Source: a phage. From it: 64,000 bases of DNA. The position numbers and the translations under genes were made by a program. Each line of letters opens with the position of its first letter. Within the stretch, counting starts at the first letter, position 1. Below, one piece after another: positions 1-64,000 of the stretch. The notes under the pieces are model-generated. The model was given only the letters and a program-made list of their open reading frames with translations. It did no database searches and was not told where the DNA came from. The stretch is from the sequence record PV467749.1; one strand, written 5' to 3'.

Positions 1-939
1 GAAGATAACAGTAGTGATTGTCAATTGTATGAAGAGAAAGGTACTGGAAAAGTTTTTATCACTGGTAACACGAAGGCATTCACTGGTGTAACTGATAGAA
101 AAACTTTGTGGACGGACTGTACTACGTGGATAACATCAAGTGGTATTAATGTTTCTGATATAAAATACATGAGTAGTTTTTATGATATGAAGGTGAATTT
201 GATAACAAACGATGGTACATTGTATTGTTGTGGAGCTAACAATATATCGAACATATCATCATTTGGTGATGGCACAAACATTAATTCTTTTAACACATTC
301 AAAAGAGTAGATACTATAACTTCGGTTAAAAAGGCTGTTGGTAACATTTATTTGCGAGAAGATAATACTTTATGGGGTTGTGGTTTTAACTATTACTACC
401 AGTTGGGCACGGGTAATCAAACTTCTATTACTGGGGTGACGATGATTTCTTCGGATGTTATAGATTTTAATGTAAGTTATCAGAGTACATTTTTTATCAA
501 ATCGGATAATAATTTGTACGCTTGTGGTAAACAGTTCGGTGCACAATATGGGAACGAATTTGGTACAGGTGGTACTTCCTCTTCTACTGATATACAATAT
601 AAAACTCCGACATTATTGAGTTCAGGAGTTTATACTCTATATACTTGTGTTGGTAACATGGCATCACATATTGTCAAAGCAGATGAAGTTCTATATGCTT
701 CTGGATCGAATAGGTTTGGGCAATTAGGTGTTGGTAATAATAATAATCAGTACTCCTATACTCCTTCATATACTTCGTTTAATACTTCGTGTAATTTGGT
801 ACGCACTCCATCTGGTTCACTTATACTTACTGACACTTCGAAGTTATATTATTCGGGTGCTTCATTTGTAGTAATGGGTGGTGGTGCTGGACAGAACGTT
901 CTTAATTATACCGAAGTCGATATGTCATTTGTGCAGTAA
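1..939 (+). CDS. RCC1-like beta-propeller repeat protein, array member 1 (5' end outside window)
   Basis: Frame is open from nt 1 (no stop upstream of ORF 25..939); RCC1-type blades YQLGTGNQ, RFGQLGVGNN. Confidence 0.8.
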   Translation, partial: EDNSSDCQLYEEKGTGKVFITGNTKAFTGVTDRKTLWTDCTTWITSSGINVSDIKYMSSFYDMKVNLITNDGTLYCCGANNISNISSFGDGTNINSFNTFKRVDTITSVKKAVGNIYLREDNTLWGCGFNYYYQLGTGNQTSITGVTMISSDVIDFNVSYQSTFFIKSDNNLYACGKQFGAQYGNEFGTGGTSSSTDIQYKTPTLLSSGVYTLYTCVGNMASHIVKADEVLYASGSNRFGQLGVGNNNNQYSYTPSYTSFNTSCNLVRTPSGSLILTDTSKLYYSGASFVVMGGGAGQNVLNYTEVDMSFVQ

Positions 940-1012
940 ATTAATATGCCAGTACTTGAGTACTGGCTTTTCTTTTTGTATTAAATATAGTATAATGAAT
1001 AAGGGAGGAAAT
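940..1012 (+). promoter_or_regulatory. array cassette: terminator hairpin + TAAATA-N3-TATAAT + SD
   Basis: gccagtac-ttga-gtactggc 948-967 then T-run; ttaaatatagtataat; aagggagg before ATG 1013. Confidence 0.7.
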
Positions 1013-2122
1013 ATGTTACCTTTTGTAAGAATGGTTAAGTACGGGAATATTGCACCAGTACCGAAAAAAATAAAGAAAGTTATAGCAGGATATGATAATT
1101 TATATGTACTATATGGTGATGGTTCGCTATATGGTTGTGGAATCAATAACTATCAACAGTTAAATATTGATGGAACTGCTACACAAAATAATTGGGTACT
1201 AATTACCAATGGTGTTAGTAATGCATGGGCTGGTGGATACAATATTTTATATTTGAAAGAAGATAAATTTATAATGCACGGAACTAATGTCTCATTAGGT
1301 TTAGGAAATACTACAATTCCATTAGGTGGAGTAGATGTAACTTCTTCATTCCCAGATATCTCTAATATTAAAATGATATCCATTGGTTTTGATTCAATGC
1401 ACTATGTTAGTGCTGATGGTACAACTGTATATGGAAGAGGTATGAACACAAATGGTTCTGTTGGTTCAGGTAGTACTTACTCACAGAGTACTTTCACTTC
1501 AGTACTGAATAATGGAACTAATCAGGTTATTGATATATTTGGTAACGTTAATAATACAGTGCTTCTAACATCGAATGGTGAGCTTCGAGCATGTGGGACA
1601 AGTGCTTATGGTTCTATAGGAAATGAAACTGGTAAGTGGACATCGTTTGGTTTAAAATTATCTGGCACTAAAATAATGGGTGGTAATGGGTATAGTACGC
1701 TTGCATATACAAATTCGGGAATGTACCACTCAGGGTGGCAGTTAAATGGGGAACTAGGAAATGGTTTAAATACTAACGTACAGGTATATCCATTTCAATT
1801 TAACTCTAAAACGATAGATAGCAAGATAGATAAAATTGCCAAATCATCATCTGGGTCATATGTTAACATGTACTCAACAACAGAAGGAAAGATATATACG
1901 ACAGGTTCGTTTGGTAAAAACGGGTCAACTACTGCATTGAATTTGTTCACCAATACATTAACACTTATAAATTACAATCCAGATACCGCCTCGTTGTATA
2001 CGTGCACAAACTTCAGTGTTGTGTATGATGGTAATGAAACTATTGCTGTAAGTGGTAGTCCTACATATGTACCAGGGGGCGTTGCCGCTAATAGATGGAC
2101 TACAATTCCATTACCCAAGTAA
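1013..2122 (+). CDS. RCC1-like repeat protein, array member 2 (VKYGN subtype)
   Basis: Starts MLPFVRMVKYGNIAPVP at ATG 1013 after SD. ORF-track start 878 reads through the cassette and was rejected. Motif WQLNGELGNG; C-term WTTIPLPK. Confidence 0.85.
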   Translation: MLPFVRMVKYGNIAPVPKKIKKVIAGYDNLYVLYGDGSLYGCGINNYQQLNIDGTATQNNWVLITNGVSNAWAGGYNILYLKEDKFIMHGTNVSLGLGNTTIPLGGVDVTSSFPDISNIKMISIGFDSMHYVSADGTTVYGRGMNTNGSVGSGSTYSQSTFTSVLNNGTNQVIDIFGNVNNTVLLTSNGELRACGTSAYGSIGNETGKWTSFGLKLSGTKIMGGNGYSTLAYTNSGMYHSGWQLNGELGNGLNTNVQVYPFQFNSKTIDSKIDKIAKSSSGSYVNMYSTTEGKIYTTGSFGKNGSTTALNLFTNTLTLINYNPDTASLYTCTNFSVVYDGNETIAVSGSPTYVPGGVAANRWTTIPLPK

Positions 2123-2190
2123 TACTATGCCAGTACTTGATACTGGCTTTTTTTTGATTAAATATAGTATAATGAATAAAGGAGGGAATT
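2123..2190 (+). promoter_or_regulatory. array cassette: terminator + promoter + SD
   Basis: gccagta-cttga-tactggc 2129-2147 + T8; TAAATA 2159-2164, TATAAT 2168-2173, aaaggaggg 2178-2186. Confidence 0.7.
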
Positions 2191-3318
2191 ATGTTACCTT
2201 TTGTTAGAATGTTTGATTATGGGAATATAATCGAAGTTAATAATATAAAGAAAAGTGTTGTTAGTTACACTCTTGAAATGTTTCTAATGCAAGATGGCAC
2301 TGTATATGCACACGGTGAAGATTCAAACTATAATGCGGGTTTAAGTACACAGTTTGTATCGTTAGGAGCAGTTCAACAAATCACAACTGAAGTTGATGAC
2401 TTATGGTTAGGATCGTTTTCCGTTGTTATTAAAGGTGATAAAATATATGGTTCAGGTTCAACATATGCATTCACGAATTCTAATACTTTCCAACAAGGAT
2501 ATACTGACTGGGCTGTGTATTTCACTGGTATAGATGTTACCCAAATTAAAAAAATGTTATGTGGTTATACAGCATTTATATTAATGAAAGACGGAACACT
2601 TTATGGAAGAGGATGGAATCGAAGTGGTGCATTAGGTTTAGGACATAAAAATTATGTTTCAGCGTGGACTGTACTTGACACTAATGTGGATAATATATTT
2701 GGCGGTTACCTTGGCGATACATTGTTTAAGATTAAAAACGATGGAACTGTATATGGTTCAGGTTCAAATAACAGCTTTCAAGTTAAAGCAACATCGGGTG
2801 ATGCAACCACATTTGTTCCATTGTTTGATGATATATCTTATGATATAAAATGCAGTTTTGTTTCTGGTGTTGGTTTTGTAATGATAACATCTGATAATAA
2901 AATATATACAACTGGAACTACTTTTGCTGGTAGTGGTGCACATAGTAAAGTTTTTGATGTTGGTTTTACTATAGGTGATATGAGTAATATATATCATCCT
3001 GATTCGTTGGACTATTCGACTAGTGTTGTATTTTTAATTAATGCAGATACAAACAAACTAATAGCAACTGGGCATACCCCATTTACGGGAAGTAGTTCAA
3101 GTTCCCTTCCATATTTTACAGCATTTCAAGAATTCAATTTTACATCGTTCAATTCGAATACACGATATAGTGGGTCTTTATACTGGAATACATTTTACGA
3201 AGGTAATAATGTATGGATGAATGGATATAATCCTGAAAATACGGGTGGAAAGAATTTCTCATTGTGTTCAATACCGTTAGATACTATTATTACTAAGCAA
3301 ATTGATTTACCTTTTTGA
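2191..3318 (+). CDS. RCC1-like repeat protein, array member 3 (FDYGN subtype)
   Basis: MLPFVRMFDYGN start; GWNRSGALGLGHKN; C-term QIDLPF. Confidence 0.85.
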   Translation: MLPFVRMFDYGNIIEVNNIKKSVVSYTLEMFLMQDGTVYAHGEDSNYNAGLSTQFVSLGAVQQITTEVDDLWLGSFSVVIKGDKIYGSGSTYAFTNSNTFQQGYTDWAVYFTGIDVTQIKKMLCGYTAFILMKDGTLYGRGWNRSGALGLGHKNYVSAWTVLDTNVDNIFGGYLGDTLFKIKNDGTVYGSGSNNSFQVKATSGDATTFVPLFDDISYDIKCSFVSGVGFVMITSDNKIYTTGTTFAGSGAHSKVFDVGFTIGDMSNIYHPDSLDYSTSVVFLINADTNKLIATGHTPFTGSSSSSLPYFTAFQEFNFTSFNSNTRYSGSLYWNTFYEGNNVWMNGYNPENTGGKNFSLCSIPLDTIITKQIDLPF

Positions 3319-3388
3319 ATACTATGCCAGTACTTGATACTGGCTTTTTTTTTGATTAAATATAGTATAATGAATAAAGGAGGGAATT
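3319..3388 (+). promoter_or_regulatory. array cassette: terminator + promoter + SD
   Basis: gccagtacttgatactggc 3326-3344 + T-run; gattaaatatagtataatgaataaaggaggg. Confidence 0.7.
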
Positions 3389-4510
3389 ATGTTACCTTTT
3401 GTTAGAATGTTTGATTATGGAAATGAAGTACCTGATCCTAGTTCGGGATTTCGAATAATAAGTACAGGAGACGCATTACTATTAATTACTAAGAGTGGTG
3501 ATTTGTGGGTGCGTGGTTATAACCGTTATGGTAAGTTAGGTATAGGTAATAACACCACTACCTATGTACTTGATTGGACGAAGGTTAGAAGTGATGTAAA
3601 GTTTGCGTGTGGTAGTGGATTGGTAACAGTTATCTTTACTAAGGATAATCGCATATTGTACTGTGGTGACAAATGGTTTGAAACGGGTGGTGTTGGTAGT
3701 GCACAGATTTTCACATGGACAGATGTTACGCATCAATTTGGGGTAGTAGATTTGAGTACTGTAAGGGATATGAAAATATCTTATTACGCGATTGGGTTAG
3801 TTACTACTAATAATCAATTATACGCTAAGGGATTTGATAATAACCTATCATTTGGTGGGGTTACTAATAAGGCGACTGCTGTGTTTATTGCGAATAATGT
3901 ACAAGAGTTGTATACGAGTTTAGTTAGTACTATCTACGTTGATACAAGTGGTATATTACATCGTTGTGGCATGAGTGATAACGGTTCGTTGGGTAATAAT
4001 GGTAGTTTAACTTCGTATCTAAGTTATTCACAGACTGGTATGACGATTAAGGACATTGGAATGATGACTACGAACACTGGGTTATTATATACTGATTCTA
4101 GTGCACGCACGAGATATTTTATTGCTGGACAGAACTTGAATAAACAGATGGGTAATGCGGCGGGTGCGAGTGCCATTACGAGTACTTACACAGAGCTTTC
4201 TGGTAGTGTTGATAAGTTTTCTTCTTTATGGGAGAATGATGGGATATTGATGACATTTGCTGTGGGTAAGAACACTAATCAGTTATTTTATGCTGGGATG
4301 AATACTTTTCATGCGAGTGGTGGTGAATCTTCATATGCGGATACATATGAGTTAGTCCCGATGGTGTTTAATGACATACAGGAAGTGTTATGTGCACAGC
4401 GTTTATCGGTGGTACATGATTCTACGAAGTGGTATTACTGTGGTGATGCTAATTCAATGTATGGTTTACCGGACGTAAGTACTTTTACTGAGTTACCGTT
4501 GCCCTTTTAA
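3389..4510 (+). CDS. RCC1-like repeat protein, array member 4
   Basis: MLPFVRMFDYGN start; GYNRYGKLGIGNNT; C-term FTELPLPF. Confidence 0.85.
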   Translation: MLPFVRMFDYGNEVPDPSSGFRIISTGDALLLITKSGDLWVRGYNRYGKLGIGNNTTTYVLDWTKVRSDVKFACGSGLVTVIFTKDNRILYCGDKWFETGGVGSAQIFTWTDVTHQFGVVDLSTVRDMKISYYAIGLVTTNNQLYAKGFDNNLSFGGVTNKATAVFIANNVQELYTSLVSTIYVDTSGILHRCGMSDNGSLGNNGSLTSYLSYSQTGMTIKDIGMMTTNTGLLYTDSSARTRYFIAGQNLNKQMGNAAGASAITSTYTELSGSVDKFSSLWENDGILMTFAVGKNTNQLFYAGMNTFHASGGESSYADTYELVPMVFNDIQEVLCAQRLSVVHDSTKWYYCGDANSMYGLPDVSTFTELPLPF

Positions 4511-4581
4511 TAATAGGTCAGTACTCAAGTACTGGCTTTTCTTTTTGATTAAATATAGTATAATGAATAAAGGAGGGAATT
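4511..4581 (+). promoter_or_regulatory. array cassette: terminator + promoter + SD
   Basis: gtcagtactcaagtactggc 4517-4536 + T-run; same promoter/SD string. Confidence 0.7.
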
Positions 4582-5763
4582 ATGTTACCTTTTGTTAGAA
4601 TGTTTGATTATGGGAACGTCGTTGAGCCACCTGTGGGTACACGTTATACCTGTAGTGACTATAGTGCGACTTATAGTTTAATAAAGGATGGTGTGTTATA
4701 TGTATCTGGGATGAATAACTATTATCAGTTAGGTAATAACACTAACGTAACACGTTACAACGAGTGGTTAAAAGTTCCAGAGACTGATAGTGTTAAGTTT
4801 TGTAGTACTGGTTATAGTCAGACAATGTATCTGACTAACAATGGTAGGATAATGATAGCAGGTGAAGATCCTACTTCCAGTGCGACTTCGGTAAGTGTAA
4901 AGGTTTGGACGGATATAACTTCTAGATTTCGTGCAGTTGATACTAAAAAGATTGTTTATATTTCAATAGAACGCTTTGGTGTAATGATGATCATGGAAGA
5001 TGGTTCAGTATGGGCGTGTGGTGTTGATAATACTGGTTGGAGTGGACAAGGGAGTAAGACTGTTGGTTTCTTTACTTTCAGACAAATATACACCGGAAGT
5101 GCAGGAAGTGCAGTTGCTTGTACTGCTGGTACTGGTACTGCGAGAATTCTGTTAGCTAATGGAACAATCTTGTCCTCTGGTACTAATACATATCATCAAT
5201 GTAATGCTAGTACTAATCCGGCTGTTCTAACATTCACTGAATCATTCCCTGGGGTTGATCCTTCATTGATATATCAAATCAAGATGTGTAATAACAACTG
5301 TATTATATTTTTGAGTGATAAGAGATATTACGGTACTGGCTGGGGAAGTTTTGGTGCATTGGGTGATGGTGATATTACGGGTTCGAATAATAAATTCTAT
5401 GCAGGTACATTGTCAGTTGCTCCTAAAAACATGCGTGCTTATATGTCGTATCTATGTAGTTCTTCTGGGGATTCTAGTATGTACATAGGCGATGATAATT
5501 TCATATACACCTGCGGTTATCGTGGGAGGAACTTAATAAATGCCACTACAGATATTGGTACGTTCACGAAATGCATTCAAAGTGCACAAGGATACAAGAA
5601 TGGACTTATATATAGTGGGAATTATTGTGCTGTAGTTTTTGATCCAGATTTGGGTTCAGGAATGTCATATGCGGTTTCATCACCAAAATTGAATTCTCCA
5701 GCACCACAGGCTAGTGTTCCAGCATTGGGTATGAGTTCGTTACAATCTATCATTTTACCATAA
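4582..5763 (+). CDS. RCC1-like repeat protein, array member 5
   Basis: MLPFVRMFDYGN start; MNNYYQLGNNTN, GWGSFGALGDGD. Confidence 0.85.
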   Translation: MLPFVRMFDYGNVVEPPVGTRYTCSDYSATYSLIKDGVLYVSGMNNYYQLGNNTNVTRYNEWLKVPETDSVKFCSTGYSQTMYLTNNGRIMIAGEDPTSSATSVSVKVWTDITSRFRAVDTKKIVYISIERFGVMMIMEDGSVWACGVDNTGWSGQGSKTVGFFTFRQIYTGSAGSAVACTAGTGTARILLANGTILSSGTNTYHQCNASTNPAVLTFTESFPGVDPSLIYQIKMCNNNCIIFLSDKRYYGTGWGSFGALGDGDITGSNNKFYAGTLSVAPKNMRAYMSYLCSSSGDSSMYIGDDNFIYTCGYRGRNLINATTDIGTFTKCIQSAQGYKNGLIYSGNYCAVVFDPDLGSGMSYAVSSPKLNSPAPQASVPALGMSSLQSIILP

Positions 5764-5837
5764 ATGATACCAGTACTGAAATACGTACTGGTATTTTTTT
5801 GTAAATACATTATAATTATTATATGGAGATTTTAGTT
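5764..5837 (+). promoter_or_regulatory. variant array cassette: terminator + promoter + SD
   Basis: accagtac-tgaaatac-gtactggt 5769-5792 + T7; gtaaatacattataat; ggag before ATG 5838. Confidence 0.65.
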
Positions 5838-6968
5838 ATGTTACCTTTTGTTAGAATGTTTGATTATGGGAATACAGTGGCTGCTCCCACTGGTATAAAG
5901 GATTTCCAAGCAAATGGAAGCCACTGTATGGCACTAACATATAGTGGTGAGATGTGGGCTTATGGTACAAGTACAAGTGGATCAATGGGAACCGGATTCA
6001 CGGTGGGTGCTGCTGATAAGGGTTGGTACAAGTCTAACATTAGTAATGTTAAATCATTCAGTTCTAATATGCAGACTAGCACAGTGGCTTTGACAAATGA
6101 TGATAGAGTGCTAGTTTGTGGCTCAACTAGATTTGACAAATTCAGTACTCCAGATATTGCATCATCTAACCTTGATTGGTTGGATGTTACTGATCATATT
6201 CCACAGGAAGTTATTGATGCTGGGATGAAGCAAGTTATTAACCACGCATATTATGTTGCCATTTTTACTGAAAACAATCTATTATATAGTGTGGCATTAT
6301 CTTTGGGTAATACTAGTACTATAATAGATAGAACATGGCGAAGAAATACATTTGGTGATATACAAGTTGAACGTGTTGTTTCGTTGACACAAACCCCAAG
6401 TGGTCCTTTGTGTATAGTTCAAGATGCTGCCGGATACCAGTATGGTATTGGATATAATGGTAATAAGATTATTGATAATACTTCCACTAATTCATATTCT
6501 GTATATACCAAAATGGGTACACTTCCTTACAATGAATTTGCCATATCGAATAGCGGGAAATTCAGTTCAGCGGTATTATCAGATGGGAGAAGTGTTTATA
6601 GTGGTACATTTCCAAAGTCATTCAATGATAGTTTTGGTTCATTTTTGAAAGTTGGTGCGGTATCAAATACTGTGTTTGGTTTAGATGCAAAAAATATGCG
6701 TGGTCAATATGGTCAAAATCAATTACCAATTGCGTCGGCTGATAACAATGCAAGTAATGGCGTTGTGAGCCTTCGTAATGTTCCAGCGGGAACACAAACG
6801 AAAGACATTCGATTTATATGCGGAAATGATGTAAAGAACGTTTATATCATATACACAAATGAAGACGGCATTAGTTCATTTTATGGATTGGGACCAAACT
6901 TTGATCAAAATTCCTCAGCATATGCACAATTCGTCAAAGTGGATTTGCCAGGGGCATTACTAAATTAA
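5838..6968 (+). CDS. divergent propeller-repeat protein, array member 6
   Basis: MLPFVRMFDYGN at internal Met of ORF 5823; weaker repeats (GTSTSGSMGTG); C-term FVKVDLPG. Confidence 0.8.
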   Translation: MLPFVRMFDYGNTVAAPTGIKDFQANGSHCMALTYSGEMWAYGTSTSGSMGTGFTVGAADKGWYKSNISNVKSFSSNMQTSTVALTNDDRVLVCGSTRFDKFSTPDIASSNLDWLDVTDHIPQEVIDAGMKQVINHAYYVAIFTENNLLYSVALSLGNTSTIIDRTWRRNTFGDIQVERVVSLTQTPSGPLCIVQDAAGYQYGIGYNGNKIIDNTSTNSYSVYTKMGTLPYNEFAISNSGKFSSAVLSDGRSVYSGTFPKSFNDSFGSFLKVGAVSNTVFGLDAKNMRGQYGQNQLPIASADNNASNGVVSLRNVPAGTQTKDIRFICGNDVKNVYIIYTNEDGISSFYGLGPNFDQNSSAYAQFVKVDLPGALLN

Positions 6969-6978
6969 GGAGAGAAAT

Positions 6979-8181
6979 ATGTTACCTTTTGCGAGGATGG
7001 TTAAGTTCGGGAATATTGCACCAGGGCCAGAACCAATAGAGTTCTCAAATGTTTTACAACAACATTATACAAACTGTATGTATCTACATAGCCCAACTAA
7101 TACTTTATATGGTTATGGTAGTAATAACTTTTATCAATTTGGTCTTGGGAATTCAGCAGCAGTTGCGTCATTTACAGTACTTGCAACGCGATGTGCAGCC
7201 TTTTGGCTTGGTGTTCAAGGTTCATTGATGATTGATTTGGATAATAAAATATACTACACTGGGTCGGTTGGTGCATTTTCTGATTATGGAGATGCAACAC
7301 CTGTTAATGGTTATTTGAGAACATGGACTGATGTTACTGCTTCATTTAATAAAATTGGTGTTATGGCTAATATGATCAAGAGTGTATATATAGGTGAAAG
7401 TACTAGAATATTATTAACCGATGGTAGAGTAATTGCGTGTGGAAGAAATACCAATGGTGAATGTGGGTCTGGTAATCGAAATTCCATACCTACACTAACA
7501 GTTATGACTAATATGGGTGAAGTTACACATATGGCATGTTCATTACAAGGAACGCACTATATTAAATCAAATAAAAAGGCATGGTTTTGTGGTAAGGATA
7601 ACTTCGGTGAAAGTGGTTGTGGTGCTAGTTCTATGATATATTTGAACAAATATGTGATGAGTGATGTCGAACATATTAGTACTACATACGATGTTACTTG
7701 GTGGTTTACTACTGGTGGGCCTGTATATTATAGCGGGGCTAACAGTACTGGACAAGCTGGTAATGGTACGACTACATCGGTAAATCAGCTAACACCAATT
7801 AGGAACACATCGGTCACGGTTGATGTAAGTAAGTACAGTACTTTTATTTGTCCAAGTAATATGGGAAATGCATCAATTGGTGCACCTATGGCACAATACG
7901 CACCATATGTTAGAAGTAGTGGTGCTAACGGATACGGTCAAGAAGGTAATGGAACTAATACATTAGTTAGGACTTGGAATATTTTTAATCTTAATGCAAT
8001 AAGTGGTGGTTATGACAATGTTCTTATGGCATCTAAAGATTGGAGCAGAACCATAATAATTACTAAAGATTATAAATTATATGCATGTGGTGGCTGGAAT
8101 GGTAATGGTGGTAGATTGCCTGATGGCACTTATAGTATTACTACACTAACATTAATGCCAACGCAGTTATGGCAACAATAG
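6979..8181 (+). CDS. RCC1-like repeat protein, array member 7 (VKFGN subtype)
   Basis: MLPFARMVKFGNIAPGP. SD aaggagag lies 10 nt after the stop of member 6, with no cassette. GSNNFYQFGLGN, GRNTNGECGSGN, GANGYGQEGNG. Confidence 0.85.
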   Translation: MLPFARMVKFGNIAPGPEPIEFSNVLQQHYTNCMYLHSPTNTLYGYGSNNFYQFGLGNSAAVASFTVLATRCAAFWLGVQGSLMIDLDNKIYYTGSVGAFSDYGDATPVNGYLRTWTDVTASFNKIGVMANMIKSVYIGESTRILLTDGRVIACGRNTNGECGSGNRNSIPTLTVMTNMGEVTHMACSLQGTHYIKSNKKAWFCGKDNFGESGCGASSMIYLNKYVMSDVEHISTTYDVTWWFTTGGPVYYSGANSTGQAGNGTTTSVNQLTPIRNTSVTVDVSKYSTFICPSNMGNASIGAPMAQYAPYVRSSGANGYGQEGNGTNTLVRTWNIFNLNAISGGYDNVLMASKDWSRTIIITKDYKLYACGGWNGNGGRLPDGTYSITTLTLMPTQLWQQ

Positions 8182-8189
8182 GAGGAATT

Positions 8190-9299
8190 ATGTTACCTTT
8201 TGTAAGACTATTTGATTATGGGAATATTACCTCTGGTCCTAAAAATATAATTAAAGTTGGTGCTTCTACTCAAGGTCAATTCGTATTGACTGATTCACAT
8301 GAATTGTATTACATAGGCAGAAATCAAGGTGGTGAATCTGGAAATGGTAATAAAAACACGGTATCTTCTTGGACATTAGTAAGTGCAGATGTTTCTAATT
8401 TTTTCACTGGAGGACGAACACTTGTTATTATTAAAAATGACAATACGATATGGACATCAGGTGAAACATTTTGGTTCACATCATCATCAACAACTTCTTA
8501 CAGTACTACATTAGTTGATAGAACGGAGTGGTTTACAAATACAATTCCTGTGAATCAAATTGCTAATATTGTATGCAATGGTGGTGTAATATTTGTACTC
8601 AGTTCAAGTTCAGTACTCTATGGTGCTGGGGCTAATGGATACCGTGGTGTATTGGGGATTGGTTCTTCATCAATATATACATTAACACTATGTGCTTCTA
8701 ATGTGCGTAAAGTTATGTCTACTCCTAATGATAGTATGTATATTAGCATAGATAATAAGTTATATAGTTCAGGGTGGAATGACCGTGGATTACATGGCAC
8801 AGGGAACAGAACACAAGTTAACATTTGGGGACTGCGTAGTTCTGGTGTAATAGATGCAGCTATTGGTGGACATACACTCAATTACTATAATGGTACATCA
8901 TATTTCACATGTGGTACAACTCCAAACTTTCTTAGTTCAGATTCAACTACATTCAAAGCAGTTCCTGTAAGTACTTTACCTAATAATTCACCTTTGTTTA
9001 TGACAAATTCAGAGGCAACAAGCACGGCTACGCAAATTATATTAACTAGTGCATATCAGAAAGGTATTGGGGGAAACCGTGGTTTGGGATTAAACAATTC
9101 TCAAACGGGTGCTATCTATAGTGCTGCTAATTTACAATTACCTGTAGAAGTTAGTGAGATTAGTGATGTTGCTTTTAGTGACGGATTAACATCATTATTA
9201 ACCAAAGACGGGAATGTATATAGTACTGGATCGTATTACGCCATTCCAGGTGCAAGTGCAGATGTTGCAGTCTTTACTAAAATTGATTTACCAAAATAA
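8190..9299 (+). CDS. RCC1-like repeat protein, array member 8
   Basis: MLPFVRLFDYGN at ATG 8190 after taggagg; no cassette upstream; GRNQGGESGNGNKN, GWNDRGLHGTGN; C-term FTKIDLPK. Confidence 0.85.
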   Translation: MLPFVRLFDYGNITSGPKNIIKVGASTQGQFVLTDSHELYYIGRNQGGESGNGNKNTVSSWTLVSADVSNFFTGGRTLVIIKNDNTIWTSGETFWFTSSSTTSYSTTLVDRTEWFTNTIPVNQIANIVCNGGVIFVLSSSSVLYGAGANGYRGVLGIGSSSIYTLTLCASNVRKVMSTPNDSMYISIDNKLYSSGWNDRGLHGTGNRTQVNIWGLRSSGVIDAAIGGHTLNYYNGTSYFTCGTTPNFLSSDSTTFKAVPVSTLPNNSPLFMTNSEATSTATQIILTSAYQKGIGGNRGLGLNNSQTGAIYSAANLQLPVEVSEISDVAFSDGLTSLLTKDGNVYSTGSYYAIPGASADVAVFTKIDLPK

Positions 9300-9369
9300 C
9301 ATAATGCCAGTACAGAGTACTGGCTTTTCTTTTTGGTTAAATATAGTATAATGAATAAAGGAGGGAATT
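9300..9369 (+). promoter_or_regulatory. array cassette: terminator + promoter + SD
   Basis: gccagtacagagtactggc 9306-9324 + T-run; ggttaaatatagtataatgaataaaggaggg. Confidence 0.7.
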
Positions 9370-10539
9370 ATGTTACCTTTTGCAAGAATGGTTAAGTACG
9401 GGAATATTGCACCTGTTCGCCCTGAAATAAAGAAATTGGATGGTAGTCAATCACATGTCGGATTACTATATAGTACTGGTAATATGTATATGCGTGGTTC
9501 TGGTTCGAACTACCAGTTAGGTACAGGTGATGCTAGTGATGTATTAGATGGTTGGGTACATGTACCCTATGAAGTTGATGATTTTTGGGCGTGTGTGTTC
9601 GGTACATTAATAAAGACTAAAGACAATAAGTTATATTGTGCAGGACTATCAATGGGTGGATATTTTGGTGCTAGTGGTTCATATGTTAACTGGACTGAAG
9701 TAACTTCATTATTTGTGGGTATTAACGTCTCACAAATAAAGAATATAGAATTTACATCAGCGAATACTTCCGGTAGTACACTAATATTGATGTTAGATGG
9801 TAGTTTATATGGGTTCGGCATGAACAGTAGATCAGAGTTAGGTGTTACAAACAAAGTCGTATCTCCTATTCTTATAGATACTGGGGTAAGTTCAATAGGA
9901 GCACATAAATTAGGTGGTTCATCGTTCCATTATATAAAAGACGGTAAGTACTACAGATGTGGAACATCGGTTGGTCGTAATATTGGGATTTCTTCTTTGA
10001 CTACTTTTACTGAATTGAGTATTCCTGATAACGTTATATCTATGCAAATATTATATGACAACGTACAGTTATTATGTTTAGGAAGTTCTGGATATAGTAT
10101 CTATATGGCTGGTTCGAATAATTATGGTGGAAGAGGTGTTGATGGTAGTACTATTTACTCTACATTCAGGAAAATAGATCTTACTGGATTTGGTGTTGTT
10201 CCCAGTGAAATACTATTTGAAAATGCAGGGAATGGTTATGTTAATATATCAACTGATAGTACTGGCATATATACATGTGGTGGTGGTGCTGGTGTTAATG
10301 GTTTAGGTAGACCGAGTAATGTGATATCAAGTTCACAGTTGGGTTTGATTGAGTTCAGTACAGGATTATACCCAGCAAATATAAGTCGTGTATTTTCACA
10401 GAGTTCATCTTCTGTTATATATTGTATAGTTAATAATGAATTGTACTGGGCTGGGAGTAATTCATATTTTACTGATCAAACTACAAATACTGGTACACAA
10501 TTTTCATTTATTAAGATGAAGGATATGCCTTCTGCTTAG
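9370..10539 (+). CDS. RCC1-like repeat protein, array member 9 (VKYGN subtype)
   Basis: MLPFARMVKYGNIAPVRP; GSGSNYQLGTGD, GMNSRSELGV. Confidence 0.85.
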   Translation: MLPFARMVKYGNIAPVRPEIKKLDGSQSHVGLLYSTGNMYMRGSGSNYQLGTGDASDVLDGWVHVPYEVDDFWACVFGTLIKTKDNKLYCAGLSMGGYFGASGSYVNWTEVTSLFVGINVSQIKNIEFTSANTSGSTLILMLDGSLYGFGMNSRSELGVTNKVVSPILIDTGVSSIGAHKLGGSSFHYIKDGKYYRCGTSVGRNIGISSLTTFTELSIPDNVISMQILYDNVQLLCLGSSGYSIYMAGSNNYGGRGVDGSTIYSTFRKIDLTGFGVVPSEILFENAGNGYVNISTDSTGIYTCGGGAGVNGLGRPSNVISSSQLGLIEFSTGLYPANISRVFSQSSSSVIYCIVNNELYWAGSNSYFTDQTTNTGTQFSFIKMKDMPSA

Positions 10540-10612
10540 ATTTTATGCCAGTACTTGATACTGGCTTTTCTTTTTTGTATTAAATATAGTATAATGAATA
10601 AAGGAGGGAATT
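10540..10612 (+). promoter_or_regulatory. array cassette: terminator + promoter + SD
   Basis: gccagtacttgatactggc 10547-10565 + T-run; canonical promoter/SD string. Confidence 0.7.
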
Positions 10613-11792
10613 ATGTTACCTTTTGTTAGATTATTTGATTATGGGAATATTGCCCCTGTCAAAGATACTGTTGTTAAAATTAATAGTGATGAAAATTCAA
10701 TAAGCGTATTATACAGTGATGGGTCATTATATATGCGTGGACGGAAACCAATCAGCAAAAATGGGAGTTACTGGTTCATCTTTTTTGGATAGATGGGTTT
10801 TATGTCCTTATAGTGTTGATGATTTCTGGAGTTCTCTATATTGTACTATAATTAGAACAAAACAAGGGGAATTGTACTATAGTGGGACTAACTCAGTTTT
10901 TGGTATATCATCTTCGGTTTCAACATGGACTCGTTGTGAATCATATTTTGGATCTATTTCTCCGAGTTCAATAAAAGATATAAAAATAACATCATCAACC
11001 GGAACTAACAATTCCATGTTAATACTAACAAGTGACGGGCAGTTATATGGTATAGGCATGAATGGTGCAAGTGAATTGGGTACAGCAACTGCACCAATTA
11101 CATCTCCACTCTTAATTGACACTAGTGTATCTGCAATTGCATCTAGTGAAATGAGCAGAAACTTTCACTATATAAAAGATGGTATATATTATCGTTGTGG
11201 TGAGAATACTTTTTATCAATTAGGAACCGGTGATAATAAGCCTATTACTAGTTTTACTGCATTGAATCTTGGTAGTTCTCATGTAATTGCAGTACAAGCT
11301 ACACGATGGGTAACACGTTTGATTGTTCAAAGTAGTACATCTGCTTTGTCTTTAATGGCGGCTGGTTGGAACACACAGTTGACTATAGGTGGTTCTGAAA
11401 ATACTGGTATAATAAGGTCATCATTTACTACCAATCCCTATACCGATATAACAGCAAATTCATTCGATAAACTTTCACCAGTATCCTATGTTAATGCAAT
11501 AAAATCCAGTACTAACATTATTAATACGAATGGTAAGGGATATAATTCTAATGGTGCTGGTTTAGGCCGCAACGCAGTCTCTGGGAATTATGGTTCAATA
11601 TTACCAATAGAATTCTTTGATGATAGTGTTGACTTATCACATGTTGAGTGGTTTGGTACGATTGGTAATGGTTCAGTATCGGTAGTTAGTATAGGTGAGG
11701 ATTTATACTGGACTGGAAACCCTGGGTATTTTACTGAACAAGGTGAGACTGGATATATATATAAATTCAAAAAGTGCGTTCCTTTTAGATAA
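10613..11792 (+). pseudogene. RCC1-like array member 10, frame disrupted near nt 10739-10743
   Basis: ATG 10613 gives MLPFVRLFDYGNIAPVKD...SLYMRG and then hits a stop at 10790. The homologous continuation (GNQSAKMGVTGSSFLDRWVLCPYSVDDFW, compare member 9) is in the +1 frame, i.e. ORF 10716..11792. Confidence 0.7.
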
Positions 11793-11863
11793 ACACAATG
11801 CCAGTACTTGAGTACTGGCATTCTTTTTGATTAAATATAGTATAATGAATAAAGGAGGGAAAT
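11793..11863 (+). promoter_or_regulatory. array cassette: terminator + promoter + SD
   Basis: gccagtacttgagtactggc 11800-11819 + T-run; canonical string. Confidence 0.7.
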
Positions 11864-13042
11864 ATGTTACCTTTTGTTAGAATGTTTGATTATGGAAATA
11901 TTACACCTGGTGTACCAACACCAAAAGATTTCTTTTTGGATGTATCATCTGGCAAACCTACTATGTTGATGCTTTTGGATAACGGCGAAGTATGGGGTTG
12001 TAGTAATGATGGACAACTATTAGGTTTAAACACTACCGCGTCAGCATACGGTAAGCCATACTTTGTTATGGAAAATGTTAAGTTAATGTTCGCGTCAGTG
12101 TGGGGGACATTACTTATCACTAACGATAATAAAGTGAAGTACACTGGCAGACAAACCATGTTTAATGGTTCATCAAATTATTGGAGTACTTTTCAAGATT
12201 TTACAACGAAGTACACTGCTGTTGGTATTGACATAAGTACTATAGAAAAAGTTGGATTCAATACTGGTACATTATTCCTACGCACAACTAATGGTGATTT
12301 ATGGGGTCATGGAAATAACGCTAATGGTTATTTCGGAAAAGGAAATACCGTGGCGAATTACACACCAACCAAGATCAAGACTAATACATTAGATTTTTGG
12401 TTAACTAATGGGAATGCAATTGTACAAACTGGCACTAAAGAATTCTATGCTACTGGTGATAATTATTATTATCAAATGGGTGTTACGACTACTGGTAATA
12501 TAACAACATGGACACAGATTTTTAAGGACGCTACTGATGATCCTGAGTTTGAATATAATGCAATGCGAACAAGTCAAGCAACATTAATACTTTACGGTAA
12601 AGGAACTACATTCTACGCAAGTGGGAGAAACTATATGAGTTCATGGGGTGTATCTGGAGCACCAGTGGATGTTAATACTACACTATATAAAGGTACGTTA
12701 CCATTTGTACCCGGTGATTTAACATATTTTTATGCTGGTCGAGAACAAGCATATTGGACTAACTTAATCATTGATACTAATGGAGTTCTGTACATATCTG
12801 GAACAAAAGATGGGGGTGGTGGTTCAAATGCACCTATATTTGAAGTATTACCGACCCCAAGTAGTGCAGTTGGGTTCAAATGTGGCACAGCAACACGTTC
12901 TTATGCTATAATGGATTGTACTGGCAATCAATTTATGTACGCACGTGGTACAGCTTTGTCAGACCCTGCTGGCTTTACACCAATGAGTACACCATTAAAT
13001 CATACATGGACACACATAACAGATTTTAAATTTAACCGATAA
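11864..13042 (+). CDS. RCC1-like repeat protein, array member 11
   Basis: MLPFVRMFDYGN; GNNANGYFGKGN, GDNYYYQMGV. Confidence 0.85.
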   Translation: MLPFVRMFDYGNITPGVPTPKDFFLDVSSGKPTMLMLLDNGEVWGCSNDGQLLGLNTTASAYGKPYFVMENVKLMFASVWGTLLITNDNKVKYTGRQTMFNGSSNYWSTFQDFTTKYTAVGIDISTIEKVGFNTGTLFLRTTNGDLWGHGNNANGYFGKGNTVANYTPTKIKTNTLDFWLTNGNAIVQTGTKEFYATGDNYYYQMGVTTTGNITTWTQIFKDATDDPEFEYNAMRTSQATLILYGKGTTFYASGRNYMSSWGVSGAPVDVNTTLYKGTLPFVPGDLTYFYAGREQAYWTNLIIDTNGVLYISGTKDGGGGSNAPIFEVLPTPSSAVGFKCGTATRSYAIMDCTGNQFMYARGTALSDPAGFTPMSTPLNHTWTHITDFKFNR

Positions 13043-13112
13043 TATTATGCCAGTACTTGATACTGGCATTTCTTTTTGTATTAAATATAGTATAATGAAT
13101 AAAGGAGGAAAT
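13043..13112 (+). promoter_or_regulatory. array cassette: terminator + promoter + SD
   Basis: gccagtacttgatactggc 13049-13067 + T-run; canonical string. Confidence 0.7.
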
Positions 13113-14288
13113 ATGTTACCTTTTGCAAGAATGGTTAAGTACGGAAACAGAGTTCCAGCACCTTCAGGTGTTATGAAGATAAGTACATCTCCATCACATA
13201 TGGGTATGTTATTTGATAGTGGTAACTTATATCTACGTGGAAATGGTGCACACTATATGCTAGGAAATAATAGCACTGCGTATGTGCAAAATGGGTGGGT
13301 ACAGTGTCCATATAAAGTTTCTAATGTTTGGTGCTTCTTTGCAGCAACAATTATACTTACGACTGACGGAGAATTTTACTTAGCTGGTCAAATGGGTTAT
13401 GTCGGTGTATCTGCATCACCAGTTCCTGGATGGACTAATATCACATCTTTATTGTCTACAATACCAGCACTTACTACAGTAGTAGATATAGCTGCTACTG
13501 AAACTACTGCATCAAATGGTGCGTTATTGATTTTGTTAAGTAATGGGGACTTATATGGGATTGGGCGTAATACAGGAGGTGCATTGGGTGTTACTGGTAG
13601 AAAAACAACGCCAATTCAGATTGCTACTGGGGTTACTATAATTGCGGGAACAACGGCTGGGGATGCTTTCCATTATGTTAAAAATAATCAATACTACAGA
13701 TGTGGGAATAACGCAAGTTACAACTTAGGATCAGGTTCTTCTAACCTTTCGACATTTACGGTAAGTACTGATATATCGGGAACAGTTATTGGTATTTCAT
13801 GTACTACATTAACGACTTCAGTACTTACATCTAATAGAAATAATATTAATGTATATACGGCTGGAAAAAACACTGATTATTGTTTAGGAATAGGGTATGG
13901 CGACACTACTAGTATCATGAGTCCATTTAGTGCCACTCCCGCAATTAGTGGTATTATACCAGATGCTGGGTCGATGAACAATCACAGTTTGAATTATTTT
14001 ATAATGGCAATGACACAGAATGGTAAACTTTATACATGTGGTAGTGGTGTTCCTCTTGGTTGGCCTGTTACTACTGCATCAGAAAGATCTTATTACCACC
14101 AGGTACAATATGAGGATATGGATGTTGCACCAGATGTTAATGCATTTTCAGTTCAAGGTGGTTCTGGTGTGTTATACGCGTTAGTGGGGACTAATGAGGT
14201 GTACTGGTGTGGTAACGGGTCTATGTTTCAGGAACAGAGTCCAGGTACACAACAAGTTAAAATGAAGAAAATGATTTTACCAGAATAA
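13113..14288 (+). CDS. RCC1-like repeat protein, array member 12 (VKYGN subtype)
   Basis: MLPFARMVKYGNRVPAP at Met23 of ORF 13047; GRNTGGALGV, GNNASYNLGSG; C-term KKMILPE. Confidence 0.85.
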   Translation: MLPFARMVKYGNRVPAPSGVMKISTSPSHMGMLFDSGNLYLRGNGAHYMLGNNSTAYVQNGWVQCPYKVSNVWCFFAATIILTTDGEFYLAGQMGYVGVSASPVPGWTNITSLLSTIPALTTVVDIAATETTASNGALLILLSNGDLYGIGRNTGGALGVTGRKTTPIQIATGVTIIAGTTAGDAFHYVKNNQYYRCGNNASYNLGSGSSNLSTFTVSTDISGTVIGISCTTLTTSVLTSNRNNINVYTAGKNTDYCLGIGYGDTTSIMSPFSATPAISGIIPDAGSMNNHSLNYFIMAMTQNGKLYTCGSGVPLGWPVTTASERSYYHQVQYEDMDVAPDVNAFSVQGGSGVLYALVGTNEVYWCGNGSMFQEQSPGTQQVKMKKMILPE

Positions 14289-14367
14289 AATGTGAAATAC
14301 AATGCATGTACTCAGTACTGGCTTTTCTTTTTTATTAAATATAGTATAATGAATAAAGGAGGGAAAT
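14289..14367 (+). promoter_or_regulatory. array cassette with degenerate hairpin
   Basis: gcatgtactcagtactggc 14303-14321 (two mismatches in the stem) + T-run; canonical promoter/SD. Confidence 0.55.
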
Positions 14368-15717
14368 ATGTTACCTTTTGTTAGAATGTTTGATTATGGG
14401 AATACAGTAGATGTTCCAACTGTAAAGAAATTCGACTCCATTGGTATGGGTCATGATAGGAATGGTGGTGGTAATTGGTTTGGTGCAATATTAGCATCAA
14501 ATGGAAATTTATATGGTATTGGTCAAACAAAATATGTTTCTTTTGGTATAACACCAACCAATGGTACAGGAATTGAATTAGTACGAAAAAATGTAAACAA
14601 TTTTTGGCTACTATCAAATGGAATAATAGTTAAAGATAATGATGGTTCATATCATTTTTGTGGTGTATATGCAAATGGAATATTCACACATTCAAGTATA
14701 ACTACAGCACCTTTTATAACAAATGGTTTTATAAATGTATCTTCTTATTTTTCTAACGTAGGTGAAGTTGTGGAAATGGTATTCTGTGGTGGATATGATA
14801 AAGGTCCAGCAACATCATTAACCCCAGCATACACTTCAAAATATAGTTGTATTTTGGCAGCATTGAACACTAATGGTGAAATCTGGTATATGGGTTTGTC
14901 GATACAAGGTTTAATAAACAACTCCACATCAGATTACTACTTTACTTCTTTTACTAAAGATAATCAATTGACACAAAAAGCAGTTTCATTAAGATGCACA
15001 ATAGACATGTCACATAATAATGTGTATTTTGTTGGTAATAGACCTGTACTTTATGCCAAATTAGAAGATGGTACAATCGTAGGCAAGGGATATAATATAC
15101 GATATGGTATACAAAAACCAGCTAGTACAAACCAAGTGATTAAAACGTGGACTACAGTGGCTGTAATCGGAACAGCAGATGATTTTGATGCAACAAACGA
15201 AGGCATGATGTACTGCTCAAATTCACAACTATATCGCTGTGGTAATGGTGGTGGTTTTTCTTTCTGGAATGGTACAAGTAGTGTGTATTATATGGGCTAC
15301 AACGTTGGTATGTTTCTAATCGGTGCGAATGACGTCAACCGTGTAGCGGGTGGTTTTAACGTCCTAACTACAGGGATTAAAGATGATGTAGGTATAAATG
15401 TACCAACTTCATCCAGTACCAAAATACGAATGAACTACTGTGGAACTGTAATTTTTGAACCCGGAACAACATCAATATATAAAGCACATGGTGTTTATAG
15501 TGATTACTATGCTAGTCCTTCATGGCAAGCGGGAGCAGTCGCTTCATTTACATATGAAGACATTGGTATTAAAATCAAAGATGCTATGTATGTTGGTGGT
15601 ACTCTTGGGTTTACAACATATGGATTATTAGTGGTTAGTACTGAAGGTAAGGTATATTGGAGAGGTGTGTACAACGGTGTAACATATAAAACACTCACAG
15701 AAATACATTTGTTGTAA
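14368..15717 (+). CDS. divergent propeller-like protein, array member 13 (449 aa)
   Basis: MLPFVRMFDYGN start. The body is poorly RCC1-like; membership rests on the N-terminus and the cassette. Confidence 0.75.
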   Translation: MLPFVRMFDYGNTVDVPTVKKFDSIGMGHDRNGGGNWFGAILASNGNLYGIGQTKYVSFGITPTNGTGIELVRKNVNNFWLLSNGIIVKDNDGSYHFCGVYANGIFTHSSITTAPFITNGFINVSSYFSNVGEVVEMVFCGGYDKGPATSLTPAYTSKYSCILAALNTNGEIWYMGLSIQGLINNSTSDYYFTSFTKDNQLTQKAVSLRCTIDMSHNNVYFVGNRPVLYAKLEDGTIVGKGYNIRYGIQKPASTNQVIKTWTTVAVIGTADDFDATNEGMMYCSNSQLYRCGNGGGFSFWNGTSSVYYMGYNVGMFLIGANDVNRVAGGFNVLTTGIKDDVGINVPTSSSTKIRMNYCGTVIFEPGTTSIYKAHGVYSDYYASPSWQAGAVASFTYEDIGIKIKDAMYVGGTLGFTTYGLLVVSTEGKVYWRGVYNGVTYKTLTEIHLL

Positions 15718-15787
15718 TATAGTGCCAGTACTCTGTACTGGCTTTTCTTTTTGTATTAAATATAGTATAATGAATAAAGGAGGAATT
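15718..15787 (+). promoter_or_regulatory. array cassette: terminator + promoter + SD
   Basis: gccagtactctgtactggc 15723-15741 + T-run; canonical string. Confidence 0.7.
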
Positions 15788-16939
15788 ATGTTACCTTTTG
15801 CAAGAATGGTTAAGTACGGGAATATTTCACCTGTTCCTGCAACACCAACTATAAAAGATTTTAAGATTGGTTTTACCCATGAAGTGTTATTGGACAGTGC
15901 AGGTGATGTGTGGGGTATTGGATATAATACCGCTGGACAGTTGGGATTTCTGGATGCTAACACAAATTCAATAGGAATGTGGTCTAAGATACATGAGAAT
16001 GTTAGATTAATTGGCGTTACTGCCAAATATACTGTAGTTGTTACAAATGATAATAGAATACTTTACGCCGGAAATAACTTAATTTCTAGTACTACAACGC
16101 TTGGGTGGAACGATATAACGTCCAGTATGGGAGAGGTTGCAGTGGATAGTATAGATACATTATATTGCACAGATGGAATGATGCATATTAAAACTGCTGA
16201 TGGCTCTTTATATGCATATGGACGTAATATGAACGCGAACGCTGGAGTTACAGGCGTTTCTGGCGTTATTAGTGTTGCAACTAAAGTTAATGGTTTACCA
16301 TCGGCAGTGAAGGATATACGATATACGTTTAGTTATGGTTCAGTACTATGCCAATTTGATACCACTTCGGTATATGGATGGGGAAGAAATGTCAATGGTG
16401 AATTAGGTCAGGGGAATGCAGCCGCAGTTCCTGCCCCATACCTATTGGCGGGAGCTTCTATTGTTATAGGTACTTCTTATAATGCTACTGCCATTGTTTC
16501 TGGTACTGGAACGTTAGTTACATGTGGTGGACAAAATAATGGTCAGTTAGGTAATGGTATTACTACTGCTGGTAATGTATACATATATGGTGCTAGGTCA
16601 TACCCTGGCGATCTTAATAATATAAGAAGTCCAGTAGATTGTAGTACAACTTATACTTCCGCATTTATGAGTACAGATGGTATATATTACACGGGTTCGA
16701 ACCGAAGTGTTTTTGGTGGTGCGAGTGGTTCTGCTACTGTTGCATTATATACTAAATGTAGTGATTTGCCAATATTATATTCCAATATAACTCAGTGGGG
16801 TAGTGGTACTATTGGTGGGGCGATATGTAGCAGAACTGAATTATATCAGTGTGGTACAGGTAGATACATTGCCGGAGATGGACAGAACGCAACTAGGTAT
16901 GGGTTTAGAAAGACACCATTACCTTGGGATGTTTATTGA
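15788..16939 (+). CDS. RCC1-like repeat protein, array member 14 (VKYGN subtype)
   Basis: MLPFARMVKYGNISPVP at ATG 15788; GRNVNGELGQGN, GQNNGQLGNG (best RCC1 match in the array). Confidence 0.9.
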   Translation: MLPFARMVKYGNISPVPATPTIKDFKIGFTHEVLLDSAGDVWGIGYNTAGQLGFLDANTNSIGMWSKIHENVRLIGVTAKYTVVVTNDNRILYAGNNLISSTTTLGWNDITSSMGEVAVDSIDTLYCTDGMMHIKTADGSLYAYGRNMNANAGVTGVSGVISVATKVNGLPSAVKDIRYTFSYGSVLCQFDTTSVYGWGRNVNGELGQGNAAAVPAPYLLAGASIVIGTSYNATAIVSGTGTLVTCGGQNNGQLGNGITTAGNVYIYGARSYPGDLNNIRSPVDCSTTYTSAFMSTDGIYYTGSNRSVFGGASGSATVALYTKCSDLPILYSNITQWGSGTIGGAICSRTELYQCGTGRYIAGDGQNATRYGFRKTPLPWDVY

Positions 16940-16945
16940 AATAAT

Positions 16946-16965
16946 GCCAGTACTCAAGTACTGGC
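16946..16965. terminator. bidirectional hairpin between convergent genes
   Basis: gccagtac-tcaa-gtactggc, A-rich before and T-run after. Confidence 0.7.
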
Positions 16966-16972
16966 ATTTCTT

Positions 16973-17623
16973 TTACATATTATATAATGTGAATGCAGTC
17001 ACTTTACCAGTTGTTGTTAGTTCATTATAAAGATACTCCAAGATTCTCGCACACTCTAAGTATATCTCGATATCATCATGAATAAGTGAGTACTGAAATA
17101 GCTGTTCTTCAGGTAATTTGTATTGACTTCCTTTTAATGAATTGAGAATATCTTTCACATCATCAAGTACTGGGTAAAGTACGAAATCTTCATCATATTT
17201 TGAAGCAATAAATTCAAATCCACCACCATCAGTACTAGATATACCAATCAGTACTTTATCAATCAAGTTAATGTTTATATAACGGTTGTGATTTGGGTGA
17301 ATTGAAATCTCAAACATACGAGTACTGTTACAATCAACATCAATATACAAATATACATCATTGAATTTATAAGTTAAACAACCGTACTCAAGAAAATCAG
17401 AACAAATAATTGATGAGTTTTTTCTTGTCTCTGCGTAATGCATCTTGATATTCTTTTCACGCATAAGTAATTCGAACTTTGCACTAAACTTGCCACCAGC
17501 AAGATAGTTAGTATTAGGACGTTTGTAACTTGCAACTGGTCGGTGGGATGATGTAAAGTATTTTTTTGTGAATCGTTTCTGTTTAGTGAAATATTCTTGA
17601 TAGAACTTACTTCTTTTATTCAT
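16973..17623 (-). CDS. hypothetical protein, EE-x-FQ family member inserted in the array on the opposite strand
   Basis: 216 aa ORF; C-terminal PEEQLFQYSLIHDD motif shared with 10 other ORFs in the window. Confidence 0.75.
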   Translation of the reverse strand: MNKRSKFYQEYFTKQKRFTKKYFTSSHRPVASYKRPNTNYLAGGKFSAKFELLMREKNIKMHYAETRKNSSIICSDFLEYGCLTYKFNDVYLYIDVDCNSTRMFEISIHPNHNRYININLIDKVLIGISSTDGGGFEFIASKYDEDFVLYPVLDDVKDILNSLKGSQYKLPEEQLFQYSLIHDDIEIYLECARILEYLYNELTTTGKVTAFTLYNM

Positions 17624-17700
17624 GAGTACCTCAATTAAATCGCTGTAAAATTGTACATTATAAAATGATTAAATAAAGTATAACACAAGGAGATTTTATC
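17624..17700. promoter_or_regulatory. divergent promoter region
   Basis: The + side has gattaaataaagtataac + aaggag before ATG 17701. The minus side has ttttataat upstream of ATG 17623. Confidence 0.5.
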
Positions 17701-18825
17701 ATGTTACCTTTCGTATTGTTATTTGATTATGGGAACGAAAAACAAGAAAGTTCTTATGATGTTAGTGTATATGGAAACAATAACTACATTTTAAATAAAC
17801 AAACTGGAAACCTTTTTGCATCCGGTGCTGCGGCATTCATGGGTGATAACACAGTTAAGTATTATATTACCCAAATAGAATCAAATGTTCATAGCTGTGA
17901 GATAGGTTTCCTATCATCATGGATAATTAAGAAGGACAAAACTGTTTTCATTTTAGGAAACAAAAGCAGTATAGGATTAACTGGTTCGACAACATCATGG
18001 TTCGAAATTACAAATTTATTTTCTGCTGTTCCTGAAATATGGGACAACCTATTTGAATGTAAAGTTCAATTGGGATATAACTGTATACGTGTTATGACAC
18101 CACTAGGATCAATCTATGCGATTGGTACAAACACTTATGGTGCATTGGGTACTGGTACTACATCCTCATCAACTTCGTTCGTTAAAAGTGGTGCTGTGGA
18201 TGCTGTACGCATGGAATCAACAGAACGTTCAGTGTTCTATCAAAACAGTTCTGGACAATGGTTTGGATGTGGTGATAACACATATGGTATACTAGGTCTA
18301 GGAACTACCGCGAGTCGTGTAAACTCATACACCGCACCAGTATGGACTAATGCAGAAGCTGTTAGCTTCTCTAACCGTGGGATCATATACAGCCTCAATG
18401 GTACTCTATACTCATGTGGTGACAAAGTTAATGGTCAGCTAGGGGATGGATATACACAAAGCATAGACGCTGCCAGGAGCACACCATACACCATAGGAAC
18501 CGCATTCCAAATTGGTAAGGCAATAACATCAGCTACACAAGCATCAGCCAACGTATTCATTGGTAAAGATAATAAGTTCTATGGTACTGGTAGTATTGCT
18601 GCTGGTATAAATGGTAGTACTAGTGCTGCATTAAGTAAAGTTACTGCGTTATCAGCAGCACTACCACCTGACATTACATACAATGATATTATAACATTTA
18701 ATACAGGGACCGTAACTTTTATTCAAGCAAAAGGACAACTATATTATGTTGGTAGAAGAACTTACATAGATAATAGTTCAGACGTTACCACACAGTTCAG
18801 TGTAATTGGTGGCTTAGATAATTAA
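17701..18825 (+). CDS. RCC1-like repeat protein, array member 15/16 (last)
   Basis: MLPFVLLFDYGN; GTNTYGALGTGT, GDNTYGILGLGT, GDKVNGQLGDG. Confidence 0.85.
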   Translation: MLPFVLLFDYGNEKQESSYDVSVYGNNNYILNKQTGNLFASGAAAFMGDNTVKYYITQIESNVHSCEIGFLSSWIIKKDKTVFILGNKSSIGLTGSTTSWFEITNLFSAVPEIWDNLFECKVQLGYNCIRVMTPLGSIYAIGTNTYGALGTGTTSSSTSFVKSGAVDAVRMESTERSVFYQNSSGQWFGCGDNTYGILGLGTTASRVNSYTAPVWTNAEAVSFSNRGIIYSLNGTLYSCGDKVNGQLGDGYTQSIDAARSTPYTIGTAFQIGKAITSATQASANVFIGKDNKFYGTGSIAAGINGSTSAALSKVTALSAALPPDITYNDIITFNTGTVTFIQAKGQLYYVGRRTYIDNSSDVTTQFSVIGGLDN

Positions 18826-18830
18826 AATTA

Positions 18831-18855
18831 ATCCAGTACTATTATAGTACTGGAT
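18831..18855. terminator. bidirectional hairpin between convergent genes
   Basis: atccagtact-attat-agtactggat followed by T6. Confidence 0.7.
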
Positions 18856-18861
18856 TTTTTA

Positions 18862-19233
18862 TTATAACATACGTTTTTTACGAATAGTATTGTGGATATT
18901 TTTTAAGTAGTTCACACCTTTACACAACCCATAAAATACACCAGCACATACACCAAATGCAGGTATCATACATGCAAACATCGTTATCAATTCCCACATC
19001 TCCATGCCATCTTGATTCGGTCCAAGGTCAAAGATAACAACCGAAACCAAACCTGTGATACTTAGCATATAATATGCCATGAAGATAATAAAAGAAACAA
19101 TACCAACATCAGAGCGAACTGAATTTAGCATATTATATACTGGGGTTACACAGAAGTAATACAATAACCAAATCAAAGAACCTAAACTAAACACAATAAT
19201 AGTAATGATCGAAAATATTTCACGATAACTCAT
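18862..19233 (-). CDS. small multi-TM protein, family A member
   Basis: 123 aa, 3-4 hydrophobic segments, basic tail IRKKRML; first (3'-most) of 7 abutting paralogs. Confidence 0.7.
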   Translation of the reverse strand: MSYREIFSIITIIVFSLGSLIWLLYYFCVTPVYNMLNSVRSDVGIVSFIIFMAYYMLSITGLVSVVIFDLGPNQDGMEMWELITMFACMIPAFGVCAGVFYGLCKGVNYLKNIHNTIRKKRML

Positions 19234-19234
19234 T

Positions 19235-19597
19235 TTAGTTCCTCTTACCTAAACGCTCATGGATTTCGGAAATCTTATTATACATCCATGCCAGCAACTC
19301 AACGGATGCACAGAGAATAACCACACACAGTGTTAGTGAACATACCATAATACCAAATGTTATAAAATTCGAACTCGATGTTAATAATGCAACCAGCATT
19401 AGAATAAAACCAAAATTGAATGCTGTACTCAACACAGTATATGCTGGACTATATCTCCTTTGTATTACATCATATATATTTGATAATGGTCGCTTATGGA
19501 AGTACTTCCCAATGCACACGAATGCATTCAGTGAGAAGATAAATGTATACGCCATTACCATTAATTGACCAATAAAAGATAATTCAATATTATTCAT
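19235..19597 (-). CDS. small multi-TM protein, family A member
   Basis: 120 aa; GKYFHKRPLSNIYD after TM1; tail RLGKRN; 1-nt gap to neighbours. Confidence 0.7.
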   Translation of the reverse strand: MNNIELSFIGQLMVMAYTFIFSLNAFVCIGKYFHKRPLSNIYDVIQRRYSPAYTVLSTAFNFGFILMLVALLTSSSNFITFGIMVCSLTLCVVILCASVELLAWMYNKISEIHERLGKRN

Positions 19598-19598
19598 G

Positions 19599-19970
19599 TT
19601 ATCCTCGTTTGCGGTATTTGATGCTTTGGTGCATTCTCTGAAAATGTGGAACTAATACATATTGTACGGTTTGCCAAATTACCATCAGATTATGGACAGC
19701 ACCACCGAGTAGACCAAACACTACACAGATAATTGCCAGTACTGGATCACCATCTACCATACCCCATTTGAATATATGTAAAATCCATACAGTGATAAGT
19801 AGTAATAAACTAATCCAATACGTAGTAAAAAATCCTGCATGTAATTCATAGTCATCAGCAATTTCATCGTATACGGTTTCCAAGAAGGATACACAGAAGA
19901 ACTTGCCAATAATAATAATTGTACTAATAAACAACATAGCAGTTAATATAATAAGTGCAATTTCCATCAC
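19599..19970 (-). CDS. small multi-TM protein, family A member
   Basis: 123 aa; GKFFCVSFLETVYDE; tail KYRKRG. Confidence 0.7.
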   Translation of the reverse strand: MMEIALIILTAMLFISTIIIIGKFFCVSFLETVYDEIADDYELHAGFFTTYWISLLLLITVWILHIFKWGMVDGDPVLAIICVVFGLLGGAVHNLMVIWQTVQYVLVPHFQRMHQSIKYRKRG

Positions 19971-20281
19971 ATCCCTCGTTTACGCTTTTGATTGCGTCTA
20001 AATTCGGTTAGCCCACGACTAATCGGTGGCATCAGACTACATAAAAAAATAACAGTTGTTGGTAATAACATGAAGTCAATCATTGCTGTATTAACAGGTG
20101 GATCACATACCAAATAATACAAACAAGTAATACTAATTATGGTTGACCCAATAAAAGGAATACAAAATTCTTTTATCTGTTTTTCAACATAATCAAACAT
20201 CTTCAATACAAATAAAAATCCAACCCAACACATAATAAAATAGAATGAATAAAGCGTGTAAATCAATGTTACGATATCCAT
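19967..20281 (-). CDS. small multi-TM protein, family A member
   Basis: 104 aa; ATGA overlap; tail NQKRKRGM. Confidence 0.7.
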   Translation of the reverse strand: MDIVTLIYTLYSFYFIMCWVGFLFVLKMFDYVEKQIKEFCIPFIGSTIISITCLYYLVCDPPVNTAMIDFMLLPTTVIFLCSLMPPISRGLTEFRRNQKRKRGM

Positions 20282-20619
20282 TAGTACCTCGCATCAGGAA
20301 CTTTAGCACGTAATTTATGAACGACTGGGAACAACAACAAACTTACATATGCAATAGTTGAACCCCAATAGAATACTAATATAATTGGTTCACCATTGGA
20401 ACGGAACCCTCTACTAATCATTGAGTAGTGAATAATAGGCATGAACATCGCCATACCAAACCATGCGTGTAATTTTAATTGCAGCATGTTATCAGAGATG
20501 AATACTGAAATTGGTCGTTTGAAGAACCACATCAGAAAGTAGAATCCAGCACTAAGGATATAGTACATAGTACTAACTTTCATATACCACGGCAGTAAGT
20601 GTAAAAAATATTCCATCAT
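20281..20619 (-). CDS. small multi-TM protein, family A member
   Basis: 112 aa; WFFKRPISVF; tail LRAKVPDARY. Confidence 0.7.
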   Translation of the reverse strand: MMEYFLHLLPWYMKVSTMYYILSAGFYFLMWFFKRPISVFISDNMLQLKLHAWFGMAMFMPIIHYSMISRGFRSNGEPIILVFYWGSTIAYVSLLLFPVVHKLRAKVPDARY

Positions 20620-20963
20620 TCCTCCGGTATCTTGTTTCGAAGTTCAATCATAACACAACAAAGTTTAATGGTCAAGTAAAAAACTACACATATCATACCC
20701 AATGTACCGTAAACTGCGGAGAATGCTGGCAGTACCTTTCCTGTGAGTGTTGCTACAATACATGCTATCAATGTTGATGCAAACAACGATTGATTAATGA
20801 AAGAATTCATAAAATCTTCACCATTACGCTTATAGAATTGTCGTTTAAAATACCATCCTAGAAACATAACTACCCAAAATGTTACATAACCTGTTAGAAT
20901 AATCCCTGCAATTGAATGTGCAACAGAACTACTCTTTAAAAACTCAAGATAAGATTCAAACAT
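20616..20963 (-). CDS. small multi-TM protein, family A member
   Basis: 115 aa; WYFKRQFYKRNG; tail LRNKIPEE. Confidence 0.7.
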   Translation of the reverse strand: MFESYLEFLKSSSVAHSIAGIILTGYVTFWVVMFLGWYFKRQFYKRNGEDFMNSFINQSLFASTLIACIVATLTGKVLPAFSAVYGTLGMICVVFYLTIKLCCVMIELRNKIPEE

Positions 20964-21301
20964 TAGAAGTCCCCACGAATTTTTGCTCTACCATTAATGA
21001 TGAGATTAAACAAGTATATCAGCACCCAAATTAGTAATCCAAGGAATACAATATATTGTGATATTGAGTTCAACTGTGGATTAGCACAATAAATTAAGTG
21101 TGCGATAAGACCAACAATTGCAAACATACCTTGGATAATAGTGAAAAGAAGTAGTGAAATGTTTCCATCTGGATACAGTTTGAAAACGATTTTCTTTTTA
21201 AAATACCATAGTACTACAACTAGTGCATGATAAAAGAAAAAACCAAACAGATAAATCAAAGTAATACTAAGCATTGTATCTGAATTAAAAAACTCAAGCA
21301 T
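20963..21301 (-). CDS. small multi-TM protein, family A member
   Basis: 112 aa; WYFKKKIVFKLYPDG; tail GRAKIRGDF. Confidence 0.7.
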   Translation of the reverse strand: MLEFFNSDTMLSITLIYLFGFFFYHALVVVLWYFKKKIVFKLYPDGNISLLLFTIIQGMFAIVGLIAHLIYCANPQLNSISQYIVFLGLLIWVLIYLFNLIINGRAKIRGDF

Positions 21302-21368
21302 ATCGTATCTCCGGTGGTGAATATTAAGTTATAGTACTACACTATGGTAGTACTGTCAATACATGTAA

Positions 21369-22142
21369 TTAAATTTTCTCAAGGAACATGTTTTCTGCCA
21401 TTGACTCCCAATCATATGGAAATTTATTATACAGACCAGCGATCAGTACTGGCATACGCAGAGAAGGTGAACGCAGCTTTTCTTCGTTGTTCAGCATCCA
21501 GTTTAAGATAGCTTTACAACCATTTTTATTAACCCCATTGTTCTCAAGAATATTAGTCTTGTTCATGATGTTCTCAATGTGAATCATAACTTCTTCGTTA
21601 GTGAACAGTTGAAGATCAACAAAGATACTACGAGTAATCAGTGCATCAATGTGTGGTGCTAAACTGCTTTTACCTTTAGCAATCTGTGACAGGTTTTTGT
21701 TCGTCAGGAAGATTACCTTCCCACGGAATTCAAACTGCTTAGGAATACCCTGCTGTTCCAGGTACTTCCCAGAAGTTGCATAAGATACAACCCGCTTCTC
21801 TGAAGTATCCAGTACTGCTTTGAGCAAGTCAATGTTGGTTTCATCGCTGAAGATATCAACGTCATCAAGTAACAGTACTGAAGCGGCATGACGTGAACGA
21901 TACAGTGCTTCGTACAAACCCATAGTGGTTACTTTACCGCTGATCTTTTTGTAGTCGATTTCAAAGTTATCATCAGCTTTCTGTAAACGCTGGTCAACGT
22001 TGTAAGTTTTACCAACACCACCTTTACCAGATACAATCAGGGAATTGATTGAATTAGCTTGGGTATCAAGTAAACATTCCAAAGCTGCCATCATGCTGTT
22101 GAAGTTCTTTTCGATTTGGATTGCTTTCTCTGTACGGGTCAT
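21369..22142 (-). CDS. P-loop / AAA-like ATPase
   Basis: Walker A SGKGGVGKT; Walker B LLLDDVD; FLTN sensor-like. Confidence 0.7.
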   Translation of the reverse strand: MTRTEKAIQIEKNFNSMMAALECLLDTQANSINSLIVSGKGGVGKTYNVDQRLQKADDNFEIDYKKISGKVTTMGLYEALYRSRHAASVLLLDDVDIFSDETNIDLLKAVLDTSEKRVVSYATSGKYLEQQGIPKQFEFRGKVIFLTNKNLSQIAKGKSSLAPHIDALITRSIFVDLQLFTNEEVMIHIENIMNKTNILENNGVNKNGCKAILNWMLNNEEKLRSPSLRMPVLIAGLYNKFPYDWESMAENMFLEKI

Positions 22143-22170
22143 GTATTCATCCTCTCGTCTTGATGAAATA

Positions 22171-22203
22171 ATTATAGCAAAAAGGGCTGACCGAAGTCAA
22201 CCC
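22171..22203 (-). terminator. fused terminator/promoter module copy 1
   Basis: gggctgaccgaagtcaaccc 22184-22203 (minus sense GGGTTGAC-UUCG-GTCAGCCC + T5). TTGACT lies in the stem, then an 18-nt spacer and TATAAT (22171-22176). Confidence 0.7.
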
Positions 22204-22610
22204 TTTTTTCTTTCAATCAAACATAGTCTACCAGAATGTACCATGCGATGGTGATTAGAACAAAGAATCATACACTTTCGAATTTCATCTTTGATAGCAT
22301 CTCGACTTTTACTGAACATAGAACTTGGTGTATGTTCTTTGGTATTAGGGTCAAGATGGTGAAAGTCTAAACATTCTGGATACTTCATCATACAAACACT
22401 ACAACCATAAAATGATTTAACTCTGGTCATGAAATCTTTATTTTTTCTTTTGATTTCTTCAAGTTTTTTGACATCAGTTTTTTTATTTCTGGTTTTCTTA
22501 CTGGTAATATTACTACAACCTTTGCATGTATTTCTATGTTTCCCAGTATCACTTCTTATACCAAATTCACTAATGTCTTTTTCAATATTACACGTGATAC
22601 ACTTCTTCAT
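22197..22610 (-). CDS. HNH endonuclease
   Basis: Cys-rich N-terminus; LDFHHLDPNTK...ILCSNHHRMVH. Confidence 0.75.
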   Translation of the reverse strand: MKKCITCNIEKDISEFGIRSDTGKHRNTCKGCSNITSKKTRNKKTDVKKLEEIKRKNKDFMTRVKSFYGCSVCMMKYPECLDFHHLDPNTKEHTPSSMFSKSRDAIKDEIRKCMILCSNHHRMVHSGRLCLIERKKG

Positions 22611-22894
22611 TGTTTAATCCATTTATTCAACAATGCACCCAACTTCACAATCTCATACCCATCCAGATAGCCATAGGAACACTCAGGTGTTTCATAAGTT
22701 GAACCATCATGGATACCTTGGCATTGGCTTTTGGAACGTTCAAGCAATCGTTGCAGTACTGATACGTCATCAAGAACGTAATACAAGTTAGCATATGGGT
22801 CCGTCACAATACAGTACTTAAACATACCAAATGTATCAATCGATTTTTCAACCTTAGCAAATTGTTTCTTTTCTTTATTATACAGTGCGTACAT
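22607..22894 (-). CDS. hypothetical protein
   Basis: Start moved to ATG 22894 (ggag SD; TAATATG junction with the upstream stop). Confidence 0.6.
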   Translation of the reverse strand: MYALYNKEKKQFAKVEKSIDTFGMFKYCIVTDPYANLYYVLDDVSVLQRLLERSKSQCQGIHDGSTYETPECSYGYLDGYEIVKLGALLNKWIKQ

Positions 22895-22895
22895 A

Positions 22896-23267
22896 TTAAT
22901 CTCCACAATCAAGTTTAACTAACTTACCACCCAGATACCCAAAGTTTTCTGGCTTCGCATCTGAATAGAAGAAGTCAGTACTCAACTCTGAATCCAATGC
23001 TAAAGCACACAACTCCACCCAAAATAAACCCCTATGTTGTACTGGCTTACAACGTTTCTGTACAGTTACTAGTCCAGTACATGATGACCACAACGTAGGG
23101 CAGATACCACTATCACTACGCTTGGAGTACTGCATCCAAGAACGTTCATTGAGGTTAGCTATCATCCCTGTTAAGAATAGCTTCCAACTTTTAAAGGTTG
23201 GAATCTTGATAGCATATTCCCCAATGAGTATGACAGTTCGGGTTGCACCTTTCAAATCTATATTCAT
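22896..23267 (-). CDS. minimal protein-kinase-like ORF (tentative)
   Basis: YAIKIP (beta3 Lys-like), SDAKPENFG (catalytic-loop-like D-x-K-x-x-N), C-terminal KLDCGD (DFG-like); only 123 aa. Confidence 0.35.
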   Translation of the reverse strand: MNIDLKGATRTVILIGEYAIKIPTFKSWKLFLTGMIANLNERSWMQYSKRSDSGICPTLWSSCTGLVTVQKRCKPVQHRGLFWVELCALALDSELSTDFFYSDAKPENFGYLGGKLVKLDCGD

Positions 23268-23276
23268 ATTTTTTAA

Positions 23277-23528
23277 TTAGAAGAACACAAACCAAGTCCA
23301 GAATAAATTCCACACTACAAATAAAGACATAGTGGTTTTATGTACAATATCAGCAGTACTGGTCCATCCTCCACCGTGTCCTATTCCATTTATGAATAGA
23401 ACTAAGAACAAGATACCATTTACTACAATAGTACATAGTAAGTACACAAACACATTCCATGCAAGTTCAGGGGATACTAACGTAAATGGTAAAACAATTA
23501 GTAGTATTAGAACTAATAAAATTTTCAT
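23277..23528 (-). CDS. small membrane protein
   Basis: 83 aa, three hydrophobic segments. Confidence 0.6.
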   Translation of the reverse strand: MKILLVLILLIVLPFTLVSPELAWNVFVYLLCTIVVNGILFLVLFINGIGHGGGWTSTADIVHKTTMSLFVVWNLFWTWFVFF

Positions 23529-23556
23529 TTATCGCCTCACTTAATTAACGTGACAA

Positions 23557-23733
23557 TTAGTACGAATCAGATTCCCAGTACTCGATTGCTTCTTTCAGCA
23601 ATTCTTTAGCACGTTGTTTTGCAATGCGAGCGGGTAACAGATATGTGTACATTAACTGACGCTTCACTTCATTCAGTGAAAGCTGTTCATGGTACAGTGC
23701 ATCCATCAGTCGATTACGAGTACGTAGTTTCAT
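23557..23733 (-). CDS. small hypothetical protein (58 aa, below ORF-track cutoff)
   Basis: Hand translation MKLRTRNRLMDALYHEQLSLNEVKRQL...EYWESDSY fills an otherwise empty 200-nt gap. Confidence 0.5.
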   Translation of the reverse strand: MKLRTRNRLMDALYHEQLSLNEVKRQLMYTYLLPARIAKQRAKELLKEAIEYWESDSY

Positions 23734-23744
23734 ATAAGTTATCC

Positions 23745-24299
23745 TTATTTCAAAGAATCATAGTAAGCAGTGTCAAAGATTGGAGTCATAATAACATAGT
23801 CAATACGGTCAATGTAAGTTGAACTCCACATTTCTGGTTTGTCATAAAATTGACGCTCGCGTTCATTCATACGAGTCAGTACTTCTTCCAATTTACTACG
23901 TGAAGCCATCAATGTATTACGCGATCCATAAGTGAAGTACTCAGTCCATTGATATTCATATTCAGTACTGATAGATTGAATAGTACCATCTTTGAAATGA
24001 GCTAAGGCATATCCTTTCTCTACAAAGTTATCAGGTGGAAGAACACTATCTGGATTAGTTTTCAATGCTTTGGTTAACTTTTCTTTAATTTCAGTTAACG
24101 TGCATACTGAACGAATGTTCTTCAGGTTTGATACTTGAAAATCACTGTACTTTCCAAAGAAAAATACACGCCAATCTTTAGGTTCATTATCAGATACGGT
24201 AATATTCGGATGATGGGCGAGTAAACGAAGAAGGCCAGCTTTGTGACCGTTAATGTAGATCTCATGGATGTGGTTAGCAGTTTTCTTAAAAGTAATCAT
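23745..24299 (-). CDS. hypothetical protein
   Basis: Start moved to MITFKK (ATG 24299, SD gaggaa), downstream of promoter 24346-24373. Confidence 0.65.
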   Translation of the reverse strand: MITFKKTANHIHEIYINGHKAGLLRLLAHHPNITVSDNEPKDWRVFFFGKYSDFQVSNLKNIRSVCTLTEIKEKLTKALKTNPDSVLPPDNFVEKGYALAHFKDGTIQSISTEYEYQWTEYFTYGSRNTLMASRSKLEEVLTRMNERERQFYDKPEMWSSTYIDRIDYVIMTPIFDTAYYDSLK

Positions 24300-24345
24300 G
24301 ACAATTCCTCGATTGTGGGATGAGAAGTTCATCCCCTTGATAAAC

Positions 24346-24373
24346 ATTATACAGTACTGAATGAGTTTGTCAA
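24346..24373 (-). promoter_or_regulatory. sigma70-type promoter
   Basis: Minus sense TTGACA-aactcattcagtactg-TATAAT (16-nt spacer). Confidence 0.7.
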
Positions 24374-24374
24374 C

Positions 24375-24755
24375 TCAAAATAAATTCATTTCATGTGCGT
24401 ATTGTGGTTCAAGATGCGATAAGTTTTTGAAGCTTTCTTTCAACTCAGCATCATCTACATACACCGTGCCTGGTACATTCCCCATAGTGAAACCTACCCA
24501 CACAGTCATGTCACCAGTCCCTAAGCGTGGCATTGATAGCGAACCATCAGGTGAAACATCAAACGCTACACTGAAGTCATCAGTAACAACGTCAGAACCA
24601 TTTTCGAGAATAATACATCCACTATCTTTAAGCTTCTGAATGTGGATAGCAGCCTCTACAGCACGTTTGAAGTTATAGTAAGACTCTTTATCCTCAAACA
24701 TTGATTGTTTAATCAGACGCTTGTTTAGCTCGGTTACTTTGTGCATTTGACGCAT
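24375..24755 (-). CDS. hypothetical protein
   Basis: 126 aa ORF on the minus coding strand. Confidence 0.6.
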   Translation of the reverse strand: MRQMHKVTELNKRLIKQSMFEDKESYYNFKRAVEAAIHIQKLKDSGCIILENGSDVVTDDFSVAFDVSPDGSLSMPRLGTGDMTVWVGFTMGNVPGTVYVDDAELKESFKNLSHLEPQYAHEMNLF

Positions 24756-25012
24756 TACTTATCCATCTCCCACAGTTGTAGAATTTCATAAGAGCCTGGT
24801 GGTGCTGGATTCCTGATCTCAGGGAATTGAGTACTTTTAGGATTTCCACCAGCATTAAATTCGTCAAGTAATGATTCCAGTTCGCGACGATCCTGAACAA
24901 CATAAACACAATCACCTGAACCTTCTTCGAGAATCATTTCACTTCCTGCACAATCCCATACTGTTGAGATACATAGAATCTCTTTTGTATTTTTATTACG
25001 CAATGCAAACAT
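24755..25012 (-). CDS. hypothetical protein
   Basis: 85 aa; 1-nt overlap with the downstream gene. Confidence 0.6.
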   Translation of the reverse strand: MFALRNKNTKEILCISTVWDCAGSEMILEEGSGDCVYVVQDRRELESLLDEFNAGGNPKSTQFPEIRNPAPPGSYEILQLWEMDK

Positions 25013-25020
25013 AGCACCCC

Positions 25021-25365
25021 CTATCGATTTGGCATTTTATCTCGTAATCTAATGAGATAATCAACCACAGACCATGTTGAAATGAAAGTGATATAAGTAC
25101 CGAAGAATCCTACCAGAATAAAGGCAACAAGTGTACTCCCATTTGGATCTTCAGCTTTAATACCGATGATACCATCAAATACAGTGAAAAATGTAGACAT
25201 ACACGTTAAACAGATGTACATCACCAATAAGAATTCATGTTTCAATGATGGATATAAACGGTCAAAGAGTTTATAAAATTTAAAGTACAGTAGGAGTATA
25301 CCAACAAAGACATAGAAAGTAAACAGTGTTGTTATGATATATGATATTAAATTTAAATTATACAT
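25021..25365 (-). CDS. small multi-TM protein, family A member
   Basis: LYFKFYKLFDRLYPSLK; tail RLRDKMPNR; start moved to ATG 25365 (ggag SD). Confidence 0.7.
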   Translation of the reverse strand: MYNLNLISYIITTLFTFYVFVGILLLYFKFYKLFDRLYPSLKHEFLLVMYICLTCMSTFFTVFDGIIGIKAEDPNGSTLVAFILVGFFGTYITFISTWSVVDYLIRLRDKMPNR

Positions 25366-25366
25366 C

Positions 25367-25708
25367 TCAACGCTCCGGTAGATTATCACGTAATGTTTTG
25401 ATTCGATTATACAATTTCATTGCTACATTTCCAAATAAACCAAAACCCATTACTAAAATGTATGCGATGATCATAGTAATAATTACAATAGTACCTAGAC
25501 TGTAATGTACTGCACTGATACCCATTATTGTTTCTACAATGATGTGAGCAACAGAAATAATCAAAAGTACTACTACAATTGGATGATTTGGATACATTCG
25601 GTTAAACAATGTTTTGTACTTAAAGAAGTACAGTACTCCACCAAATAAGAAGTACACAATGTAGATTGATGCAACTGCATAAGCAAACGCATTAGTGTAA
25701 AAAATCAT
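25367..25708 (-). CDS. small multi-TM protein, family A member
   Basis: LYFFKYKTLFNRMYPNH; tail LRDNLPER. Confidence 0.7.
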   Translation of the reverse strand: MIFYTNAFAYAVASIYIVYFLFGGVLYFFKYKTLFNRMYPNHPIVVVLLIISVAHIIVETIMGISAVHYSLGTIVIITMIIAYILVMGFGLFGNVAMKLYNRIKTLRDNLPER

Positions 25709-25717
25709 TATCAATCC

Positions 25718-26056
25718 TTACTTTTCAGGGATTTTATTACGCCACTCATCGATGCGATGAAGCAGTTTAAAGAGCAAAAATATCGGAACAGTAGCTATCA
25801 TAGTAGCAATTGTTAGTAATGTCAACACCGATACGAGATTTAATTCGTCAGTACTATATCCACATACCAGTGCTTCAATTATCCCCCACGTACATACACT
25901 GAACATCAAAAATGAAATTGGTGCATCGTAGTATATGCGTTGATACAAGGTCGTGTATCGGAAGAATGCAATAATGTAACAAAACATGTAATACACCCAA
26001 ATTAACGATACTACATAAAATGATACCTTATTAATTAATTCAAAATGATGTTCCAT
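25718..26056 (-). CDS. small multi-TM protein, family A member
   Basis: AFFRYTTLYQRIYYDAP; tail WRNKIPEK. Confidence 0.7.
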   Translation of the reverse strand: MEHHFELINKVSFYVVSLIWVYYMFCYIIAFFRYTTLYQRIYYDAPISFLMFSVCTWGIIEALVCGYSTDELNLVSVLTLLTIATMIATVPIFLLFKLLHRIDEWRNKIPEK

Positions 26057-26065
26057 TTTTACCCC

Positions 26066-26341
26066 CTACATATATTCTAAGAATAATGTATTAGCTTCGT
26101 CTATGTTCTTAAGATAATACATGTAATACAGATTTGGTTGTCCGTCTTTTGAACTCAAATCAAAGTACTTTAAACTATGCACCTTCATGACAAAAACAAA
26201 TAATGACTTAAAACCAATCTCACCGTACTTAATAAACAGTTCATCTAAATGAATGTAACTCTTAGTTTCAGATAATTCCTTCACATCATCTTCAATTTCT
26301 TGTAAGCGAAGTTTACCGATTAAGTTTTCAAATGAACGCAT
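26066..26341 (-). CDS. hypothetical protein
   Basis: Start moved to MRSFENL (aaggaac SD); avoids overlap with the upstream stop. Confidence 0.6.
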   Translation of the reverse strand: MRSFENLIGKLRLQEIEDDVKELSETKSYIHLDELFIKYGEIGFKSLFVFVMKVHSLKYFDLSSKDGQPNLYYMYYLKNIDEANTLFLEYM

Positions 26342-26352
26342 GATGTTGTTCC

Positions 26353-26766
26353 TTATGCTGGTACACAATTTTTTATAATGAATACACGTTTCATGAATGA
26401 ACTTTCATATACGTACTTCAGTTTACCATTTTCACGCATACGATGAAACACATCTTTACCGCTAGTACTCCATGTTGAACCAGTCTCTGCATCAACATTG
26501 TTCATTACACCAGATGTTACATTCACCCCGTACTTGAAGCTAAAGGTACTACCTTCTTCTACTAGAGGGATTGGTGTACTACGTTCATGTTCCAGTACAA
26601 GTTTACTGCCGATGATGTTGTACGAAGTTAGCTTGCATTTTAAAACACCCATCTCTTGTGCAGTTGGGTAATTCTTCTCAAATAAATCAGATACTTCATT
26701 TGCATAACAAACTGAACTAATCATAAGAAGTAATGAACTGATAGAACGGAAAATAACTTTTAACAT
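26353..26766 (-). CDS. secreted small protein (signal peptide, two-Cys family)
   Basis: N-terminus MLKVIFRSISSLLLMISSVCYA; Cys near the mature N-terminus region and at KNCVPA. Confidence 0.65.
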   Translation of the reverse strand: MLKVIFRSISSLLLMISSVCYANEVSDLFEKNYPTAQEMGVLKCKLTSYNIIGSKLVLEHERSTPIPLVEEGSTFSFKYGVNVTSGVMNNVDAETGSTWSTSGKDVFHRMRENGKLKYVYESSFMKRVFIIKNCVPA

Positions 26767-26792
26767 GTTTGCCTCCAGTAGTTGATGAAATG

Positions 26793-26825
26793 ATTATAGC
26801 AAAAAGGGCCGACCGAAGTCAACCC
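26793..26825 (-). terminator. fused terminator/promoter module copy 2
   Basis: gggccgaccgaagtcaaccc 26806-26825; gattatagc (TATAAT on the minus strand) 18 nt from the stem TTGACT. Confidence 0.7.
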
Positions 26826-26832
26826 TTTTCTT

Positions 26833-27207
26833 TTATATTTTACATGTCATGTCTGGTTTTGGCTTTTCATTCTTTGGCTTTTCAAATGGATTTGGCTTAG
26901 GGGACTTTTTATCTTTGTCATCTTTAGCTTTCTTTTTGTTTTCTTTTTTATCCGATTTGTCAGCTTTGTCTTTCTTATCTTTTGAATCTTTGTCAGCTTT
27001 AGATTGTGGTTCCTCACATACAGCAGTTTTTGGCTCCGGCATATCACATGAGTTATCCACTGGTTTAATGAACTCTTTACAGTTGTAGAAGTATAAACTT
27101 TCATTGGTAGTAAGATTGTGGAATCTAAAGGTATTTTCACCATTAGTATATACTTTCTTAGTACTCTCAATATCATTACACATTGCAACTGTGTCACCGG
27201 AATTCAT
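26833..27207 (-). CDS. hypothetical protein with K/D-rich low-complexity tail
   Basis: KADKDSKDKKDKADKSDKKENKKKAKDDKDKK... Two other ORFs in this stretch are alternative frames of the repeat. Confidence 0.55.
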   Translation of the reverse strand: MNSGDTVAMCNDIESTKKVYTNGENTFRFHNLTTNESLYFYNCKEFIKPVDNSCDMPEPKTAVCEEPQSKADKDSKDKKDKADKSDKKENKKKAKDDKDKKSPKPNPFEKPKNEKPKPDMTCKI

Positions 27208-27445
27208 GCTCGATACCTATTACATCCGACTTACGTTCAGATAGTATTCCAGACGTATATCGATCTTTGTTATCAAATGCATTGAACCCTATAGTTTTAT
27301 TATTGTCATGTACCAATCCTCTAGTGTAAGACTTGGTATAGAACTCACCGTTTCTAAACTCCTGTCTAGCAATGGAGCACTGGTATTCAGTACTATAAAC
27401 TATATCAGTAAACAATACAAGTGAAAATAAAACATATTTAAACAT
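27194..27445 (-). CDS. secreted small protein (signal peptide)
   Basis: MFKYVLFSLVLFTDIVYS then TEYQC. Confidence 0.6.
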   Translation of the reverse strand: MFKYVLFSLVLFTDIVYSTEYQCSIARQEFRNGEFYTKSYTRGLVHDNNKTIGFNAFDNKDRYTSGILSERKSDVIGIEHEFR

Positions 27446-27488
27446 TGCATTACCTCTTATAAAACCCTCTACAATATTTACAAAAAAA

Positions 27489-27506
27489 GGTTGACCGAAG
27501 TCAACC
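27489..27506 (-). terminator. fused terminator/promoter module copy 3
   Basis: ggttgaccgaagtcaacc flanked by A7 / T4. Confidence 0.65.
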
Positions 27507-27516
27507 TTTTAAATGT

Positions 27517-29028
27517 TTATTTTTTATCCTTTCCAACACCACGGTCGTACTCTTTGAATGAGTTATCAAGTGTAGTTAGTGCATACTCATATGCTTCTGG
27601 TGATTCAATGTCAACATCATCTGCACCATTTACTAAATCAGCCCAAGCCTTTTGAAGTTTACGAGCATTGTTACCAACATTATCTTTAATCCAACTAATA
27701 TTTTTGTTGATACTTTTACTATCAGCACCTGCTTTTTTACCAATCTCGGATATCCACATCATTAACTTTTGAAGTTCATGAATTGATTTATCAGTCATTT
27801 CAAGATGTTCTTCTTCCATACCGTCAGAATCAGATGAACCAACGTCAATTCCATGTTTAGCTAATAGTTTACCAAGTTCAAAGAATGCAGCTTCAGCAGG
27901 GAAGTCATAACCTTTGTCTTTGTAGTTATTCCATGCACTATCAAACTCGTCAACAAAACGGTTAGCATAATCTGGATTTTTAACTAATGCTTTATATACT
28001 GCCATTGCATGTTCAAAACCTTCTTTATCTGACCCAAACTCTTCCATCTCAGGACGATGAATATATCCATCCATATCAACGGTATCAGGTAGATCTTCTT
28101 GTTCAGGTTCTACATCTTTCTGTTCAACTGCACCTTCTTCATCTGCACGCTTTAGATAACCATCTGGTGTTACCTTCTCACCATGTTCTGCTTCATACTT
28201 TTTCATAGTGTTGAATGCAGCATCCATAGCTGTTACGAAGCGACTTTTCTCACCTTGTACATAAGATTTAAGTGCACTGTTAACTGCATCTGATACGAGC
28301 TTAACCTTATCGTCTTTACCTTCTAAACGGTTTTCAAGTTTAGCCAGTACATTCTTGATTTGCTGGGCATTAGCACGGTCTGCTTTACCAATACTATCAA
28401 AAGTTTTAAGAATACCATCAAGACTTGCTTCACCCTGTTCAGGTTCTTTCGAATCTTCTTTGTGTGTACCTTCAAGTGCACGCATGATAGTACTGAATAC
28501 TTCAGTGGGTTCAGTACTCTTATTACCTTTCATTGCATCAAGTACAGCTTGTGCTTTACCTTTGAGTTCTTCTTTAGGAACTGCCTGTAGTGCTTTGACA
28601 ATACCCTGAATCAACTGTGGTTTGTTAGCAAAGATCTTACCTAAGTTATCAGATAACTCTTTAACAGGGTTAGCTGCTTTAGGAGCTTCTGGTTTTGGTT
28701 CTTCTTTAGGAACTGCTTGTTCTTTCTCAGCACGTTCCATATCAGCAAGGCGTTGTTTCTGTGTTGCGTTAAGAAGACCTAATGAGTTAACATAACGTAG
28801 CTTTTCTAGCTCAGTCATGTTCTCAGTACTCTTAACTTCACCTGCTTCTGCGTTTGCCTTACCAGCTAAACCTGTCCCTTGATTACGTGAACCACGTGAC
28901 CCCTGTCCTGCTTGGTAGCTATTTTGACGACGATTGCGTTCACTCCATTTATCAGAGTGACCTGCCATGTTCCCGCCATTTTTATCAGTAAATTGACCTG
29001 GCATTTGATTTCTCTCCATAGATTTCAT
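27517..29028 (-). CDS. large acidic/K-E-rich hypothetical protein (503 aa)
   Basis: Longest ORF of the early block; segments LRYVNSLGLLNATQ and ...IVKALQAVPKEELKGKA are paralogous to ORF 29861-30259. Confidence 0.7.
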   Translation of the reverse strand: MKSMERNQMPGQFTDKNGGNMAGHSDKWSERNRRQNSYQAGQGSRGSRNQGTGLAGKANAEAGEVKSTENMTELEKLRYVNSLGLLNATQKQRLADMERAEKEQAVPKEEPKPEAPKAANPVKELSDNLGKIFANKPQLIQGIVKALQAVPKEELKGKAQAVLDAMKGNKSTEPTEVFSTIMRALEGTHKEDSKEPEQGEASLDGILKTFDSIGKADRANAQQIKNVLAKLENRLEGKDDKVKLVSDAVNSALKSYVQGEKSRFVTAMDAAFNTMKKYEAEHGEKVTPDGYLKRADEEGAVEQKDVEPEQEDLPDTVDMDGYIHRPEMEEFGSDKEGFEHAMAVYKALVKNPDYANRFVDEFDSAWNNYKDKGYDFPAEAAFFELGKLLAKHGIDVGSSDSDGMEEEHLEMTDKSIHELQKLMMWISEIGKKAGADSKSINKNISWIKDNVGNNARKLQKAWADLVNGADDVDIESPEAYEYALTTLDNSFKEYDRGVGKDKK

Positions 29029-29069
29029 ATTGTTTATTCTCTATGACTATATTTATAGTATAAAGAAAA

Positions 29070-29088
29070 GGTTGACCGAAGTCAACCC
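29070..29088 (-). terminator. fused terminator/promoter module copy 4
   Basis: ggttgaccgaagtcaaccc; tatact -10-like element 18 nt downstream in the minus sense. Confidence 0.65.
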
Positions 29089-29109
29089 TATTTTCACTGT
29101 ACTATACCA

Positions 29110-29406
29110 TTAGTAGTTACAGTCAGCTTTCGCTGTGAATGTTTTACTTTCACCTCGTTGTGTGGTGATTCGTCCGAGTAAAGTAGTTTTGTCAATAGTC
29201 ATTGTAGTTAGTACTGGAACATTACCTTCAAAGTCAATAGCTTTGAAATTGTAGGTGGTTTCATTCTCCACTACACTTGGACCAAAGAGTTCATATGTGT
29301 TGATTTCAAGTGTGTCACCATCTGAACGCAACAGTGTGCAGTCCAGATTAGGAGTAGCCAGTACTGGGAAAGCCAAACACATCATCATTACAATAATTAA
29401 TTTCAT
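29110..29406 (-). CDS. secreted small protein (two-Cys family)
   Basis: Start moved to MKLIIVMMMCLAFPVLA (aggag SD); mature form ATPNLDC...KADCNY. Confidence 0.65.
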   Translation of the reverse strand: MKLIIVMMMCLAFPVLATPNLDCTLLRSDGDTLEINTYELFGPSVVENETTYNFKAIDFEGNVPVLTTMTIDKTTLLGRITTQRGESKTFTAKADCNY

Positions 29407-29407
29407 T

Positions 29408-29665
29408 TCACTTCTCCTGTTTTTTCTTAGGATCAACCAATGACCAAATGAAGAATCCGAGAATTACAAGTACCCACAGAATCATGATAAAGAAAGCAAA
29501 CAGTACAATAGTATTTGTCAAAAAGAAATACAATAGAATGTTCGACCCAATACTACATACAATCAATGCAGCTTCATGTTTAACAACACGAATGGCTGTA
29601 ATGAGTGCGGGAAGAAATCCGACAAATAACAGTACTAATGCATATAGTGATAATGTTTCAGCCAT
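29408..29665 (-). CDS. small membrane protein
   Basis: 85 aa, three hydrophobic segments. Confidence 0.6.
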   Translation of the reverse strand: MAETLSLYALVLLFVGFLPALITAIRVVKHEAALIVCSIGSNILLYFFLTNTIVLFAFFIMILWVLVILGFFIWSLVDPKKKQEK

Positions 29666-29673
29666 GATATCCC

Positions 29674-29787
29674 TTATTTGGTTTGTTCAACACTAGGTGT
29701 ATTGATATAGGTGTCAATTGAATAACATACTGTACCCACTACAACAGCAGCGATTAGGGCAGTGATGATGAATTTAGTACCTTGCAT
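29674..29787 (-). CDS. 37-aa single-TM peptide (below ORF-track cutoff)
   Basis: Hand translation MQGTKFIITALIAAVVVGTVCYSIDTYINTPSVEQTK; gaggt SD. Confidence 0.45.
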   Translation of the reverse strand: MQGTKFIITALIAAVVVGTVCYSIDTYINTPSVEQTK

Positions 29788-29847
29788 AATTTAATACCTC
29801 ACGTTGTTTGTATTTTGTATCACTTGATGAAAATATTATACGACAAA

Positions 29848-29868
29848 GGGCTGACTGAAGTCAACCCC
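29848..29868 (-). terminator. fused terminator/promoter module copy 5 (variant loop)
   Basis: gggctgactgaagtcaacccc; cgtataat on the minus strand downstream. Confidence 0.6.
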
Positions 29869-30259
29869 TTTTAATTATTTTTTTAAACTTATGTTTTTCG
29901 CCTTCAATAGAGTTCACGATGTCATCATGAATCTTGCGAAGGTTATGAGTTTTCTTTAGTGCTTCATGTAGTGCACGGAATGCTGCGTGTACTGTTGCCT
30001 TGAAGTGCTCTTTAGGAGTCACTTTAAGTTTCTCAATGATATCACGTACATAAATTGGATGATCTTCAAATACACGATTCAATTCATGGCCTAGTGATTC
30101 TAGACTGAAAGCTTTTTCACGTGAAGGACGATCATGTGCAAGACTTTGGTCAGGCTTTAGTAGACCTAGTGAATCAAGATACTTATGCTTATGTGCATTA
30201 TCAATTCCAGAAATATCCACATCATGCGATGGATCTTTCTTATTCCATTTATCAACCAT
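29861..30259 (-). CDS. hypothetical protein, short paralog of ORF 27517-29028
   Basis: KYLDSLGLLKPDQ and IIEKLKVTPKEHFKATV align to the 503-aa protein; aaggag SD. Confidence 0.65.
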   Translation of the reverse strand: MVDKWNKKDPSHDVDISGIDNAHKHKYLDSLGLLKPDQSLAHDRPSREKAFSLESLGHELNRVFEDHPIYVRDIIEKLKVTPKEHFKATVHAAFRALHEALKKTHNLRKIHDDIVNSIEGEKHKFKKIIKRG

Positions 30260-30370
30260 TTCATACTCCTTAAAGAGATAAATTACTTTAATATTTATAC
30301 TTCATGTGCTGTTTATTTCAACAGACACTTAAGATTATATCACATATGAAATGGTTGTTCCAACGTCAAA

Positions 30371-30814
30371 TCAGTACTGTTTAAGTTCTGAACTGAAGAT
30401 AAAGGAATCCATATCTTCTAGTGTTAACTTCAAGTTCGGTGTGTACTTTAATATCACACATTCAGGTTTCTTAATGGCAGCTTGATAGGCAGCAATTGCC
30501 AACTGTTGAAGCTGCTCTGGTGTGTAGTTCATGCGTTCTGCATTGAATACGATGTTCTTAATATCACCACCTGGCAGCTTCTCAAACTCACGCATAACAG
30601 CAGCCATCACATCATCAGATGTATTCTTATAAGCCCAATGAGGTAGTTGCATAACGTCATAAATCTCGCCATTGTCGTTCATAAGAGAGATCCATTTTTT
30701 ACCGTCCGATGAACTAAACAGACGACCTTTAATAGCAATGTTCTCTACCAAATTAACAAAGGCAAATATGTCTTGCTCATTTAGCTCAATGCTATTAACG
30801 TTAATCCAACCCAT
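30371..30814 (-). CDS. hypothetical protein
   Basis: 147 aa; ggag SD. Confidence 0.6.
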   Translation of the reverse strand: MGWINVNSIELNEQDIFAFVNLVENIAIKGRLFSSSDGKKWISLMNDNGEIYDVMQLPHWAYKNTSDDVMAAVMREFEKLPGGDIKNIVFNAERMNYTPEQLQQLAIAAYQAAIKKPECVILKYTPNLKLTLEDMDSFIFSSELKQY

Positions 30815-30827
30815 ACTTCATCTCCAG

Positions 30828-31400
30828 TTATAAATCACGAACGACATTCATTAAACACAATTTGGGCTTTATCGCATTCAAAACCCATATGCATTCTTTG
30901 TAAGTTGCTATTATAGCATCTAAATGCTCAGTTACAATGCTTTCTTGAAAATATTCTTCTTCATTGAGCTTTGCTAAATTAGTTACATCACATGTAGGTA
31001 CTATAGGTCTGGATTGTACACCCATTCCATTATTGATATTGGTAAAATGTAAAAAATTGTACTTCACCACACCTTTATCTACATTTATGATACATGACAA
31101 ATGTTCCAACTCAGTTAGTTCTGTATTACAAGTGACATTAATGAATCCAGCATTATAGGCTCTATAATCATCTACTGATATCTCAAAATCATTACGTTCA
31201 AATATAAGTGAAATGAGTTTGTCTTGTGGTTTAACCTTCTGAAATTTTACCGAATTTACGTATGATACGTTAATCTTAGATGAAATTATCTTTTTACTAA
31301 GTGCAGTTAATTCTTCTTTAGCCTTAAAAGTTAAAGTTATAGGTCTAAATCTAGAACTTTTGTTCTTCTTTGATACTTTGAACTTACCTTTTCTATTCAT
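30828..31400 (-). CDS. hypothetical protein, EE-x-FQ family
   Basis: NEEEYFQESIV motif near the C-terminus. Confidence 0.65.
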   Translation of the reverse strand: MNRKGKFKVSKKNKSSRFRPITLTFKAKEELTALSKKIISSKINVSYVNSVKFQKVKPQDKLISLIFERNDFEISVDDYRAYNAGFINVTCNTELTELEHLSCIINVDKGVVKYNFLHFTNINNGMGVQSRPIVPTCDVTNLAKLNEEEYFQESIVTEHLDAIIATYKECIWVLNAIKPKLCLMNVVRDL

Positions 31401-31454
31401 TAATTAAACCCCACATAAAGTAAAAGGGATGGCATATTACCAACCCTATATCTT

Positions 31455-31691
31455 TTATTTTTTAATAGATTCATAAAGCAGAAACAACCAAATAAACATT
31501 GATGAACAAACTACTACTGGGATTAATGTAAATTCAGTAAAGAATAAAAGTATTCCATAAGTTAGTATGCAACATAAGTTTACGTACATAATTGCTTCTG
31601 CATTTTTATTTTTCATTTTATATGCAATGAATGTTGGTGACCACATTACCAAAAATGCAAACAACGCACATATGATGATTATAGTTTCCAT
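31455..31691 (-). CDS. small membrane protein
   Basis: 78 aa, two or three TM segments. Confidence 0.6.
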   Translation of the reverse strand: METIIIICALFAFLVMWSPTFIAYKMKNKNAEAIMYVNLCCILTYGILLFFTEFTLIPVVVCSSMFIWLFLLYESIKK

Positions 31692-31761
31692 ATTACACCT
31701 CCGTAAAATAATGTTCTGTACTGCTATTATTTACAGAGAATATCTGAAAAATTGATCTAGA

Positions 31762-31986
31762 TCAATTTTTAGTCACTTTACAATTTGAATCTTTTTTGTA
31801 CTGAACAATCACATTGTTCTTAAGGAAGATGATGGTCCCATAGGAACCTTGGGCTGCAACTTCAACAATATGGTTCTTATATGTTTCAGTATACCCTTCC
31901 ATCTCGTTGATACACACTACATGATACTTTGGTTTAGCACATACAACAGTACTCAAGAATAGCAGTACTAGTACTAGATATTTCAT
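31762..31986 (-). CDS. secreted small protein (two-Cys family)
   Basis: MKYLVLVLLFLSTVVCA; HVVC...SNCKVTKN. Confidence 0.65.
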   Translation of the reverse strand: MKYLVLVLLFLSTVVCAKPKYHVVCINEMEGYTETYKNHIVEVAAQGSYGTIIFLKNNVIVQYKKDSNCKVTKN

Positions 31987-32036
31987 TTTATTACCTTATA
32001 AACAAGAACAGGAATCCTTTTACGGATTCCTATAAT

Positions 32037-32330
32037 TTAGTCCTTTAATGTACCATTGTGTAAACGATTATACACATCATTGCGACGCAATTCAACAATA
32101 TCTTCAGCGTACTTCATTGTAAACGCCCATGCTTTTGGATGCACATTAAGCTTCATACGAATGCGATTCTTCATCAATTCACCGCTTAGGCGAACAAACT
32201 CATGAACACCACGACTTCCGTACTCTGAAATCAAATCATTGATGTACATGTTGCGAAGGGTTTCGTCTGTACATTCTTTAACCATTTCTACGTCTGCCAC
32301 GATGCTTGCATTTACTGAAGTACTGATCAT
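32037..32330 (-). CDS. hypothetical protein
   Basis: 97 aa; followed by hairpin ggaatcc-ttttac-ggattcc (32011-32030). Confidence 0.6.
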   Translation of the reverse strand: MISTSVNASIVADVEMVKECTDETLRNMYINDLISEYGSRGVHEFVRLSGELMKNRIRMKLNVHPKAWAFTMKYAEDIVELRRNDVYNRLHNGTLKD

Positions 32331-32341
32331 TTTAAGTTACC

Positions 32342-32608
32342 TTATTTGAATTGGACTGTAATTTTATCACCTTCAACTACGAACTTACAGTCGTAGCGAC
32401 GGGCCATATCCATATACATATGCTCAGAATACCACGGAACATCAATAACTGGATGCTCTGCGTATTGTAGCACTTCACGGTCACCAACAGTAGTGATGAC
32501 GAAAGGAATGTTCATCTCTCGCAAAAACAACTCAGCACCTGGTGAACGATTGACAAACTCAGTGTCGTTACGCAAAGTAAAACCATTGTATTGTAATTTA
32601 AGCTTCAT
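32342..32608 (-). CDS. hypothetical protein
   Basis: 88 aa ORF. Confidence 0.6.
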   Translation of the reverse strand: MKLKLQYNGFTLRNDTEFVNRSPGAELFLREMNIPFVITTVGDREVLQYAEHPVIDVPWYSEHMYMDMARRYDCKFVVEGDKITVQFK

Positions 32609-32622
32609 GATTATCCTCTAAG

Positions 32623-32967
32623 TTAATACCATTCTTTTAAACCATCAAGTTCGGCTATGTGAGTAATTATAACACAGATAACACTCAGGTCAAGCATTAT
32701 TTGCTCATAATTTAATTTTATTCTATCATCATTGTATGCTCGAAAAACAACATCAAAGTCAAAGTAGTTATCGTTTTCATCATTCATTGGAATGATTCTA
32801 TATCTACGTCTACCATCATCATTGAATACAGTCAAACACTGTTTGAATTTCTTCATTAACTGTGTAGTCAATGCATTGTAATATGCAACATCATATTGTG
32901 TACAACGTGGGTCATTGGGTAGATAAAACGATACAAATTTTTTTAATTCTATTTGAGTCTTATCCAT
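32623..32967 (-). CDS. hypothetical protein
   Basis: Start moved to MDKTQIEL (gagg SD; ATGGATAA overlap with the upstream stop). Confidence 0.6.
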   Translation of the reverse strand: MDKTQIELKKFVSFYLPNDPRCTQYDVAYYNALTTQLMKKFKQCLTVFNDDGRRRYRIIPMNDENDNYFDFDVVFRAYNDDRIKLNYEQIMLDLSVICVIITHIAELDGLKEWY

Positions 32968-33400
32968 ATACAGCCTCATGTATTACTCTTTTACTTTGGC
33001 GGTACTCATCCTTTGCTTCTCTCACTGACATGATACGAACCAGATTGGCACTACCACAATAGTACTGAACCTGACTACGACCAATGTCAACATGATTATC
33101 AGGAACTTCATATACTGATACAGCAAACCCTGCACGATGTAATTTACCCAAGTCCATAGTAAAGAACTTAAACAAATCATTCAAACTCTGACAGCCAAAT
33201 GCCCAGCCACGTTTGATTGAATAGATTCCATCTTCAGTTGGTTCTGGTTGGAATTGCGAAGGCGTGGTCATGCACAAACGGTCAAATCCATTTTTAGTAC
33301 TGTATCGTGAAGAGTACCGTGCGAACGGACCTACTGTTTTTGCTGGATCTAAGTTAGGTTCAATATAACTGAATTTAAGTTCAAAACGATATACGTACAT
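32960..33400 (-). CDS. hypothetical protein
   Basis: 146 aa ORF. Confidence 0.6.
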   Translation of the reverse strand: MYVYRFELKFSYIEPNLDPAKTVGPFARYSSRYSTKNGFDRLCMTTPSQFQPEPTEDGIYSIKRGWAFGCQSLNDLFKFFTMDLGKLHRAGFAVSVYEVPDNHVDIGRSQVQYYCGSANLVRIMSVREAKDEYRQSKRVIHEAVYG

Positions 33401-33427
33401 AATTAAAATCCCCAGTATTTGATGAAA

Positions 33428-33461
33428 TAATTATAACAAAAAAGGCTGACCGAAGTCAACC
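33428..33461 (-). terminator. fused terminator/promoter module copy 6
   Basis: ggctgaccgaagtcaacc 33444-33461; aattataac (TTATAAT on the minus strand). Confidence 0.65.
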
Positions 33462-33647
33462 TTTATTTTGAAGTTCTTGAACTAATTGTCGTACTTCTTT
33501 GATGTTATGACACTGCTTTACAGTGAAGTAATCATACTTACGACCATAGGTTCTTGGGTCATCACCTTCCATATACTGCTGCACATCAAAGATTTGTAAG
33601 TAGGGATGCTGCATAACACGAATGTTATCACATTGGTAAATCAACAT
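33456..33647 (-). CDS. hypothetical protein
   Basis: Start moved to MLIYQCDN (gagga SD). Confidence 0.55.
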   Translation of the reverse strand: MLIYQCDNIRVMQHPYLQIFDVQQYMEGDDPRTYGRKYDYFTVKQCHNIKEVRQLVQELQNKG

Positions 33648-33651
33648 ATGT

Positions 33652-34002
33652 TTAGTCCTCATATTTACACAAGCCACCGAATGTTGCCTGTTTTGCTGCC
33701 TTACGCATCATCACAAGTTTAACATACTGTTCACCATTACTTTCTTCATATACATCAACTTGAAGAAATGCAAGCATATTGGGATCAGTATCATTCGAGT
33801 ACTGCGTAAAACTAATGTCACCTACAGTATGTTCTTTAACAAAATTATACACTTCACCATCGATATAAACGATAGTATGGTCATCGCTATCACCTTGGTA
33901 AATGTGTTTAATATCACCTTCAGTACAGACTAGTCCAGGTAATGGTTCTGCATAAGACATACCACATATAATCATACAAACAAAAAACAAAATTACTTTC
34001 AT
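33652..34002 (-). CDS. secreted small protein (two-Cys family)
   Basis: MKVILFFVCMIICGMSYA; GLVC...GGLCKYED; IVYIDGEVYNFVKE aligns to ORF 34393. Confidence 0.65.
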   Translation of the reverse strand: MKVILFFVCMIICGMSYAEPLPGLVCTEGDIKHIYQGDSDDHTIVYIDGEVYNFVKEHTVGDISFTQYSNDTDPNMLAFLQVDVYEESNGEQYVKLVMMRKAAKQATFGGLCKYED

Positions 34003-34382
34003 GATTTGTTTCCTTTGGATAAAATGGATTTCTTCACTTTGTACTGCTTGTAGTTATTATACCAAACATCGATTACATAAATCAAGTACCAAAGTGATGG
34101 ATATAATGATAGACCAATAAAAACTGAAAAAATACTTGTATTAATAAAACCAATACAGTGCAGTGTAAATGCAACGATTAGAATACCAATCGTAATCATA
34201 CTAGCTGAATATGGTACACTATCAGATGCGAACCATGAATCAACCTTACTAATTAAAGTATACTTCCCAGTACTAACAGCATAAACAATTGCTACTATAC
34301 CAAATAATGCCATTGAAATAGTTATTACTGAGTTAATAAGAATCGGAGTAATTAATACATAAAGCATTACATCGTTTATCAT
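33999..34382 (-). CDS. membrane protein
   Basis: 127 aa, four hydrophobic segments. Confidence 0.6.
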   Translation of the reverse strand: MINDVMLYVLITPILINSVITISMALFGIVAIVYAVSTGKYTLISKVDSWFASDSVPYSASMITIGILIVAFTLHCIGFINTSIFSVFIGLSLYPSLWYLIYVIDVWYNNYKQYKVKKSILSKGNKS

Positions 34383-34392
34383 TTGTTATACC

Positions 34393-34758
34393 TTAAAGTT
34401 CACAATGAATATTCAATTTATCAATATCCTGATCTCGTTTGTTCGACGAATCTTGATAAATGACTATGTAAATATCCCCATCCTTTGTCTTGGGGTCCAC
34501 TATCAATATTACATTTGCTATTATACCAGCATCTGATTTATATGTCGATACCTTTTTATTCCCAATCAAACTCTCGGCCCTGAAACGGTAAACCTCATTA
34601 TCTACGACAATATTGTTTCCATTTTGTGGGTCATTAGAAAGTACATGCCATGTTCCATCGTTTCCCATACAATCAAGGTAAGCAGGTACGGCTGTACTGA
34701 ACCTTGAATAAAGCATGAATACTACAAACACCATTATCATTCTTATATATTTTTTCAT
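34393..34758 (-). CDS. secreted small protein (two-Cys family)
   Basis: Start moved to MKKYIRMIMVFVVFML (gaggt SD); YLDC...NIHCEL. Confidence 0.65.
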   Translation of the reverse strand: MKKYIRMIMVFVVFMLYSRFSTAVPAYLDCMGNDGTWHVLSNDPQNGNNIVVDNEVYRFRAESLIGNKKVSTYKSDAGIIANVILIVDPKTKDGDIYIVIYQDSSNKRDQDIDKLNIHCEL

Positions 34759-34836
34759 TATAACCTCTAACGAGCAATACTTCTGCACATATTATTTGTA
34801 CAGAAGTATTTAATACTATTAGAGACTTTTTGAACG

Positions 34837-35163
34837 TTACTTCTTACTAGTTAGTTTATCTTTCAAGATATCAAACCAAATGGAAACTTTACCAGCAAAC
34901 AATGCATTAGTAAACCACACAATACCAACAATATTCTCAACTAAATTCATAATTGAAACAAATGGTCCAATTGGTAATACAAAACTTACTAACCATGACA
35001 GTACTGAAATAAGTACTACAACGAAGAAGATTCGTGCAATGGGTGAGTCTAACATAAACAACTCACGAAACTCATCACGCTCGGTTTCGTCTTTAATGAA
35101 GAATTCGAAAACCATAACCCATAAAAGAATTAGAGCAGGAATTGAAATTAGAACTGATAACAT
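34837..35163 (-). CDS. membrane protein
   Basis: 108 aa, three TM segments. Confidence 0.6.
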   Translation of the reverse strand: MLSVLISIPALILLWVMVFEFFIKDETERDEFRELFMLDSPIARIFFVVVLISVLSWLVSFVLPIGPFVSIMNLVENIVGIVWFTNALFAGKVSIWFDILKDKLTSKK

Positions 35164-35210
35164 GTTTTATATCCTCAAGTTTAAGTATTAAGTTTCAGAC
35201 TACAAGAACC

Positions 35211-35238
35211 ATTATACAGTACTACAAACGTTTGTCAA
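35211..35238 (-). promoter_or_regulatory. sigma70-type promoter
   Basis: Minus sense TTGACA-aacgtttgtagtactg-TATAAT. Confidence 0.65.
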
Positions 35239-35464
35239 CAGGTTTTTCTTCAATAAGCATAAGATAACTGAAGACGAATAGTAATACAGATGCCATATCA
35301 ATAACCGTAAAGCTCACGGGAATGATAATAGACACTAGAACGAGTGCCACGTTTAGCAAGAATACAGTAGTGATATCCACCAGCTTTCGTTTAGTGGCTA
35401 CTGCTACTAGTGTAGGGTAGAACATAAACAATAATGCAACTACAAAACTCAATACTAGATACAT
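35222..35464 (-). CDS. small membrane protein
   Basis: 80 aa, two or three TM segments. Confidence 0.6.
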   Translation of the reverse strand: MYLVLSFVVALLFMFYPTLVAVATKRKLVDITTVFLLNVALVLVSIIIPVSFTVIDMASVLLFVFSYLMLIEEKPVDKRL

Positions 35465-36117
35465 TTCTTTTTCACCTTAAGAAAATTATAACATAAAACA
35501 ACCTCAACATCTGGCTCATCATACAAGTACTCAAAGCGTTCTTTACTACGCTTAGTACCGATGTACTCACCATTCTTATGCCAACGCCACCCACCACTCT
35601 CTGGTTGGTCAGACTTCAGTACTGGATGATAGCACATGACAATTTCTTCTGGACCTTCAATAAGGTTCTTGTACTTCGTCAAAATCTGTTCAAGCGTATC
35701 TGCTACACCATAAGACGGGTGCATAAGATAAGACTCAGGGCGTGGACGACCACTTGGTAGAATGTCATCAGTACTATTAAAGATAGCACGGAAGTCTTCT
35801 GACGTGTATAAACTTCCATCTTCATGGATCATTGGATACTCATCTACTACATCATAATCAGTGAAGTGTTCAATCGCATGTCCTGGTCTGTAACCTGCGA
35901 GGATACCTGTATGTTTCGTCTGTACAATAGTCATAACAGATGTACTATTGTTTACATTAGGATCATGAATTTCAGCCCAAAAAGGATGATGAGGATCAAA
36001 TTTAGCATTAACTAAAGTACAATCACCAATGTAGTCGAAATTAGTTTCTTTAAAGTTCAAAGAAACACCACGCAATGCCCAATCAGGAGAAGTGATGAAA
36101 TTAAGATTAACTAACAT
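35455..36117 (-). CDS. hypothetical protein
   Basis: 220 aa; gagga SD. Confidence 0.65.
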   Translation of the reverse strand: MLVNLNFITSPDWALRGVSLNFKETNFDYIGDCTLVNAKFDPHHPFWAEIHDPNVNNSTSVMTIVQTKHTGILAGYRPGHAIEHFTDYDVVDEYPMIHEDGSLYTSEDFRAIFNSTDDILPSGRPRPESYLMHPSYGVADTLEQILTKYKNLIEGPEEIVMCYHPVLKSDQPESGGWRWHKNGEYIGTKRSKERFEYLYDEPDVEVVLCYNFLKVKKKCI

Positions 36118-36150
36118 AGTATCCTCAGTTGCAGTTGTTTTTTGATGTAG

Positions 36151-36366
36151 TTATTGTATCAAAGACGTGTCAATTTGTACAACATTTATTGTAACTATTT
36201 CGTACATATATTCAATTGCATTGAACTCTGCATACCACTCTACAATCTCACAAGCAGCATCAACTTGGGTTTTCGCATTAACACGTCTGGCATAGGTACT
36301 GCTCATTTTGAATCTACCATATTCATAGACATTGTAGACACCATGACACCACCACATCTTAGTCAT
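36151..36366 (-). CDS. hypothetical protein
   Basis: Start moved to MTKMWWCHG (ATGACTAA overlap with the upstream stop). Confidence 0.5.
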   Translation of the reverse strand: MTKMWWCHGVYNVYEYGRFKMSSTYARRVNAKTQVDAACEIVEWYAEFNAIEYMYEIVTINVVQIDTSLIQ

Positions 36367-36577
36367 TAATGCTAGGCCATACAGTGAATTGTAAGTCTTG
36401 GTATTCAAATTTACCAATATCATTCTTCTTACGGAATGATTCTTCAACCTGAATTTCTGCGTCGTACTGACCATCGGCCTTTACTACGTACTTAAAATAT
36501 TCTACATGTGAAAAACGATACCCTTCTCCGTCTTGCTTGGATACTTGTACTGACCCTTCAACTAGATATAAATTCAT
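36359..36577 (-). CDS. hypothetical protein
   Basis: 72 aa. Confidence 0.55.
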   Translation of the reverse strand: MNLYLVEGSVQVSKQDGEGYRFSHVEYFKYVVKADGQYDAEIQVEESFRKKNDIGKFEYQDLQFTVWPSIND

Positions 36578-36580
36578 TTG

Positions 36581-36802
36581 TCATTCTCCATCATATTCAG
36601 TGAGTATTACACTATGTACGGTTTCAATATAGCGTTGTGTTTTTGATGTGTTGTACTTAGTTACTTCATCAAACAATTTAAATAGTGCATGTGTTGGACT
36701 TAATGCACGAACAAATACATCAATCTTCTGTACTTCTTTCTTATAACCACGTACATTATTAAACTCAGATACATGCTCATACACAATGTAGTAACGATTC
36801 AT
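36581..36802 (-). CDS. hypothetical protein
   Basis: 73 aa. Confidence 0.55.
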   Translation of the reverse strand: MNRYYIVYEHVSEFNNVRGYKKEVQKIDVFVRALSPTHALFKLFDEVTKYNTSKTQRYIETVHSVILTEYDGE

Positions 36803-37314
36803 ATATTAAGTAGTTCCATAAATTCATCGATCAAGGAAGTTCTAATGCACATAACAAATTCAAAATCAACATCGATAGTATCGAGTAGTTTGAACAACTT
36901 TGGTACATTTGGATCATTCAACTGGAAGTTATGAATCAAGCTCTGTTGAAACACACTTTCTTCAGTACTGTAATCAATAACAAAATATTCAGCTACACCT
37001 GGAGGTGAATAAACATCATATAATATCTGACGTTTATTGTGTGTTTCTGAACCAGGACAATATATAAGTTCTATTTCATATGAACCTGCCGAGGATCTAT
37101 CATAAAACACAATTTCAGTACTGATTATTTCACTACCATCACTTCGTTCATGAAAACATACATCGGCATATCGTTTGCCATTTGGCTTCAAAATCTCATG
37201 AGTTGTTTTACCATAACATTTATCAGTTTCAATGTGAATTTTGTCTTGATATTCAGAACGTCTTACATCATTTCCACGATTAAACAATAAGATCAACAAC
37301 TCATTAATATCCAT
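36799..37314 (-). CDS. hypothetical protein
   Basis: 171 aa; ATGA overlap. Confidence 0.6.
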   Translation of the reverse strand: MDINELLILLFNRGNDVRRSEYQDKIHIETDKCYGKTTHEILKPNGKRYADVCFHERSDGSEIISTEIVFYDRSSAGSYEIELIYCPGSETHNKRQILYDVYSPPGVAEYFVIDYSTEESVFQQSLIHNFQLNDPNVPKLFKLLDTIDVDFEFVMCIRTSLIDEFMELLNI

Positions 37315-37514
37315 TATTTCGCCTCGATAACCTTAAGGTTAACAAAATCACCTTTTACTTTCATGCATTTGAATTCAGTGCGAGTTTCATCCCCACTATC
37401 GCGAGGCCAATGAGTAGCAGAGTAGCACTGGTCTGGTGTTTTATATACACCTTCACCAATAGTACGAGTGATTTCACCATTGGTGAGAACTACTGCGAGA
37501 TATAAAGTAAACAT
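37314..37514 (-). CDS. hypothetical protein
   Basis: Start moved to MFTLYLAV so that it does not overlap the 50-aa ORF upstream. Confidence 0.5.
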   Translation of the reverse strand: MFTLYLAVVLTNGEITRTIGEGVYKTPDQCYSATHWPRDSGDETRTEFKCMKVKGDFVNLKVIEAK

Positions 37515-37518
37515 GATA

Positions 37519-37671
37519 TTCGCCTTAGAATAATTTATTAATAATAATAGCACCCAACGCAAGAACTGCAATAATTACAGATACCCACATTACTGCATTC
37601 ACTGTACCAGTTAGTTCTTTATCAAACTCCCTGCACTTCTTACGGTACTCTTCCCACTCTTTGTTATTCAC
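37519..37671 (-). CDS. 50-aa C-terminally anchored TM peptide (below cutoff)
   Basis: Hand translation (GTG)NNKEWEEYRKKCREFDKELTGTVNAVMWVSVIIAVLALGAIIINKLF; GTGA overlap with the upstream stop. Confidence 0.4.
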
Positions 37672-37883
37672 ACTGCCGCTCCTAATAGGTCGGTAGCTTT
37701 CTTCAGTACTACGTCAATTGTTTCCAGTACTGCACCTTTGTGTTCAATTGATACAATATTATTATAAGTATCAAGGTCCAAGTACTCCATGTATTCAGTT
37801 TTGAATACACGAACATCAGTACTAGTGATTTTAATATCACAACCTTTATCCCAAATAACCTGCATCATTTCATTGGTAGTCAT
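37668..37883 (-). CDS. hypothetical protein
   Basis: 71 aa. Confidence 0.55.
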   Translation of the reverse strand: MTTNEMMQVIWDKGCDIKITSTDVRVFKTEYMEYLDLDTYNNIVSIEHKGAVLETIDVVLKKATDLLGAAV

Positions 37884-38158
37884 TATTCAACCTTATCATA
37901 AACAAGTTTGTGTGTGCTTAGTACTTTGTTGAGATGTCCAGGGCATTCATATACATACAATCTCTCCTGACGTTTTTCCCAACCACCACAGATACGACCT
38001 GATTGTGTACATACCTCATACTCGTTAATAAAAGACTTACCTGTGAATGTACAATCCTGACGAACTAAGTCTTTTGCACTAAACCTGCCGTCATCATTAC
38101 ATGCTGTAAGAAACATTGTACAGAATACAAAGACAACTGTCAATAGTTTTTTAATCAT
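37883..38158 (-). CDS. putative lipoprotein
   Basis: MIKKLLTVVFVFCTMFLTAC: signal peptide plus lipobox L-T-A-C. Confidence 0.7.
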   Translation of the reverse strand: MIKKLLTVVFVFCTMFLTACNDDGRFSAKDLVRQDCTFTGKSFINEYEVCTQSGRICGGWEKRQERLYVYECPGHLNKVLSTHKLVYDKVE

Positions 38159-38523
38159 TGAACATCACCCCAACGGAAACCTTTCATATAATTCAAATTC
38201 ACCTCAACGAGTTCATGTGTTTTTGTGCACCAAATGGAGAGAGTTTTTGTAACATCACCAGGTTCAGATTCATAATTCACACAATAACCTTCAATGCGTA
38301 GAGTTTTGTTAGTCCAATGTTCCCACTCAATCCAAATTTCATTTGGATAATAAACCATATCTTCTTTGAACGTATGGAATTGATCCATTGGTAAATGACC
38401 TTTAACTTCAATTACTTCAGCACTTCGAGCCAGTTTTTCAAGCTTGTACTTTATTTCAGCAAGATATTCTTCATCATTCAGACGAGTTAATAAATCTGTT
38501 GCACGGGTTGTATCAAGGCTCAT
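38155..38523 (-). CDS. hypothetical protein
   Basis: 122 aa. Confidence 0.6.
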   Translation of the reverse strand: MSLDTTRATDLLTRLNDEEYLAEIKYKLEKLARSAEVIEVKGHLPMDQFHTFKEDMVYYPNEIWIEWEHWTNKTLRIEGYCVNYESEPGDVTKTLSIWCTKTHELVEVNLNYMKGFRWGDVQ

Positions 38524-38771
38524 TGTTGTACTCCATTAATCACTGAAGTATTGATTCGTGTTTTACCGCTGCTGTATCCAGTACTGGTATTTGCATTAGG
38601 GCAATAAACTGTATACAAGGTTACACCAGCACCGTCCTTTTGCATACGATAAATCTTACATCCTGCTTCTTGTAATTCAATAGGGAGAATAAAATCACTT
38701 GTGCGTTCTTTTGTTGAAGCGTCACATGCAGTGAGTAAAAATGCAACGAGTACTGCTACGATATATTTCAT
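38520..38771 (-). CDS. putative lipoprotein
   Basis: MKYIVAVLVAFLLTAC: lipobox L-T-A-C. Confidence 0.7.
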   Translation of the reverse strand: MKYIVAVLVAFLLTACDASTKERTSDFILPIELQEAGCKIYRMQKDGAGVTLYTVYCPNANTSTGYSSGKTRINTSVINGVQQ

Positions 38772-39079
38772 TAACGAACCTCCACTTCTTGAGAAAGAGC
38801 ATGAGTCAGTGCATTTGAATTCGAACTATTCATTTCACGCTGACATACAAACATAATGGCATCTTGTACTGAACCTGCGATTTCATACTCACGACCTTCT
38901 GGATCAGTTACCAGATGTTCAACGATACAACCACCACGCAGTACAGAAGCACCAGTACTTACACTAATCCTGTAACCTAAAAAATCAAACTGCATACATG
39001 CGTCAGTAGGTTTCATCCAATAACCGCTGTTTTGATTCAAATCGATGATTACAAAACCTTGAGTGTTAGTTTGAAACAT
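38771..39079 (-). CDS. hypothetical protein
   Basis: 102 aa. Confidence 0.6.
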   Translation of the reverse strand: MFQTNTQGFVIIDLNQNSGYWMKPTDACMQFDFLGYRISVSTGASVLRGGCIVEHLVTDPEGREYEIAGSVQDAIMFVCQREMNSSNSNALTHALSQEVEVR

Positions 39080-39172
39080 AGTTAATTCCTCATTTAATTT
39101 AAAAGGGTGGAAACGCAGTGACGAGTACGATTATGCTGTCTTTCCTTTCACTGCATTCCCTTTGATATAAAC

Positions 39173-39200
39173 ATTATACAGTACTGATATCTTATGTCAA
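39173..39200 (-). promoter_or_regulatory. sigma70-type promoter
   Basis: Minus sense TTGACA-taagatatcagtactg-TATAAT. Confidence 0.7.
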
Positions 39201-39203
39201 GTA

Positions 39204-39287
39204 TTAATCACCAAAAATCATCAGATACCCAAACCAACCCACACAGACGACTAAGCTAACAATACCAAAGACAATCTCTAAAGTCAT
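39204..39287 (-). CDS. 27-aa hydrophobic peptide (below cutoff)
   Basis: Hand translation MTLEIVFGIVSLVVCVGWFGYLMIFGD; aagga SD. Confidence 0.35.
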   Translation of the reverse strand: MTLEIVFGIVSLVVCVGWFGYLMIFGD

Positions 39288-39296
39288 GTTGCATCC

Positions 39297-39497
39297 TTAA
39301 TCAATGATTTTATATTCACGATGACCATAGAATCCAGCCTCAAGGATGCGATTACCATCAGCATCTTCCAAATCCCACCCACGGGATGTTTCGGCAATAA
39401 TAGTCATGATGTGACCTCTTGGGAAAATTCCACTCATGGTGGATACATCTTCAAGTAATTGAACCTTCTTACCAACATTTGTATTTGATTTAAACAT
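39297..39497 (-). CDS. hypothetical protein
   Basis: 66 aa. Confidence 0.55.
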   Translation of the reverse strand: MFKSNTNVGKKVQLLEDVSTMSGIFPRGHIMTIIAETSRGWDLEDADGNRILEAGFYGHREYKIID

Positions 39498-39506
39498 ACT
39501 TTACCC

Positions 39507-39689
39507 TTATTCGTTGATTACGTCAAGTACTTTGTCCAGTTTCTTACCAATACTATCCTTTGGTTTCTCACCATTCTGGAATACATTAGTACTGCAATAC
39601 TCAGGACGGGTATTAGGGAACTTCTCGTTCATCCAGGAGTGACCATATACACCAAGAATGATACCTACGATAAGAATGATGATTTGCAT
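39507..39689 (-). CDS. small N-terminally anchored membrane protein
   Basis: MQIIILIVGIILGVYG. Confidence 0.55.
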   Translation of the reverse strand: MQIIILIVGIILGVYGHSWMNEKFPNTRPEYCSTNVFQNGEKPKDSIGKKLDKVLDVINE

Positions 39690-39703
39690 GATATATCCTC
39701 TAA

Positions 39704-40498
39704 TTAAATTACATATGGTTTATAGTAATGAATCTCGTTTGATATTGCAGCGAAGACTTTGTTATTAAATCTTTCACCATAATCACGAAGAGATTCACCT
39801 TCTTCGCTTTCAATAAAGTAATTATATACTGGTAGACGTGCGGTGTCAACACCTATAAATGATTTCATGTAAATTTGTACTAAACGATTCATTCCTTCAT
39901 TTAAGCATTGCACCTCAAAGTGCTTGATACCTTTGTCTAAATGTTTGAATGCATTAATGATACCACGTTTAAAATCACGCTGCATAGTACTGAATAGATT
40001 CTCAGGGAACACTGTAATAGGTGACATTGATTTAAGAATGTATGTATCTTTAGCATTCTTAATATACTCAATGAAGCAGTAGTTAACGTCAGGCTCGATA
40101 GAACGATCAGCGTTATGATACCAGTACTTAAACTCACTGTACTCAGCAAACTTATGCTGGCGTAATGCGTTACAATCCTCACACAGTGCAGTCATGTTCT
40201 CTTTATCATTGCCACCCTGGAGACAGTCCAGTACATTATGGTCTAACGTCATGCGTACAAGGCGTTTACCTTTAAGTACATAAGGTCTGAATTTATAACG
40301 GTCTTTAGTACTGTGCTTATGTAAAGTGAATACCACATTGGATTCACCACAACAATCACATTTAAAGCCATCGCGTGACATTACATGAATGAGTTTTCGA
40401 GTATTTGGGCCGAACTCAGATTTAGTAATGTTGCCAACAATTTCTGATGGGTCGTAGTATTTTGAATTCCGGCGAATCAATTCATCTATAGTGCTCAT
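39704..40498 (-). CDS. HNH endonuclease
   Basis: CDCCGESN...TLDHNVLDCLQGGNDKENMTALCEDCNALRQHKF; start moved to MSTIDEL (ggag SD). Confidence 0.7.
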   Translation of the reverse strand: MSTIDELIRRNSKYYDPSEIVGNITKSEFGPNTRKLIHVMSRDGFKCDCCGESNVVFTLHKHSTKDRYKFRPYVLKGKRLVRMTLDHNVLDCLQGGNDKENMTALCEDCNALRQHKFAEYSEFKYWYHNADRSIEPDVNYCFIEYIKNAKDTYILKSMSPITVFPENLFSTMQRDFKRGIINAFKHLDKGIKHFEVQCLNEGMNRLVQIYMKSFIGVDTARLPVYNYFIESEEGESLRDYGERFNNKVFAAISNEIHYYKPYVI

Positions 40499-40499
40499 T

Positions 40500-40727
40500 T
40501 TATATTTCTCCAGCAAGACACTCAAAAGTGACTTTTTTAACTTCGATAACTCGTACCAAATAGTATCCATGAAAGAAATTAAAACCAATCATTTGTGATA
40601 ATGCATCTGCTTCAGATTTTGCACGGATACATGATAGATATAGTTCTCGTATATCGCCATCCAACGATGCTTGTTTCTCGTCATTGATAACAATAGAACG
40701 AATCTCAAAACGAACACCATAACTCAT
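40500..40727 (-). CDS. hypothetical protein
   Basis: 75 aa. Confidence 0.55.
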   Translation of the reverse strand: MSYGVRFEIRSIVINDEKQASLDGDIRELYLSCIRAKSEADALSQMIGFNFFHGYYLVRVIEVKKVTFECLAGEI

Positions 40728-40933
40728 TCTGTTTGTCCAACAATTAGTTTCTCTTTAGTATTACTATTATAACACCACATTAATTCTTCACCAACTGTTC
40801 TAAGTGAAACGCTGTTTACTTGTTCATATGTACTGTCACGTACTGCAATACATTGATTCATTGAATTCATTGGGGTGATTTGTACACCAGATTGTGGTGA
40901 AAGAGCAATAATTAAAAAGATTACTGAATTCAT
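40724..40933 (-). CDS. small secreted/membrane protein
   Basis: Hydrophobic N-terminus MNSVIFLIIALSP. Confidence 0.55.
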   Translation of the reverse strand: MNSVIFLIIALSPQSGVQITPMNSMNQCIAVRDSTYEQVNSVSLRTVGEELMWCYNSNTKEKLIVGQTE

Positions 40934-41566
40934 TAGATATTCCTCGATGGTTAATCATCCATCTCTTCGAGATGTCTGTTCGCTTCTAATACTACGTATT
41001 CTACGCGAATGAATCATAACTGTCAAGGACTTTTAATATTGACGGGATTTGAGGAAGGGATTTTTCTTCCCCCCGCACGGAGGGAAATTTGACGCTGATG
41101 GTATCAGAGCTATTGCATTGAAGATTACTCATAACGAGTGCGAAAGCGGGTCATCCTGTTTCTCTCTACTTCAGTTTCATATGACGGTCTACACTTTTAA
41201 ACATAGTGTATCTTCATTAAGTATCTATGCAATCAAATACTTAATGTGAGTACTCAAATTTTGGACGCAACTTTCCTGTACAAAATTCGATAACTCTCCC
41301 TTAGATAATTCGTAAGGTGTTATCCTTATATGTCTATCGAGGAACCACCAGCTATCCTAACGTGGTTCTTTATACAGCCGCATTGCCGTGAGGGGTTCAA
41401 ACTATGCCCACATCTAACGGGTTTCTTTTGCTGTTCGCTACAATGAAAAGCTCATCTATCCTTTACATTTTCAAGTGAAGTAGGGGAAGATTGTCAGTAC
41501 CAGTACTGTCATTGTGATTGTACATAGATCATTGTATCACCATTAATAAATTTGTCCCATAAAAAA
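40934..41566. other. long non-coding, hairpin-rich region (candidate structured RNA or cis element)
   Basis: About 630 nt with no credible ORF on either strand and local GC enrichment. Stems include cattaagtat/atacttaatg (10 bp), gaaccac/gtggttc, tacac/gtgta and a GAAA-loop hairpin. Confidence 0.4.
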
Positions 41567-41567
41567 A

Positions 41568-41586
41568 GGCTGACCGAAGTCAACCC
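41568..41586 (-). terminator. fused terminator module copy 7
   Basis: ggctgaccgaagtcaaccc flanked by A7 / T3, directly after the sigma gene stop. Confidence 0.7.
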
Positions 41587-41593
41587 TTTAATC

Positions 41594-42559
41594 TTAAAAA
41601 TCTTCGAACTCATAACCTTTTGTCTTAACCATCTTACGCAGTCGTTCCATTGCTTCAGAGTACTTACGGTGCAATGAAGAACGAGCAGTCATGACCTTAC
41701 CCTTCTCATCTTCAAAACCACTCTCAATGATTTCTCGTAGCGTTTCTGGTTCAGAATAAGAACCAATACCATGTACACGTTCAATCAATTCACGGTCTTT
41801 GGCAGATAGGTTACTCATCATTTCTGCAATACTTTGTACCAGTGGGGTACTGACAGTTTCTACGCCTAAGTTGTAATCAGGTTCAACTGAAGTAACAATG
41901 TCAGATAATGTACTTTCTGAATCATTACTCATTTTCATATTCAATGCTACATAAGTGTTATTGTAAGTTAGACAATTCTTAACGTGTTGAATCTCAATAC
42001 CAGTCTCTTTTGACACCATCTCAGGAGTTGGGTATTTACCATGTTTCCTTTGATACTCTTCTACACAACGTTTCACATAAATGTTATTAACACTCATATA
42101 ACGTGGGAAATGCACTAGATAATTAGCATCCGCACTTTCGTTATAGATTGTCATGTACACAGTTGTTGTTGCATATGTAATGAACTTAACATTTTTGGTA
42201 GTGTCGAACGTATGAATTGCTCGCATTAAACCTTCAACACCATAAGAAATCTTATCTTCAAATGGGATAAAACATGTACACTTACGTGCAACACTTACTA
42301 CCATTGGATAGTTGTAGCGAACCAAAAGGTCAATGTTCTTTTCAACGTCAATACCATCACGCACTGCTTGGATGAGCATTTCATTCGTTATCCCTTTAGG
42401 GCGAGTTAAGCTGATACCTGTTTTTGGTTTCTCAAACTTGTGACCGTCATGTTCTTCTTCTTCGACGGAATCAAGAGCCTCTAATACGTTGACTTCTTCA
42501 CTAGCAAAACACTCATCCAGTACTTCTTCAGAAATTGCATTTAAATCAAGCTTTTTCAC
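41594..42559 (-). CDS. sigma70-family RNA polymerase sigma factor
   Basis: Region 2-like YGVEGLMRAIHTFDTTKNVKFITYATTTVYMTIYN; region 4-like LSAKDRELIERVHGIG...TLREI...ARSSLHRKYSEAMERLRKM; GTG start with ggag SD. Confidence 0.75.
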   Translation of the reverse strand: MKKLDLNAISEEVLDECFASEEVNVLEALDSVEEEEHDGHKFEKPKTGISLTRPKGITNEMLIQAVRDGIDVEKNIDLLVRYNYPMVVSVARKCTCFIPFEDKISYGVEGLMRAIHTFDTTKNVKFITYATTTVYMTIYNESADANYLVHFPRYMSVNNIYVKRCVEEYQRKHGKYPTPEMVSKETGIEIQHVKNCLTYNNTYVALNMKMSNDSESTLSDIVTSVEPDYNLGVETVSTPLVQSIAEMMSNLSAKDRELIERVHGIGSYSEPETLREIIESGFEDEKGKVMTARSSLHRKYSEAMERLRKMVKTKGYEFEDF

Positions 42560-42581
42560 TTACTTCTCCTAATGAATGAAA

Positions 42582-43079
42582 TCAAAAACGGTATACATTA
42601 ATATTATCATCGGTATAGATATCATGGTTATGAACATCCATGAAGGTATCAAATACCTTATCAAGAAGAGTATTATACTCTTCATGTACTGCTGCATCAA
42701 GCATGTATTCACCACCACTACCCATAAAGAATGTATAATCATTATGGAGATAATCAATCTTCTTGGTAAACTTACCCTTATTAACGATTAAGTGAATGAT
42801 GTAATCTTTTGACACAAGAACACAGTGACAACTCGCCTTGCGGTCTGGTATCACAGTCTCTTGTGAAATCAAGTATCTCAGTACTTTGTTAATTTCACTA
42901 ACTTCACCGCAAGCACTAAACAGTCGGTCGTGTACATACAATGTTTTTTGTGAAACTACACCATAACTAAGTTTTGGTTTCAACGGGAATAGGTTCAAAA
43001 ATGAACGTTGCTCAGTTGATGTCACTTTTGAATCAGTAAGTAATACTCCCAAGCGTTTATCAATATAAACAGTCGTCAT
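42582..43079 (-). CDS. HslV/proteasome-beta-like Ntn peptidase candidate
   Basis: MTTVYIDKRLGVLLTDS (compare HslV MTTIVSV...GDG), FMGSGGEYMLDAAV (compare HslV IGSGG.YA.AAA), 165 aa. Confidence 0.5.
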   Translation of the reverse strand: MTTVYIDKRLGVLLTDSKVTSTEQRSFLNLFPLKPKLSYGVVSQKTLYVHDRLFSACGEVSEINKVLRYLISQETVIPDRKASCHCVLVSKDYIIHLIVNKGKFTKKIDYLHNDYTFFMGSGGEYMLDAAVHEEYNTLLDKVFDTFMDVHNHDIYTDDNINVYRF

Positions 43080-43080
43080 A

Positions 43081-43500
43081 TTAAACCTTATCTAAAAATT
43101 TATCATAGATATAAAATTCTTTATCGTTGAATACATTAATTCTAGTATCGAAGCGTTGTAGTGTATTCATGTATAATGTTCTTTTTAAATAAAAATACAA
43201 TGCAACAAATTCAGATATATGCATATTCTTTTTATTATTACATAAATTCTTTAGCATTTCAATGCTATCAAAATCATCTTTATCATACCTATACTGGTAA
43301 AAATTATATCTATTGAACTGACACTCATAGATACGAAGTGCCATTATGTCAATACATGCTTTAGATTTACAGTACTTATTCAATACGTCATAATCACCCA
43401 CACATAATGCTACGAAGATTTTATGTGCAAGTGTTGCTTTGCCTTCAATCGTATAATAGCCAAAAAATTTAATGATTAAGTAATGTATAAATCTAAGCAT
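43081..43500 (-). CDS. hypothetical protein
   Basis: 139 aa. Confidence 0.6.
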   Translation of the reverse strand: MLRFIHYLIIKFFGYYTIEGKATLAHKIFVALCVGDYDVLNKYCKSKACIDIMALRIYECQFNRYNFYQYRYDKDDFDSIEMLKNLCNNKKNMHISEFVALYFYLKRTLYMNTLQRFDTRINVFNDKEFYIYDKFLDKV

Positions 43501-43505
43501 TGGAT

Positions 43506-43766
43506 TTAGAATTTCTCCGAAATTACAAGTGTATCATCATAGTCATCAGCAACGGAGTTCAGTACTTCCAAATTACTTTCACCAGAAATACTTTGTACTT
43601 CGTTCAAAAGATAGTTTAGATCAACTTTAGTTACTTTTTCTGAATCAAACACACAGAAAGTCAATTCAGCGTTTGGACAGATCTTCTTCAGATTATCAGC
43701 AACAACTTGTTTGAAGTTAAAAGATGGGGAAGCAACCAGGTTAACTGCAACGAGAATAGATTTCAT
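43506..43766 (-). CDS. hypothetical protein
   Basis: 86 aa. Confidence 0.6.
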   Translation of the reverse strand: MKSILVAVNLVASPSFNFKQVVADNLKKICPNAELTFCVFDSEKVTKVDLNYLLNEVQSISGESNLEVLNSVADDYDDTLVISEKF

Positions 43767-43840
43767 AATGTTTTCCTTTTTAGCTGATAATTAAATTAGG
43801 AGCACATTGTACTCCATGTTATTGGTTAAGTCAAATACTT

Positions 43841-44092
43841 TTAGATACCGAGTACTGAATTCAATTCTTTACGCTTGTTATATGAATCAGATTCAAACTT
43901 ACTTTTCTTATTGAAAAGGGATTCGATATCCTTATAGATAGCTTCGATGGATTTAGTTACAACCCATTCGGATTCCTGAAGCATAGCTTGAAGACGTGCG
44001 TACTCAACTTTGATAGTACTGCGAAGTTCTTCACAAGCTTCTTCGTTCTTAATTAGTGCTTCACTAAGTTCTTTGACCTTATCGATGTTCAT
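43841..44092 (-). CDS. hypothetical coiled-coil-like protein
   Basis: 83 aa, E/K-rich heptad-like. Confidence 0.55.
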   Translation of the reverse strand: MNIDKVKELSEALIKNEEACEELRSTIKVEYARLQAMLQESEWVVTKSIEAIYKDIESLFNKKSKFESDSYNKRKELNSVLGI

Positions 44093-44151
44093 AAGTTCCT
44101 TACCATTTCCCAGTTTTGATGTAATAATTATATATGACTCAATAACTCACG

Positions 44152-44577
44152 TCAACTGTTTTCCGTACCTTTCTCTGCCATTTTGGTGATGTGCCATTTG
44201 AGTACTGATTTGTGTACCATAAAAAATGTGAATGCAAAGACTGTAATGGCTGCTGAAGTAACACTATTAGATAAAGACCCAAGTTGGATGTTAGTACCTA
44301 AAATAACAATAAATGGATACAACACAATCAATCTACTGTAAGGTTCGTCTCCAGTATCACGGATAAATCCCAGCCTTTCATGATCAGTATCCATAGTGAC
44401 AATTGGACAGAACATAAGTGCAGACATAACAGCAATACCAATTTGTGCTACATTGGCAATTGTAAACCACAAAGGATTTAAACCATATGAAATGTTGTTT
44501 TCAGTACAGTAATATCCAAATGTATTGATTGCACAAACTAAAAATACAAAAATACAAATCTTATTGTATCCCCTCAT
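44152..44577 (-). CDS. membrane protein
   Basis: 141 aa, four TM segments. Confidence 0.6.
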   Translation of the reverse strand: MRGYNKICIFVFLVCAINTFGYYCTENNISYGLNPLWFTIANVAQIGIAVMSALMFCPIVTMDTDHERLGFIRDTGDEPYSRLIVLYPFIVILGTNIQLGSLSNSVTSAAITVFAFTFFMVHKSVLKWHITKMAEKGTENS

Positions 44578-44996
44578 TTGTTTAGCTCCGTTAATTTTCG
44601 TTTAACTTCAAGATCATAATACTCATCAGCATATGAGTTTTGAACAGTTCTTGTATATTCCAACATAACAAACATAGAACCACACACCCACAGATAAGTA
44701 TAGTAATCAAATACAAAAGCATAGATAATACATGGTATTAAAATAAATGTAAACACAAAACTATATCTCTTAGTACCGAATACTTTAACAAAAAGCTGAC
44801 GGCGGCAATCACGTGCAAATGTATGAATACATATAGAAAATATAATCAATGAATACCATGAAATGCCCTGGATTACACCTGAAACATTTACAAGTTTATG
44901 TCCGTCTGGAAACCCCAGTGCATTAAGCACTGGAGCCATCACCCAACCAATAATAGCAATAAGAAATAGATACTTTGCATTGCTAAGTGTGAACAT
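44574..44996 (-). CDS. membrane protein
   Basis: Start moved to MFTLSNAKY (TAATG junction). Confidence 0.6.
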   Translation of the reverse strand: MFTLSNAKYLFLIAIIGWVMAPVLNALGFPDGHKLVNVSGVIQGISWYSLIIFSICIHTFARDCRRQLFVKVFGTKRYSFVFTFILIPCIIYAFVFDYYTYLWVCGSMFVMLEYTRTVQNSYADEYYDLEVKRKLTELNK

Positions 44997-45454
44997 TATT
45001 TCAGTCCCCATGCCTTTTTAATAGCATCCACTGCGTTCTGGTCTACGACTTCCTGTTTAGTAGCACTGGTTTGTAGTTTATCAATTACATAGTTCTTAGC
45101 ATCTTTTTCAATCATAAACTTACCATCAACTAAACACCCAAATACTTTAGAGTTACGTGCTGGGTATGTCCCGATTTCATCAAGAGTACGAACTTTCTTA
45201 TCAACTACAATTGCTTTGATGTAACCAGTTTCCAGTACTGTAGTGATGACAGTCATTTCGATTGCAATTGGTGACTCTTCCCAGAATGCAATCCACTTGG
45301 TGAAGCTGCGGTCCGGTGAATCTTTTGTTGGCTTCAGTTTAATTGCACTGTTGAAAATGTACTGCTTGAATCCATCTTCAACCACTTCACTGATACTTAG
45401 GTAACCTTCGCGTTCTTCTGCGTTGCGTTTGAATTGAGTAGCTAATACGTCCAT
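44996..45454 (-). CDS. hypothetical protein
   Basis: 152 aa. Confidence 0.6.
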   Translation of the reverse strand: MDVLATQFKRNAEEREGYLSISEVVEDGFKQYIFNSAIKLKPTKDSPDRSFTKWIAFWEESPIAIEMTVITTVLETGYIKAIVVDKKVRTLDEIGTYPARNSKVFGCLVDGKFMIEKDAKNYVIDKLQTSATKQEVVDQNAVDAIKKAWGLK

Positions 45455-45507
45455 CGTTAATTCCTCTTGTCAGTTATTGCGGTACGAAGCTATTATACTG
45501 CCATTTA

Positions 45508-45951
45508 CTATTTGGAGTCAACACATTTCAACAAGTATTTTTCTATGTATCTTATATGTGATGGTGGTAACAGTAAGTTTTCGTATCTAACCCTGTACAC
45601 ACTACAATCGCCTAGATGAAAGTGACTGGTAGGATACAAGTCAGTTCTAATACTAACACGTTTACGATTATCAGTAAAGTTAATTAATGATTTTGGATTG
45701 TTATTAGCATGAGTTCTTACAAAGTATTCAATTTCATTGAGTGCTTTTTCGTCGTATACATACTTGTCAAACACACCTAGTGTAAAGTACCTTGGATGGT
45801 ACATATATGAGAATAACAATGCAGGAATATACTTCTTTATCCCTTCGTGTTTTGCAATAGCTGAAGCATATGCAAAATGTGATGCATCAGAGAAGATGTT
45901 AAGAAAAATGAAATATGACACTAATAAACCTAGAATCAGCAAAAGTGTCAT
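45508..45951 (-). CDS. hypothetical protein with N-terminal TM
   Basis: 147 aa. Confidence 0.6.
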   Translation of the reverse strand: MTLLLILGLLVSYFIFLNIFSDASHFAYASAIAKHEGIKKYIPALLFSYMYHPRYFTLGVFDKYVYDEKALNEIEYFVRTHANNNPKSLINFTDNRKRVSIRTDLYPTSHFHLGDCSVYRVRYENLLLPPSHIRYIEKYLLKCVDSK

Positions 45952-46406
45952 TCAAAACCTCTGTATTTTTCATATACTTCAACACATTCCATGATCTTGT
46001 CATCATCGGTCATGTCATAACCCTGAAGAAATTCTTCTTTATCAACCTTAGCAGCCATCATGTCATCATCCGAGATCCTCGAATCATAGAATGTGTACAT
46101 ATCTTTATAGTACTGCTTGTTGTGCTGTTCATCCTTAACCTTAGCATACCCAGCACAAAACGATGGCGATTTGACTACATTCCATTTATGCTTTTTGATA
46201 GGCTTATCATTAGCATGTTTTTCACGGTATTGCTGGCGGTAACGTTCACGCATCTCAGGCATGTATTCTTCAGCAGTACGTTTTGGTTGGGCTTTCCCTG
46301 TTCCAATCGTCTTGATTGTTTGACGCTGGTCTTCCGCATGTACTGGTGCAACAAAGCAGGAAGTACTGAATACAACAGCAGTGATTACTAGAAAGTGTTT
46401 AAACAT
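45948..46406 (-). CDS. secreted protein (signal peptide)
   Basis: MFKHFLVITAVVFSTSCFVAPVHA-ED. Confidence 0.6.
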   Translation of the reverse strand: MFKHFLVITAVVFSTSCFVAPVHAEDQRQTIKTIGTGKAQPKRTAEEYMPEMRERYRQQYREKHANDKPIKKHKWNVVKSPSFCAGYAKVKDEQHNKQYYKDMYTFYDSRISDDDMMAAKVDKEEFLQGYDMTDDDKIMECVEVYEKYRGFE

Positions 46407-46408
46407 AA

Positions 46409-46636
46409 TCAAACCTCTTTTACAATAATGTCGATTTGCACAGGAATAGCAATCTCACTGTTGCATGAATAAACATCTGCACAGTACTCAATATCTAGTA
46501 CTTCATAGTATTTTTCAAAGCCACAGATTGTAAGATTCAACGTAGCACCAATAGCTGGCAATACGGGAAAGGATAAAAATGCAATTTTAGAATTAAATTC
46601 TTCATTAATATCTTGATATACAGTGGCAGTAATCAT
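46409..46636 (-). CDS. hypothetical protein
   Basis: 75 aa. Confidence 0.55.
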   Translation of the reverse strand: MITATVYQDINEEFNSKIAFLSFPVLPAIGATLNLTICGFEKYYEVLDIEYCADVYSCNSEIAIPVQIDIIVKEV

Positions 46637-47217
46637 AATGGTAACTCCTGAAGTGGTTTAATAATACTCAGTACTGGGTGATTTTCAATCATTGGTCGCC
46701 CTGGTACACCTGTTAGCACAACTGGAATCGAACTAATGTCTTTTACATAGTTGAATCCCTCAAATGTGAATTCTTGCTTTTTCTCATTATACAATACCCA
46801 CAGAATAACGTCAGCTTTTTTCTGTATATTTTTTAACTGTCGAGTACTAACACATGGACCAAAGTCTGTCCACGATTTGTACTTGATGCCTTTCACTTCA
46901 ATTCTTAAGTTGTTTACTTTGATATCACATTCACCATCACGACCATCACTTTGGAACGCTGGATCGATGTTAAGTGCAATACCTGAATAGTTTTCAATTT
47001 CATTAAAAAGTACAAATGAAGCATGTTCACATACCATACCAACAAAATGACTGTGAGCGTGATTAAACCCATACGGCGATTTACTTGCAGGTGCAAGAAT
47101 TTTATATCGTTCGGATTTCTCAATTGCTTTAGCCATAAAAGAATCAGCTTCATCTTTGTATAGCTTAACAGTCATTTTACCATTTTTCAGTACTAAACGT
47201 TTTTCTACAACACTCAT
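46633..47217 (-). CDS. PD-(D/E)XK nuclease-fold candidate
   Basis: GECDIKVNNLRIEVKG = D-x10-E-x-K spacing. Confidence 0.45.
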   Translation of the reverse strand: MSVVEKRLVLKNGKMTVKLYKDEADSFMAKAIEKSERYKILAPASKSPYGFNHAHSHFVGMVCEHASFVLFNEIENYSGIALNIDPAFQSDGRDGECDIKVNNLRIEVKGIKYKSWTDFGPCVSTRQLKNIQKKADVILWVLYNEKKQEFTFEGFNYVKDISSIPVVLTGVPGRPMIENHPVLSIIKPLQELPL

Positions 47218-47333
47218 AAAATCCCCTTATTGATATTCCATTTAAGTATACGTCAAAAACACAACTCAGTCAAGGTGCTTTTTTACCTATCTAGAATAAA
47301 TACGTTATAATAATTATACCAATGGAGGGATGA

Positions 47334-48491
47334 ATGTCAAGATCGATTGCTGCTGCTGGACAATATAAGTTCGGTGAATGTGGATATGTAGTCGATGGTG
47401 CAATTCTCAACGATGGGACTAAACTCAAAAATGTTCGAATCTATCGTCAGAGAAGCCATAGATTATATGATTTACTTGATCCTGTAAGTAATGTAATTTA
47501 TCGTAAAGTACAAATTACAACAAAGGATATACAAGGATATCAATTAAACTACAACAAAACTAATGACCAAATCCTAAGTGAAATAAGAAAGAACTCTTTT
47601 TTCGTAAGAGGATACTCAGATGCTAAACTTGAATCAGATCCTACTGGGTTTGTTTATAAGTTTCTTTTGCACAAAACAATTCTAGGTAGTTCACAAACAC
47701 TATATAATATGTACACCCCTGAATGCGGGATTATAGATAGAGATATAGACAACATCCTTATGTTCCCAACGTTCGTAGGTGATGATTTGGTAGGTGGTCG
47801 CCTATTCAACGCAGGTTCAGCCATTGATACAACTGGAATGCGTATTACCGTTATACTTCCTGACGGAACCGAGTACTTCACAACTGAAATAATTGATGAT
47901 GTTTTTAGTATTCCAGTTGATCCAATTACTCAATCCGGTAAAGGAGCCATCATACTCACATCTGACATATATAATACCAAAACTATTGAATTTGATATAC
48001 TAGAAAGCGGCGAAGATATTGACTTCGTTACTTCAGTACTTCTATCTCAGTTTGAGTACACGTCCGATGGTATGTACATGGCAACTGTACCAGCTACTGT
48101 GCATGAGCGTGGTGAGTATCTTGCTCTACAAGCATACAGTGGTGATTTATTCCAAATTGGAGTAGACCTCATTGTAGATCCTAGCGGTAATATTACTGTG
48201 TACCAAACTGATGATGCTCCAATCTCATTGAGTATTATTGGTAAAACCTTACACACCACTCCATATCACAACACGTATACTGATAGTGATTGGGTAGATG
48301 ATGGTGATTCTATGTACACACTGTCCATTCCTGCCAGTGAACATGGTAAAATCCTCCCACAAGTTCAAGTCTATGCTGAAGACAATCACGTTGTACTAAG
48401 TGAAGTTGAACTCGATGCAGATGATAATGTTGTATTAAAAGTTGTTGAACCATTTGGCTGTACTGTAGTCATTGTTGGTTATAACGCATAA
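47334..48491 (+). CDS. hypothetical protein with internal duplicated beta-rich module (possible virion protein)
   Basis: The only + strand gene outside the array. Upstream aataaatacgttataat + ggaggg resembles the array promoter. DGMYMATVPATVHERGEYLALQAY and DSMYTLSIPASEHGKILPQVQVY form an internal repeat. Confidence 0.7.
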   Translation: MSRSIAAAGQYKFGECGYVVDGAILNDGTKLKNVRIYRQRSHRLYDLLDPVSNVIYRKVQITTKDIQGYQLNYNKTNDQILSEIRKNSFFVRGYSDAKLESDPTGFVYKFLLHKTILGSSQTLYNMYTPECGIIDRDIDNILMFPTFVGDDLVGGRLFNAGSAIDTTGMRITVILPDGTEYFTTEIIDDVFSIPVDPITQSGKGAIILTSDIYNTKTIEFDILESGEDIDFVTSVLLSQFEYTSDGMYMATVPATVHERGEYLALQAYSGDLFQIGVDLIVDPSGNITVYQTDDAPISLSIIGKTLHTTPYHNTYTDSDWVDDGDSMYTLSIPASEHGKILPQVQVYAEDNHVVLSEVELDADDNVVLKVVEPFGCTVVIVGYNA

Positions 48492-48498
48492 CAAAAAA

Positions 48499-48517
48499 GC
48501 CACTACATTGTAGTGGC
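48499..48517. terminator. bidirectional terminator
   Basis: gccactac-att-gtagtggc flanked by A6 / T-run between convergent genes. Confidence 0.75.
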
Positions 48518-48535
48518 TTTTCTTTTATCTATATC

Positions 48536-49351
48536 TTATTTGAAGTTTTTACGTAGAACTTCTTCCAGTGTTTGTTCTGGATTAGCAATTGCAACAGTGT
48601 AAATCAAATCTTTGAATGCCTGTACTGCTTGCTCAGTTGCTTCTTTGCCGAAGTTTGCTGAAATACTGCTAAACATATTTTCAGCACGTTCAGAACTAAT
48701 TAGTTCATTAACAAAGGTATCAATCTCTTTTTTGAGTTGACCAGTGGTCATGTCACCAATTAGCATTTCATCAACTTCTGGCTTTTCATCAGTACTAACA
48801 CGTACATTTGTAAAACCAAATACATCATCCAGTGAACCAAAACTATGTTTAACTTTAGTAACAATAGATGGCTTGGTGCGTTCTACTGGTTCTTCTTGTT
48901 TCTCTTCAGAATCAGTACTTGATTCATATGGCTTGGTGAACATATGAGTGAGAACGTCATCAATGTTTTTAATCATACCTTCAACACGTTCTTCAGTTTT
49001 CTTAGTAACTTCTTTGAATGCTTGCTCAAGTAGACGATCTTGAACTGTAGTGCGTACATCACCAACAACACCACGTAATTTTTCATTACACTGGTCTAGA
49101 ATTGATAATAGTTCACCACTTTTAATTTTGTCAACCAATAAATCAAGGTCAGATTTAACTTCAGGTTTCTTCTCAATACCATTTAGTAAGCTGTTAAGCT
49201 CTTGAGCACCCTCAATCGCTTCTTGATGACTGGTAAATTGAACAGGCACATCAACACCATCTAGAACGATATTGAGTACTTTACCATCTACATAAGCGTA
49301 AGAGTAAGATTCTTTTTTGAAGGAAATGGTTTTGAAGAAAATGTTGCTCAT
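48536..49351 (-). CDS. hypothetical acidic protein
   Basis: 271 aa. Confidence 0.65.
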   Translation of the reverse strand: MSNIFFKTISFKKESYSYAYVDGKVLNIVLDGVDVPVQFTSHQEAIEGAQELNSLLNGIEKKPEVKSDLDLLVDKIKSGELLSILDQCNEKLRGVVGDVRTTVQDRLLEQAFKEVTKKTEERVEGMIKNIDDVLTHMFTKPYESSTDSEEKQEEPVERTKPSIVTKVKHSFGSLDDVFGFTNVRVSTDEKPEVDEMLIGDMTTGQLKKEIDTFVNELISSERAENMFSSISANFGKEATEQAVQAFKDLIYTVAIANPEQTLEEVLRKNFK

Positions 49352-49362
49352 ATTGTTACTCC

Positions 49363-49704
49363 TTATTTCCCAGATGCTGGGTATGTTTTAAACATATAGT
49401 GACATTGTACTAAATCATTGAATTTCAATCCAAAATCTTTAGTACCCATCAGTGTGTGATAAAAATAATGTGAAATCTCATTGGTTTCTGCATCTTTAAT
49501 ATAGATACCGAACTCGGTACAGCAGAACTGAACGACTTCATTATAACCTACTAATTTCGAAACAACAAGTACTTGATCATAAGAATTTGCATCAAAACGA
49601 ATGATATACATATCTTCAGTTTCAGGATGCACAATCATACCACCACGTGAAATGATTTTGACAAAATTCTCGCTCAAGTACTGAATTGTTGAACTCATGT
49701 CCAT
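49363..49704 (-). CDS. hypothetical protein
   Basis: 113 aa. Confidence 0.6.
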   Translation of the reverse strand: MDMSSTIQYLSENFVKIISRGGMIVHPETEDMYIIRFDANSYDQVLVVSKLVGYNEVVQFCCTEFGIYIKDAETNEISHYFYHTLMGTKDFGLKFNDLVQCHYMFKTYPASGK

Positions 49705-49914
49705 CTACGACTCCTTGCGTATAACACGTCCTGTTAAGTGCTCGTCTGCACAGAACTTCATTATAAATGCCTTAAGATAGAAGTTGTCTAAGATGCGATA
49801 TGCTTGCTTCTTCATAACAACTTCCTTCTTTTCTACATCTATAATTATATCATGTTCTTCATGAAGTTCCTGGATCATTTTGTAAGTTTGGAAATTTAGT
49901 ACGCTCATAACCAC
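49705..49914 (-). CDS. hypothetical protein
   Basis: GTG start 7 nt after ggagg. Confidence 0.5.
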   Translation of the reverse strand: MVMSVLNFQTYKMIQELHEEHDIIIDVEKKEVVMKKQAYRILDNFYLKAFIMKFCADEHLTGRVIRKES

Positions 49915-50224
49915 CTATATCCTCCATTTCCCATAAAATTCCAATCGCAACTGAAAGATCATAGTGAATTTGAAAATAGCCATTTGCAGCAGTGTGGATA
50001 TAACCATGCTTGGTTATTGCATAACCCCACTTCTTACTCACCGAATGCATCTCACGCTTCAATGCATATGGTGAGCGGGGTAGCTTCTCTGGCTCTGGCT
50101 CACGGTTTTCGTTGTAAATCTCTTGTTCGATTCTCAACGCTTTATGATATGAGTATACATGAATTAGACGACAAAGTACAATAGTAATGCAACAAATAAT
50201 TGTAAAATATATCAGATTAATCAT
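49859..50224 (-). CDS. hypothetical protein with N-terminal TM
   Basis: 121 aa. Confidence 0.6.
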   Translation of the reverse strand: MINLIYFTIICCITIVLCRLIHVYSYHKALRIEQEIYNENREPEPEKLPRSPYALKREMHSVSKKWGYAITKHGYIHTAANGYFQIHYDLSVAIGILWEMEDIGGYERTKFPNLQNDPGTS

Positions 50225-50640
50225 TTCAACCTCTGCATAGAAACGTACTCGTTGATTGCATCAACTAAATCATATCCAGACATCACCGTATCATTGATGG
50301 TCACATTGTACTTTTTACTAACTTGTGTACCATCTGTTTTACTGTATAGTGATCCATCTGGTTGAATTGCTAAAGTATTGTTTAGAATAAAATCAAACAT
50401 TTCTTCTTTTGATAGATTTACAGTACAGGTGTCAATATGATCAGTACTTACCAATTCACGAGTATGTTTAACACCGTACTCGGTGTGTTCACCTACACTA
50501 CGATGCAATACCTTTAACTGCTCCGCTGCTGTCTCTTCGTCATAGACATGAATAGTTTCAGTACTGTATAAAATATCTTGAATATTACCAGTACTTACTT
50601 CTGTCCACGTGTCTTTGAAATGTGTTTTGATTGTTTTCAT
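50221..50640 (-). CDS. hypothetical protein
   Basis: 139 aa. Confidence 0.6.
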   Translation of the reverse strand: MKTIKTHFKDTWTEVSTGNIQDILYSTETIHVYDEETAAEQLKVLHRSVGEHTEYGVKHTRELVSTDHIDTCTVNLSKEEMFDFILNNTLAIQPDGSLYSKTDGTQVSKKYNVTINDTVMSGYDLVDAINEYVSMQRLK

Positions 50641-50651
50641 AGAAGCTCGTA

Positions 50652-51098
50652 TTAGTTATATGAAGTGAATAGATCGATACTTTCATCATCTACACTGATT
50701 AATTTACCAGTTGAACTAACAAACACAATATTACCACCAGGGGTGAGTTGAACACGCTGATTTACTGAATATTGATCACTAAGGTTATAATTAGCCCATT
50801 CAACTACATAACGCTGTTCAACACCATTAGTATCATAAAGATAAACGTGTGTAACATCACGCATTTTTAAACGTTCTAGCAGTGTTGAGTTATCCATGAA
50901 ATCAGATGGTGTGTCACTACGTAATGCGATACCAAACTCACCAATACCAGTACTAATAGTTAGACCGTTGGAAAAACGACTACAAAGAGTTTTCTCGTCA
51001 GCAATATGCATCCATAAAACATTCTTTACATCAATCTCAATGAACTCACAATTTTCAAACACTAACCCTACTTTAGAAACCTTACCATTAAATTGCAT
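50652..51098 (-). CDS. hypothetical protein
   Basis: Several possible starts (ttg atg atg) after ggag. Confidence 0.6.
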   Translation of the reverse strand: MQFNGKVSKVGLVFENCEFIEIDVKNVLWMHIADEKTLCSRFSNGLTISTGIGEFGIALRSDTPSDFMDNSTLLERLKMRDVTHVYLYDTNGVEQRYVVEWANYNLSDQYSVNQRVQLTPGGNIVFVSSTGKLISVDDESIDLFTSYN

Positions 51099-51495
51099 CA
51101 TCAACTCCTATTTTTTTGTATTTTAAAATAAAATCTCTTGCTGCTTTCATAAGTTTAAATGGAATAGCTAATTCTTTGACAGTACTATCCATGAAATGTT
51201 CTTCTTCTGTATCATAGAATGTTGACGTGTAGTGTTCACAATCATCAATTCTATCCCAGATACTTGGCGTGTCAGCAATAACAGTGATTTGTTTATCAGT
51301 TTTGGTATGTGCCGCATGGACCGTAAATCCAATATCACCCGTTTCAACACGAATTACAAACGATTTATCAGATATATAGCTCAACCAGCAATCTTTACCG
51401 AAGTATACAGTACTGTGTTTCTTCTCAAATGTATTACTGTTTTCAAGTACATCAATGACAATATCAACCTCATTATCACTTAAAATTTTATTCAT
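51088..51495 (-). CDS. hypothetical protein
   Basis: Start moved to MNKILSDNE (gaggaag SD). Confidence 0.6.
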   Translation of the reverse strand: MNKILSDNEVDIVIDVLENSNTFEKKHSTVYFGKDCWLSYISDKSFVIRVETGDIGFTVHAAHTKTDKQITVIADTPSIWDRIDDCEHYTSTFYDTEEEHFMDSTVKELAIPFKLMKAARDFILKYKKIGVDDAI

Positions 51496-51496
51496 A

Positions 51497-51901
51497 TCAT
51501 CTTCCTCGTAGGTTTCTGGCAATTTCAAAGATACCATTTATGTTGTCAACTGACAATCCACACATATCGTATAATGTAGATAGCTGAAAGAACATATCTT
51601 CATCTATAGTAACATGTTCAATCTGCATTTGCAAGAGCACTTCACCAAGAAAATGATCGTATGTTTGTATCTTAAAAGAATCATAATATATATCAATGAA
51701 GAATTTTGGCACACCATAGAACGAAACGACAAGTACAATGTTGTCAGAAGCTTCACATGGAACACTCAATGTATTTTTAAATGAACGGTATTCAAATGTG
51801 TACGGGTCTACGTCACATGTATAGAATGAACTACACCCTTCAGAAAATATTACACCATTTTCAATTAGCATAGATAGTGTATGTGGTGGAATTTTCAACA
51901 T
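51497..51901 (-). CDS. hypothetical protein, EE-x-FQ family
   Basis: DEDMFFQLSTLYD. Confidence 0.65.
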   Translation of the reverse strand: MLKIPPHTLSMLIENGVIFSEGCSSFYTCDVDPYTFEYRSFKNTLSVPCEASDNIVLVVSFYGVPKFFIDIYYDSFKIQTYDHFLGEVLLQMQIEHVTIDEDMFFQLSTLYDMCGLSVDNINGIFEIARNLRGR

Positions 51902-51909
51902 TTAAATGT

Positions 51910-52326
51910 TTATCCTTTATTTTGTTGTACGTTTTTATGTAGTACACCACAAATATAAAATAATTTACTTAGATTAGAATAACTTATGTTAGTTAGATCG
52001 TATACGAAATTTAGTTGCATGTACATATCTTCAGTTAAATCATACAACGATTCATCCACATCAATTACGATTTTGTGCGTGGTATCAATCTCTACTTTAT
52101 TAGGCCACATATCAATAACATAATCATTACCATGTTTTTCAGATATGGAAATGAACACATTATCGCTTTGTTCTAAAAACTCCATGTATCCGTTAAGAAA
52201 TGATCCAGTTATTATCTCATATTCACCAGAATAATACGTTGTTCTGGACTCAAATGCATTAAAAAATATAAAACGATATGTTTGGTTGATATACTCATCC
52301 ATTAAACTAATAACTTCTTTATTCAT
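51910..52326 (-). CDS. hypothetical protein, EE-x-FQ family (diverged)
   Basis: TEDMYMQLNFVYD. Start moved to MNKEVISL because the 5' extension reads through a terminator hairpin (aggctgattca-taa-tgaatcggcct + T6). Confidence 0.6.
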   Translation of the reverse strand: MNKEVISLMDEYINQTYRFIFFNAFESRTTYYSGEYEIITGSFLNGYMEFLEQSDNVFISISEKHGNDYVIDMWPNKVEIDTTHKIVIDVDESLYDLTEDMYMQLNFVYDLTNISYSNLSKLFYICGVLHKNVQQNKG

Positions 52327-52566
52327 TACATTAATCCCCACAAGAAAAAAGGCCGATTCATTATGAATCAGCCTTAAGTATAACACAGTAGAAGTAAAAA
52401 TGTCAACTTCTAAAATACAGTATCAAAGAGGAATAAAAAAGATACTGTTAGAGGGTAACGAATATAATGAACCATGAGGGTGATATCATTATACTTTAAA
52501 AGAGTGATAGCTTCTAGACAAAAGGAGGAATTCAGTACCGACTAGAAGCTATCCGGTTAAACGATT

Positions 52567-52851
52567 TCAGTACTGAATGTTTAGTTTAGGATGAGTATGT
52601 CCATCTTCGATTTGCTTTAGAATCGAGTCGCGGATCTCCACTGCACCCTGATAACTGTATTTATCGTTCGGAACTACCCATGTATATTCACCATCAGTGG
52701 TTTTAAAATCAATACATGGATTGTCTCTGTATTCAGATGCAATGATTGAAATAACATGCAATGAATTCAATGAATGATTTATATAAGGATAATTGTTATT
52801 GTCTCGGAACGTGAATGTTTTTAGTTCATCAGGTGCAACAATAAATTCCAT
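52567..52851 (-). CDS. hypothetical protein
   Basis: 94 aa. Confidence 0.6.
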   Translation of the reverse strand: MEFIVAPDELKTFTFRDNNNYPYINHSLNSLHVISIIASEYRDNPCIDFKTTDGEYTWVVPNDKYSYQGAVEIRDSILKQIEDGHTHPKLNIQY

Positions 52852-53042
52852 TATTCATCCTCGTACTTCTTGAATGGTTGAACATCTCCATTGAAGTCTT
52901 TGCACATCTTAGTTACACGAACTTCAGTGTTGTTGTGGTAATTTTTCTTAAATTCATAAGAAACATAATTACGAATACCAGGTGTATGAATAATAGCAAG
53001 AACCAATGTACGACCAAATAAGCATAACAAATTCAAAAACAT
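52851..53042 (-). CDS. hypothetical protein
   Basis: 63 aa. Confidence 0.5.
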   Translation of the reverse strand: MFLNLLCLFGRTLVLAIIHTPGIRNYVSYEFKKNYHNNTEVRVTKMCKDFNGDVQPFKKYEDE

Positions 53043-53055
53043 ATTAAGCTCCGAG

Positions 53056-53415
53056 TTATGGATTAATCAAACGACACATACCAACTATAACATTTATCTC
53101 TTCTAATGTCAAGTCACCAATGTCATTTATCATTGAGTACTGGAATAATGACTCTTCTGTGTACTCAAAATCATGTACTGCTATAAAAAATGGCTCCTTA
53201 GAAACATCTAATGTTATCTTAGCCATTGTACTATATAAATCAAATTGATACAAAATATTAGGAGAAGTATATGCTATGTATATATTATTAGATTCTGATG
53301 GGTGTACCAGTGTGAATACATCATAACATAATATTTTTATGTTAGGATCATCAAAATTACCAGTATAAAGATTCTTACGAACATCTTGCATTATACGAGT
53401 TATTAAACTAGTCAT
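53056..53415 (-). CDS. hypothetical protein, EE-x-FQ family
   Basis: TEESLFQYSMINDIGDLTLEEI. Confidence 0.65.
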   Translation of the reverse strand: MTSLITRIMQDVRKNLYTGNFDDPNIKILCYDVFTLVHPSESNNIYIAYTSPNILYQFDLYSTMAKITLDVSKEPFFIAVHDFEYTEESLFQYSMINDIGDLTLEEINVIVGMCRLINP

Positions 53416-53824
53416 TAAACGGATTTGTAACCTCTTCTGGAATCAATCTTTTAACTTTAAGGATAGCACTAATGTCCTCAAATGTCAATCCATTTAGATC
53501 GTTTACGAGACAGTACTGAAAGAATTTTTCTTCAGTATCAATATCGTCAAAATTCAATTCAATCCTAGTGTCATAATAATCACTATTTACATTAGCAATT
53601 CTGATTTTAACTCGTTCAAAATACACATCAAATGAATAAAAATGATTATTGATTTCATAACCAAGAAAAATATTAAAACATTTACTCAAATCAGTGGTTT
53701 CGTTCAAATCGTCATCATAGCAAAAAACTCTAACTTCACCAATATCTTCTAATTGTACATCATGCAGTGACCATGCGTTGTTTTTTAATACGTAGTTCAC
53801 CATTTTAACAATGTTGTATGTCAT
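53408..53824 (-). CDS. hypothetical protein, EE-x-FQ family
   Basis: TEEKFFQYCLVNDLNGLTFEDI. Confidence 0.65.
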   Translation of the reverse strand: MTYNIVKMVNYVLKNNAWSLHDVQLEDIGEVRVFCYDDDLNETTDLSKCFNIFLGYEINNHFYSFDVYFERVKIRIANVNSDYYDTRIELNFDDIDTEEKFFQYCLVNDLNGLTFEDISAILKVKRLIPEEVTNPFND

Positions 53825-53840
53825 ATTGTACCTTAAAAAA

Positions 53841-54236
53841 TTATTTACGATTCCTTGCGGAGTTCTTGTTCCTTGCTCTGAATGTTGGTGTCATCGAATG
53901 ACAATTAGGGCAAAGGATTTTTAAATTTGGTAGGTCATTATTTGTAGCATCACCATCAATGTGCTCAACTTCTGTCAGTACTGCACCATCTATTGGATGA
54001 CGTTTATCCCATCCACACTCTTCACATGCAGTTCCGCGTGTTTCATGTAGATATCTTCTCACAAATGGACATAACTGTATAGTAATACCTTTATATCCTG
54101 GATGTTCACCGTTAAGCCATTTATCAACTTTCTGTTGATATTGTAGCTCTTGTTGACATGCAACACTACAATATTTTGTTTGACCCTTTCGAACCAATTC
54201 AATTTTACAACATGCACAATAACGTTTTTCTTTCAT
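53841..54236 (-). CDS. HNH endonuclease
   Basis: EVEHIDGDATNNDLPNLKILCPNCHS; start moved to MKEKRY (ggag SD) because ORF-track start 54308 overlaps tRNA-Thr. Confidence 0.75.
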   Translation of the reverse strand: MKEKRYCACCKIELVRKGQTKYCSVACQQELQYQQKVDKWLNGEHPGYKGITIQLCPFVRRYLHETRGTACEECGWDKRHPIDGAVLTEVEHIDGDATNNDLPNLKILCPNCHSMTPTFRARNKNSARNRK

Positions 54237-54301
54237 ATAGTTCTCCATATAGTATGGAGTATTTATTTTCAAGAAAAATGTTATTTCTAAGAATATATTT
54301 G

Positions 54302-54372
54302 TGGTCAATATTAGAATCGAACTAATGACTCAGACTTACAAGATCCGTGTTATACCATTTAACTAATCAACC
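54302..54372 (-). tRNA. tRNA-Thr (UGU)
   Basis: Hand-folded 71-nt cloverleaf: GGTTGAT/ATTGACC acceptor, GTTA/TAAC D stem, CGGAT-CTTGTAA-GTCTG, ATTAG-TTCGATT-CTAAT. Confidence 0.85.
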
Positions 54373-54376
54373 AGAT

Positions 54377-54424
<48 letters not shown>

Positions 54425-54425
54425 C

Positions 54426-54756
<331 letters not shown>

Positions 54757-54775
54757 GCATACTCGAAGTACCTCT

Positions 54776-54813
<38 letters not shown>

Positions 54814-54832
54814 AACTGAATACTTACATCCC

Positions 54833-54867
<35 letters not shown>

Positions 54868-54912
54868 ATAGGCACACACGGAACTGCTTTATAAGCTACT
54901 GAATCGGGAATC

Positions 54913-55180
<268 letters not shown>

Positions 55181-55189
55181 TAATACCCG

Positions 55190-55591
55190 CTAGTAGTTTA
55201 AGTCTGCGGCGTTGAAGACACCAAGTGAAGTCTTACCACGTAGTTTAGGTGAAATGACATATTTTGTCAATTTCTTTTTACCGTACCAGTGATTGAATTC
55301 GTCTTCAGTAACATGTGGGTTCTGGAAATCGTATTCACGTTTCTTATGAAGTTTTTTAGCTTGTTCTGCAATCTTAGTTCGTTGATCTTCTGGAATGTCG
55401 AATGTATTGTTACGTTTGCACCATTCGTGCACTAATGCTTCCAGAAGGAACTGTTCAGTTTCTTTGACTAGAGTGATTTTAGTCAAGCCTTTTTCGATGT
55501 TCATATAATCATCGACATATCCATTCCAAATAACAATCTCTGGATTGCCGTCAATCTCTTGAAGCATTTTGATCAAGTCATTCTTTTTCAT
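55190..55591 (-). CDS. hypothetical protein
   Basis: 133 aa. Confidence 0.6.
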   Translation of the reverse strand: MKKNDLIKMLQEIDGNPEIVIWNGYVDDYMNIEKGLTKITLVKETEQFLLEALVHEWCKRNNTFDIPEDQRTKIAEQAKKLHKKREYDFQNPHVTEDEFNHWYGKKKLTKYVISPKLRGKTSLGVFNAADLNY

Positions 55592-55599
55592 TTAAATTC

Positions 55600-55857
<258 letters not shown>

Positions 55858-55866
55858 ATTTGTTTC

Positions 55867-56052
55867 CTATGAAATGAATGTAGCGTCAATTCCCATTATA
55901 AATGCAAATATACCAAACAATATCAACCCGATTGGTACAAAGATCATAGATCTATTTCCATGTTTCGATAAAAATCGCTCAACTGTAATTAAACGTATTG
56001 ATATCGGAACCATTATGATAATATACAATATTGAAAGAATTAAAAGTTGCAT
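55867..56052 (-). CDS. small membrane protein
   Basis: 61 aa, two TM segments. Confidence 0.55.
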   Translation of the reverse strand: MQLLILSILYIIIMVPISIRLITVERFLSKHGNRSMIFVPIGLILFGIFAFIMGIDATFIS

Positions 56053-56080
56053 TTTAATTTCCTATTGTAATTTCGTTTTG

Positions 56081-56153
56081 CGACTCTGGAGGAACTCGAA
56101 TCCCCAACCAATTAATTAACAGTTAATCGCACCACCTATTGTGCTACAGAGTC
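56081..56153 (-). tRNA. tRNA-Asn (GUU)
   Basis: 73-nt cloverleaf: GACTCTG/CAGAGTC, GCAC/GTGC, ATTAA-CTGTTAA-TTAAT, GGGGA-TTCGAGT-TCCTC. Confidence 0.85.
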
Positions 56154-56161
56154 ATAATTAT

Positions 56162-56368
56162 TTATAAGCCATGTCTTTTCAAAAATCTAGCAAACACATT
56201 TTTGGAAGCACCATAACTTTCATATATACTAACTTTTTTCTCACCATTATTCAAACGTTTTTTGATATCTTCTATGTTATCTTCTAAACGTTTTACGTTT
56301 GCAAATTTCTTAGATGGTATATTATTTTTGGTTCTATAATTCAGTACTGAACCTGAACTAATATTCAT
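56162..56368 (-). CDS. small basic protein, possible HTH DNA-binding
   Basis: 68 aa; VSIYESYGASKNVFARFLKRHGL helix-turn-helix-like; sits between tRNA genes. Confidence 0.45.
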   Translation of the reverse strand: MNISSGSVLNYRTKNNIPSKKFANVKRLEDNIEDIKKRLNNGEKKVSIYESYGASKNVFARFLKRHGL

Positions 56369-56386
56369 TATTTTATTTCAAAGTTT

Positions 56387-56691
56387 GTGAGCCATCTGTG
56401 AGTCGAACACAGTACCTAACGATTCGTATAATCTATAGTTTTCACTATAGTACGGACTATATCATCATCCCATAGGGATGCCGGACGCTAATGATGTATT
56501 ACACAGTAAGATCGTACTGTACCATCTAGTCTCTGCACCTTCCCAATACGCTTATTGGGCTTGGCTCAGGATTGTCATCACCATTACGTGTTAAGATTTC
56601 CCTGAATTCATCCAGTTTTTCAATCACCATTACTGATGAAAGTCACCATTGTCGATGAGTCGTTTGCTCTAACCACCGTGAGCTAATGGCC
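56387..56691 (-). tRNA. tRNA (anticodon CAU; Met or Ile2) interrupted by a group I intron
   Basis: 5' exon 56654-56691 GGGCCATTAGCTCACGGTGGTTAGAGCAAACGACTCAT. 3' exon 56387-56423 AATCGTTAGGTACTGTGTTCGACTCACAGATGGCTCA. The joined 75-nt sequence folds as a canonical cloverleaf. Confidence 0.85.
56424..56653 (-). ncRNA. group I intron (IC3-like, no ORF) in the tRNA anticodon loop
   Basis: 230 nt inserted after CAU. The 5' exon ends in U and the intron ends in G. Core elements GGTGCAGAGACTAGATGG (R) and GATGATATAGTCCG (S), plus GAGCCAAGC, as in bacterial tRNA introns. Confidence 0.8.
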
Positions 56692-56699
56692 CGATTTAG

Positions 56700-56936
<237 letters not shown>

Positions 56937-56961
56937 AAATTAATTATATCAGTACTTAATC

Positions 56962-57339
<378 letters not shown>

Positions 57340-57701
57340 ATCACCAACTTTAATTAAAAAAATGGATGGTGACGCTTTTAAACGCCGCTGTTAATTCAGC
57401 TTTATAACCACCCGTTTTAACTTGCCTTTCGGCTACCTTGACGTGGGGCGTACAGGCTACTAAAAGCAACTACTGTAAACATATTTCCACGCCTTACCCT
57501 TTTAAATAAAAGTCCATCCGGTTTTCCAGTTTGGTGAAGGATAGTCACCTCTAGTTTAAACCTGCTAGTCAAGTAATAATTGCCTATCGTCCAATTATCA
57601 AACCCGTCTAGGTTAACATTCACCACTTCCTAGAGTACCAGAGATCTTGTTCTGGATTGCATCGACGTAGCTTACACCATATACGTCTGATTGTGGAATT
57701 C
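57340..57701. other. non-coding GC-enriched region (candidate structured RNA)
   Basis: About 360 nt between two family genes. The only ORF (57417-57626) has an atypical composition. GNRA hairpin agcc-gaaa-ggca; ends accatccattttttt in the minus sense. Confidence 0.35.
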
Positions 57702-57726
57702 ATTATATCAGTACTGAACTATTTAG

Positions 57727-57730
<4 letters not shown>
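57702..57730 (-). promoter_or_regulatory. sigma70-type promoter
   Basis: Minus sense TTGACT-aaatagttcagtactga-TATAAT; near-identical copy at 58124-58151. Confidence 0.7.
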
Positions 57731-58152
<422 letters not shown>

Positions 58153-58160
58153 CTTTTTAT

Positions 58161-58321
<161 letters not shown>

Positions 58322-58325
<4 letters not shown>

Positions 58326-58482
58326 ATTCGTACCAGTAGTTCAATTAAGTACATTTCATATGCTGGATCGTTGATAAGTTTATCATACAGATGTGGCTCT
58401 GAAATGAATTCCCAATGATACTTTAGCCATTTACCGATACCCGAATATCTAAAATTAATATCATTCATCCATTCTTCATGTG

Positions 58483-58486
<4 letters not shown>
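58322..58486 (-). CDS. 54-aa MTHEEW-family protein
   Basis: MTHEEWMNDINFRYSGIGKWLKYHWEFISEPHLYDKLINDPAYEMYLIELLVRI; ATGA overlaps at both ends. Confidence 0.6.
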
Positions 58487-58647
<161 letters not shown>

Positions 58648-58649
58648 GG

Positions 58650-58750
<101 letters not shown>

Positions 58751-58754
58751 ATTT

Positions 58755-58870
<116 letters not shown>

Positions 58871-58887
58871 ATAGTCTGTTCCAATAT

Positions 58888-59160
58888 TTATGATTCGGTT
58901 TCGGGATTAAATTTTATAAATTCATCTTTATGTTCATCTTCAATTGCAATATCTTCTACGTCTTCAGGCCAGATTGTGGTGTCCCCTTGGTAGAAGCGAT
59001 AGTTATCGAATTCTGCACTACGTGTTCTTCCCTGTTCCCAACCAATAGTACAGTCATGATATACATCACCACTACGTGTACGAATGCTTATTGAGTCTTG
59101 TGTTTCATAAAGAACGTCAATGCGTGTGTTACGATTTGTATTGAATTTTTCAAAATGCAT
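58888..59160 (-). CDS. hypothetical protein
   Basis: Start moved to MHFEKFNT (gggga SD). Confidence 0.6.
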   Translation of the reverse strand: MHFEKFNTNRNTRIDVLYETQDSISIRTRSGDVYHDCTIGWEQGRTRSAEFDNYRFYQGDTTIWPEDVEDIAIEDEHKDEFIKFNPETES

Positions 59161-59181
59161 AGTAATCCCCAATAACAATTG

Positions 59182-59400
59182 TTATTCTTGTGGTTTAGTT
59201 ACACCAACACCAATAATACTTTTAATATCAATATGGATATTAGCAAGTTCATTACTGTCAAACGGGTTAGTTTCAGTTACAACAACAGTGGTGTCATTAA
59301 CTAAAACTACTGAACCTTTTACACGGTATCCCTGAAGGAGTACTTGTACATTGTCACCAGCGTTTAATGAGTTAATAACTTCTAATAGAGTAGATTCCAT
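59182..59400 (-). CDS. hypothetical protein
   Basis: 72 aa. Confidence 0.55.
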   Translation of the reverse strand: MESTLLEVINSLNAGDNVQVLLQGYRVKGSVVLVNDTTVVVTETNPFDSNELANIHIDIKSIIGVGVTKPQE

Positions 59401-59410
59401 TTTATTTTCC

Positions 59411-59608
59411 TTACGGTTTACTATTTTTACGTTTTTCTGATTCGGGTACAGTTTTCATTTCACCAATACATAGTTCCATGATGAGTACACCTTTGTCATT
59501 ATAACGTACTACATCTTCAATGTCAAAATGTCTCGCACTATGAACAACTTCAATACATGCATCATCGGGATATGATTCCAATAATGCTACAAGTTCTGCT
59601 TTAGTCAC
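59411..59608 (-). CDS. hypothetical protein
   Basis: GTG start after gaggaa; 65 aa. Confidence 0.55.
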   Translation of the reverse strand: MTKAELVALLESYPDDACIEVVHSARHFDIEDVVRYNDKGVLIMELCIGEMKTVPESEKRKNSKP

Positions 59609-59621
59609 TTTGGATTCCTCG

Positions 59622-59970
<349 letters not shown>

Positions 59971-59980
59971 ACTATATCTT

Positions 59981-60151
59981 CTATTTCCTAATTGCAAGCT
60001 CATAGATGAACCAGTGATTACTATCCTCATCAAGTACAAATGATTTGAAAAGTTGTTTATCTTTTAACACATCATAATGACCTTGGCGTATACCAAAACC
60101 AAAAGGATTATGTTTAAATTTTAGTTCATCTAACCATTCTTTGTGTGTCAT
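59981..60151 (-). CDS. 56-aa MTHEEW-family protein (below cutoff)
   Basis: MTHKEWLDELKFKHNPFGFGIRQGHYDVLKDKQLFKSFVLDEDSNHWFIYELAIRK; ATGA overlap with the upstream stop. Confidence 0.55.
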   Translation of the reverse strand: MTHKEWLDELKFKHNPFGFGIRQGHYDVLKDKQLFKSFVLDEDSNHWFIYELAIRK

Positions 60152-60333
60152 CTTATTTTGTCCATGACTGCTATACTAAAATATGTACCAAAATCATCAC
60201 AATTGATGATGTTGTTATAGTACTCGATTGGGTTACGCAATGATATATACAATTCAAGCTTAAAATAGTATATATCTGCTGCATTTATATTATAGTGTAG
60301 ATTAAACCACTCATCAAATGTCTTAGGCTGCAT
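60148..60333 (-). CDS. hypothetical small protein (possibly a distant MTHEEW relative)
   Basis: MQPKTFDEWFNLHYN... Confidence 0.5.
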   Translation of the reverse strand: MQPKTFDEWFNLHYNINAADIYYFKLELYISLRNPIEYYNNIINCDDFGTYFSIAVMDKIR

Positions 60334-60727
60334 TATATTTATCTTTATAAAAATCCATGATTTTAGTCAACAGTACTGCAATCGTATAATCTAAATCAGG
60401 ATAAAGTAAATTGTACTGAAATTCTTCCTCTACACTATAGTTTGTGGTGCAGTACTGATAGTCTTTATAACCAATGGAAAAATGGTTAGGATACAATGTA
60501 CAACGAAAACGATATGCTTCATCTGTCATATAATCATTGTATTCAACACAGAAGTATAGTGATTTGGCATTTAATTCAATAAGCTCAACGAAACCATCAG
60601 GTAATGAATGGTTATAAATTACTGAATCTTCATTAAACCATTCATAGTATTTTTCCAAAAAATCACTAATGGATACATCCAGACTTTGTATAGGTGGAGT
60701 AATGACAATTTGAACTTCGTTATTCAT
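60323..60727 (-). CDS. hypothetical protein, EE-x-FQ family
   Basis: SVEEEFQYNLLYPD. Confidence 0.65.
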   Translation of the reverse strand: MNNEVQIVITPPIQSLDVSISDFLEKYYEWFNEDSVIYNHSLPDGFVELIELNAKSLYFCVEYNDYMTDEAYRFRCTLYPNHFSIGYKDYQYCTTNYSVEEEFQYNLLYPDLDYTIAVLLTKIMDFYKDKYNAA

Positions 60728-61212
60728 TTCGACCCCTTACTATATTTCACGTATGGGCTATCATACAGATCATAACTTTTTTGTGCACGTTCTTTTCGGC
60801 GTTCATACATGATTCTATCATACTCTTTAGCTTTCTGATTTGCTTCATTATACAATTTTAAAATTAGCAAAAATGCATCAAGATCGGGATAGTTTGCTGG
60901 ATTGATAGTACTCAGCATAAATCGTTCTTCTTCAGTTCTAGCTAAGTCAAATTCATACTTAATAGTTTTATACCCACTCCATTTATATATATGCGTTACT
61001 TTATTAGTAAGTACATTATATTCAACGAAGTCAGTACTACCATCAAGTACACGAGTAATCTTAATAGATGTACCAATGACAATCTGTACAGAACTCATTT
61101 CTGAAGTTTTAAAGTAAAAAATGTTATTACGGCGAAGATTAACTTCTCGATCTCCAATGCGAACATGCTTAATAACTTCCATTAATGGTTCTGGGACACC
61201 ACGAATCGGCAT
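60724..61212 (-). CDS. hypothetical protein, EE-x-FQ family
   Basis: RTEEERFMLSTINP; start moved to MPIRGVP (gagga SD). Confidence 0.6.
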   Translation of the reverse strand: MPIRGVPEPLMEVIKHVRIGDREVNLRRNNIFYFKTSEMSSVQIVIGTSIKITRVLDGSTDFVEYNVLTNKVTHIYKWSGYKTIKYEFDLARTEEERFMLSTINPANYPDLDAFLLILKLYNEANQKAKEYDRIMYERRKERAQKSYDLYDSPYVKYSKGSK

Positions 61213-61213
61213 G

Positions 61214-61783
61214 TTAGTATTCCTCAACAACGGTTAGGAATCTATCCCAACCAGTATAAGTGAAATGATCAAAGTATTGTTTTTCGCCACCTACCATATA
61301 TACTTCAATTAAACCGTGGTCGAAATAATTTTTTGGTTTTTTAACTTCAGTTACAATTGCTTTATGTCTGAAACCATTATAATCAGTATATGTTACAATA
61401 TCGTGAATTTTGATATTATCAGGTGTATAAGTGTTGGCGTTATTATTGAGAACATGAAGATGATGGTCTACGATTTCTTTACTGGAAATTACCCCAAATA
61501 TGTTACCAGAAAATACTTTATTACCATTACAGGTCAATGCCCAGCCATCACCAACTTCAATAGATTCAAATACATAATGTGTGCAAATTTTAGATACATC
61601 TGACGTATCCCAGTAATCACCATCAAGATTGGTGAATTTATAAACAGTTTTGAGTTTTTCGCCATCAAATGAAAGCAATGATACTCCGATAACAACCGTT
61701 CCGTCTTTAAGAATAATATTAAATTTATTATTTGTATTAAAGTATGCTTCTGACTCAGATGAGTTGAATTTAATAAAGTTCAT
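61214..61783 (-). CDS. hypothetical protein
   Basis: 189 aa. Confidence 0.65.
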   Translation of the reverse strand: MNFIKFNSSESEAYFNTNNKFNIILKDGTVVIGVSLLSFDGEKLKTVYKFTNLDGDYWDTSDVSKICTHYVFESIEVGDGWALTCNGNKVFSGNIFGVISSKEIVDHHLHVLNNNANTYTPDNIKIHDIVTYTDYNGFRHKAIVTEVKKPKNYFDHGLIEVYMVGGEKQYFDHFTYTGWDRFLTVVEEY

Positions 61784-61830
61784 ATGTTCTCCTTAGTAAG
61801 TCATAGTATTATATCAGAGTTTCATTGCAC

Positions 61831-62223
61831 TTACCAGCATGTTTTCATAACTTCTGTGATGTAAATCATTTTATCTTTTAGTTCATAAGGGATGCAAATT
61901 TCACCTGGGCTTAACGTTGTGTTCTTTTGAAACTCATCCTCTTCGGAATCAGCCAGGTAAAATGGGTGCGTCACAAAGTTATCATCAACTGGACGATTAT
62001 GTGGTTTCATTAATGCATCATGATTGACAAAATAATAAGCATCAATATCAGGACGGAAATACAAACAATCAACCTTAATGCACGGGTGTAACCATAAGGA
62101 CAAAGAATATGTTATTTGGTTACCAATTTGTCTTGGACCAGATGCAATTGTATTGATGTTATTTTTATCTTGTACCATTTCATAAATGAAATCTATCATT
62201 TTACGTAGTTCAGATTCAGTCAT
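61831..62223 (-). CDS. hypothetical protein, EE-x-FQ family
   Basis: DSEEDEFQKNTTLSP. Confidence 0.65.
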   Translation of the reverse strand: MTESELRKMIDFIYEMVQDKNNINTIASGPRQIGNQITYSLSLWLHPCIKVDCLYFRPDIDAYYFVNHDALMKPHNRPVDDNFVTHPFYLADSEEDEFQKNTTLSPGEICIPYELKDKMIYITEVMKTCW

Positions 62224-62273
62224 TTTATTTCCTTAAAAAAATACCCAGTACTAGACTGGGTATAAAGTAATGT

Positions 62274-62423
62274 TCAATCAGATTTCTTTTCGTAATCTGC
62301 AAAAACAGTCAGGATTGTTGCACACAGTGAATCAACTGCTGCTGCACGTTTTTCATCAAGGGATTTCGCTAGTTCTTGAATCTCTTGAAGTTTTACTACT
62401 AAGTCAATTTTTTGATTACTCAT
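62274..62423 (-). CDS. small hypothetical protein
   Basis: Start moved to MSNQKIDL (aggag SD); followed by terminator acccagt-actag-actgggt (62244-62262). Confidence 0.5.
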   Translation of the reverse strand: MSNQKIDLVVKLQEIQELAKSLDEKRAAAVDSLCATILTVFADYEKKSD

Positions 62424-62445
62424 TACTTCTCCTATTGAATGTATT

Positions 62446-62751
62446 TTAGATGTTAATTTTGATACCAGATAGATCCAGTACTTTACGTATAGTAGGTTCT
62501 GGTTCAGGCTGAACAACCTCTTCAGGCTCTTGTACTGGAATCTTTGTGTTAATATTTAGACCATCTTGAAGAATTTCAGGGATAATTCCATGCTGCACAT
62601 CATTGTACATAGACACAACAGTTTCTGCACAAGATAACATTTCACGAACTTTAAACTGATATCCTTGTGGTAAATCTTTGATGATTTCCATAACATCTAA
62701 TAACTTCGTTTGTACATCAATAAGAATACTGTTTGATTTATCTGCGTCCAT
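62446..62751 (-). CDS. hypothetical protein
   Basis: 101 aa. Confidence 0.6.
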   Translation of the reverse strand: MDADKSNSILIDVQTKLLDVMEIIKDLPQGYQFKVREMLSCAETVVSMYNDVQHGIIPEILQDGLNINTKIPVQEPEEVVQPEPEPTIRKVLDLSGIKINI

Positions 62752-63257
62752 TAATCCAACTCCACTACGTTATTTTTTTTCTTTGTATTTACTACAGTGG
62801 GTGAATCATTTTTTGTCACATCACCTCGTAATTTCTTTTCTAGTGCGATGATACGCTTTAATGTCTTAATTGACGGTCGTTTCTTTGTTAGCTCGGCTTT
62901 TGCTTCAGTATAATACTTTCGGATATATCCATATGCATAATACTTAGAACCAATAAAAATTTCAGCAACGGCTGGCTGGTTACTCATTTCGGCCCCATCA
63001 AGATCCACTGGTGATGCATAAAATACAATATTTGTATTACACGAAGAAATTTTAGCAACCAGTAAGTTAGCTTCAAGTTTATTCAAAATCAACGTAGTGG
63101 TTTCTTCTGCCTCGTCACTGTACTGCATTGCTGACATTAGAAGTTGAAATGACTTGAAGTAATTACTACCACTGATTACCGTATTGAAGATTAAGCCCAA
63201 TGTAATCAGTACTAGTGTACCAAGACATATAAACAAAAACCAATATTCAACACTCAT
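62751..63257 (-). CDS. hypothetical protein with N-terminal TM anchor
   Basis: 168 aa; WFLFICLGTLVLITLGLIF. Confidence 0.6.
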   Translation of the reverse strand: MSVEYWFLFICLGTLVLITLGLIFNTVISGSNYFKSFQLLMSAMQYSDEAEETTTLILNKLEANLLVAKISSCNTNIVFYASPVDLDGAEMSNQPAVAEIFIGSKYYAYGYIRKYYTEAKAELTKKRPSIKTLKRIIALEKKLRGDVTKNDSPTVVNTKKKNNVVELD

Positions 63258-63322
63258 TAATATATCCTCAGTTTGTATTTTATTAAAAAAGCCCCATCAA
63301 CATTGATGAGGCGGGAAATCAA

Positions 63323-63532
63323 TTACTTACGGTTTGCTTTACGCAGTTCAGAAAGTTCTTCTTGTAGACTTTTCTTCCATGCAATTAGATGAGCAAAACG
63401 GATTGGCCTTGCACCAGTACCGTGGAATACTGCGAGAGCTTCTTCAGCTTGATGAATCTGGAACTGAATGTAGTTCACAGTGCGGTCGAAGTCGGTGATA
63501 TCTAGTACTTGTGCGTTAGTTTCTTTAGCCAT
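63323..63532 (-). CDS. hypothetical protein
   Basis: 69 aa; downstream hairpin cctcatca-atgt-tgatgggg + T6 (minus sense). Confidence 0.6.
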   Translation of the reverse strand: MAKETNAQVLDITDFDRTVNYIQFQIHQAEEALAVFHGTGARPIRFAHLIAWKKSLQEELSELRKANRK

Positions 63533-63649
63533 TTTTAATACCCTTTTATTTCTTTTTTATGAAAAACCCTCATCATTGAGGAATGGTTTGCATTTTTACA
63601 TCTGCCGATAATATACATTATATCATGCTTTTCAGCGTTGTCCCAAAAA

Positions 63650-63946
63650 TTAATTATTTTTTAGAACAAATTTCACAACTGGTAACTCTGTTTCGTTTGA
63701 TTCGGATTCATTATATCCGTTCTTCGTGAGAACGTCAATAACTTTTTTAGAATCGATTGTAAATTTATCAAGTTCAGTATAACGATAATAACCAATGGTC
63801 TGACTGAACTCATACTCACCTGGACGCTGACGGCAACATGTTTGTGTTTCTGACATAATTGCATTGATTAGATAATAAGATTCAGTACTATCATTGTTTG
63901 GTACATAAATCTTACCATCAAAATGAATCACTTCATGCTTATTCAT
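63650..63946 (-). CDS. hypothetical protein
   Basis: 98 aa; downstream hairpin cctca-atga-tgagg + T5 (minus sense). Confidence 0.6.
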   Translation of the reverse strand: MNKHEVIHFDGKIYVPNNDSTESYYLINAIMSETQTCCRQRPGEYEFSQTIGYYRYTELDKFTIDSKKVIDVLTKNGYNESESNETELPVVKFVLKNN

Positions 63947-64000
63947 ACAGTGAGTTAATCTCCGATTGAAGAATTGAAATAATTTCCTTTTGAAGACCTG

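Follow-up and report, generated by a model that had tools for sequence, protein, structure and literature searches.

A tandem array of tagged RCC1-like propeller genes in a jumbo coliphage, and its probable role as a repertoire of virion-docked binding modules

The window analysed here, 64,000 nt of phage DNA (PV467749.1) from an E. coli phage of the Asteriusvirus type (jumbo coliphages, 121Q/PBECO4/phAPEC6 group), opens with an array of RCC1-like propeller genes which share a conserved 12-residue N-terminus. Our best reading, which we consider probable, is that this N-terminus is a modular tag for docking to the virion, carried by a repertoire of binding modules that has been shuffled. An initial annotation of this DNA had offered a shared docking peptide as one of two readings, and this reading is supported by the presence of the tag on several unrelated folds, by the enrichment of tagged proteins in virions and by selection on the peptide itself.

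Layout of the array and exchange of gene bodies

Fourteen plus strand ORFs initiate with MLPF. The first seven lie at 1013..2122 (369 aa; tag MLPFVRMVKYGN, C-terminus IPLPK), 2191..3318 (375 aa; tag MLPFVRMFDYGN, C-terminus IDLPF), 3389..4510 (373 aa), 4582..5763 (393 aa), 5838..6968 (376 aa), 6979..8181 (400 aa; tag MLPFARMVKFGN) and 8190..9299 (369 aa), and the others at 9370..10539 (389 aa), 10613..11792 (frameshifted), 11864..13042 (392 aa), 13113..14288 (391 aa), 14368..15717 (449 aa), 15788..16939 (383 aa) and 17701..18825 (374 aa; tag variant MLPFVLLFDYGN, with L replacing R at tag position 6). Together with a plus strand member at 1..939, which is cut by the window start, they therefore make 15 genes and not 16. 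The array of head-to-tail RCC1-like paralogs described in the initial annotation is thus real and its size range of 369-449 aa correct, but its count of 16 was one too high and the series is interrupted by an unrelated minus strand gene (16973..17623, 216 aa, phrog_34359, function not assigned), which is present in phage WPEC3 too. In the first gene the frame is open from base 1 (Pfam RCC1, E = 1e-9) and the 5' end including the tag falls before the window start; its orthologue in WPEC3 has 382 aa, the N-terminus MLPFVRMFDYGN and a C-terminus ending in EVDMSFLQ. The member at 10613 is likely a pseudogene: its body ORF (10716-11792) is out of frame with the tag and 59 codons, the frameshift being placed after codon ~40 and found identically in WPEC3. 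Downstream, a bidirectional terminator-like hairpin (18830..18856) closes the array against convergent minus strand genes.

Most members are preceded by a repeated intergenic cassette of ~70 nt. In the example at 940..1012 (plus strand) a terminator-like hairpin, GCCAGTAC..GTACTGGC with a T-run (948-967), is followed by TTAAATATAGTATAAT (981-996), then AAGGGAGG and then the ATG. Further cassettes stand ahead of the starts at 2191, 3389, 4582, 9370, 10613, 11864, 13113, 14368 and 15788, and diverged ones ahead of 5838 and 17701, whereas the genes at 6979 and 8190, which start 10 and 8 nt past the preceding stop, keep the tag without any cassette. The cassette 16-mer has 10 exact copies, all within the array, and its 19 matches at ≤3 mismatches were reached by no shuffle. 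Inside the tag the same-codon fraction within this genome is 0.80 against 0.47 expected, and rare codons, for example GGG and CCT, are fixed. Within the genome, the segment running from terminator and promoter through RBS to tag is homogenised and marks the recombination junction.

Comparison with related genomes, which had been proposed as a check, revealed that both the sets and the orders of the genes differ; 30 body types (≥60% identity within a type) occur across five genomes in differing orders. Across the 24 kb of flanking DNA coverage reaches 89-100% at 98-99% identity, while the array is covered to ≤39% at any one place. In the gene at 3389, compared with EJP2_506, a sharp recombination junction directly past the tag separates ~99% identity downstream from ~60% upstream. 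The bodies have a dN/dS of 0.14-0.34 wherever dS exceeds 0.1, which indicates at the sequence level that they are functional genes under purifying selection.

The N-terminal tag and the propeller fold

The tag comprises 12 residues, M-[L/I]-P-F-x-R-x-x-x-Y-G-N with M, I or L at position 7; positions 1-4, 6 and 10-12 are invariant and positions 5 and 7-9 are free. The first 12 alignment columns have a mean pairwise identity of 0.83 versus 0.19 for the bodies, and the best 12-column window outside the tag reaches 0.35, in agreement with the conserved N-terminus and diverged bodies noted before. The earlier division into nine FDYGN and five VKYGNIAP tags is right in its numbers, the five being VK[Y/F]GN, but only three of these five run on into IAP. 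Just after the tag come residues such as IAPVP, TVAAP and ITSGP. Inspection of the sequences by eye found no conserved Glu in or just past the tag, so a T4-type (L/I)-x-E protease site is lacking there.

The RCC1/propeller fold itself was borne out by Pfam, AlphaFold2 and Foldseek. RCC1, RCC1_2 or WD40_RLD matches were obtained in 14 of the 15 genes, and RCC1 and/or RCC1_2 exceeded the Pfam cut-off in most members; the WD40_RLD matches had E values of 1e-7 to 1e-33, yet stayed under the 150-bit domain cut-off of that family. The exception is the most diverged member (14368..15717), which is without a Pfam match and was assigned to phrog_4219 (E = 3e-16). The gene at 15788 is the one well-modelled member (pLDDT 91.7, pTM 0.89), its 27 strands grouping into seven blades, as befits an RLD propeller with blades of four strands; a second model, of the gene at 14368, was of low quality (pLDDT 59) and showed blades like those of a propeller in its N-terminal half. 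Foldseek matched the former best to UVR8, RPGR-RLD, HERC2-RLD and RCC1 (E 3e-19 to 7e-14, TM 0.65-0.76) at ~15-19% identity to the eukaryotic RLDs. The seven-bladed propeller is thus common to the array proteins and to eukaryotic RLDs (RCC1, UVR8, RPGR, HERC2), whereas the Ran-GEF or chromatin functions of eukaryotic RCC1 are not indicated for the array proteins, whose composition (pI 4.8-8.5, no basic tail) argues against DNA binding and whose annotation as 'regulator of chromosome condensation' was carried over from the eukaryotic protein. The best 50 Foldseek PDB matches of this model were all eukaryotic RLDs and BLIP-II was absent from them; BLIP-II has the same broad fold as RCC1-like propellers. 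In Pseudomonas phage Littlefix an RCC1-like propeller is found within a protein annotated as tail fibre.

As for the termini, residues 1-16 in the model of the gene at 15788, comprising the tag and linker, had a pLDDT below 50, which is not proof of disorder, and no secondary structure, while the remainder exceeded 90; the confident propeller spans about residues 20-383 and its blades are built from residues 22-376. The poor model likewise has no structure ahead of residue 19. In these models the tag peptide is outside the propeller fold and is not a velcro strand. At the other end, the hydrophobic-x-x-hydrophobic-x-LP endings attributed to most members were recovered in part, as a phi-x-LP ending in about 10 of 14, and the motif forms the last beta-strand (369-376) of the modelled protein. 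By strand count, the blade begun by the three N-terminal strands is completed by this "LP" strand, with which the ring of the model appears to be closed. The idea that the termini are velcro strands is therefore valid for the C-terminus only. An N-terminal velcro strand is contradicted by the AlphaFold2 model and by the tag on non-propeller folds.

Tag on other folds, virion association and alternative readings

In related jumbo phages the identical tag also stands at the start of Kelch propellers, of ConA-like lectin domains and of glycine-rich proteins. Examples are ENKO_515c (Laminin_G_3, E = 5e-9) and Munch_544 (Gly_rich_2, E = 1.4e-5), and in IMG/VR jumbo contigs we found the tag on Kelch proteins (E = 1.5e-32) and on Laminin_G_3 proteins (E = 2e-12), along with an RCC1+Kelch fusion of 667 aa. 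Among 161 different ORFs of ≥150 aa that start with M[L/I]PF in the loci analysed, 142 have the full motif. The motif is kept amid many synonymous codon changes in GAP32, Munch, fHe-Yen9-04 and fENko-Kae01, the tag codons varying across genera (CCA/CCG/CCT, TTT/TTC, AGA/AGG/CGT, GGN), and in those phages it is kept also in genes which lack the cassette and whose start overlaps the gene upstream. Retention of the peptide despite synonymous divergence, and where the promoter cassette is missing, shows that selection across genera acts on the tag peptide.

Furthermore, published proteomes show a correlation between the tag and presence in the virion, tagged proteins being over-represented there. 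Mass spectrometry of phAPEC6 virions detected gp003, 005, 006, 007, 009, 010, 549 and 551 (PMC7247149), and all eight begin with MLPF; eight of the 14 tagged phAPEC6 proteins are thus virion proteins (hypergeometric P = 3e-5). In CBB, which has no RCC1 genes, 9 of the 11 proteins with the tag bear the label 'structural protein' (hypergeometric P = 1e-7), which in some cases may derive from homology and not from direct mass spectrometry. All six structural proteins that PMC5259590 names as specific to CBB carry the tag, two of them being encoded outside the array, and two Kelch proteins of CBB with the tag escaped detection. Peptide and spectral counts are low: phAPEC6 gave 1-5 peptides, and RCC1 members of fENko-Kae01 gave 2-3 spectra in a sample which was not gradient-purified and contained non-structural proteins too.

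In the model which we propose, each gene would encode the 12-residue peptide, followed by a flexible linker, short and rich in proline, and by an RCC1-like propeller of seven blades whose ring its own C-terminal strand closes. As a portable tag, the peptide would direct or dock its carrier into the phage particle, and its alternating L2/F4/R6/phi8/Y10 pattern suggests that beta-strand addition may attach it to a shared component of the virion; we infer that the tag itself causes incorporation and that such a component is its docking target. Within the clade one tag is fused to unrelated putative binding modules (RCC1 and Kelch propellers, ConA/LamG-like lectin, glycine-rich domain), and the propeller bodies would constitute a diversified repertoire of binding surfaces. 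Most genes would be separate transcription units with their own terminator hairpin, promoter-like box and RBS, and the 5' cassette and tag-coding DNA would provide the homology for swapping, gaining and losing bodies, so that close relatives carry different sets and orders. The modules may be displayed outside the virion as accessory adhesins, possibly on 'hairy' fibres, the outside location being a nearly balanced call, and a location inside the particle appears rather unlikely. The cargo modules (lectin-like, Kelch, RCC1) are rich in S/T/N/G and low in charge with a pI of 4.8-8.5, and the LamG relatives fall in PHROGs annotated baseplate or virion structural.

These last properties bear on the possibility that the tag is a T4-type capsid-targeting sequence (CTS), by which the proteins would be loaded into the prohead core inside the head, where phAPEC6 shows an 'inner body', and would leave it together with the DNA on ejection, to act as effectors directed at the host or as anti-defence binders. 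We hold this to be unlikely, though with appreciable weight. T4 internal proteins are highly diverse and have in common only the short N-terminal CTS (PMC3012670), a layout that recurs here in the short tag, the unrelated folds of the cargo and the variation of the locus between strains. A prohead core protease of the T4-like kind (CBB_255, Peptidase_S77) is encoded by these phages, an inner body exists in phAPEC6 and each paralog is of low copy number. However, the tag is without similarity to the T4 CTS and without a conserved Glu past it for cleavage at (L/I)-x-E, the cargo composition resembles surface or fibre proteins more than DNA-embedded ones, the LamG relatives belong with baseplate or virion structural families, and ejection of rigid 40-kDa propellers would be awkward.

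Conservation at the DNA or RNA level alone, with a functionless peptide and the first 36 nt forming part of a promoter, translation-initiation or recombination cassette, would account for the nearly invariant synonymous sites in this genome (GGG and CCT included) and for the single homogenised block of cassette and tag with its junction directly after, but it is very unlikely because codons vary across genera while the amino acids are kept, because genes lacking the cassette keep the tag, and because invariant positions alternate with free ones. Equally improbable is a role in DNA condensation or inner-body organisation, a proposal made in the phAPEC6 paper (PMC7247149) for proteins which are indeed found in virions and carry a name taken over from eukaryotic RCC1: the proteins are neutral to acidic (net charge -11 to +3, pI 4.8-8.5) without a basic tail, their hypervariable content from strain to strain misfits an essential packaging role, the tag is common to lectin-like and Kelch proteins, and CBB lacks RCC1 genes altogether. 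A velcro function of the conserved N-terminus hardly deserves any credence. The identical tag stands on ConA-like, glycine-rich and Kelch proteins, blades are complete without the unstructured residues 1-16, and a structural strand is not expected at 0.83 identity when other blades have 0.19; in its favour, RCC1-type propellers close with strands from both termini and, by inspection, the strand-like alternation of the tag followed by a G-N turn resembles half an RCC1 repeat.

Comparison with known systems

The layout had been thought undescribed in phages. Multi-copy RCC1-like virion proteins are in fact published for phAPEC6, 121Q and PBECO4, with 11 copies reported in phAPEC6, eight of them detected by virion mass spectrometry (PMC7247149), and 13 copies in 121Q (PMC5259590); our literature search found no paper on the tag or on shuffling of the cassettes. 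The 'DNA condensation' proteins of Asteriusvirus/Rak2-like phages (phAPEC6, 121Q, PBECO4, GAP32 gp001) belong to the same gene family at the same locus, and orthologues are 60-99% identical. Published accounts of them describe RCC1/DNA-condensation homologues and make no mention of a shared peptide, other folds, cassette structure or shuffling.

The T4 internal proteins (IPI, IPII, IPIII and Alt) likewise carry a short N-terminal peptide on unrelated, strain-variable virion proteins (PMC3012670). Unlike the T4 CTS system, however, the array tag has neither sequence similarity to the CTS nor a conserved protease site after it, and the tagged proteins are binding modules of 25-75 kDa whereas T4 internal proteins are small and basic. 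Repoila and colleagues reportedly described in 1994 that the T4 internal-protein locus is polymorphic between related phages. Tailspikes of the SP6/K1-5 and KP32 types have a conserved N-terminal anchor and exchangeable receptor-binding bodies, and with these the array has in common its design of a short N-terminal docking element, a variable body and exchange between relatives. On the other hand, the bodies in the array are predicted monomeric propellers or lectin domains and those of tailspikes trimeric beta-helices, and the array, unlike tailspikes, is away from the tail module and adjoins the terminal-repeat boundary in CBB and Kae01. The array thus has the short N-terminal peptide common to unrelated virion cargo proteins that characterises CTS cargo, and it also has the conserved N-terminus and variable C-terminal body, exchanged between related phages, of the anchor type.

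Organization and variation of the array

By Megablast the region belongs to the jumbo coliphages of the Asteriusvirus group (121Q, PBECO4, phAPEC6), with WPEC3 as the best match at ~99% identity. Any one matching place covered ≤39% of the first 20 kb, whereas the adjoining 24 kb showed 89-100% coverage and 98-99% identity in eight phages, which argues that the array (1-18825) is a variation hot spot within a genome that is conserved otherwise. Its genes encode a 12-residue N-terminal peptide, M-[L/I]-P-F-x-R-x-x-x-Y-G-N (the tag), followed by an RCC1-like propeller (the body). Fourteen + strand ORFs initiate with MLPF, at 1013, 2191, 3389, 4582, 5838, 6979, 8190, 9370, 10613, 11864, 13113, 14368, 15788 and 17701, and one more member (1-939) is truncated by the window start, its WPEC3 orthologue carrying the same N-terminus. 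The initial annotation had counted 16 paralogs in one head-to-tail + strand series; the count is 15, and the series is real but not unbroken, as a - strand gene for a 216-aa protein (16973-17623; phrog_34359), conserved in WPEC3, is inserted within it. An array-type hairpin (16943-16968) lies at the 3' end of this gene. The split of the N-termini into subtypes of nine and five, and the hydrophobic-x-LP endings of the C-termini, were described correctly apart from minor deviations.

Comparison of the tagged proteins of five genomes (the window, WPEC3, EJP2, phAPEC6 and 121Q) gave 30 body types when clustered at ≥60% identity. Their order differs between genomes; type 1, for example, occupies the second position in the window and in WPEC3, but the eighth in EJP2 and the twelfth in phAPEC6. 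Orthologous bodies showed dN/dS of 0.14-0.34 wherever dS exceeded 0.1, so that they are working genes under purifying selection, with occasional pseudogenes. In the paralog g10 (10613-11792) a one-base frameshift follows ~40 codons and the body resumes as ORF 10716-11792. WPEC3 carries the same frameshift (at 21286 of locus L001), and g10 could be a pseudogene common to both phages, a programmed frameshift being less likely. Together with a different 68-aa remnant in the 121Q array, the lesion suggests birth-and-death turnover.

The array is followed by seven tandem paralogous genes for small membrane proteins of 104-123 aa (18862-21301, - strand; the first being phrog_27618) and an AAA-like ATP-binding gene (21369-22142). 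The same block adjoins the tagged array in CBB (CBB_539-547), Yersinia phage fHe-Yen9-04 (g521-524), fENko-Kae01 (ENKO_510-514), EJP2 and phAPEC6, indicating synteny conserved across genera. In fENko-Kae01 (locus L008, 1-2867) and CBB (L057, 17925-20001) only a few hundred bases separate the end of the tagged array from the edge of the long direct terminal repeat, which puts the array of these two phages at one extremity of the unique part of the genome. In phAPEC6 (MK817115) the first two tagged genes (L003, 3-2360) match the last two (L004, 8179-10536) in length and terminal residues; this 'circular' record may contain an overlap left by assembly, or a piece of a terminal repeat. Our tag scan of phAPEC6 gave 13 distinct members, against 11 RCC1-like proteins in the published description (PMC7247149). 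Just upstream of the WPEC3 array (L001, 8352-12754) are ~18 small - strand ORFs, most of 57-75 aa, possibly another family of tandemly repeated paralogs at this end of the genome.

Fold of the bodies and independence of the tag

Profile search recovered the RCC1-type propeller fold expected from the initial annotation, with Pfam RCC1, RCC1_2 or WD40_RLD matched in 14 of the 15 genes; the sole match of g13, the 449-aa paralog at 14368-15717, was the phage family phrog_4219. For the 13 full-length paralogs of the window, pairwise identity averaged 0.83 in the first 12 columns versus 0.19 in the body, the best 12-column stretch elsewhere reaching 0.35. The initial annotation had read this N-terminus either as a velcro strand closing the propeller or as a shared docking peptide. 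The AlphaFold2 model of g14 (15788-16939), built from an alignment of 24 sequences, had pLDDT 91.7 and pTM 0.89, with strands spanning residues 22-376 sorted into seven four-stranded blades, while residues 1-16 had pLDDT <50 and no secondary structure. By strand order, the last strand (369-376), which bears the C-terminal F-x-K-x-x-LP motif, is predicted to be the fourth strand of the blade opened by the three N-terminal strands. Foldseek grouped the model with RCC1 and the RLDs of UVR8, RPGR and HERC2; its matches to viral models came from the same jumbo-phage family. The g13 model was poor (pLDDT 59) because of its shallow alignment, and was taken as evidence solely for missing N-terminal structure, none being present before residue 19.

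The tag is independent of fold. In related phages, ENKO_515c is a tagged ConA/LamG-like protein (E = 5e-9) and Munch_544 a tagged protein with a glycine-rich domain (E = 1.4e-5). Searched with a degenerate DNA pattern of the tag, IMG/VR yielded 48 stretches; those with multiple hits were all on contigs of 350-380 kb, and their ORFs included Kelch propellers (E = 1.5e-32), LamG-like proteins (E = 2e-12), a 667-aa RCC1+Kelch fusion and proteins without Pfam match. Single matches on small contigs were rejected as chance, being ORFs of 5-60 aa or unrelated proteins. Thus the unstructured N-terminus of the g14 model and the presence of the tag on other folds together ruled out the velcro reading.

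Conservation of peptide and DNA

A near-identical cassette of ~70 nt precedes 10 of the 14 starts, and diverged versions precede two more. It consists of a G+C-rich hairpin (GCCAGTAC-loop-GTACTGGC), a T-run, TTAAATATAGTATAAT, AAAGGAGG and the ATG, so that most array genes would be separate terminator-promoter-RBS units. The 16-mer TTAAATATAGTATAAT occurs in 10 exact copies in the window, all in the array, and its core recurs in the array of Salmonella phage Munch and in that of Klebsiella phage fENko-Kae01. A sigma-70 promoter scan missed this promoter-like box and gave fewer matches than in shuffled sequence; the box has no -35 partner and bears only a loose resemblance to the T4-type late element described in this clade.

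We compared codons to separate peptide from DNA conservation, and found both, on different scales. Within the genome the same-codon fraction of the 12 tag codons was 0.80, where codon usage predicts 0.47; their synonymous sites were nearly fixed, rare codons included. Between window gene 3389 and EJP2_506, identity is ~99% from around codon 15 on but ~60% over tag, RBS, promoter box and hairpin; this step implies that tag and cassette form a genome-specific, homogenised block with the junction where the tag ends, and that bodies are exchangeable. Such homogenisation fails to explain conservation across genera, and conservation of DNA alone was therefore rejected. Window genes 6979 and 8190 retain the tag without the cassette, and in Cronobacter phage GAP32, Munch, fHe-Yen9-04 and fENko-Kae01, where tagged genes often overlap their upstream neighbour, M-[L/I]-P-F-x-[R/K/I]-[I/M/L]-x-x-Y-G-N is kept despite many synonymous changes. 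A set of 161 distinct M[L/I]PF-initiated ORFs, in which positions 1-4 are invariant by the criterion of collection, had positions 6, 10, 11 and 12 strongly conserved and 5 and 7-9 variable, a pattern that shows selection on the peptide. In the Eneladusvirus / Serratia phage BF group (loci L007, L024, L027, L034), RCC1-like proteins and others begin with a second variant, MLPFPIISNT(N/K), which lacks Y-G-N and often occurs beside the YGN form.

Tagged proteins in virions and their proposed role

ESI-MS/MS of phAPEC6 virions had detected gp003, 005, 006, 007, 009, 010, 549 and 551 (PMC7247149), and we found that all eight start with MLPF[A/G]RM.KYGN. Pectobacterium phage CBB has no RCC1 genes and 11 tagged ones (CBB_144, 247, 536, 537 and 548-554), nine of whose products are annotated as structural. 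The structural proteins of CBB noted as absent from GAP32 are 144, 247, 536, 537, 551 and 552 (PMC5259590), and all six carry the tag. CBB_144 is flanked by anaerobic ribonucleotide reductase genes and CBB_247 by recombination and endonuclease genes. The association of tag and virion had hypergeometric P of 1e-7 in CBB and 3e-5 in phAPEC6. In fENko-Kae01, where the data are spectral counts only and the sample was not gradient-purified, a tagged glycine-rich protein had 17 spectra and three RCC1 members 2-3 each. Abundance per member of tagged virion proteins is low.

We propose that the tag would act as a flexible N-terminal docking peptide carrying varied binding modules into the particle, and that the cassette architecture would allow a phage population to reshuffle its module set. 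The alternation of L2, F4, R6, a hydrophobic residue 8 and Y10, followed by a G-N turn, suggests beta-strand addition to a partner. Display on the virion surface is favoured by the kinds of module involved (lectin-like domains and propellers) and their composition (pI 4.8-8.5, 25-32% S+T+N, few charged residues), by LamG relatives belonging to baseplate or virion PHROGs, by an RCC1-like propeller in a protein annotated as tail fibre, and by the 'hairy' character of the tag-rich phages CBB and phAPEC6. We keep alive the alternative that tagged proteins are internal and ejected as effectors, which the parallel between the tag and the T4 capsid targeting sequence (CTS) and the unexplained inner body of phAPEC6 would fit. 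A conserved protease site is absent after the tag. As to the published 'DNA condensation' role, the name is its only support. Names such as 'regulator of chromosome condensation' and 'DNA condensation protein' are transfers from eukaryotic RLD proteins, as are 'X-linked retinitis pigmentosa GTPase regulator', 'HERC1' and 'S-layer protein' in GenBank/PHROG entries, and PHROGs places the window RCC1-like genes under nucleotide metabolism.

Extending the docking model, we consider it possible, and on balance rather doubtful, that MLPF...YGN is a general transferable virion-loading/display signal of the clade (Asteriusvirus, Mimasvirus, Eneladusvirus and the Munch/Kae01 group), with paralogs competing for limited docking sites and each particle bearing a sampled mixture of modules out of dozens of recombining cassettes that make up a pan-repertoire. 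If true, this would amount to bet-hedging with adhesins (or injected effectors), and would supply a tag ready for loading foreign proteins on or inside jumbo phage particles. The docking model would replace a misleading 'DNA condensation protein' annotation with a testable one and would account for the diversity of strain-specific virion proteins, as exemplified by CBB; the hypervariable locus may determine host interaction in phages which are in development for therapy. The RCC1-like array itself was already known (PMC7247149, PMC5259590); literature searches returned genome and proteome papers only, in which the shared tag, its occurrence on several folds, its tie to virion proteomes and the cassette junction were not described. 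The tag follows an established principle, in which variable phage proteins carry a targeting or anchor peptide at the N-terminus. The system lends itself to direct testing and has potential uses: the 12-residue tag could serve for loading or displaying arbitrary proteins on jumbo phages, in the way that the T4 CTS is employed.

Follow-up and report, generated by a model that had tools for sequence, protein, structure and literature searches.

Results

The window, the whole 64,000-base stretch analyzed here, comes from a RaK2-like jumbo coliphage; its G+C content is 35.1%. Its + strand carries a paralog array closed by a terminator at 18832–18854, and dispersed over the entire window (1–64000), with no strand of their own, are 184 copies of the palindrome AGTACT, of which 150 lie inside open reading frames (ORFs), 33 in non-coding DNA, and 1 at an ORF edge. 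The set begins with sites at 749, 951, 959, 1472, 1487, 1501, 2132, 3329, 3755, and 3926 and ends with sites at 62247, 62477, 63208, 63504, and 63884. Mean spacing is 345 bp, at least one site falls in every 1-kb bin, and the scatter is roughly random across early, replication, and structural regions. Even spacing is not consistently selected for: the variance-to-mean ratio is 0.65 in the window and 1.2 in the orthologous region of phage 121Q.

A minority of the sites, about 25 of 184, occupy fixed positions in transcription signals. AGTACT is present in the stem of each of the 13 terminator hairpins in the + strand array, as the earlier note had described, and 2 of the 15 array junctions are without a terminator. 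Hairpins with two AGTACT copies lie at 948–967 (GCCAGTACTTGAGTACTGGC, with a T run, after an RCC1-like paralog; here the two copies form the stem), 4517–4536 (GTCAGTACTCAAGTACTGGC), 11797–11822 (AATGCCAGTACTTGAGTACTGGCATT), 16943–16968 (AATGCCAGTACTCAAGTACTGGCATT), and 18832–18854 (TCCAGTACTATTATAGTACTGGA, the array end). The hairpin GCCAGTACTTGATACTGGC recurs at 2129–2147, with one AGTACT intact and one decayed, at 3326–3344, and at 10547–10565. The others are GATACCAGTACTGAAATACGTACTGGTATT (5766–5795), GCCAGTACAGAGTACTGGC (9306–9324), ATGCCAGTACTTGATACTGGCAT (13047–13069), the weak hairpin GCATGTACTCAGTACTGGC (14304–14322), and GCCAGTACTCTGTACTGGC (15724–15742). Together, terminator stems hold about 20 of the 184 sites, and these copies are part of a tandemly duplicated cassette. 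The placement next to the −10 element of several promoters, also proposed earlier, was found in 5 of 15 promoters with the consensus TTGAC(A/T)-N15-18-TATAAT, where AGTACT sits in the spacer and adjoins the −10 element. All five are on the − strand: the sigma-70-type promoter TTGACA-aactcattcAGTACTg-TATAAT (24346–24373), TTGACA-aacgtttgtAGTACTg-TATAAT (35211–35238), TTGACA-taagatatcAGTACTg-TATAAT (39173–39200), TTGACT-aaatagttcAGTACTga-TATAAT (57702–57730), and TTGACT-aaatagttcAGTACTg-TATAAT (58124–58151).

The over-representation of AGTACT is confirmed by exact counts. The 184 sites amount to 2.9 per kb, compared with 21.8 sites (0.34 per kb) expected from base composition, an excess of 8.4-fold. 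The earlier note, counting by eye, had put the excess at about 10-fold, the expected density at about 0.3 per kb, and the count in four sub-windows at about 28, where the exact figure is 30 (8 + 15 + 3 + 4). First-, second-, and third-order Markov models predict 20.3, 40, and 76 sites, and in the window AGTACT ranks first by z-score among all 4096 hexamers. At maximal order, the check that the note had suggested, the expectation rises to 151 and the observed/expected ratio (O/E) falls to 1.22. The maximal-order value is no refutation because the copies of AGTAC (275) and GTACT (289), each 4.2-fold over-represented, are mostly AGTACT itself. The excess is layered, increasing from GTAC (2.5-fold) through AGTAC (4.2-fold) and AGTACT (8.4-fold) to CAGTACT (26-fold) and CAGTACTG (55-fold; 37 copies vs 0.7 expected). 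It extends beyond the paralog array, with 127 sites vs 15.2 expected in 18861–64000. Words one base removed are mildly enriched (TGTACT/AGTACA 2.7-fold, GGTACT 2-fold), and AGGACT, at 0.42, is the only depleted neighbor. We found no earlier report of this excess in the literature.

Both coding and intergenic DNA, for which separate tallies had been proposed, are enriched. Non-coding DNA has 33 sites vs 2.7 expected and is the denser of the two, with 4.4 per kb compared with 2.7 per kb in coding DNA. Within ORFs, the 150 observed sites compare with 44 ± 6 after synonymous-codon shuffling that preserves each protein and the codon usage of each gene (z = 18), and with 27 after codon-order shuffling. 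All three frames are 3–4-fold enriched over the synonymous shuffle (72, 27, and 51 sites in frames 0, 1, and 2 vs 26, 6, and 12). Synonymous sites are biased toward creating the word, as the earlier note had asked: Ser-Thr is encoded as AGT-ACT 72 times, compared with 23 expected. The dipeptides themselves are also enriched (Ser-Thr 149 vs 101, Val-Leu 148 vs 108). Thus, amino acid sequences are shifted toward Ser-Thr and Val-Leu, and codon choice is bent as well. The dipeptide or codon side effect that the note had offered as one cause is ruled out by the shuffling, by the enrichment in three frames, and by the conservation of silent sites described below. An artifact of codons, dipeptides, or composition could draw on the maximal-order O/E and on the fact that AGT, ACT, GTA, and TAC are common codons in the window, but against the shuffles, the non-coding excess, the silent-site conservation, and the O/E of 0.85 in 58 relatives of similar G+C, we give it practically no credence.

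Purifying selection was assessed by comparing the window with phage 121Q (84.5% identity), using phase-matched hexamers as controls. AGTACT sites are conserved in 84 of 117 cases (72%), compared with 805 of 1706 control hexamers (47%; P = 3e-7). Identity to 121Q is 0.90–0.95 at each of the six positions and 0.857 in the flanks, and silent third positions are conserved at 89.2% inside AGTACT vs 75.9% in the same codons outside it (P = 3e-4). The sites are therefore under purifying selection on all six bases. Individual copies turn over at constant density, with 33 gains balancing 31 losses, and only 23% of sites are common to different genera. Under selection–mutation balance (S = ln(8.4) = 2.1), sites should be lost at a relative rate of 0.29; the observed rate is 0.45–0.56.

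A 6–9-fold excess is present in all sampled enterobacterial RaK2-like lineages (Asterius-, Alcyoneus-, Mimas-, and Eneladusvirus, and XaC1); in XaC1, a phage reported on Xanthomonas, it is 9.2-fold. Pooled, non-redundant DNA of the clade (396 kb) contains 1002 sites vs 135 expected. The excess was not found in PA5oct, in the related Vibrio jumbo phage 2.275.O, or in the 58 environmental relatives. AGTACT occurs at 0.06 per kb in E. coli DNA, which is a 4-fold under-representation and makes that DNA about 40 times poorer in the word than the phage, and an unmodified T4-like coliphage has 0 sites vs 13 expected. Loss of restriction-type palindromes is the expectation for phages, and with other words the clade follows it: 26 of the 64 palindromic hexamers are missing altogether, and GCGC has 0 copies in the clade vs 7 per kb in E. 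coli. These absences and the purged T4-like coliphage bear out the earlier remark that enrichment of such a palindrome is unusual. The AGTACT excess and the absence of GCGC arise together on the branch to the enterobacterial RaK2-like phages.

Over the 1002 pooled sites, the preferred form is [C>A>T>>G]AGTACT[G>T>A>>C]. Position −1 is C.40, A.28, T.23, and G.09, and position +6 is G.41, T.27, A.24, and C.08, with G at −1 halved relative to background (9% vs 18%). These preferences are mirror-symmetric, and further out there is no information, positions −2 and −3 being at background. Across their genomes, the enterobacterial RaK2-like jumbo phages thus carry AGTACT, with C preferred before it and G after it, as a signature word.

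Discussion

The palindrome, its mirror-symmetric flanks, its scatter, selection on six bases, and restriction to one clade all favor the earlier suggestion of a site for a DNA-binding or DNA-modifying activity, although the reader of the site is putative. We place about half of our confidence in AGTACT being the word recognized by a protein of two-fold symmetry that binds or modifies DNA, with weak selection on the word and an effect that depends on its density. Such a protein would be dimeric, its gene probably lies in the phage clade itself, and it may serve self-marking. Weak positive selection per copy would hold the word at about 2.5–3 per kb, or roughly 1000 per genome, and the dimer would act at AGTACT on duplex DNA along the whole genome, with a benefit that rises with site density and no single site being decisive. 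Because AGTACT is about 40-fold scarcer in host DNA, it can mark phage DNA as self. The protein might protect or modify phage DNA, or, at short intervals, it might recruit an activity for nicking, topological change, recombination, or replication.

One candidate reader is a clade-restricted 194-residue protein with a PD-(D/E)XK nuclease fold, encoded at 46633–47217 on the − strand. A 33%-identical homologue is also present in the Vibrio phage, which itself lacks the excess, and co-occurrence of the gene with the excess is weak evidence because many clade-specific genes are distributed alike. No recognizable methyltransferase or classical DNA-binding domain was found among the ORFs of the window. 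Two methyltransferases were found in RaK2, gp194 (a DNMT3-like C5 methylase) and gp447 (a small PF05869 Dam-type enzyme), neither with known AGTACT specificity.

A specific version of the recognition-word explanation is that a phage methyltransferase modifies AGTACT and that the methylated or hemimethylated site is the signal, as GATC/Dam is for SeqA and MutH, for example to tell strands apart or to time replication in a genome of 350 kb. Enrichment would be needed because a six-base signal must reach a GATC-like density, and the observed 1 site per 345 bp resembles the GATC density of E. coli. With about 1000 sites per genome, shielding from ScaI-type restriction would be required, whereas the T4-like coliphage has purged the word; the clade also encodes several orphan methyltransferases and conserves the PD-(D/E)XK nuclease. 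Against this, no methyltransferase known to be specific for AGTACT was identified among the window ORFs or in RaK2, and CGTACG and GGTACC are absent from the window, so that any protection is not at the level of GTAC. We regard methylation as unlikely, if worth keeping in mind. It is very improbable that AGTACT is a regulatory word or one read in RNA, with AGUACU as a nuclease site or structure in transcripts or the DNA word as a mere building block of promoters and terminators. The earlier note's regulatory or structural option does describe the thirteen terminator stems and five promoter spacers, and the higher non-coding density agrees with it, but it fails for the remainder of the 184 sites: about 85% are inside ORFs and scattered over all frames, a perfect palindrome with mirror-symmetric flanks is unexpected for a strand-specific RNA signal, hairpin-capable close pairs are barely above chance (15 vs 10 within 20 bp), and the terminator copies belong to the duplicated cassette. 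The copies in stems and spacers would then be convenient placements of a genome-wide word rather than its main purpose.

Two further explanations appear improbable to us, to a similar degree. The word could bind an enterobacterial host protein such as the nucleoid-occlusion factor SlmA, with replicating phage DNA titrating or activating an SlmA-like factor, for example to block cell division. Positions 4–9 of the SlmA site GTGAGTACTCAC are AGTACT, identical to the phage hexamer (PMC3020112), which conforms to the central A4 G5 Y6 R7 C8 T9, and only phages of Enterobacterales show the trait, Pseudomonas and Vibrio relatives lacking it. SlmA also requires G1, T2, and a purine at position 3, and likewise their mirror images (PMC3020112), whereas over the 1002 phage sites C is preferred and G halved at −1 and positions −2 and −3 do not depart from background; the window has a single copy of GAGTACTC. 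In addition, XaC1 retains its excess, and titration would need no high local density. Alternatively, sequence-specific repair or gene conversion, like very-short-patch repair, could turn near-cognates into AGTACT without any benefit of the site. Such a drive would likewise yield excess, apparent conservation, and clade specificity, and the mildly enriched neighbors could be read in its favor, but they are also the expected residue of decaying sites. No neighbor is depleted as a donor class, except AGGACT; protection is equal over the six positions, where short-patch repair corrects a single mismatch type; and the proteins are shifted toward Ser-Thr and Val-Leu. To our knowledge, known repair biases (CCWGG/CTAG in E. 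coli) give far smaller word excesses.

An extension of the recognition-word reading, which we consider doubtful, is that a two-word code replaces base modification in separating self from host, phage DNA being AGTACT-rich (2.5–3 vs 0.06 per kb) and GCGC-free (0 vs 7 per kb). Phage-encoded proteins would read AGTACT and license or protect phage DNA, and other phage or host activities could attack GCGC-bearing host DNA, leaving the phage unharmed. DNA of phage fEgEco12 is cut normally by ten restriction enzymes, ScaI not being among them (PMC13070987), and any self mark would for this reason be a sequence word.

A clade that purges palindromes to an extreme has raised the frequency of one of them about eight-fold, giving roughly 1000 copies in each genome, and has retained it across at least five lineages at a cost to codon choice and amino acid sequence. 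An excess so costly and widely kept implies a new protein–DNA system along the whole 350-kb genome, and such abundance means that these phages need a way to survive ScaI-type restriction. RaK2-like enterobacterial phages are a widespread group of therapeutic candidates, for which the AGTACT excess is a simple diagnostic signature, and the word might uncover a novel strategy by which a virus that lacks modified bases labels its own DNA.

AGTACT shares features with several known systems. Like the uptake sequences of Haemophilus (USS) and Neisseria (DUS), it is a short word present at about 1 per kb or more in all reading frames, under weak selection or drive per copy with turnover, and often in inverted pairs that form terminator stems. 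USS and DUS, however, are non-palindromic words of 9–12 bases in bacterial chromosomes that act in uptake during transformation, a process inapplicable to a 6–8-bp palindrome in a lytic phage. Chi (GCTGGTGG, read by RecBCD) and KOPS are likewise over-represented, density-dependent, and able to separate self from foreign DNA; they are asymmetric host words oriented by strand to replication, whereas AGTACT and its flank preferences are two-fold symmetric, without strand polarity, and the word is 4-fold under-represented in the host. As with selected words of the USS/DUS and Chi type, the excess is independent of frame and copies are conserved above their surroundings. GATC is also a short palindrome in dense scatter, about 1 per 250–350 bp, and works through the Dam methyltransferase and its readers SeqA and MutH; for AGTACT a methyltransferase role is hypothetical, and GATC reaches its density without enrichment and is half-depleted in this phage. 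The SlmA site of E. coli, a palindrome bound by a dimeric helix-turn-helix protein, has the same central six bases (PMC3020112) but depends on G1, T2, and purine-3 determinants that are missing or disfavored in the phage. Sites of ScaI/Eco255I-type restriction–modification are identical to the hexamer, and the remainder of this genome is a textbook case of restriction-site avoidance, which at AGTACT is reversed into an 8-fold excess (184 vs 21.8). Finally, the word might conceivably share the logic of T-even hydroxymethylcytosine, read by Alc and EndoII/IV, in that phage DNA is told from host DNA, with the difference that T-even self-marking is a base substitution and that any mark in the AGTACT phages would be a sequence word.

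Results

AGTACT occurs 184 times in the window. Base composition alone predicts 21.8 copies, dinucleotide frequencies 20.3, and second- and third-order models 40 and 76. It ranks first by z-score among all hexamers, with its partial forms CAGTAC and GTACTG next, and the excess rises stepwise from 2.5-fold for GTAC to 55-fold for CAGTACTG. The earlier note had counted about 28 sites by eye in four sub-windows, where the exact number is 30, and its estimates of A+T content and of expected site density were both correct. Under a maximal-order Markov model, the observed/expected ratio (O/E) is 1.22; the excess still stands, because the 5-mers behind that expectation consist mostly of AGTACT itself. 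With the tandem array left out, 127 copies are found and 15.2 are expected.

Megablast gives the window 98–99% identity with Escherichia phages WPEC3 and fEgEco12 and about 84.5% with 121Q and PBECO4 of the genus Asteriusvirus, and by this sequence identity it is placed with the RaK2-like jumbo coliphages. Its G+C content is 35.1%. The array, an RCC1-like tandem series on the + strand, fills 1–18.9 kb, with about 16 paralogs of 357–449 amino acids in 995–18825; the remainder of the window holds about 100 small genes on the − strand, mostly uncharacterised. Also on the − strand are three tandem paralogous ORFs of 54 amino acids (58161–58647), each beginning MTHEEWM, and genes for tRNA-Thr(tgt) (54301–54372), tRNA-Asn(gtt) (56080–56153), tRNA-Ser(gct) (56847–56936) and tRNA-Ser(tga) (58755–58844).

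A terminator hairpin follows most array paralogs (13 of 15 junctions), and about 20 copies of AGTACT make up the stems of these 13 hairpins, typically as GCCAGTACTnnAGTACTGGC followed by a run of T. The AGTACT terminators sit after array genes as part of a duplicated cassette and are usually followed by a conserved TTAAATATAGTATAATGAATAAAGGAGG promoter-like and ribosome-binding cassette. AGTACT also lies at the same spacer position in 5 of 15 promoters of the form TTGAC(A/T)-N16–17-TATAAT. Together, the terminator and promoter copies are a minority of the 184 sites. A second promoter family, TTGACT-tcggtcagccctttttgc-TATAAT, is distinct from the AGTACT-bearing one and has near-identical spacers (− strand; starts at 22200, 26822, 29864 and 33459).

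Independence from coding was assessed with our own ORF calls (121 ORFs; 88% of the window coding). A synonymous shuffle, in which codons are swapped within each gene so that neither the protein nor the codon usage of the gene changes, leaves 43.9±5.9 copies in ORFs and a codon-order shuffle 27.1±5.0, whereas 150 are observed. The side-effect of codon or dipeptide usage that the earlier note had offered as one possible cause is excluded by the synonymous shuffle. All three frames are enriched (72, 27 and 51 in frames 0, 1 and 2 against 26, 6 and 12 expected). Of 149 Ser-Thr pairs, 72 are spelled AGT-ACT (23 expected), and of 148 Val-Leu pairs, 75 are spelled GTA-CTN (28 expected); both dipeptides are themselves 1.4–1.5-fold above the prediction from amino-acid frequencies. 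Non-coding DNA holds 33 copies against 2.7 expected. The frame-0 codons AGT and ACN are decoded by the window's tRNAs Ser(gct) and Thr(tgt), and AGT accounts for 34% of Ser codons.

The excess extends across the enterobacterial RaK2-like phages, with O/E values of 6.9 in RaK2, 6.8 in GAP32, 5.8 in a structural region of WPEC3, 6.1 in Erwinia phage pEa_SNUABM_19 and 9.2 in XaC1; the pooled clade loci hold 1002 copies against 135 expected. No excess is seen in Pseudomonas phage PA5oct (O/E 0.22), in Vibrio jumbo phage 2.275.O (0.46) or in 58 environmental relatives whose terminases are about 45% identical (pooled 0.85). A T4-like Krischvirus has none of 13 expected copies, and in 100 kb sampled from E. 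coli K-12 there are 6 where 23 are expected (0.06 per kb). A 1.46-kb 'endonuclease' gene of 121Q (6416–7879 of locus L007) has no copy where local density predicts 4.3, and may be a recent acquisition; site density in the other mobile endonuclease genes is normal.

Pooling the 1002 sites from ten loci yields a flank logo in which position −1 (C.40, A.28, T.23, G.09) is the mirror image of position +6 (G.41, T.27, A.24, C.08), with no information beyond these two flanks. Spacing within the window is near exponential (mean 345 bp), and density is alike in early, replication and structural regions.

Conservation was measured by comparison with 40 kb of orthologous 121Q sequence (84.5% identity). 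Intact in 121Q are 84 of 117 aligned sites, compared with 47% of 1706 phase-matched neighbouring hexamers (P = 3e-7). Identity is 0.90–0.95 at all six motif positions and 0.857 in the flanks, with no raised conservation at −1 or +6. Silent third positions of the same codons are conserved in 89.2% of cases within the motif but in 75.9% outside it (P = 3e-4). Losses (33) and gains (31) are balanced. Between RaK2 and the Erwinia phage, which belong to different genera and are 71% identical, 9 of 39 sites are shared, not significantly different from the 15% of all hexamers that are shared; positions therefore turn over while density is kept.

Other words are also skewed. GCGC is absent from the window (61 expected) and from 396 kb of clade DNA (352 expected), with comparison loci L001–L004, L008, L092 and L094–L096 covered alongside the window; it is retained in PA5oct and Vibrio phage 2.275.O, relatives without AGTACT excess, and occurs at 7.15 per kb in E. 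coli. Both the AGTACT excess and the loss of GCGC date to the branch that separates Vibrio phage 2.275.O from the enterobacterial clade. Of the 64 palindromic hexamers, 26 are missing from the window, where GATC reaches half the count expected. The E. coli Chi octamer GCTGGTGG is found five times in the window (0.4 expected; 1229 on the + strand and 17493, 24846, 35377 and 41345 on the − strand) and seven times, on a single strand, in the Erwinia phage locus L004 (0.17 expected). In the pooled clade loci, CACCAG/CTGGTG, GCACCA and ACCAGT/ACTGGT are enriched 4–6-fold and are unrelated to AGTACT, with only about 13% of ACCAGT copies running on into AGTACT; a second palindrome, GTGCAC, is mildly enriched (2–3-fold).

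Discussion

The AGTACT excess in these phages is real and strong, is under selection and spans the clade, and a full-text literature search found no published description of it. A perfect palindrome whose flank preferences are also symmetric is more readily explained by a symmetric dimer recognising duplex DNA than by an RNA signal. Most likely, a symmetric protein that binds or modifies DNA, whose existence and function we infer, recognises AGTACT as a density-dependent word. Such a protein, probably encoded by the phage, would read AGTACT with a benefit tied to site density, and the word could possibly serve as a self mark on phage DNA. Ten restriction enzymes cut fEgEco12 virion DNA as predicted, showing that its bases are not modified globally (PMC13070987) and that the phage is open to type II restriction. 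That about 1000 ScaI-type sites are carried despite this exposure implies some protection at AGTACT.

Several other explanations were considered. Hairpin or pair structure was rejected: 15 pairs lie within 20 bp against 10 expected, and the terminators explain them all. Selection for even spacing would fit the window, which is under-dispersed (variance/mean 0.65, every 1-kb bin occupied, P about 0.01–0.02), but the window value comes partly from the tandem array and the effect is not seen in 121Q, WPEC3 or the Erwinia phage. Drive by short-patch repair or conversion is unsupported, as one-off neighbours are not depleted except AGGACT/AGTCCT (0.42) and all six positions are equally protected. 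The SlmA site has the same core, but its required outer G, T and purine are missing or avoided in the phage sites; LexA and TrpR half-sites bear some likeness to the word, but their arrangement is unsuited. Mobile endonuclease genes as a group do not look like recent arrivals, since their site density is near normal (22 copies against 26 expected).

As to the protein that would read AGTACT, a Pfam scan of 108 window ORFs found only RCC1, sigma-70, HNH and AAA domains, with neither a methyltransferase nor a classical DNA-binding domain among them. The ORF at 46633–47217, confidently assigned a PD-(D/E)XK nuclease fold, is a candidate only. In structure it comes closest to a homing endonuclease, to Hjc resolvases and to several type II restriction enzymes; no solved structure was matched by sequence and no defence-system model was matched. 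The ORF is limited to the clade except for a 33%-identical homologue in the Vibrio phage, which itself lacks the AGTACT excess. Examination of the RaK2 methyltransferases gp194 (C5, DNMT3-like) and gp447 (PF05869, Dam-type) yielded no link to AGTACT. The 'restriction enzyme' label in phage CRJP21 was not used, as product names there seem shifted relative to genes: in record OQ708376 (L091), 'restriction enzyme', 'endonuclease V' and 'protein kinase' stand on genes of the wrong size, which suggests displaced labels.

With S set to ln(8.4) = 2.1, a simple balance of selection and mutation would give a relative loss rate of about 0.3, and the observed rate is 0.45–0.56. We therefore infer that each copy of AGTACT is weakly selected, much as selection on each copy is weak in codon bias or in uptake sequences.

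What the first reader, a model, noticed from the sequence alone, without database searches (positions are those of the whole stretch)
940..15787. Terminator-promoter-RBS-N-terminus unit repeated at least 10 times as long direct repeats
Eleven inter-gene gaps carry nearly the same string: ATGCCAGTACTTGA(G)TACTGGCTTTTCTTTTTGATTAAATATAGTATAATGAATAAAGGAGGGAATTATG. It runs on into about 36 conserved coding nucleotides (atgttaccttttgttagaatgtttgattatggg). That gives direct repeats of about 100 bp spaced 1.1-1.4 kb apart. Each gene is therefore an autonomous transcription unit, and the repeats are ideal substrates for unequal recombination (expansion, contraction, shuffling). Member 10 supports this. 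It has an FDYGN-type start (MLPFVRLFDYGNIAPV), but its body is closest to the VKYGN-type members 9 and 12 (HYIKDG.YYRCG, CPY.V.DFW).
Basis: seen in the sequence. Interest (0 to 1): 0.7.

Follow-up and report, generated by a model that had tools for sequence, protein, structure and literature searches.

The report
Repeated promoter-plus-tag cassette in phage array
A giant E. coli phage carries about 15 tandem genes for virion-associated beta-propeller proteins, most preceded by the same ~100-base terminator, promoter, ribosome-site and 12-codon unit, and comparison with related phages shows that whole genes are gained, lost and shuffled at this unit.

Summary
Ten near-identical units (about 104 nt, 91% pairwise identity) and one diverged variant precede 11 of the 14 complete array genes. 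Each unit holds a hairpin with a T-run, TAAATAYnnTATAAT, AAGGAGG, ATG and 12 codons. Identity falls to about 38% after codon 12.

The window comes from an Asteriusvirus-type jumbo coliphage. The genes are RCC1-like seven-bladed propellers, only 13-33% identical to each other (alignment-wide).

The recombination reading holds in seven genomes:
- Arrays hold 9-16 genes in shuffled order.
- Homology breaks cluster at the unit edges.
- Unit type and N-terminal variant follow the genome, not the ortholog.
- Single cassettes are 99.4-99.7% identical between phages whose flanks are about 82% identical.

It is also frameshifted, identically in four genomes.

New points:
- Published virion mass spectrometry of phage phAPEC6 detected these proteins.
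- The 12-residue N-terminus is disordered in the model, conserved across genera, and fused to other folds (Kelch, glycine-rich).

It therefore looks like a portable virion-incorporation tag. The closest analogues are the T4-type PeSL cassettes and the T4 capsid-targeting sequence. Promoter activity, its timing and the tag's function are untested.

The parts
1..939 (+). Array member A (RCC1-like), 5' end cut by the window start
   Evidence: Open frame from base 1. Pfam RCC1 and RCC1_2 above their cut-offs. Ortholog group A is the first array gene in WPEC3, EC.P1 and UE-S1. Its phAPEC6 ortholog gp549 was detected in virions.
946..1048 (+). Unit 1: hairpin 948-967, T-run, TAAATATAGTATAAT 982-996, GGGAGG, ATG 1013, codons 1-12
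1013..2122 (+). Member K, 369 aa, MLPFVRMVKYGN start, seven-bladed RCC1-like propeller
   Evidence: AF2 pLDDT 89, pTM 0.88, residues 1-12 disordered. Foldseek top hits UVR8, RPGR, HERC2 and RCC1. Pfam.
2127..2226 (+). Unit 2 (hairpin 2129-2147, promoter core 2159-2173, ATG 2191)
2191..3318 (+). Member k, 375 aa, MLPFVRMFDYGN start
3324..3424 (+). Unit 3 (hairpin 3326-3344, core 3357-3371, ATG 3389)
3389..4510 (+). Member E, 373 aa
   Evidence: Pfam. 99.7% identical to the EJP2 ortholog although the flanks are about 82% identical.
4515..4617 (+). Unit 4 (hairpin 4515-4538, core 4550-4564, ATG 4582)
   Evidence: The orthologous gene C carries a different (type-2) unit in EC.P1, UE-S1 and EJP2.
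4582..5763 (+). Member C, 393 aa
5766..5873 (+). Unit 5, diverged 'type 2' variant (hairpin 5766-5795, TAAATACATTATAAT 5802-5816, GGAGA, ATG 5838)
   Evidence: This is the dominant unit type in phage EJP2.
5838..6968 (+). Member H, 376 aa
6979..8181 (+). Member J, 400 aa. No unit upstream: SD and ATG lie 10 nt after the stop of H
8190..9299 (+). Member B, 369 aa. No unit upstream: ATG lies 8 nt after the stop of J
9304..9405 (+). Unit 6 (hairpin 9306-9324, core 9338-9352, ATG 9370)
9370..10539 (+). Member N, 389 aa
   Evidence: Pfam. Its phAPEC6 ortholog gp010 was detected in virions.
10545..10648 (+). Unit 7 (hairpin 10547-10565, core 10581-10595, ATG 10613)
10613..11792 (+). Frameshifted near 10742: frame 0 stops at 10792 and the RCC1 body continues in the +1 frame to 11792
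   Evidence: The same frameshift is present in EC.P1, PBECO4 and WPEC3 with no other disruption. The N-terminal conversion patch is shown.
11797..11899 (+). Unit 8 (hairpin 11797-11822, core 11832-11846, ATG 11864)
11864..13042 (+). Member T, 392 aa
13047..13148 (+). Unit 9 (hairpin 13047-13069, core 13082-13096, ATG 13113)
13113..14288 (+). Member S, 391 aa
   Evidence: Pfam. An 87%-identical phAPEC6 homolog of the same group, gp006, was detected in virions.
14302..14403 (+). Unit 10 (degenerate hairpin 14302-14322 with two mismatches, core 14336-14350, ATG 14368)
   Evidence: Not reported by the terminator scan.
14368..15717 (+). Member L, 449 aa, diverged RCC1-like propeller with an insertion
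   Evidence: No Pfam hit. phrog_4219 at 3e-16. AF2 pTM 0.72, with UVR8 as the top Foldseek hit.
15722..15823 (+). Unit 11 (hairpin 15724-15742, core 15757-15771, ATG 15788)
15788..16939 (+). Member F, 383 aa
   Evidence: Pfam. Its phAPEC6 ortholog gp005 was detected in virions.
16943..16968 (+). Terminator hairpin of the same CCAGTAC/GTACTGG type after member F, with no promoter part
17701..18825 (+). Detached member M, 374 aa, MLPFVLLFDYGN start. It has its own upstream region with TAAATAAAGTATAAC at 17671-17685 and is followed by hairpin 18830-18856

Best explanation
The repeat is a composite regulatory-plus-tag cassette. It flanks the members of a tandem array of virion-associated propeller genes in an Asteriusvirus-type jumbo coliphage. 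Each unit contains, in order:
- an intrinsic terminator for the upstream gene (GCCAGTAC-loop-GTACTGGC followed by a T-run);
- a promoter-like core TAAATAYnnTATAAT;
- a strong Shine-Dalgarno sequence and the ATG;
- 12 codons for an N-terminal peptide, MLPF-x-R-M-x-x-Y-G-N.

The unit does two things.

(1) Expression (inferred). It makes most members separately terminated and separately initiated transcription units with identical translation starts. It also gives every product the same disordered N-terminal handle. I propose that this handle is the signal by which otherwise unrelated cargo domains are incorporated into the virion.

(2) Recombination (shown by comparison). Its roughly 100 bp of near-identity, with exact shared stretches of 23-75 nt, is portable homology. 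The phage's T4-type recombination system uses it for crossing-over and short-patch gene conversion between cassettes. This happens within a genome or between co-infecting relatives. The results are whole-gene gain, loss, replacement and reordering, and homogenised units and N-termini within each lineage.
For: Anatomy and significance.

Bodies against unit:
- Paralog bodies are 13-33% identical alignment-wide (mean 19%; 24-44% in local BLASTP matches). The first 12 residues are 83% identical.
- At positions with the same amino acid, the codon is also the same in 79% of cases in the N-terminus and 45% in the bodies.

Shuffling:
- Array strings of seven genomes show 9-16 members, 37 ortholog groups and changed order.
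- Where two genomes share the upstream gene but differ downstream, homology mostly ends at +28 to +51 from the ATG. Where they share the downstream gene but differ upstream, it ends at -85 to -57, or at about 0 when the unit types differ.
- The window and WPEC3 share cassettes at 99-100% identity yet differ in cassette content. Cassettes E and H are 99.4-99.7% identical between the window and EJP2, whose flanks are about 82% identical.

Concerted evolution:
- Ortholog C starts VRMFDYGN in the window, VRMLEYGN in EJP2 and GRMVKYGN in UE-S1, and its unit type also differs between genomes.
- Codons 5-10 are at least as similar between paralogs of one genome (0.756) as between orthologs of different clades (0.726).
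- Gene I shows an 8-of-15-nt patch against PBECO4.

Promoter:
- The core TAAATAYnnTATAAT occurs at the 11 array units and at one other exact site in 64 kb. That site lies before the only other + strand gene, 47334-48491, the ortholog of the phAPEC6 virion protein gp077.
- ATAAATACGTTATAAT through to the ATG is conserved there although the gene is only 75% identical.
- Homologous hairpin plus ATTAAATAyNNTATAwT units occur in Salmonella phage Munch and Erwinia phage Hallingskeid.
- The late consensus ATAAATA is reported for Rak2-like phages (PMC5259590). TATAAATA lies before the phAPEC6 head genes.

Virion association and tag:
- phAPEC6 mass spectrometry detected gp003, 005, 006, 007, 009, 010, 549 and 551 (PMC7247149).
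- The seven of these that I translated all start MLPF..YGN. Four belong to ortholog groups present in the window: A, F, N and S.
- The RCC1-like GAP32 gp001 is a mass-spectrometry-verified structural protein.
- Residues 1-12 are disordered in a confident propeller model.
- The tag is kept on coupled genes, on genes with type-2 units and in other genera.
- The tag is fused to a Kelch propeller, a Gly_rich_2 domain and a phrog_6011 'virion structural protein'.
Against: - No transcript data exist. The promoter-like site lacks a -35 element and does not match this phage's own early consensus TTGACA-N9-CAGTACTGTATAAT. It is also one base off the late consensus, so its class and timing are guesses.
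- Three of 14 genes have no type-1 or type-2 unit, and one hairpin is degenerate.
- Roughly a third of the breakpoint calls fall outside the two unit edges. The method is a crude sliding-window one.
- Purifying selection on a shared regulatory element and a functional peptide would by itself keep the unit similar. Co-evolution with a docking partner could also produce lineage-specific N-termini.
- Virion detection rests on 1-5 peptides per paralog in one study of a related phage.
- The tag's role has never been tested, and the data do not say whether the proteins sit inside the head or on the surface.
Confidence: 0.72

Rival explanations
1. The repeats are passive relics of tandem duplication. 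They are kept similar only by purifying selection on a good terminator, promoter and RBS and on a functional N-terminal peptide. They play no special part in recombination.
For: The unit is 90-100% conserved in 36 genomes of the group. Its core is recognisable in other genera. The peptide is conserved even where the DNA and the upstream unit differ. So selection certainly acts on it.
Against: - Orthologous genes carry different unit types and different N-terminal variants in different genomes, matching their non-orthologous neighbours.
- Codon identity in the N-terminus is excessive: 79% against 45% in the bodies.
- A conversion patch is visible in gene I.
- Synteny breaks sit at the unit edges.
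- Cassette-level identities are incongruent with the flanks.
Confidence: 0.1
2. The N-terminal 36 nt are conserved for an RNA- or DNA-level reason, such as a translation-initiation region kept unstructured, a downstream-box-like enhancer or a regulator's target. The peptide itself has no function.
For: Synonymous sites are unusually conserved within a genome. The conserved block runs seamlessly from the SD into the coding sequence.
Against: - The peptide pattern M-[LI]-P-F-x-[RK]-x-x-x-[YF]-G-N survives where nucleotides differ. Munch and Hallingskeid use ATGATACCA/T instead of ATGTTACCT. Distant homologs with 23-30% identical bodies also keep it.
- It survives in front of translationally coupled genes that lack the unit.
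- No Rfam family matches the region.
Confidence: 0.08
3. The tag is a head-internal targeting signal like the T4 capsid-targeting sequence. On this view the array is a library of packaged and ejected proteins, for example inhibitors of host defences, rather than surface adhesins. This rivals only the 'surface display' sub-reading of the best explanation.
For: [quoted passage not shown]
- These phages have a T4-type prohead core and protease, and an inner body.
- The virion abundance of the paralogs is low.
- The RCC1-like propeller BLIP-II, an enzyme inhibitor, is among the structural matches.
Against: - No conserved (L/I)xE cleavage motif follows the tag.
- Rigid 40-kDa propellers are poor ejection substrates (inference).
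- RCC1 propellers occur at the C-termini of annotated tail fibres in other phages.
- Kelch and lectin-like cargo domains suggest binding on the outside.
Confidence: 0.35
4. The unit is a small non-autonomous mobile element (MITE-like or homing-associated) that has inserted between the genes.
For: It contains a palindromic hairpin and is present in many copies.
Against: - In the two other stretches I could check, the 45 kb of window outside the array and the 50-kb phAPEC6 structural region, it does not occur, and copy numbers per genome (3-12) fit the array sizes.
- It always has the same orientation and the same register with a start codon, and it continues into the coding sequence.
- It has no terminal inverted repeats beyond the terminator stem. 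No target-site duplication or transposase was seen.
Confidence: 0.02

Closest known systems
PeSL (promoter-early stem-loop) cassettes of T4-type phages (Arbiol et al. 2010, PMC2839356; Comeau et al. 2014, PMC4122927)
   Same: Both are composite intergenic motifs of upstream stop codon, stem-loop terminator, promoter, SD and start codon. Both are repeated many times in a hyperplastic region. Insertions, deletions and replacements between related phages end in the motif, so it serves as portable homology for modular shuffling (for PeSL; here).
   Different: - PeSLs carry a full sigma-70 consensus (-35, -10, UP element) and drive early ORFans of unrelated sequence. This unit has no -35 element. 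It combines a late-like TAAATA core with TATAAT.
- This unit flanks one family of virion-associated genes.
- Its homology continues 36 nt into the coding sequence as a conserved peptide tag.
- The stem sequence itself is conserved.
- Mini-circles and promoter or terminator activity have not been tested here.
Capsid-targeting sequence (CTS) of T-even internal proteins (review PMC3012670)
   Same: A short conserved N-terminal peptide is the only feature shared by a diverse, fast-evolving set of virion-packaged proteins. In T4 the peptide is portable to foreign cargo. Here it sits on RCC1, Kelch, glycine-rich and other domains.
   Different: There is no sequence similarity to the T4 CTS and no conserved protease cleavage motif after the tag. 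The location of the proteins in the virion is unknown, and the cargoes are larger (25-50 kDa).
Receptor-binding proteins and tail fibres with a conserved N-terminal anchor and a variable C-terminal binding domain
   Same: The logic is the same: a conserved N-terminus with exchangeable distal domains. RCC1-like propellers are found at the C-termini of annotated tail fibres in Pseudomonas phages Littlefix and PollyC, and one occurs in gp40 of Salmonella phage PVP-SE1, whose entry carries no fibre annotation.
   Different: The anchor here is only 12 disordered residues, not a folded domain. The proteins model as monomeric globular propellers without a fibrous shaft. No link to host range has been shown.
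RCC1-like 'DNA condensation protein' paralogs already reported in Rak2-like jumbo phages (phAPEC6, 121Q, PBECO4, GAP32)
   Same: They are the same gene family and the same array. Eleven copies are noted in phAPEC6 and multiple copies in 121Q and PBECO4, and the proteins were detected in virions.
   Different: None of the eight papers I queried describes the repeated cassette, the conserved dodecapeptide, concerted evolution or cassette shuffling. The 'chromosome condensation' label comes from the eukaryotic family name and has no support here.

Membership tests
PeSL cassette | Stable stem-loop acting as terminator or attenuator between genes | tested here: met
   Stems of 7-11 bp followed by a T-run at 10 of the 11 units. 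The terminator scan found 25 sites against 8.1 expected. Folding energies are -12 to -19 kcal/mol. ARNOLD-predicted terminators are annotated at the same places in the G17 record. Termination activity was not measured.
PeSL cassette | Sigma-70 consensus early promoter (-35, -10, AT-rich UP element) | tested here: not met
   A perfect TATAAT is present but no -35 hexamer lies 16-18 nt upstream. None of the unit sites appears in the displayed part of the sigma-70 scan (60 of 83 sites shown). The phage's own early promoters read TTGACA-N9-CAGTACTGTATAAT and the unit does not.
PeSL cassette | Concentrated in a hyperplastic region next to variable genes | tested here: met
   No record covers more than 53% of the array. 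There are 37 ortholog groups in 7 genomes.
PeSL cassette | Insertion, deletion and replacement end-points between related phages lie in the cassette | tested here: met
   Breakpoints cluster at +28 to +51 and at -85 to -57 relative to the ATG. Junction sequences are shown.
PeSL cassette | Recombination between neighbouring cassettes yields mini-circles | not testable with these tools
   Needs outward-facing PCR or long reads on phage DNA.
RCC1-like seven-bladed beta-propeller | Sequence repeats of the RCC1 type | tested here: met
   Every member except E (3389) and L (14368) passes the curated cut-off of PF00415 or PF13540. PF25390 matches all members but L, always below its 150-bit cut-off. 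Member L matches only phrog_4219.
RCC1-like seven-bladed beta-propeller | Seven-bladed propeller fold | tested here: met
   AF2 model of member K has pLDDT 89 and pTM 0.88. Foldseek gives TM 0.68-0.79 to UVR8, RPGR, HERC2 and RCC1. Member L gives TMt 0.68 to UVR8.
RCC1-like seven-bladed beta-propeller | Guanine-nucleotide exchange or chromatin ('chromosome condensation') function | not testable with these tools
   No evidence. The annotation is inherited from the family name.
T4-type capsid-targeting sequence | Short conserved N-terminal leader shared by otherwise diverse virion proteins | tested here: met
   Residues 1-12 are 83% identical against 19% for the bodies. The leader is present on four PHROG families. 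The proteins were detected in virions.
T4-type capsid-targeting sequence | Sequence similarity to the T4 CTS and cleavage by the prohead protease at (L/I)xE after the leader | tested here: not met
   No conserved Glu or (L/I)xE follows the tag in the 14 members. The T4 CTS and motif are recalled from memory. Whether cleavage occurs cannot be seen from sequence.
T4-type capsid-targeting sequence | Location inside the head, bound to the scaffolding core | not testable with these tools
   The mass-spectrometry data give presence in virions only.
Tail fibre / receptor-binding protein | Virion-associated, with a conserved N-terminal attachment part and a variable distal domain | tested here: met
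Tail fibre / receptor-binding protein | Elongated, usually trimeric shaft, with a shown role in adsorption | tested here: inconclusive
   The monomer model is a globular propeller with no shaft. Oligomeric state and adsorption role were not testable.

The most novel reading that the evidence does not exclude
The 12-residue N-terminus M-[LI]-P-F-x-R-x-x-x-Y-G-N is a universal, portable virion-incorporation handle of Rak2-like jumbo phages. Together with its terminator and promoter it would form a self-contained 'express-and-load' cassette. Any domain placed behind it (RCC1 or Kelch propeller, glycine-rich or lectin-like domain) would be made at the right time and mounted on, or packed into, the particle. 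Because the cassette is also the recombination substrate, the phage population would hold an exchangeable library of display or ejection modules. That would be functionally like an integron array without an integrase. It would also give an engineerable tag for loading foreign proteins onto a jumbo phage.
Probability: 0.4. Interest if true: 0.72.

Novelty: new variant of a known kind. Interest (0 to 1): 0.55.

Why it matters
- It shows how a giant phage builds and rapidly reshuffles a 15-20 kb block of paralogous virion genes. One roughly 100-bp module supplies the transcription stop, the transcription start, the translation start and a common protein handle. The same module is the homology at which cassettes are exchanged.
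- It extends the PeSL idea beyond T4-type early ORFans to virion-associated genes, and into the coding sequence.
- It replaces the uninformative 'chromosome condensation protein' label with a testable model: a tagged library of binding modules.
- If the tag is sufficient for virion incorporation, it would be a simple tool for decorating or loading jumbo phages.
- The variable cassette repertoire becomes a candidate determinant of host range, adhesion or defence evasion among otherwise near-identical therapeutic coliphages.

Tried and rejected
- Sigma-70 promoter reading: the scan gave no -35/-10 match among the displayed sites for the units. I dropped 'early PeSL-type promoter' in favour of a late-like core plus TATAAT.
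- 'Velcro strand' reading, in which the conserved N-terminus closes the propeller: rejected, because residues 1-12 are disordered and lie outside the fold in two models.
- Known RNA family: none at gathering threshold in 1-19500.
- Sequencing error as the cause of the frameshift in gene I: rejected, because the identical frameshift is present in four independently sequenced genomes.
- Programmed +1 frameshift in gene I: considered, but no slippery site lies at the homology-defined shift point. The T6 run near 10780 would replace about 17 residues of a blade. Left open as unlikely.
- Strand-oriented (Chi-like) reading of the over-represented AGTACTG motif: the bias is weak, 44 against 21 in one region and none in phAPEC6.
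- Paralogy of the seven minus-strand ORFs at 18862-21301: not detectable at E below 1e-5.
- The IMG/VR scan for the unit returned only the 121Q genome.
- The word-indexed protein search returned only 15 hits, so it could not measure family size.
- Literature searches for transcriptomes of these phages and for the AGTACT enrichment found nothing.
- CMSTMSU was left out of the cassette comparison because its record is full of frameshifts.

Full report
**Source of the window**

Megablast of 900-16000 hits 37 phage records, all Escherichia or Salmonella jumbo phages of 310-386 kb. They include PBECO4, 121Q-like phages, G17, UE-S1, WPEC3 and EJP2 (Asteriusvirus). No record covers more than 53% of the query in one place. 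The window is 35.1% G+C. So this is an Asteriusvirus-type jumbo coliphage, and the region is mosaic even among close relatives.

**The observation**

- The 32-mer around the promoter-like part occurs 10 times at up to 3 mismatches, against 0 in shuffles.
- The coding start ATGTTACCTTT[TC]G occurs 14 times, all on the + strand.
- Ten gaps carry a near-identical unit. An eleventh, before 5838, carries a diverged variant with the same architecture.
- The genes at 6979 and 8190 follow the preceding stop after 8-10 nt with only a Shine-Dalgarno sequence. The gene at 17701 has its own upstream region.
- From the hairpin to codon 12 the block is about 104 nt with 91% mean pairwise identity (minimum 85%). 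Identity is 43% just upstream and 38% in codons 13-24. Both edges of the block are therefore sharp.
- The hairpins (GCCAGTAC-loop-GTACTGGC followed by a T-run) are called as intrinsic terminators, 25 against 8.1 expected. They fold at -12 to -19 kcal/mol.
- The G17 record annotates ARNOLD terminators at the same junctions. The UE-S1 record annotates 105-nt 'repeat_region' features there.
- The hairpin before 14368 has two stem mismatches.

**The genes**

- Fifteen + strand genes belong to the array. One is cut by the window start (1-939). Thirteen are intact with an MLPF start. One, at 10613, is frameshifted.
- All members but L match Pfam RCC1-type models, and all but E and L pass a curated cut-off. 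L matches the RCC1-like phrog_4219.
- An AlphaFold2 model of the gene at 1013 is a confident seven-bladed propeller (pLDDT 89, pTM 0.88). It is closest to UVR8, RPGR, HERC2 and RCC1 at TM 0.68-0.79.
- The 449-aa member is a diverged propeller with an insertion.
- The paralogs are only 13-33% identical alignment-wide (mean 19%; 24-44% in local BLASTP matches). Their first 12 residues are 83% identical.

**Test of the recombination idea**

I fetched the arrays of UE-S1, EC.P1, PBECO4, WPEC3, G17 and EJP2 and grouped all members at 80% protein identity. I* marks the frameshifted member. The order strings are:

| Genome | Order of ortholog groups |
|---|---|
| UE-S1 | A E C B F O D G U |
| EC.P1 | A K E C H B I* P D G L Q M |
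| PBECO4 | J B V A D I* F G W X |
| WPEC3 | A K C H J B N I* P D G F R L Q M |
| G17 | Y J B Z A a D O S b R N |
| EJP2 | H B c A E C d e f g h i T j |
| window | A K k E C H J B N I* T S L F M |

- There are 37 groups in seven genomes, 9-16 members per array, and clear reordering.
- Where two genomes share the upstream gene but differ downstream, homology mostly ends at +28 to +51 from the ATG. Where they share the downstream gene but differ upstream, it ends at -85 to -57, or near 0 when the unit types differ. These are the two edges of the unit.
- The window and WPEC3 share cassettes at 99-100% identity and flanks at 99%. Yet they differ by several whole cassettes.
- Cassettes E and H are 99.4-99.7% identical between the window and EJP2. 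Their flanks are about 82% identical, and cassettes A, B and T are 79-87% identical. That is cassette-level horizontal exchange.
- The longest exact stretches shared by two units are 23-75 nt, median 33. By my own knowledge this is enough for RecA/UvsX-type recombination. phAPEC6 encodes a RecA-like protein and recombination endonuclease subunits.

**Concerted evolution**

- The variable positions of the tag (residues 5, 8 and 9) and the unit type follow the genome, not the ortholog.
  - FDY types occur in the window, WPEC3 and EC.P1, plus one copy in UE-S1.
  - LEY occurs only in EJP2.
  - MMNY occurs in PBECO4 and G17.
  - VKY dominates in UE-S1 and phAPEC6.
- Ortholog C has a type-1 unit in the window and WPEC3 but a type-2 unit in EC.P1, UE-S1 and EJP2. 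EJP2 uses type 2 almost throughout.
- Codons 5-10 are as similar between non-orthologous paralogs of one genome (0.756) as between orthologs of different clades (0.726). Unrelated pairs score 0.697.
- At positions with the same amino acid, the codon is also the same in 79% of cases in the tag and 45% in the bodies.
Against PBECO4 it differs at 8 of 15 nt in codons 5-9, between identical neighbouring codons (1-4 and 10-15), in a gene otherwise about 98% identical.
The same frameshift, with no other lesion, is present in EC.P1, WPEC3 and PBECO4. The 8 synonymous and 11 non-synonymous codon differences from PBECO4 are too few to decide between a pseudogene and a gene still in use.

**The promoter-like part**

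- It has a perfect TATAAT but no -35 element.
- The phage's own early promoters on the minus strand read TTGACA-N9-CAGTACTGTATAAT.
- Head and tail genes of phAPEC6 carry a T4-like TATAAATA. ATAAATA is the published late consensus of Rak2-like phages, which encode a gp55-like sigma factor.
- All three unit types share TAAATAYnnTATAAT. That core occurs at the 11 units and at only one other exact site in the window, 47297.
  - The site lies in front of the only other + strand gene, 47334-48491.
  - That gene is the ortholog of phAPEC6 gp077, a virion protein with 10 peptides and 38% coverage.
  - ATAAATACGTTATAAT through to the ATG is conserved between the two phages although the gene is only 75% identical.
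- Homologous units (hairpin, T-run, ATTAAATAyNNTATAwT) also occur at some junctions of the arrays of Salmonella phage Munch and Erwinia phage Hallingskeid. Most junctions there are translationally coupled.
- I infer a functional promoter, probably of a middle or late class. This is not shown.

**What the proteins are for**

- Published ESI-MS/MS of phAPEC6 virions lists gp003, 005, 006, 007, 009, 010, 549 and 551 as 'DNA condensation protein', with 1-5 unique peptides each (PMC7247149).
- The seven of these that I translated from the phAPEC6 record (gp551 lay outside the stretches fetched) are array members starting MLPF..YGN. Five of them follow a type-1 unit; gp549, the first array gene, follows the type-3 variant, and gp003 and gp009 have none. 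Groups A, F, N and S are shared with the window.
- GAP32 gp001, the single RCC1-like gene of that phage, is also a mass-spectrometry-verified structural protein.
- The tag is outside the fold and disordered in both models. It is present in all phage homologs found, down to 23% body identity, and absent from a bacterial RCC1 protein.
- In other arrays the tag is fused to other folds:
  - EJP2 gene c is a Kelch propeller (PF24681, 2.7e-22).
  - Munch 7145 and G17 gene O belong to phrog_4474, and the Munch protein matches the Gly_rich_2 domain.
  - Hallingskeid 15117 is a phrog_6011 'virion structural protein'.
- The tag therefore behaves as a portable module. The best reading is a virion-incorporation handle.
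- Whether the cargo sits inside the head or outside on the capsid or fibres is open.
  - Inside would resemble T4 internal proteins, which share only a capsid-targeting sequence (PMC3012670).
  - Outside would fit the RCC1 propellers found at tail-fibre C-termini in other phages and the lectin-type propellers among the matches.
- No (L/I)xE protease motif follows the tag.

**Comparison with what is known**

- The unit works like a PeSL (PMC2839356, PMC4122927). It fails the defining sigma-70 early-promoter feature, extends into the coding sequence and serves one family of virion genes. I therefore file it as a new variant of that kind, not as a member.
- The RCC1-like array itself and its virion association are already published. 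None of the eight papers I queried describes the cassette, the dodecapeptide, concerted evolution or shuffling.

**Limits**

- There are no transcript data, population data or localisation data.
- The breakpoint calls are crude, and about a third fall outside the unit edges.
- The Mann-Whitney values come from non-independent pairs.
- Exchange between co-infecting phages and intragenomic unequal crossing-over cannot be told apart.

**Verdict**

Interest is moderate. The novel part is the fusion of a PeSL-like recombination and regulation cassette with a portable protein tag.

Noticed in passing
whole window; also L010 (phAPEC6 135001-185000) and L007 (EJP2): The palindrome that forms the terminator stems is hugely over-represented genome-wide. 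AGTACT occurs 184 times in 64 kb against about 20 expected (the top hexamer), 91 against 14 in the phAPEC6 structural region, and 142 against 12 in the EJP2 locus. CAGTACT/AGTACTG occurs 129 times against 5.9 expected outside the array. Sites lie mostly inside genes and show only weak strand bias. No explanation was found, and nothing turned up in the literature search.
   Followed up: partly
window 1-64000: Several 6-bp palindromes are completely absent although 3-10 copies are expected: CCATGG, CAGCTG, AGGCCT and AGCGCT. This looks like restriction-site avoidance.
   Followed up: no
window 10613-11792: Array member I is split by a frameshift near 10742. The identical frameshift, with an otherwise intact 358-codon body, is kept in EC.P1, WPEC3 and PBECO4. 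It is either an old pseudogene or a gene still expressed in some way.
   Followed up: partly
window 948-967, 4515-4538, 9306-9324, 15724-15742, 16943-16968: The hairpin loops occur in both orientations between copies: TTGA against TCAA, and AGA against TCT, the central bases of stems that read ..GTACAGAGTAC.. and ..GTACTCTGTAC... This is the pattern expected from loop flipping at a palindrome by template switching or cruciform processing.
   Followed up: no
window minus strand at 24352, 35217, 39179, 57709, 58130 (and 56950): The early-type promoters of the small minus-strand genes share an unusual consensus, TTGACA/TTGACT-N9-CAGTACTG-TATAAT. The over-represented palindrome sits in the spacer next to the -10 element.
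   Followed up: no
window 47297-48491: This is the only + strand gene inside the minus-strand early region. It encodes a 385-aa virion structural protein (phrog_10468; ortholog of phAPEC6 gp077, mass spectrometry 38% coverage). It is preceded by ATAAATACGTTATAAT, the same bipartite core as in the array units.
   Followed up: yes
window 16973-17623 (minus strand): A 216-aa minus-strand ORF (phrog_34359, unknown function) separates the last array member from the rest. It is conserved at this position in UE-S1, EC.P1, PBECO4, WPEC3, G17 and phAPEC6.
   Followed up: no
L004 (WPEC3) 2375-6777; L005 (G17) 6123-10126: Immediately upstream of the RCC1-like array, relatives carry a second tandem array of about 20 minus-strand ORFs of roughly 60 aa each. 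[quoted passage not shown] It lies outside this window.
   Followed up: no
window 25021-26056 and 53056-53824 (minus strand): Small tandem paralog sets occur among the minus-strand genes: three ORFs of about 113 aa and two of about 120-138 aa.
   Followed up: no
L013 (Salmonella phage Munch), L014 (Erwinia phage Hallingskeid): Other jumbo-phage genera hold the same kind of array (at least 12 and 10 members). The tag reads MIPFxR[IM]xxYGN. Most junctions are translationally coupled, and the terminator-promoter unit occurs only every few genes. So the unit-at-nearly-every-junction state of Asteriusvirus is derived.
   Followed up: partly
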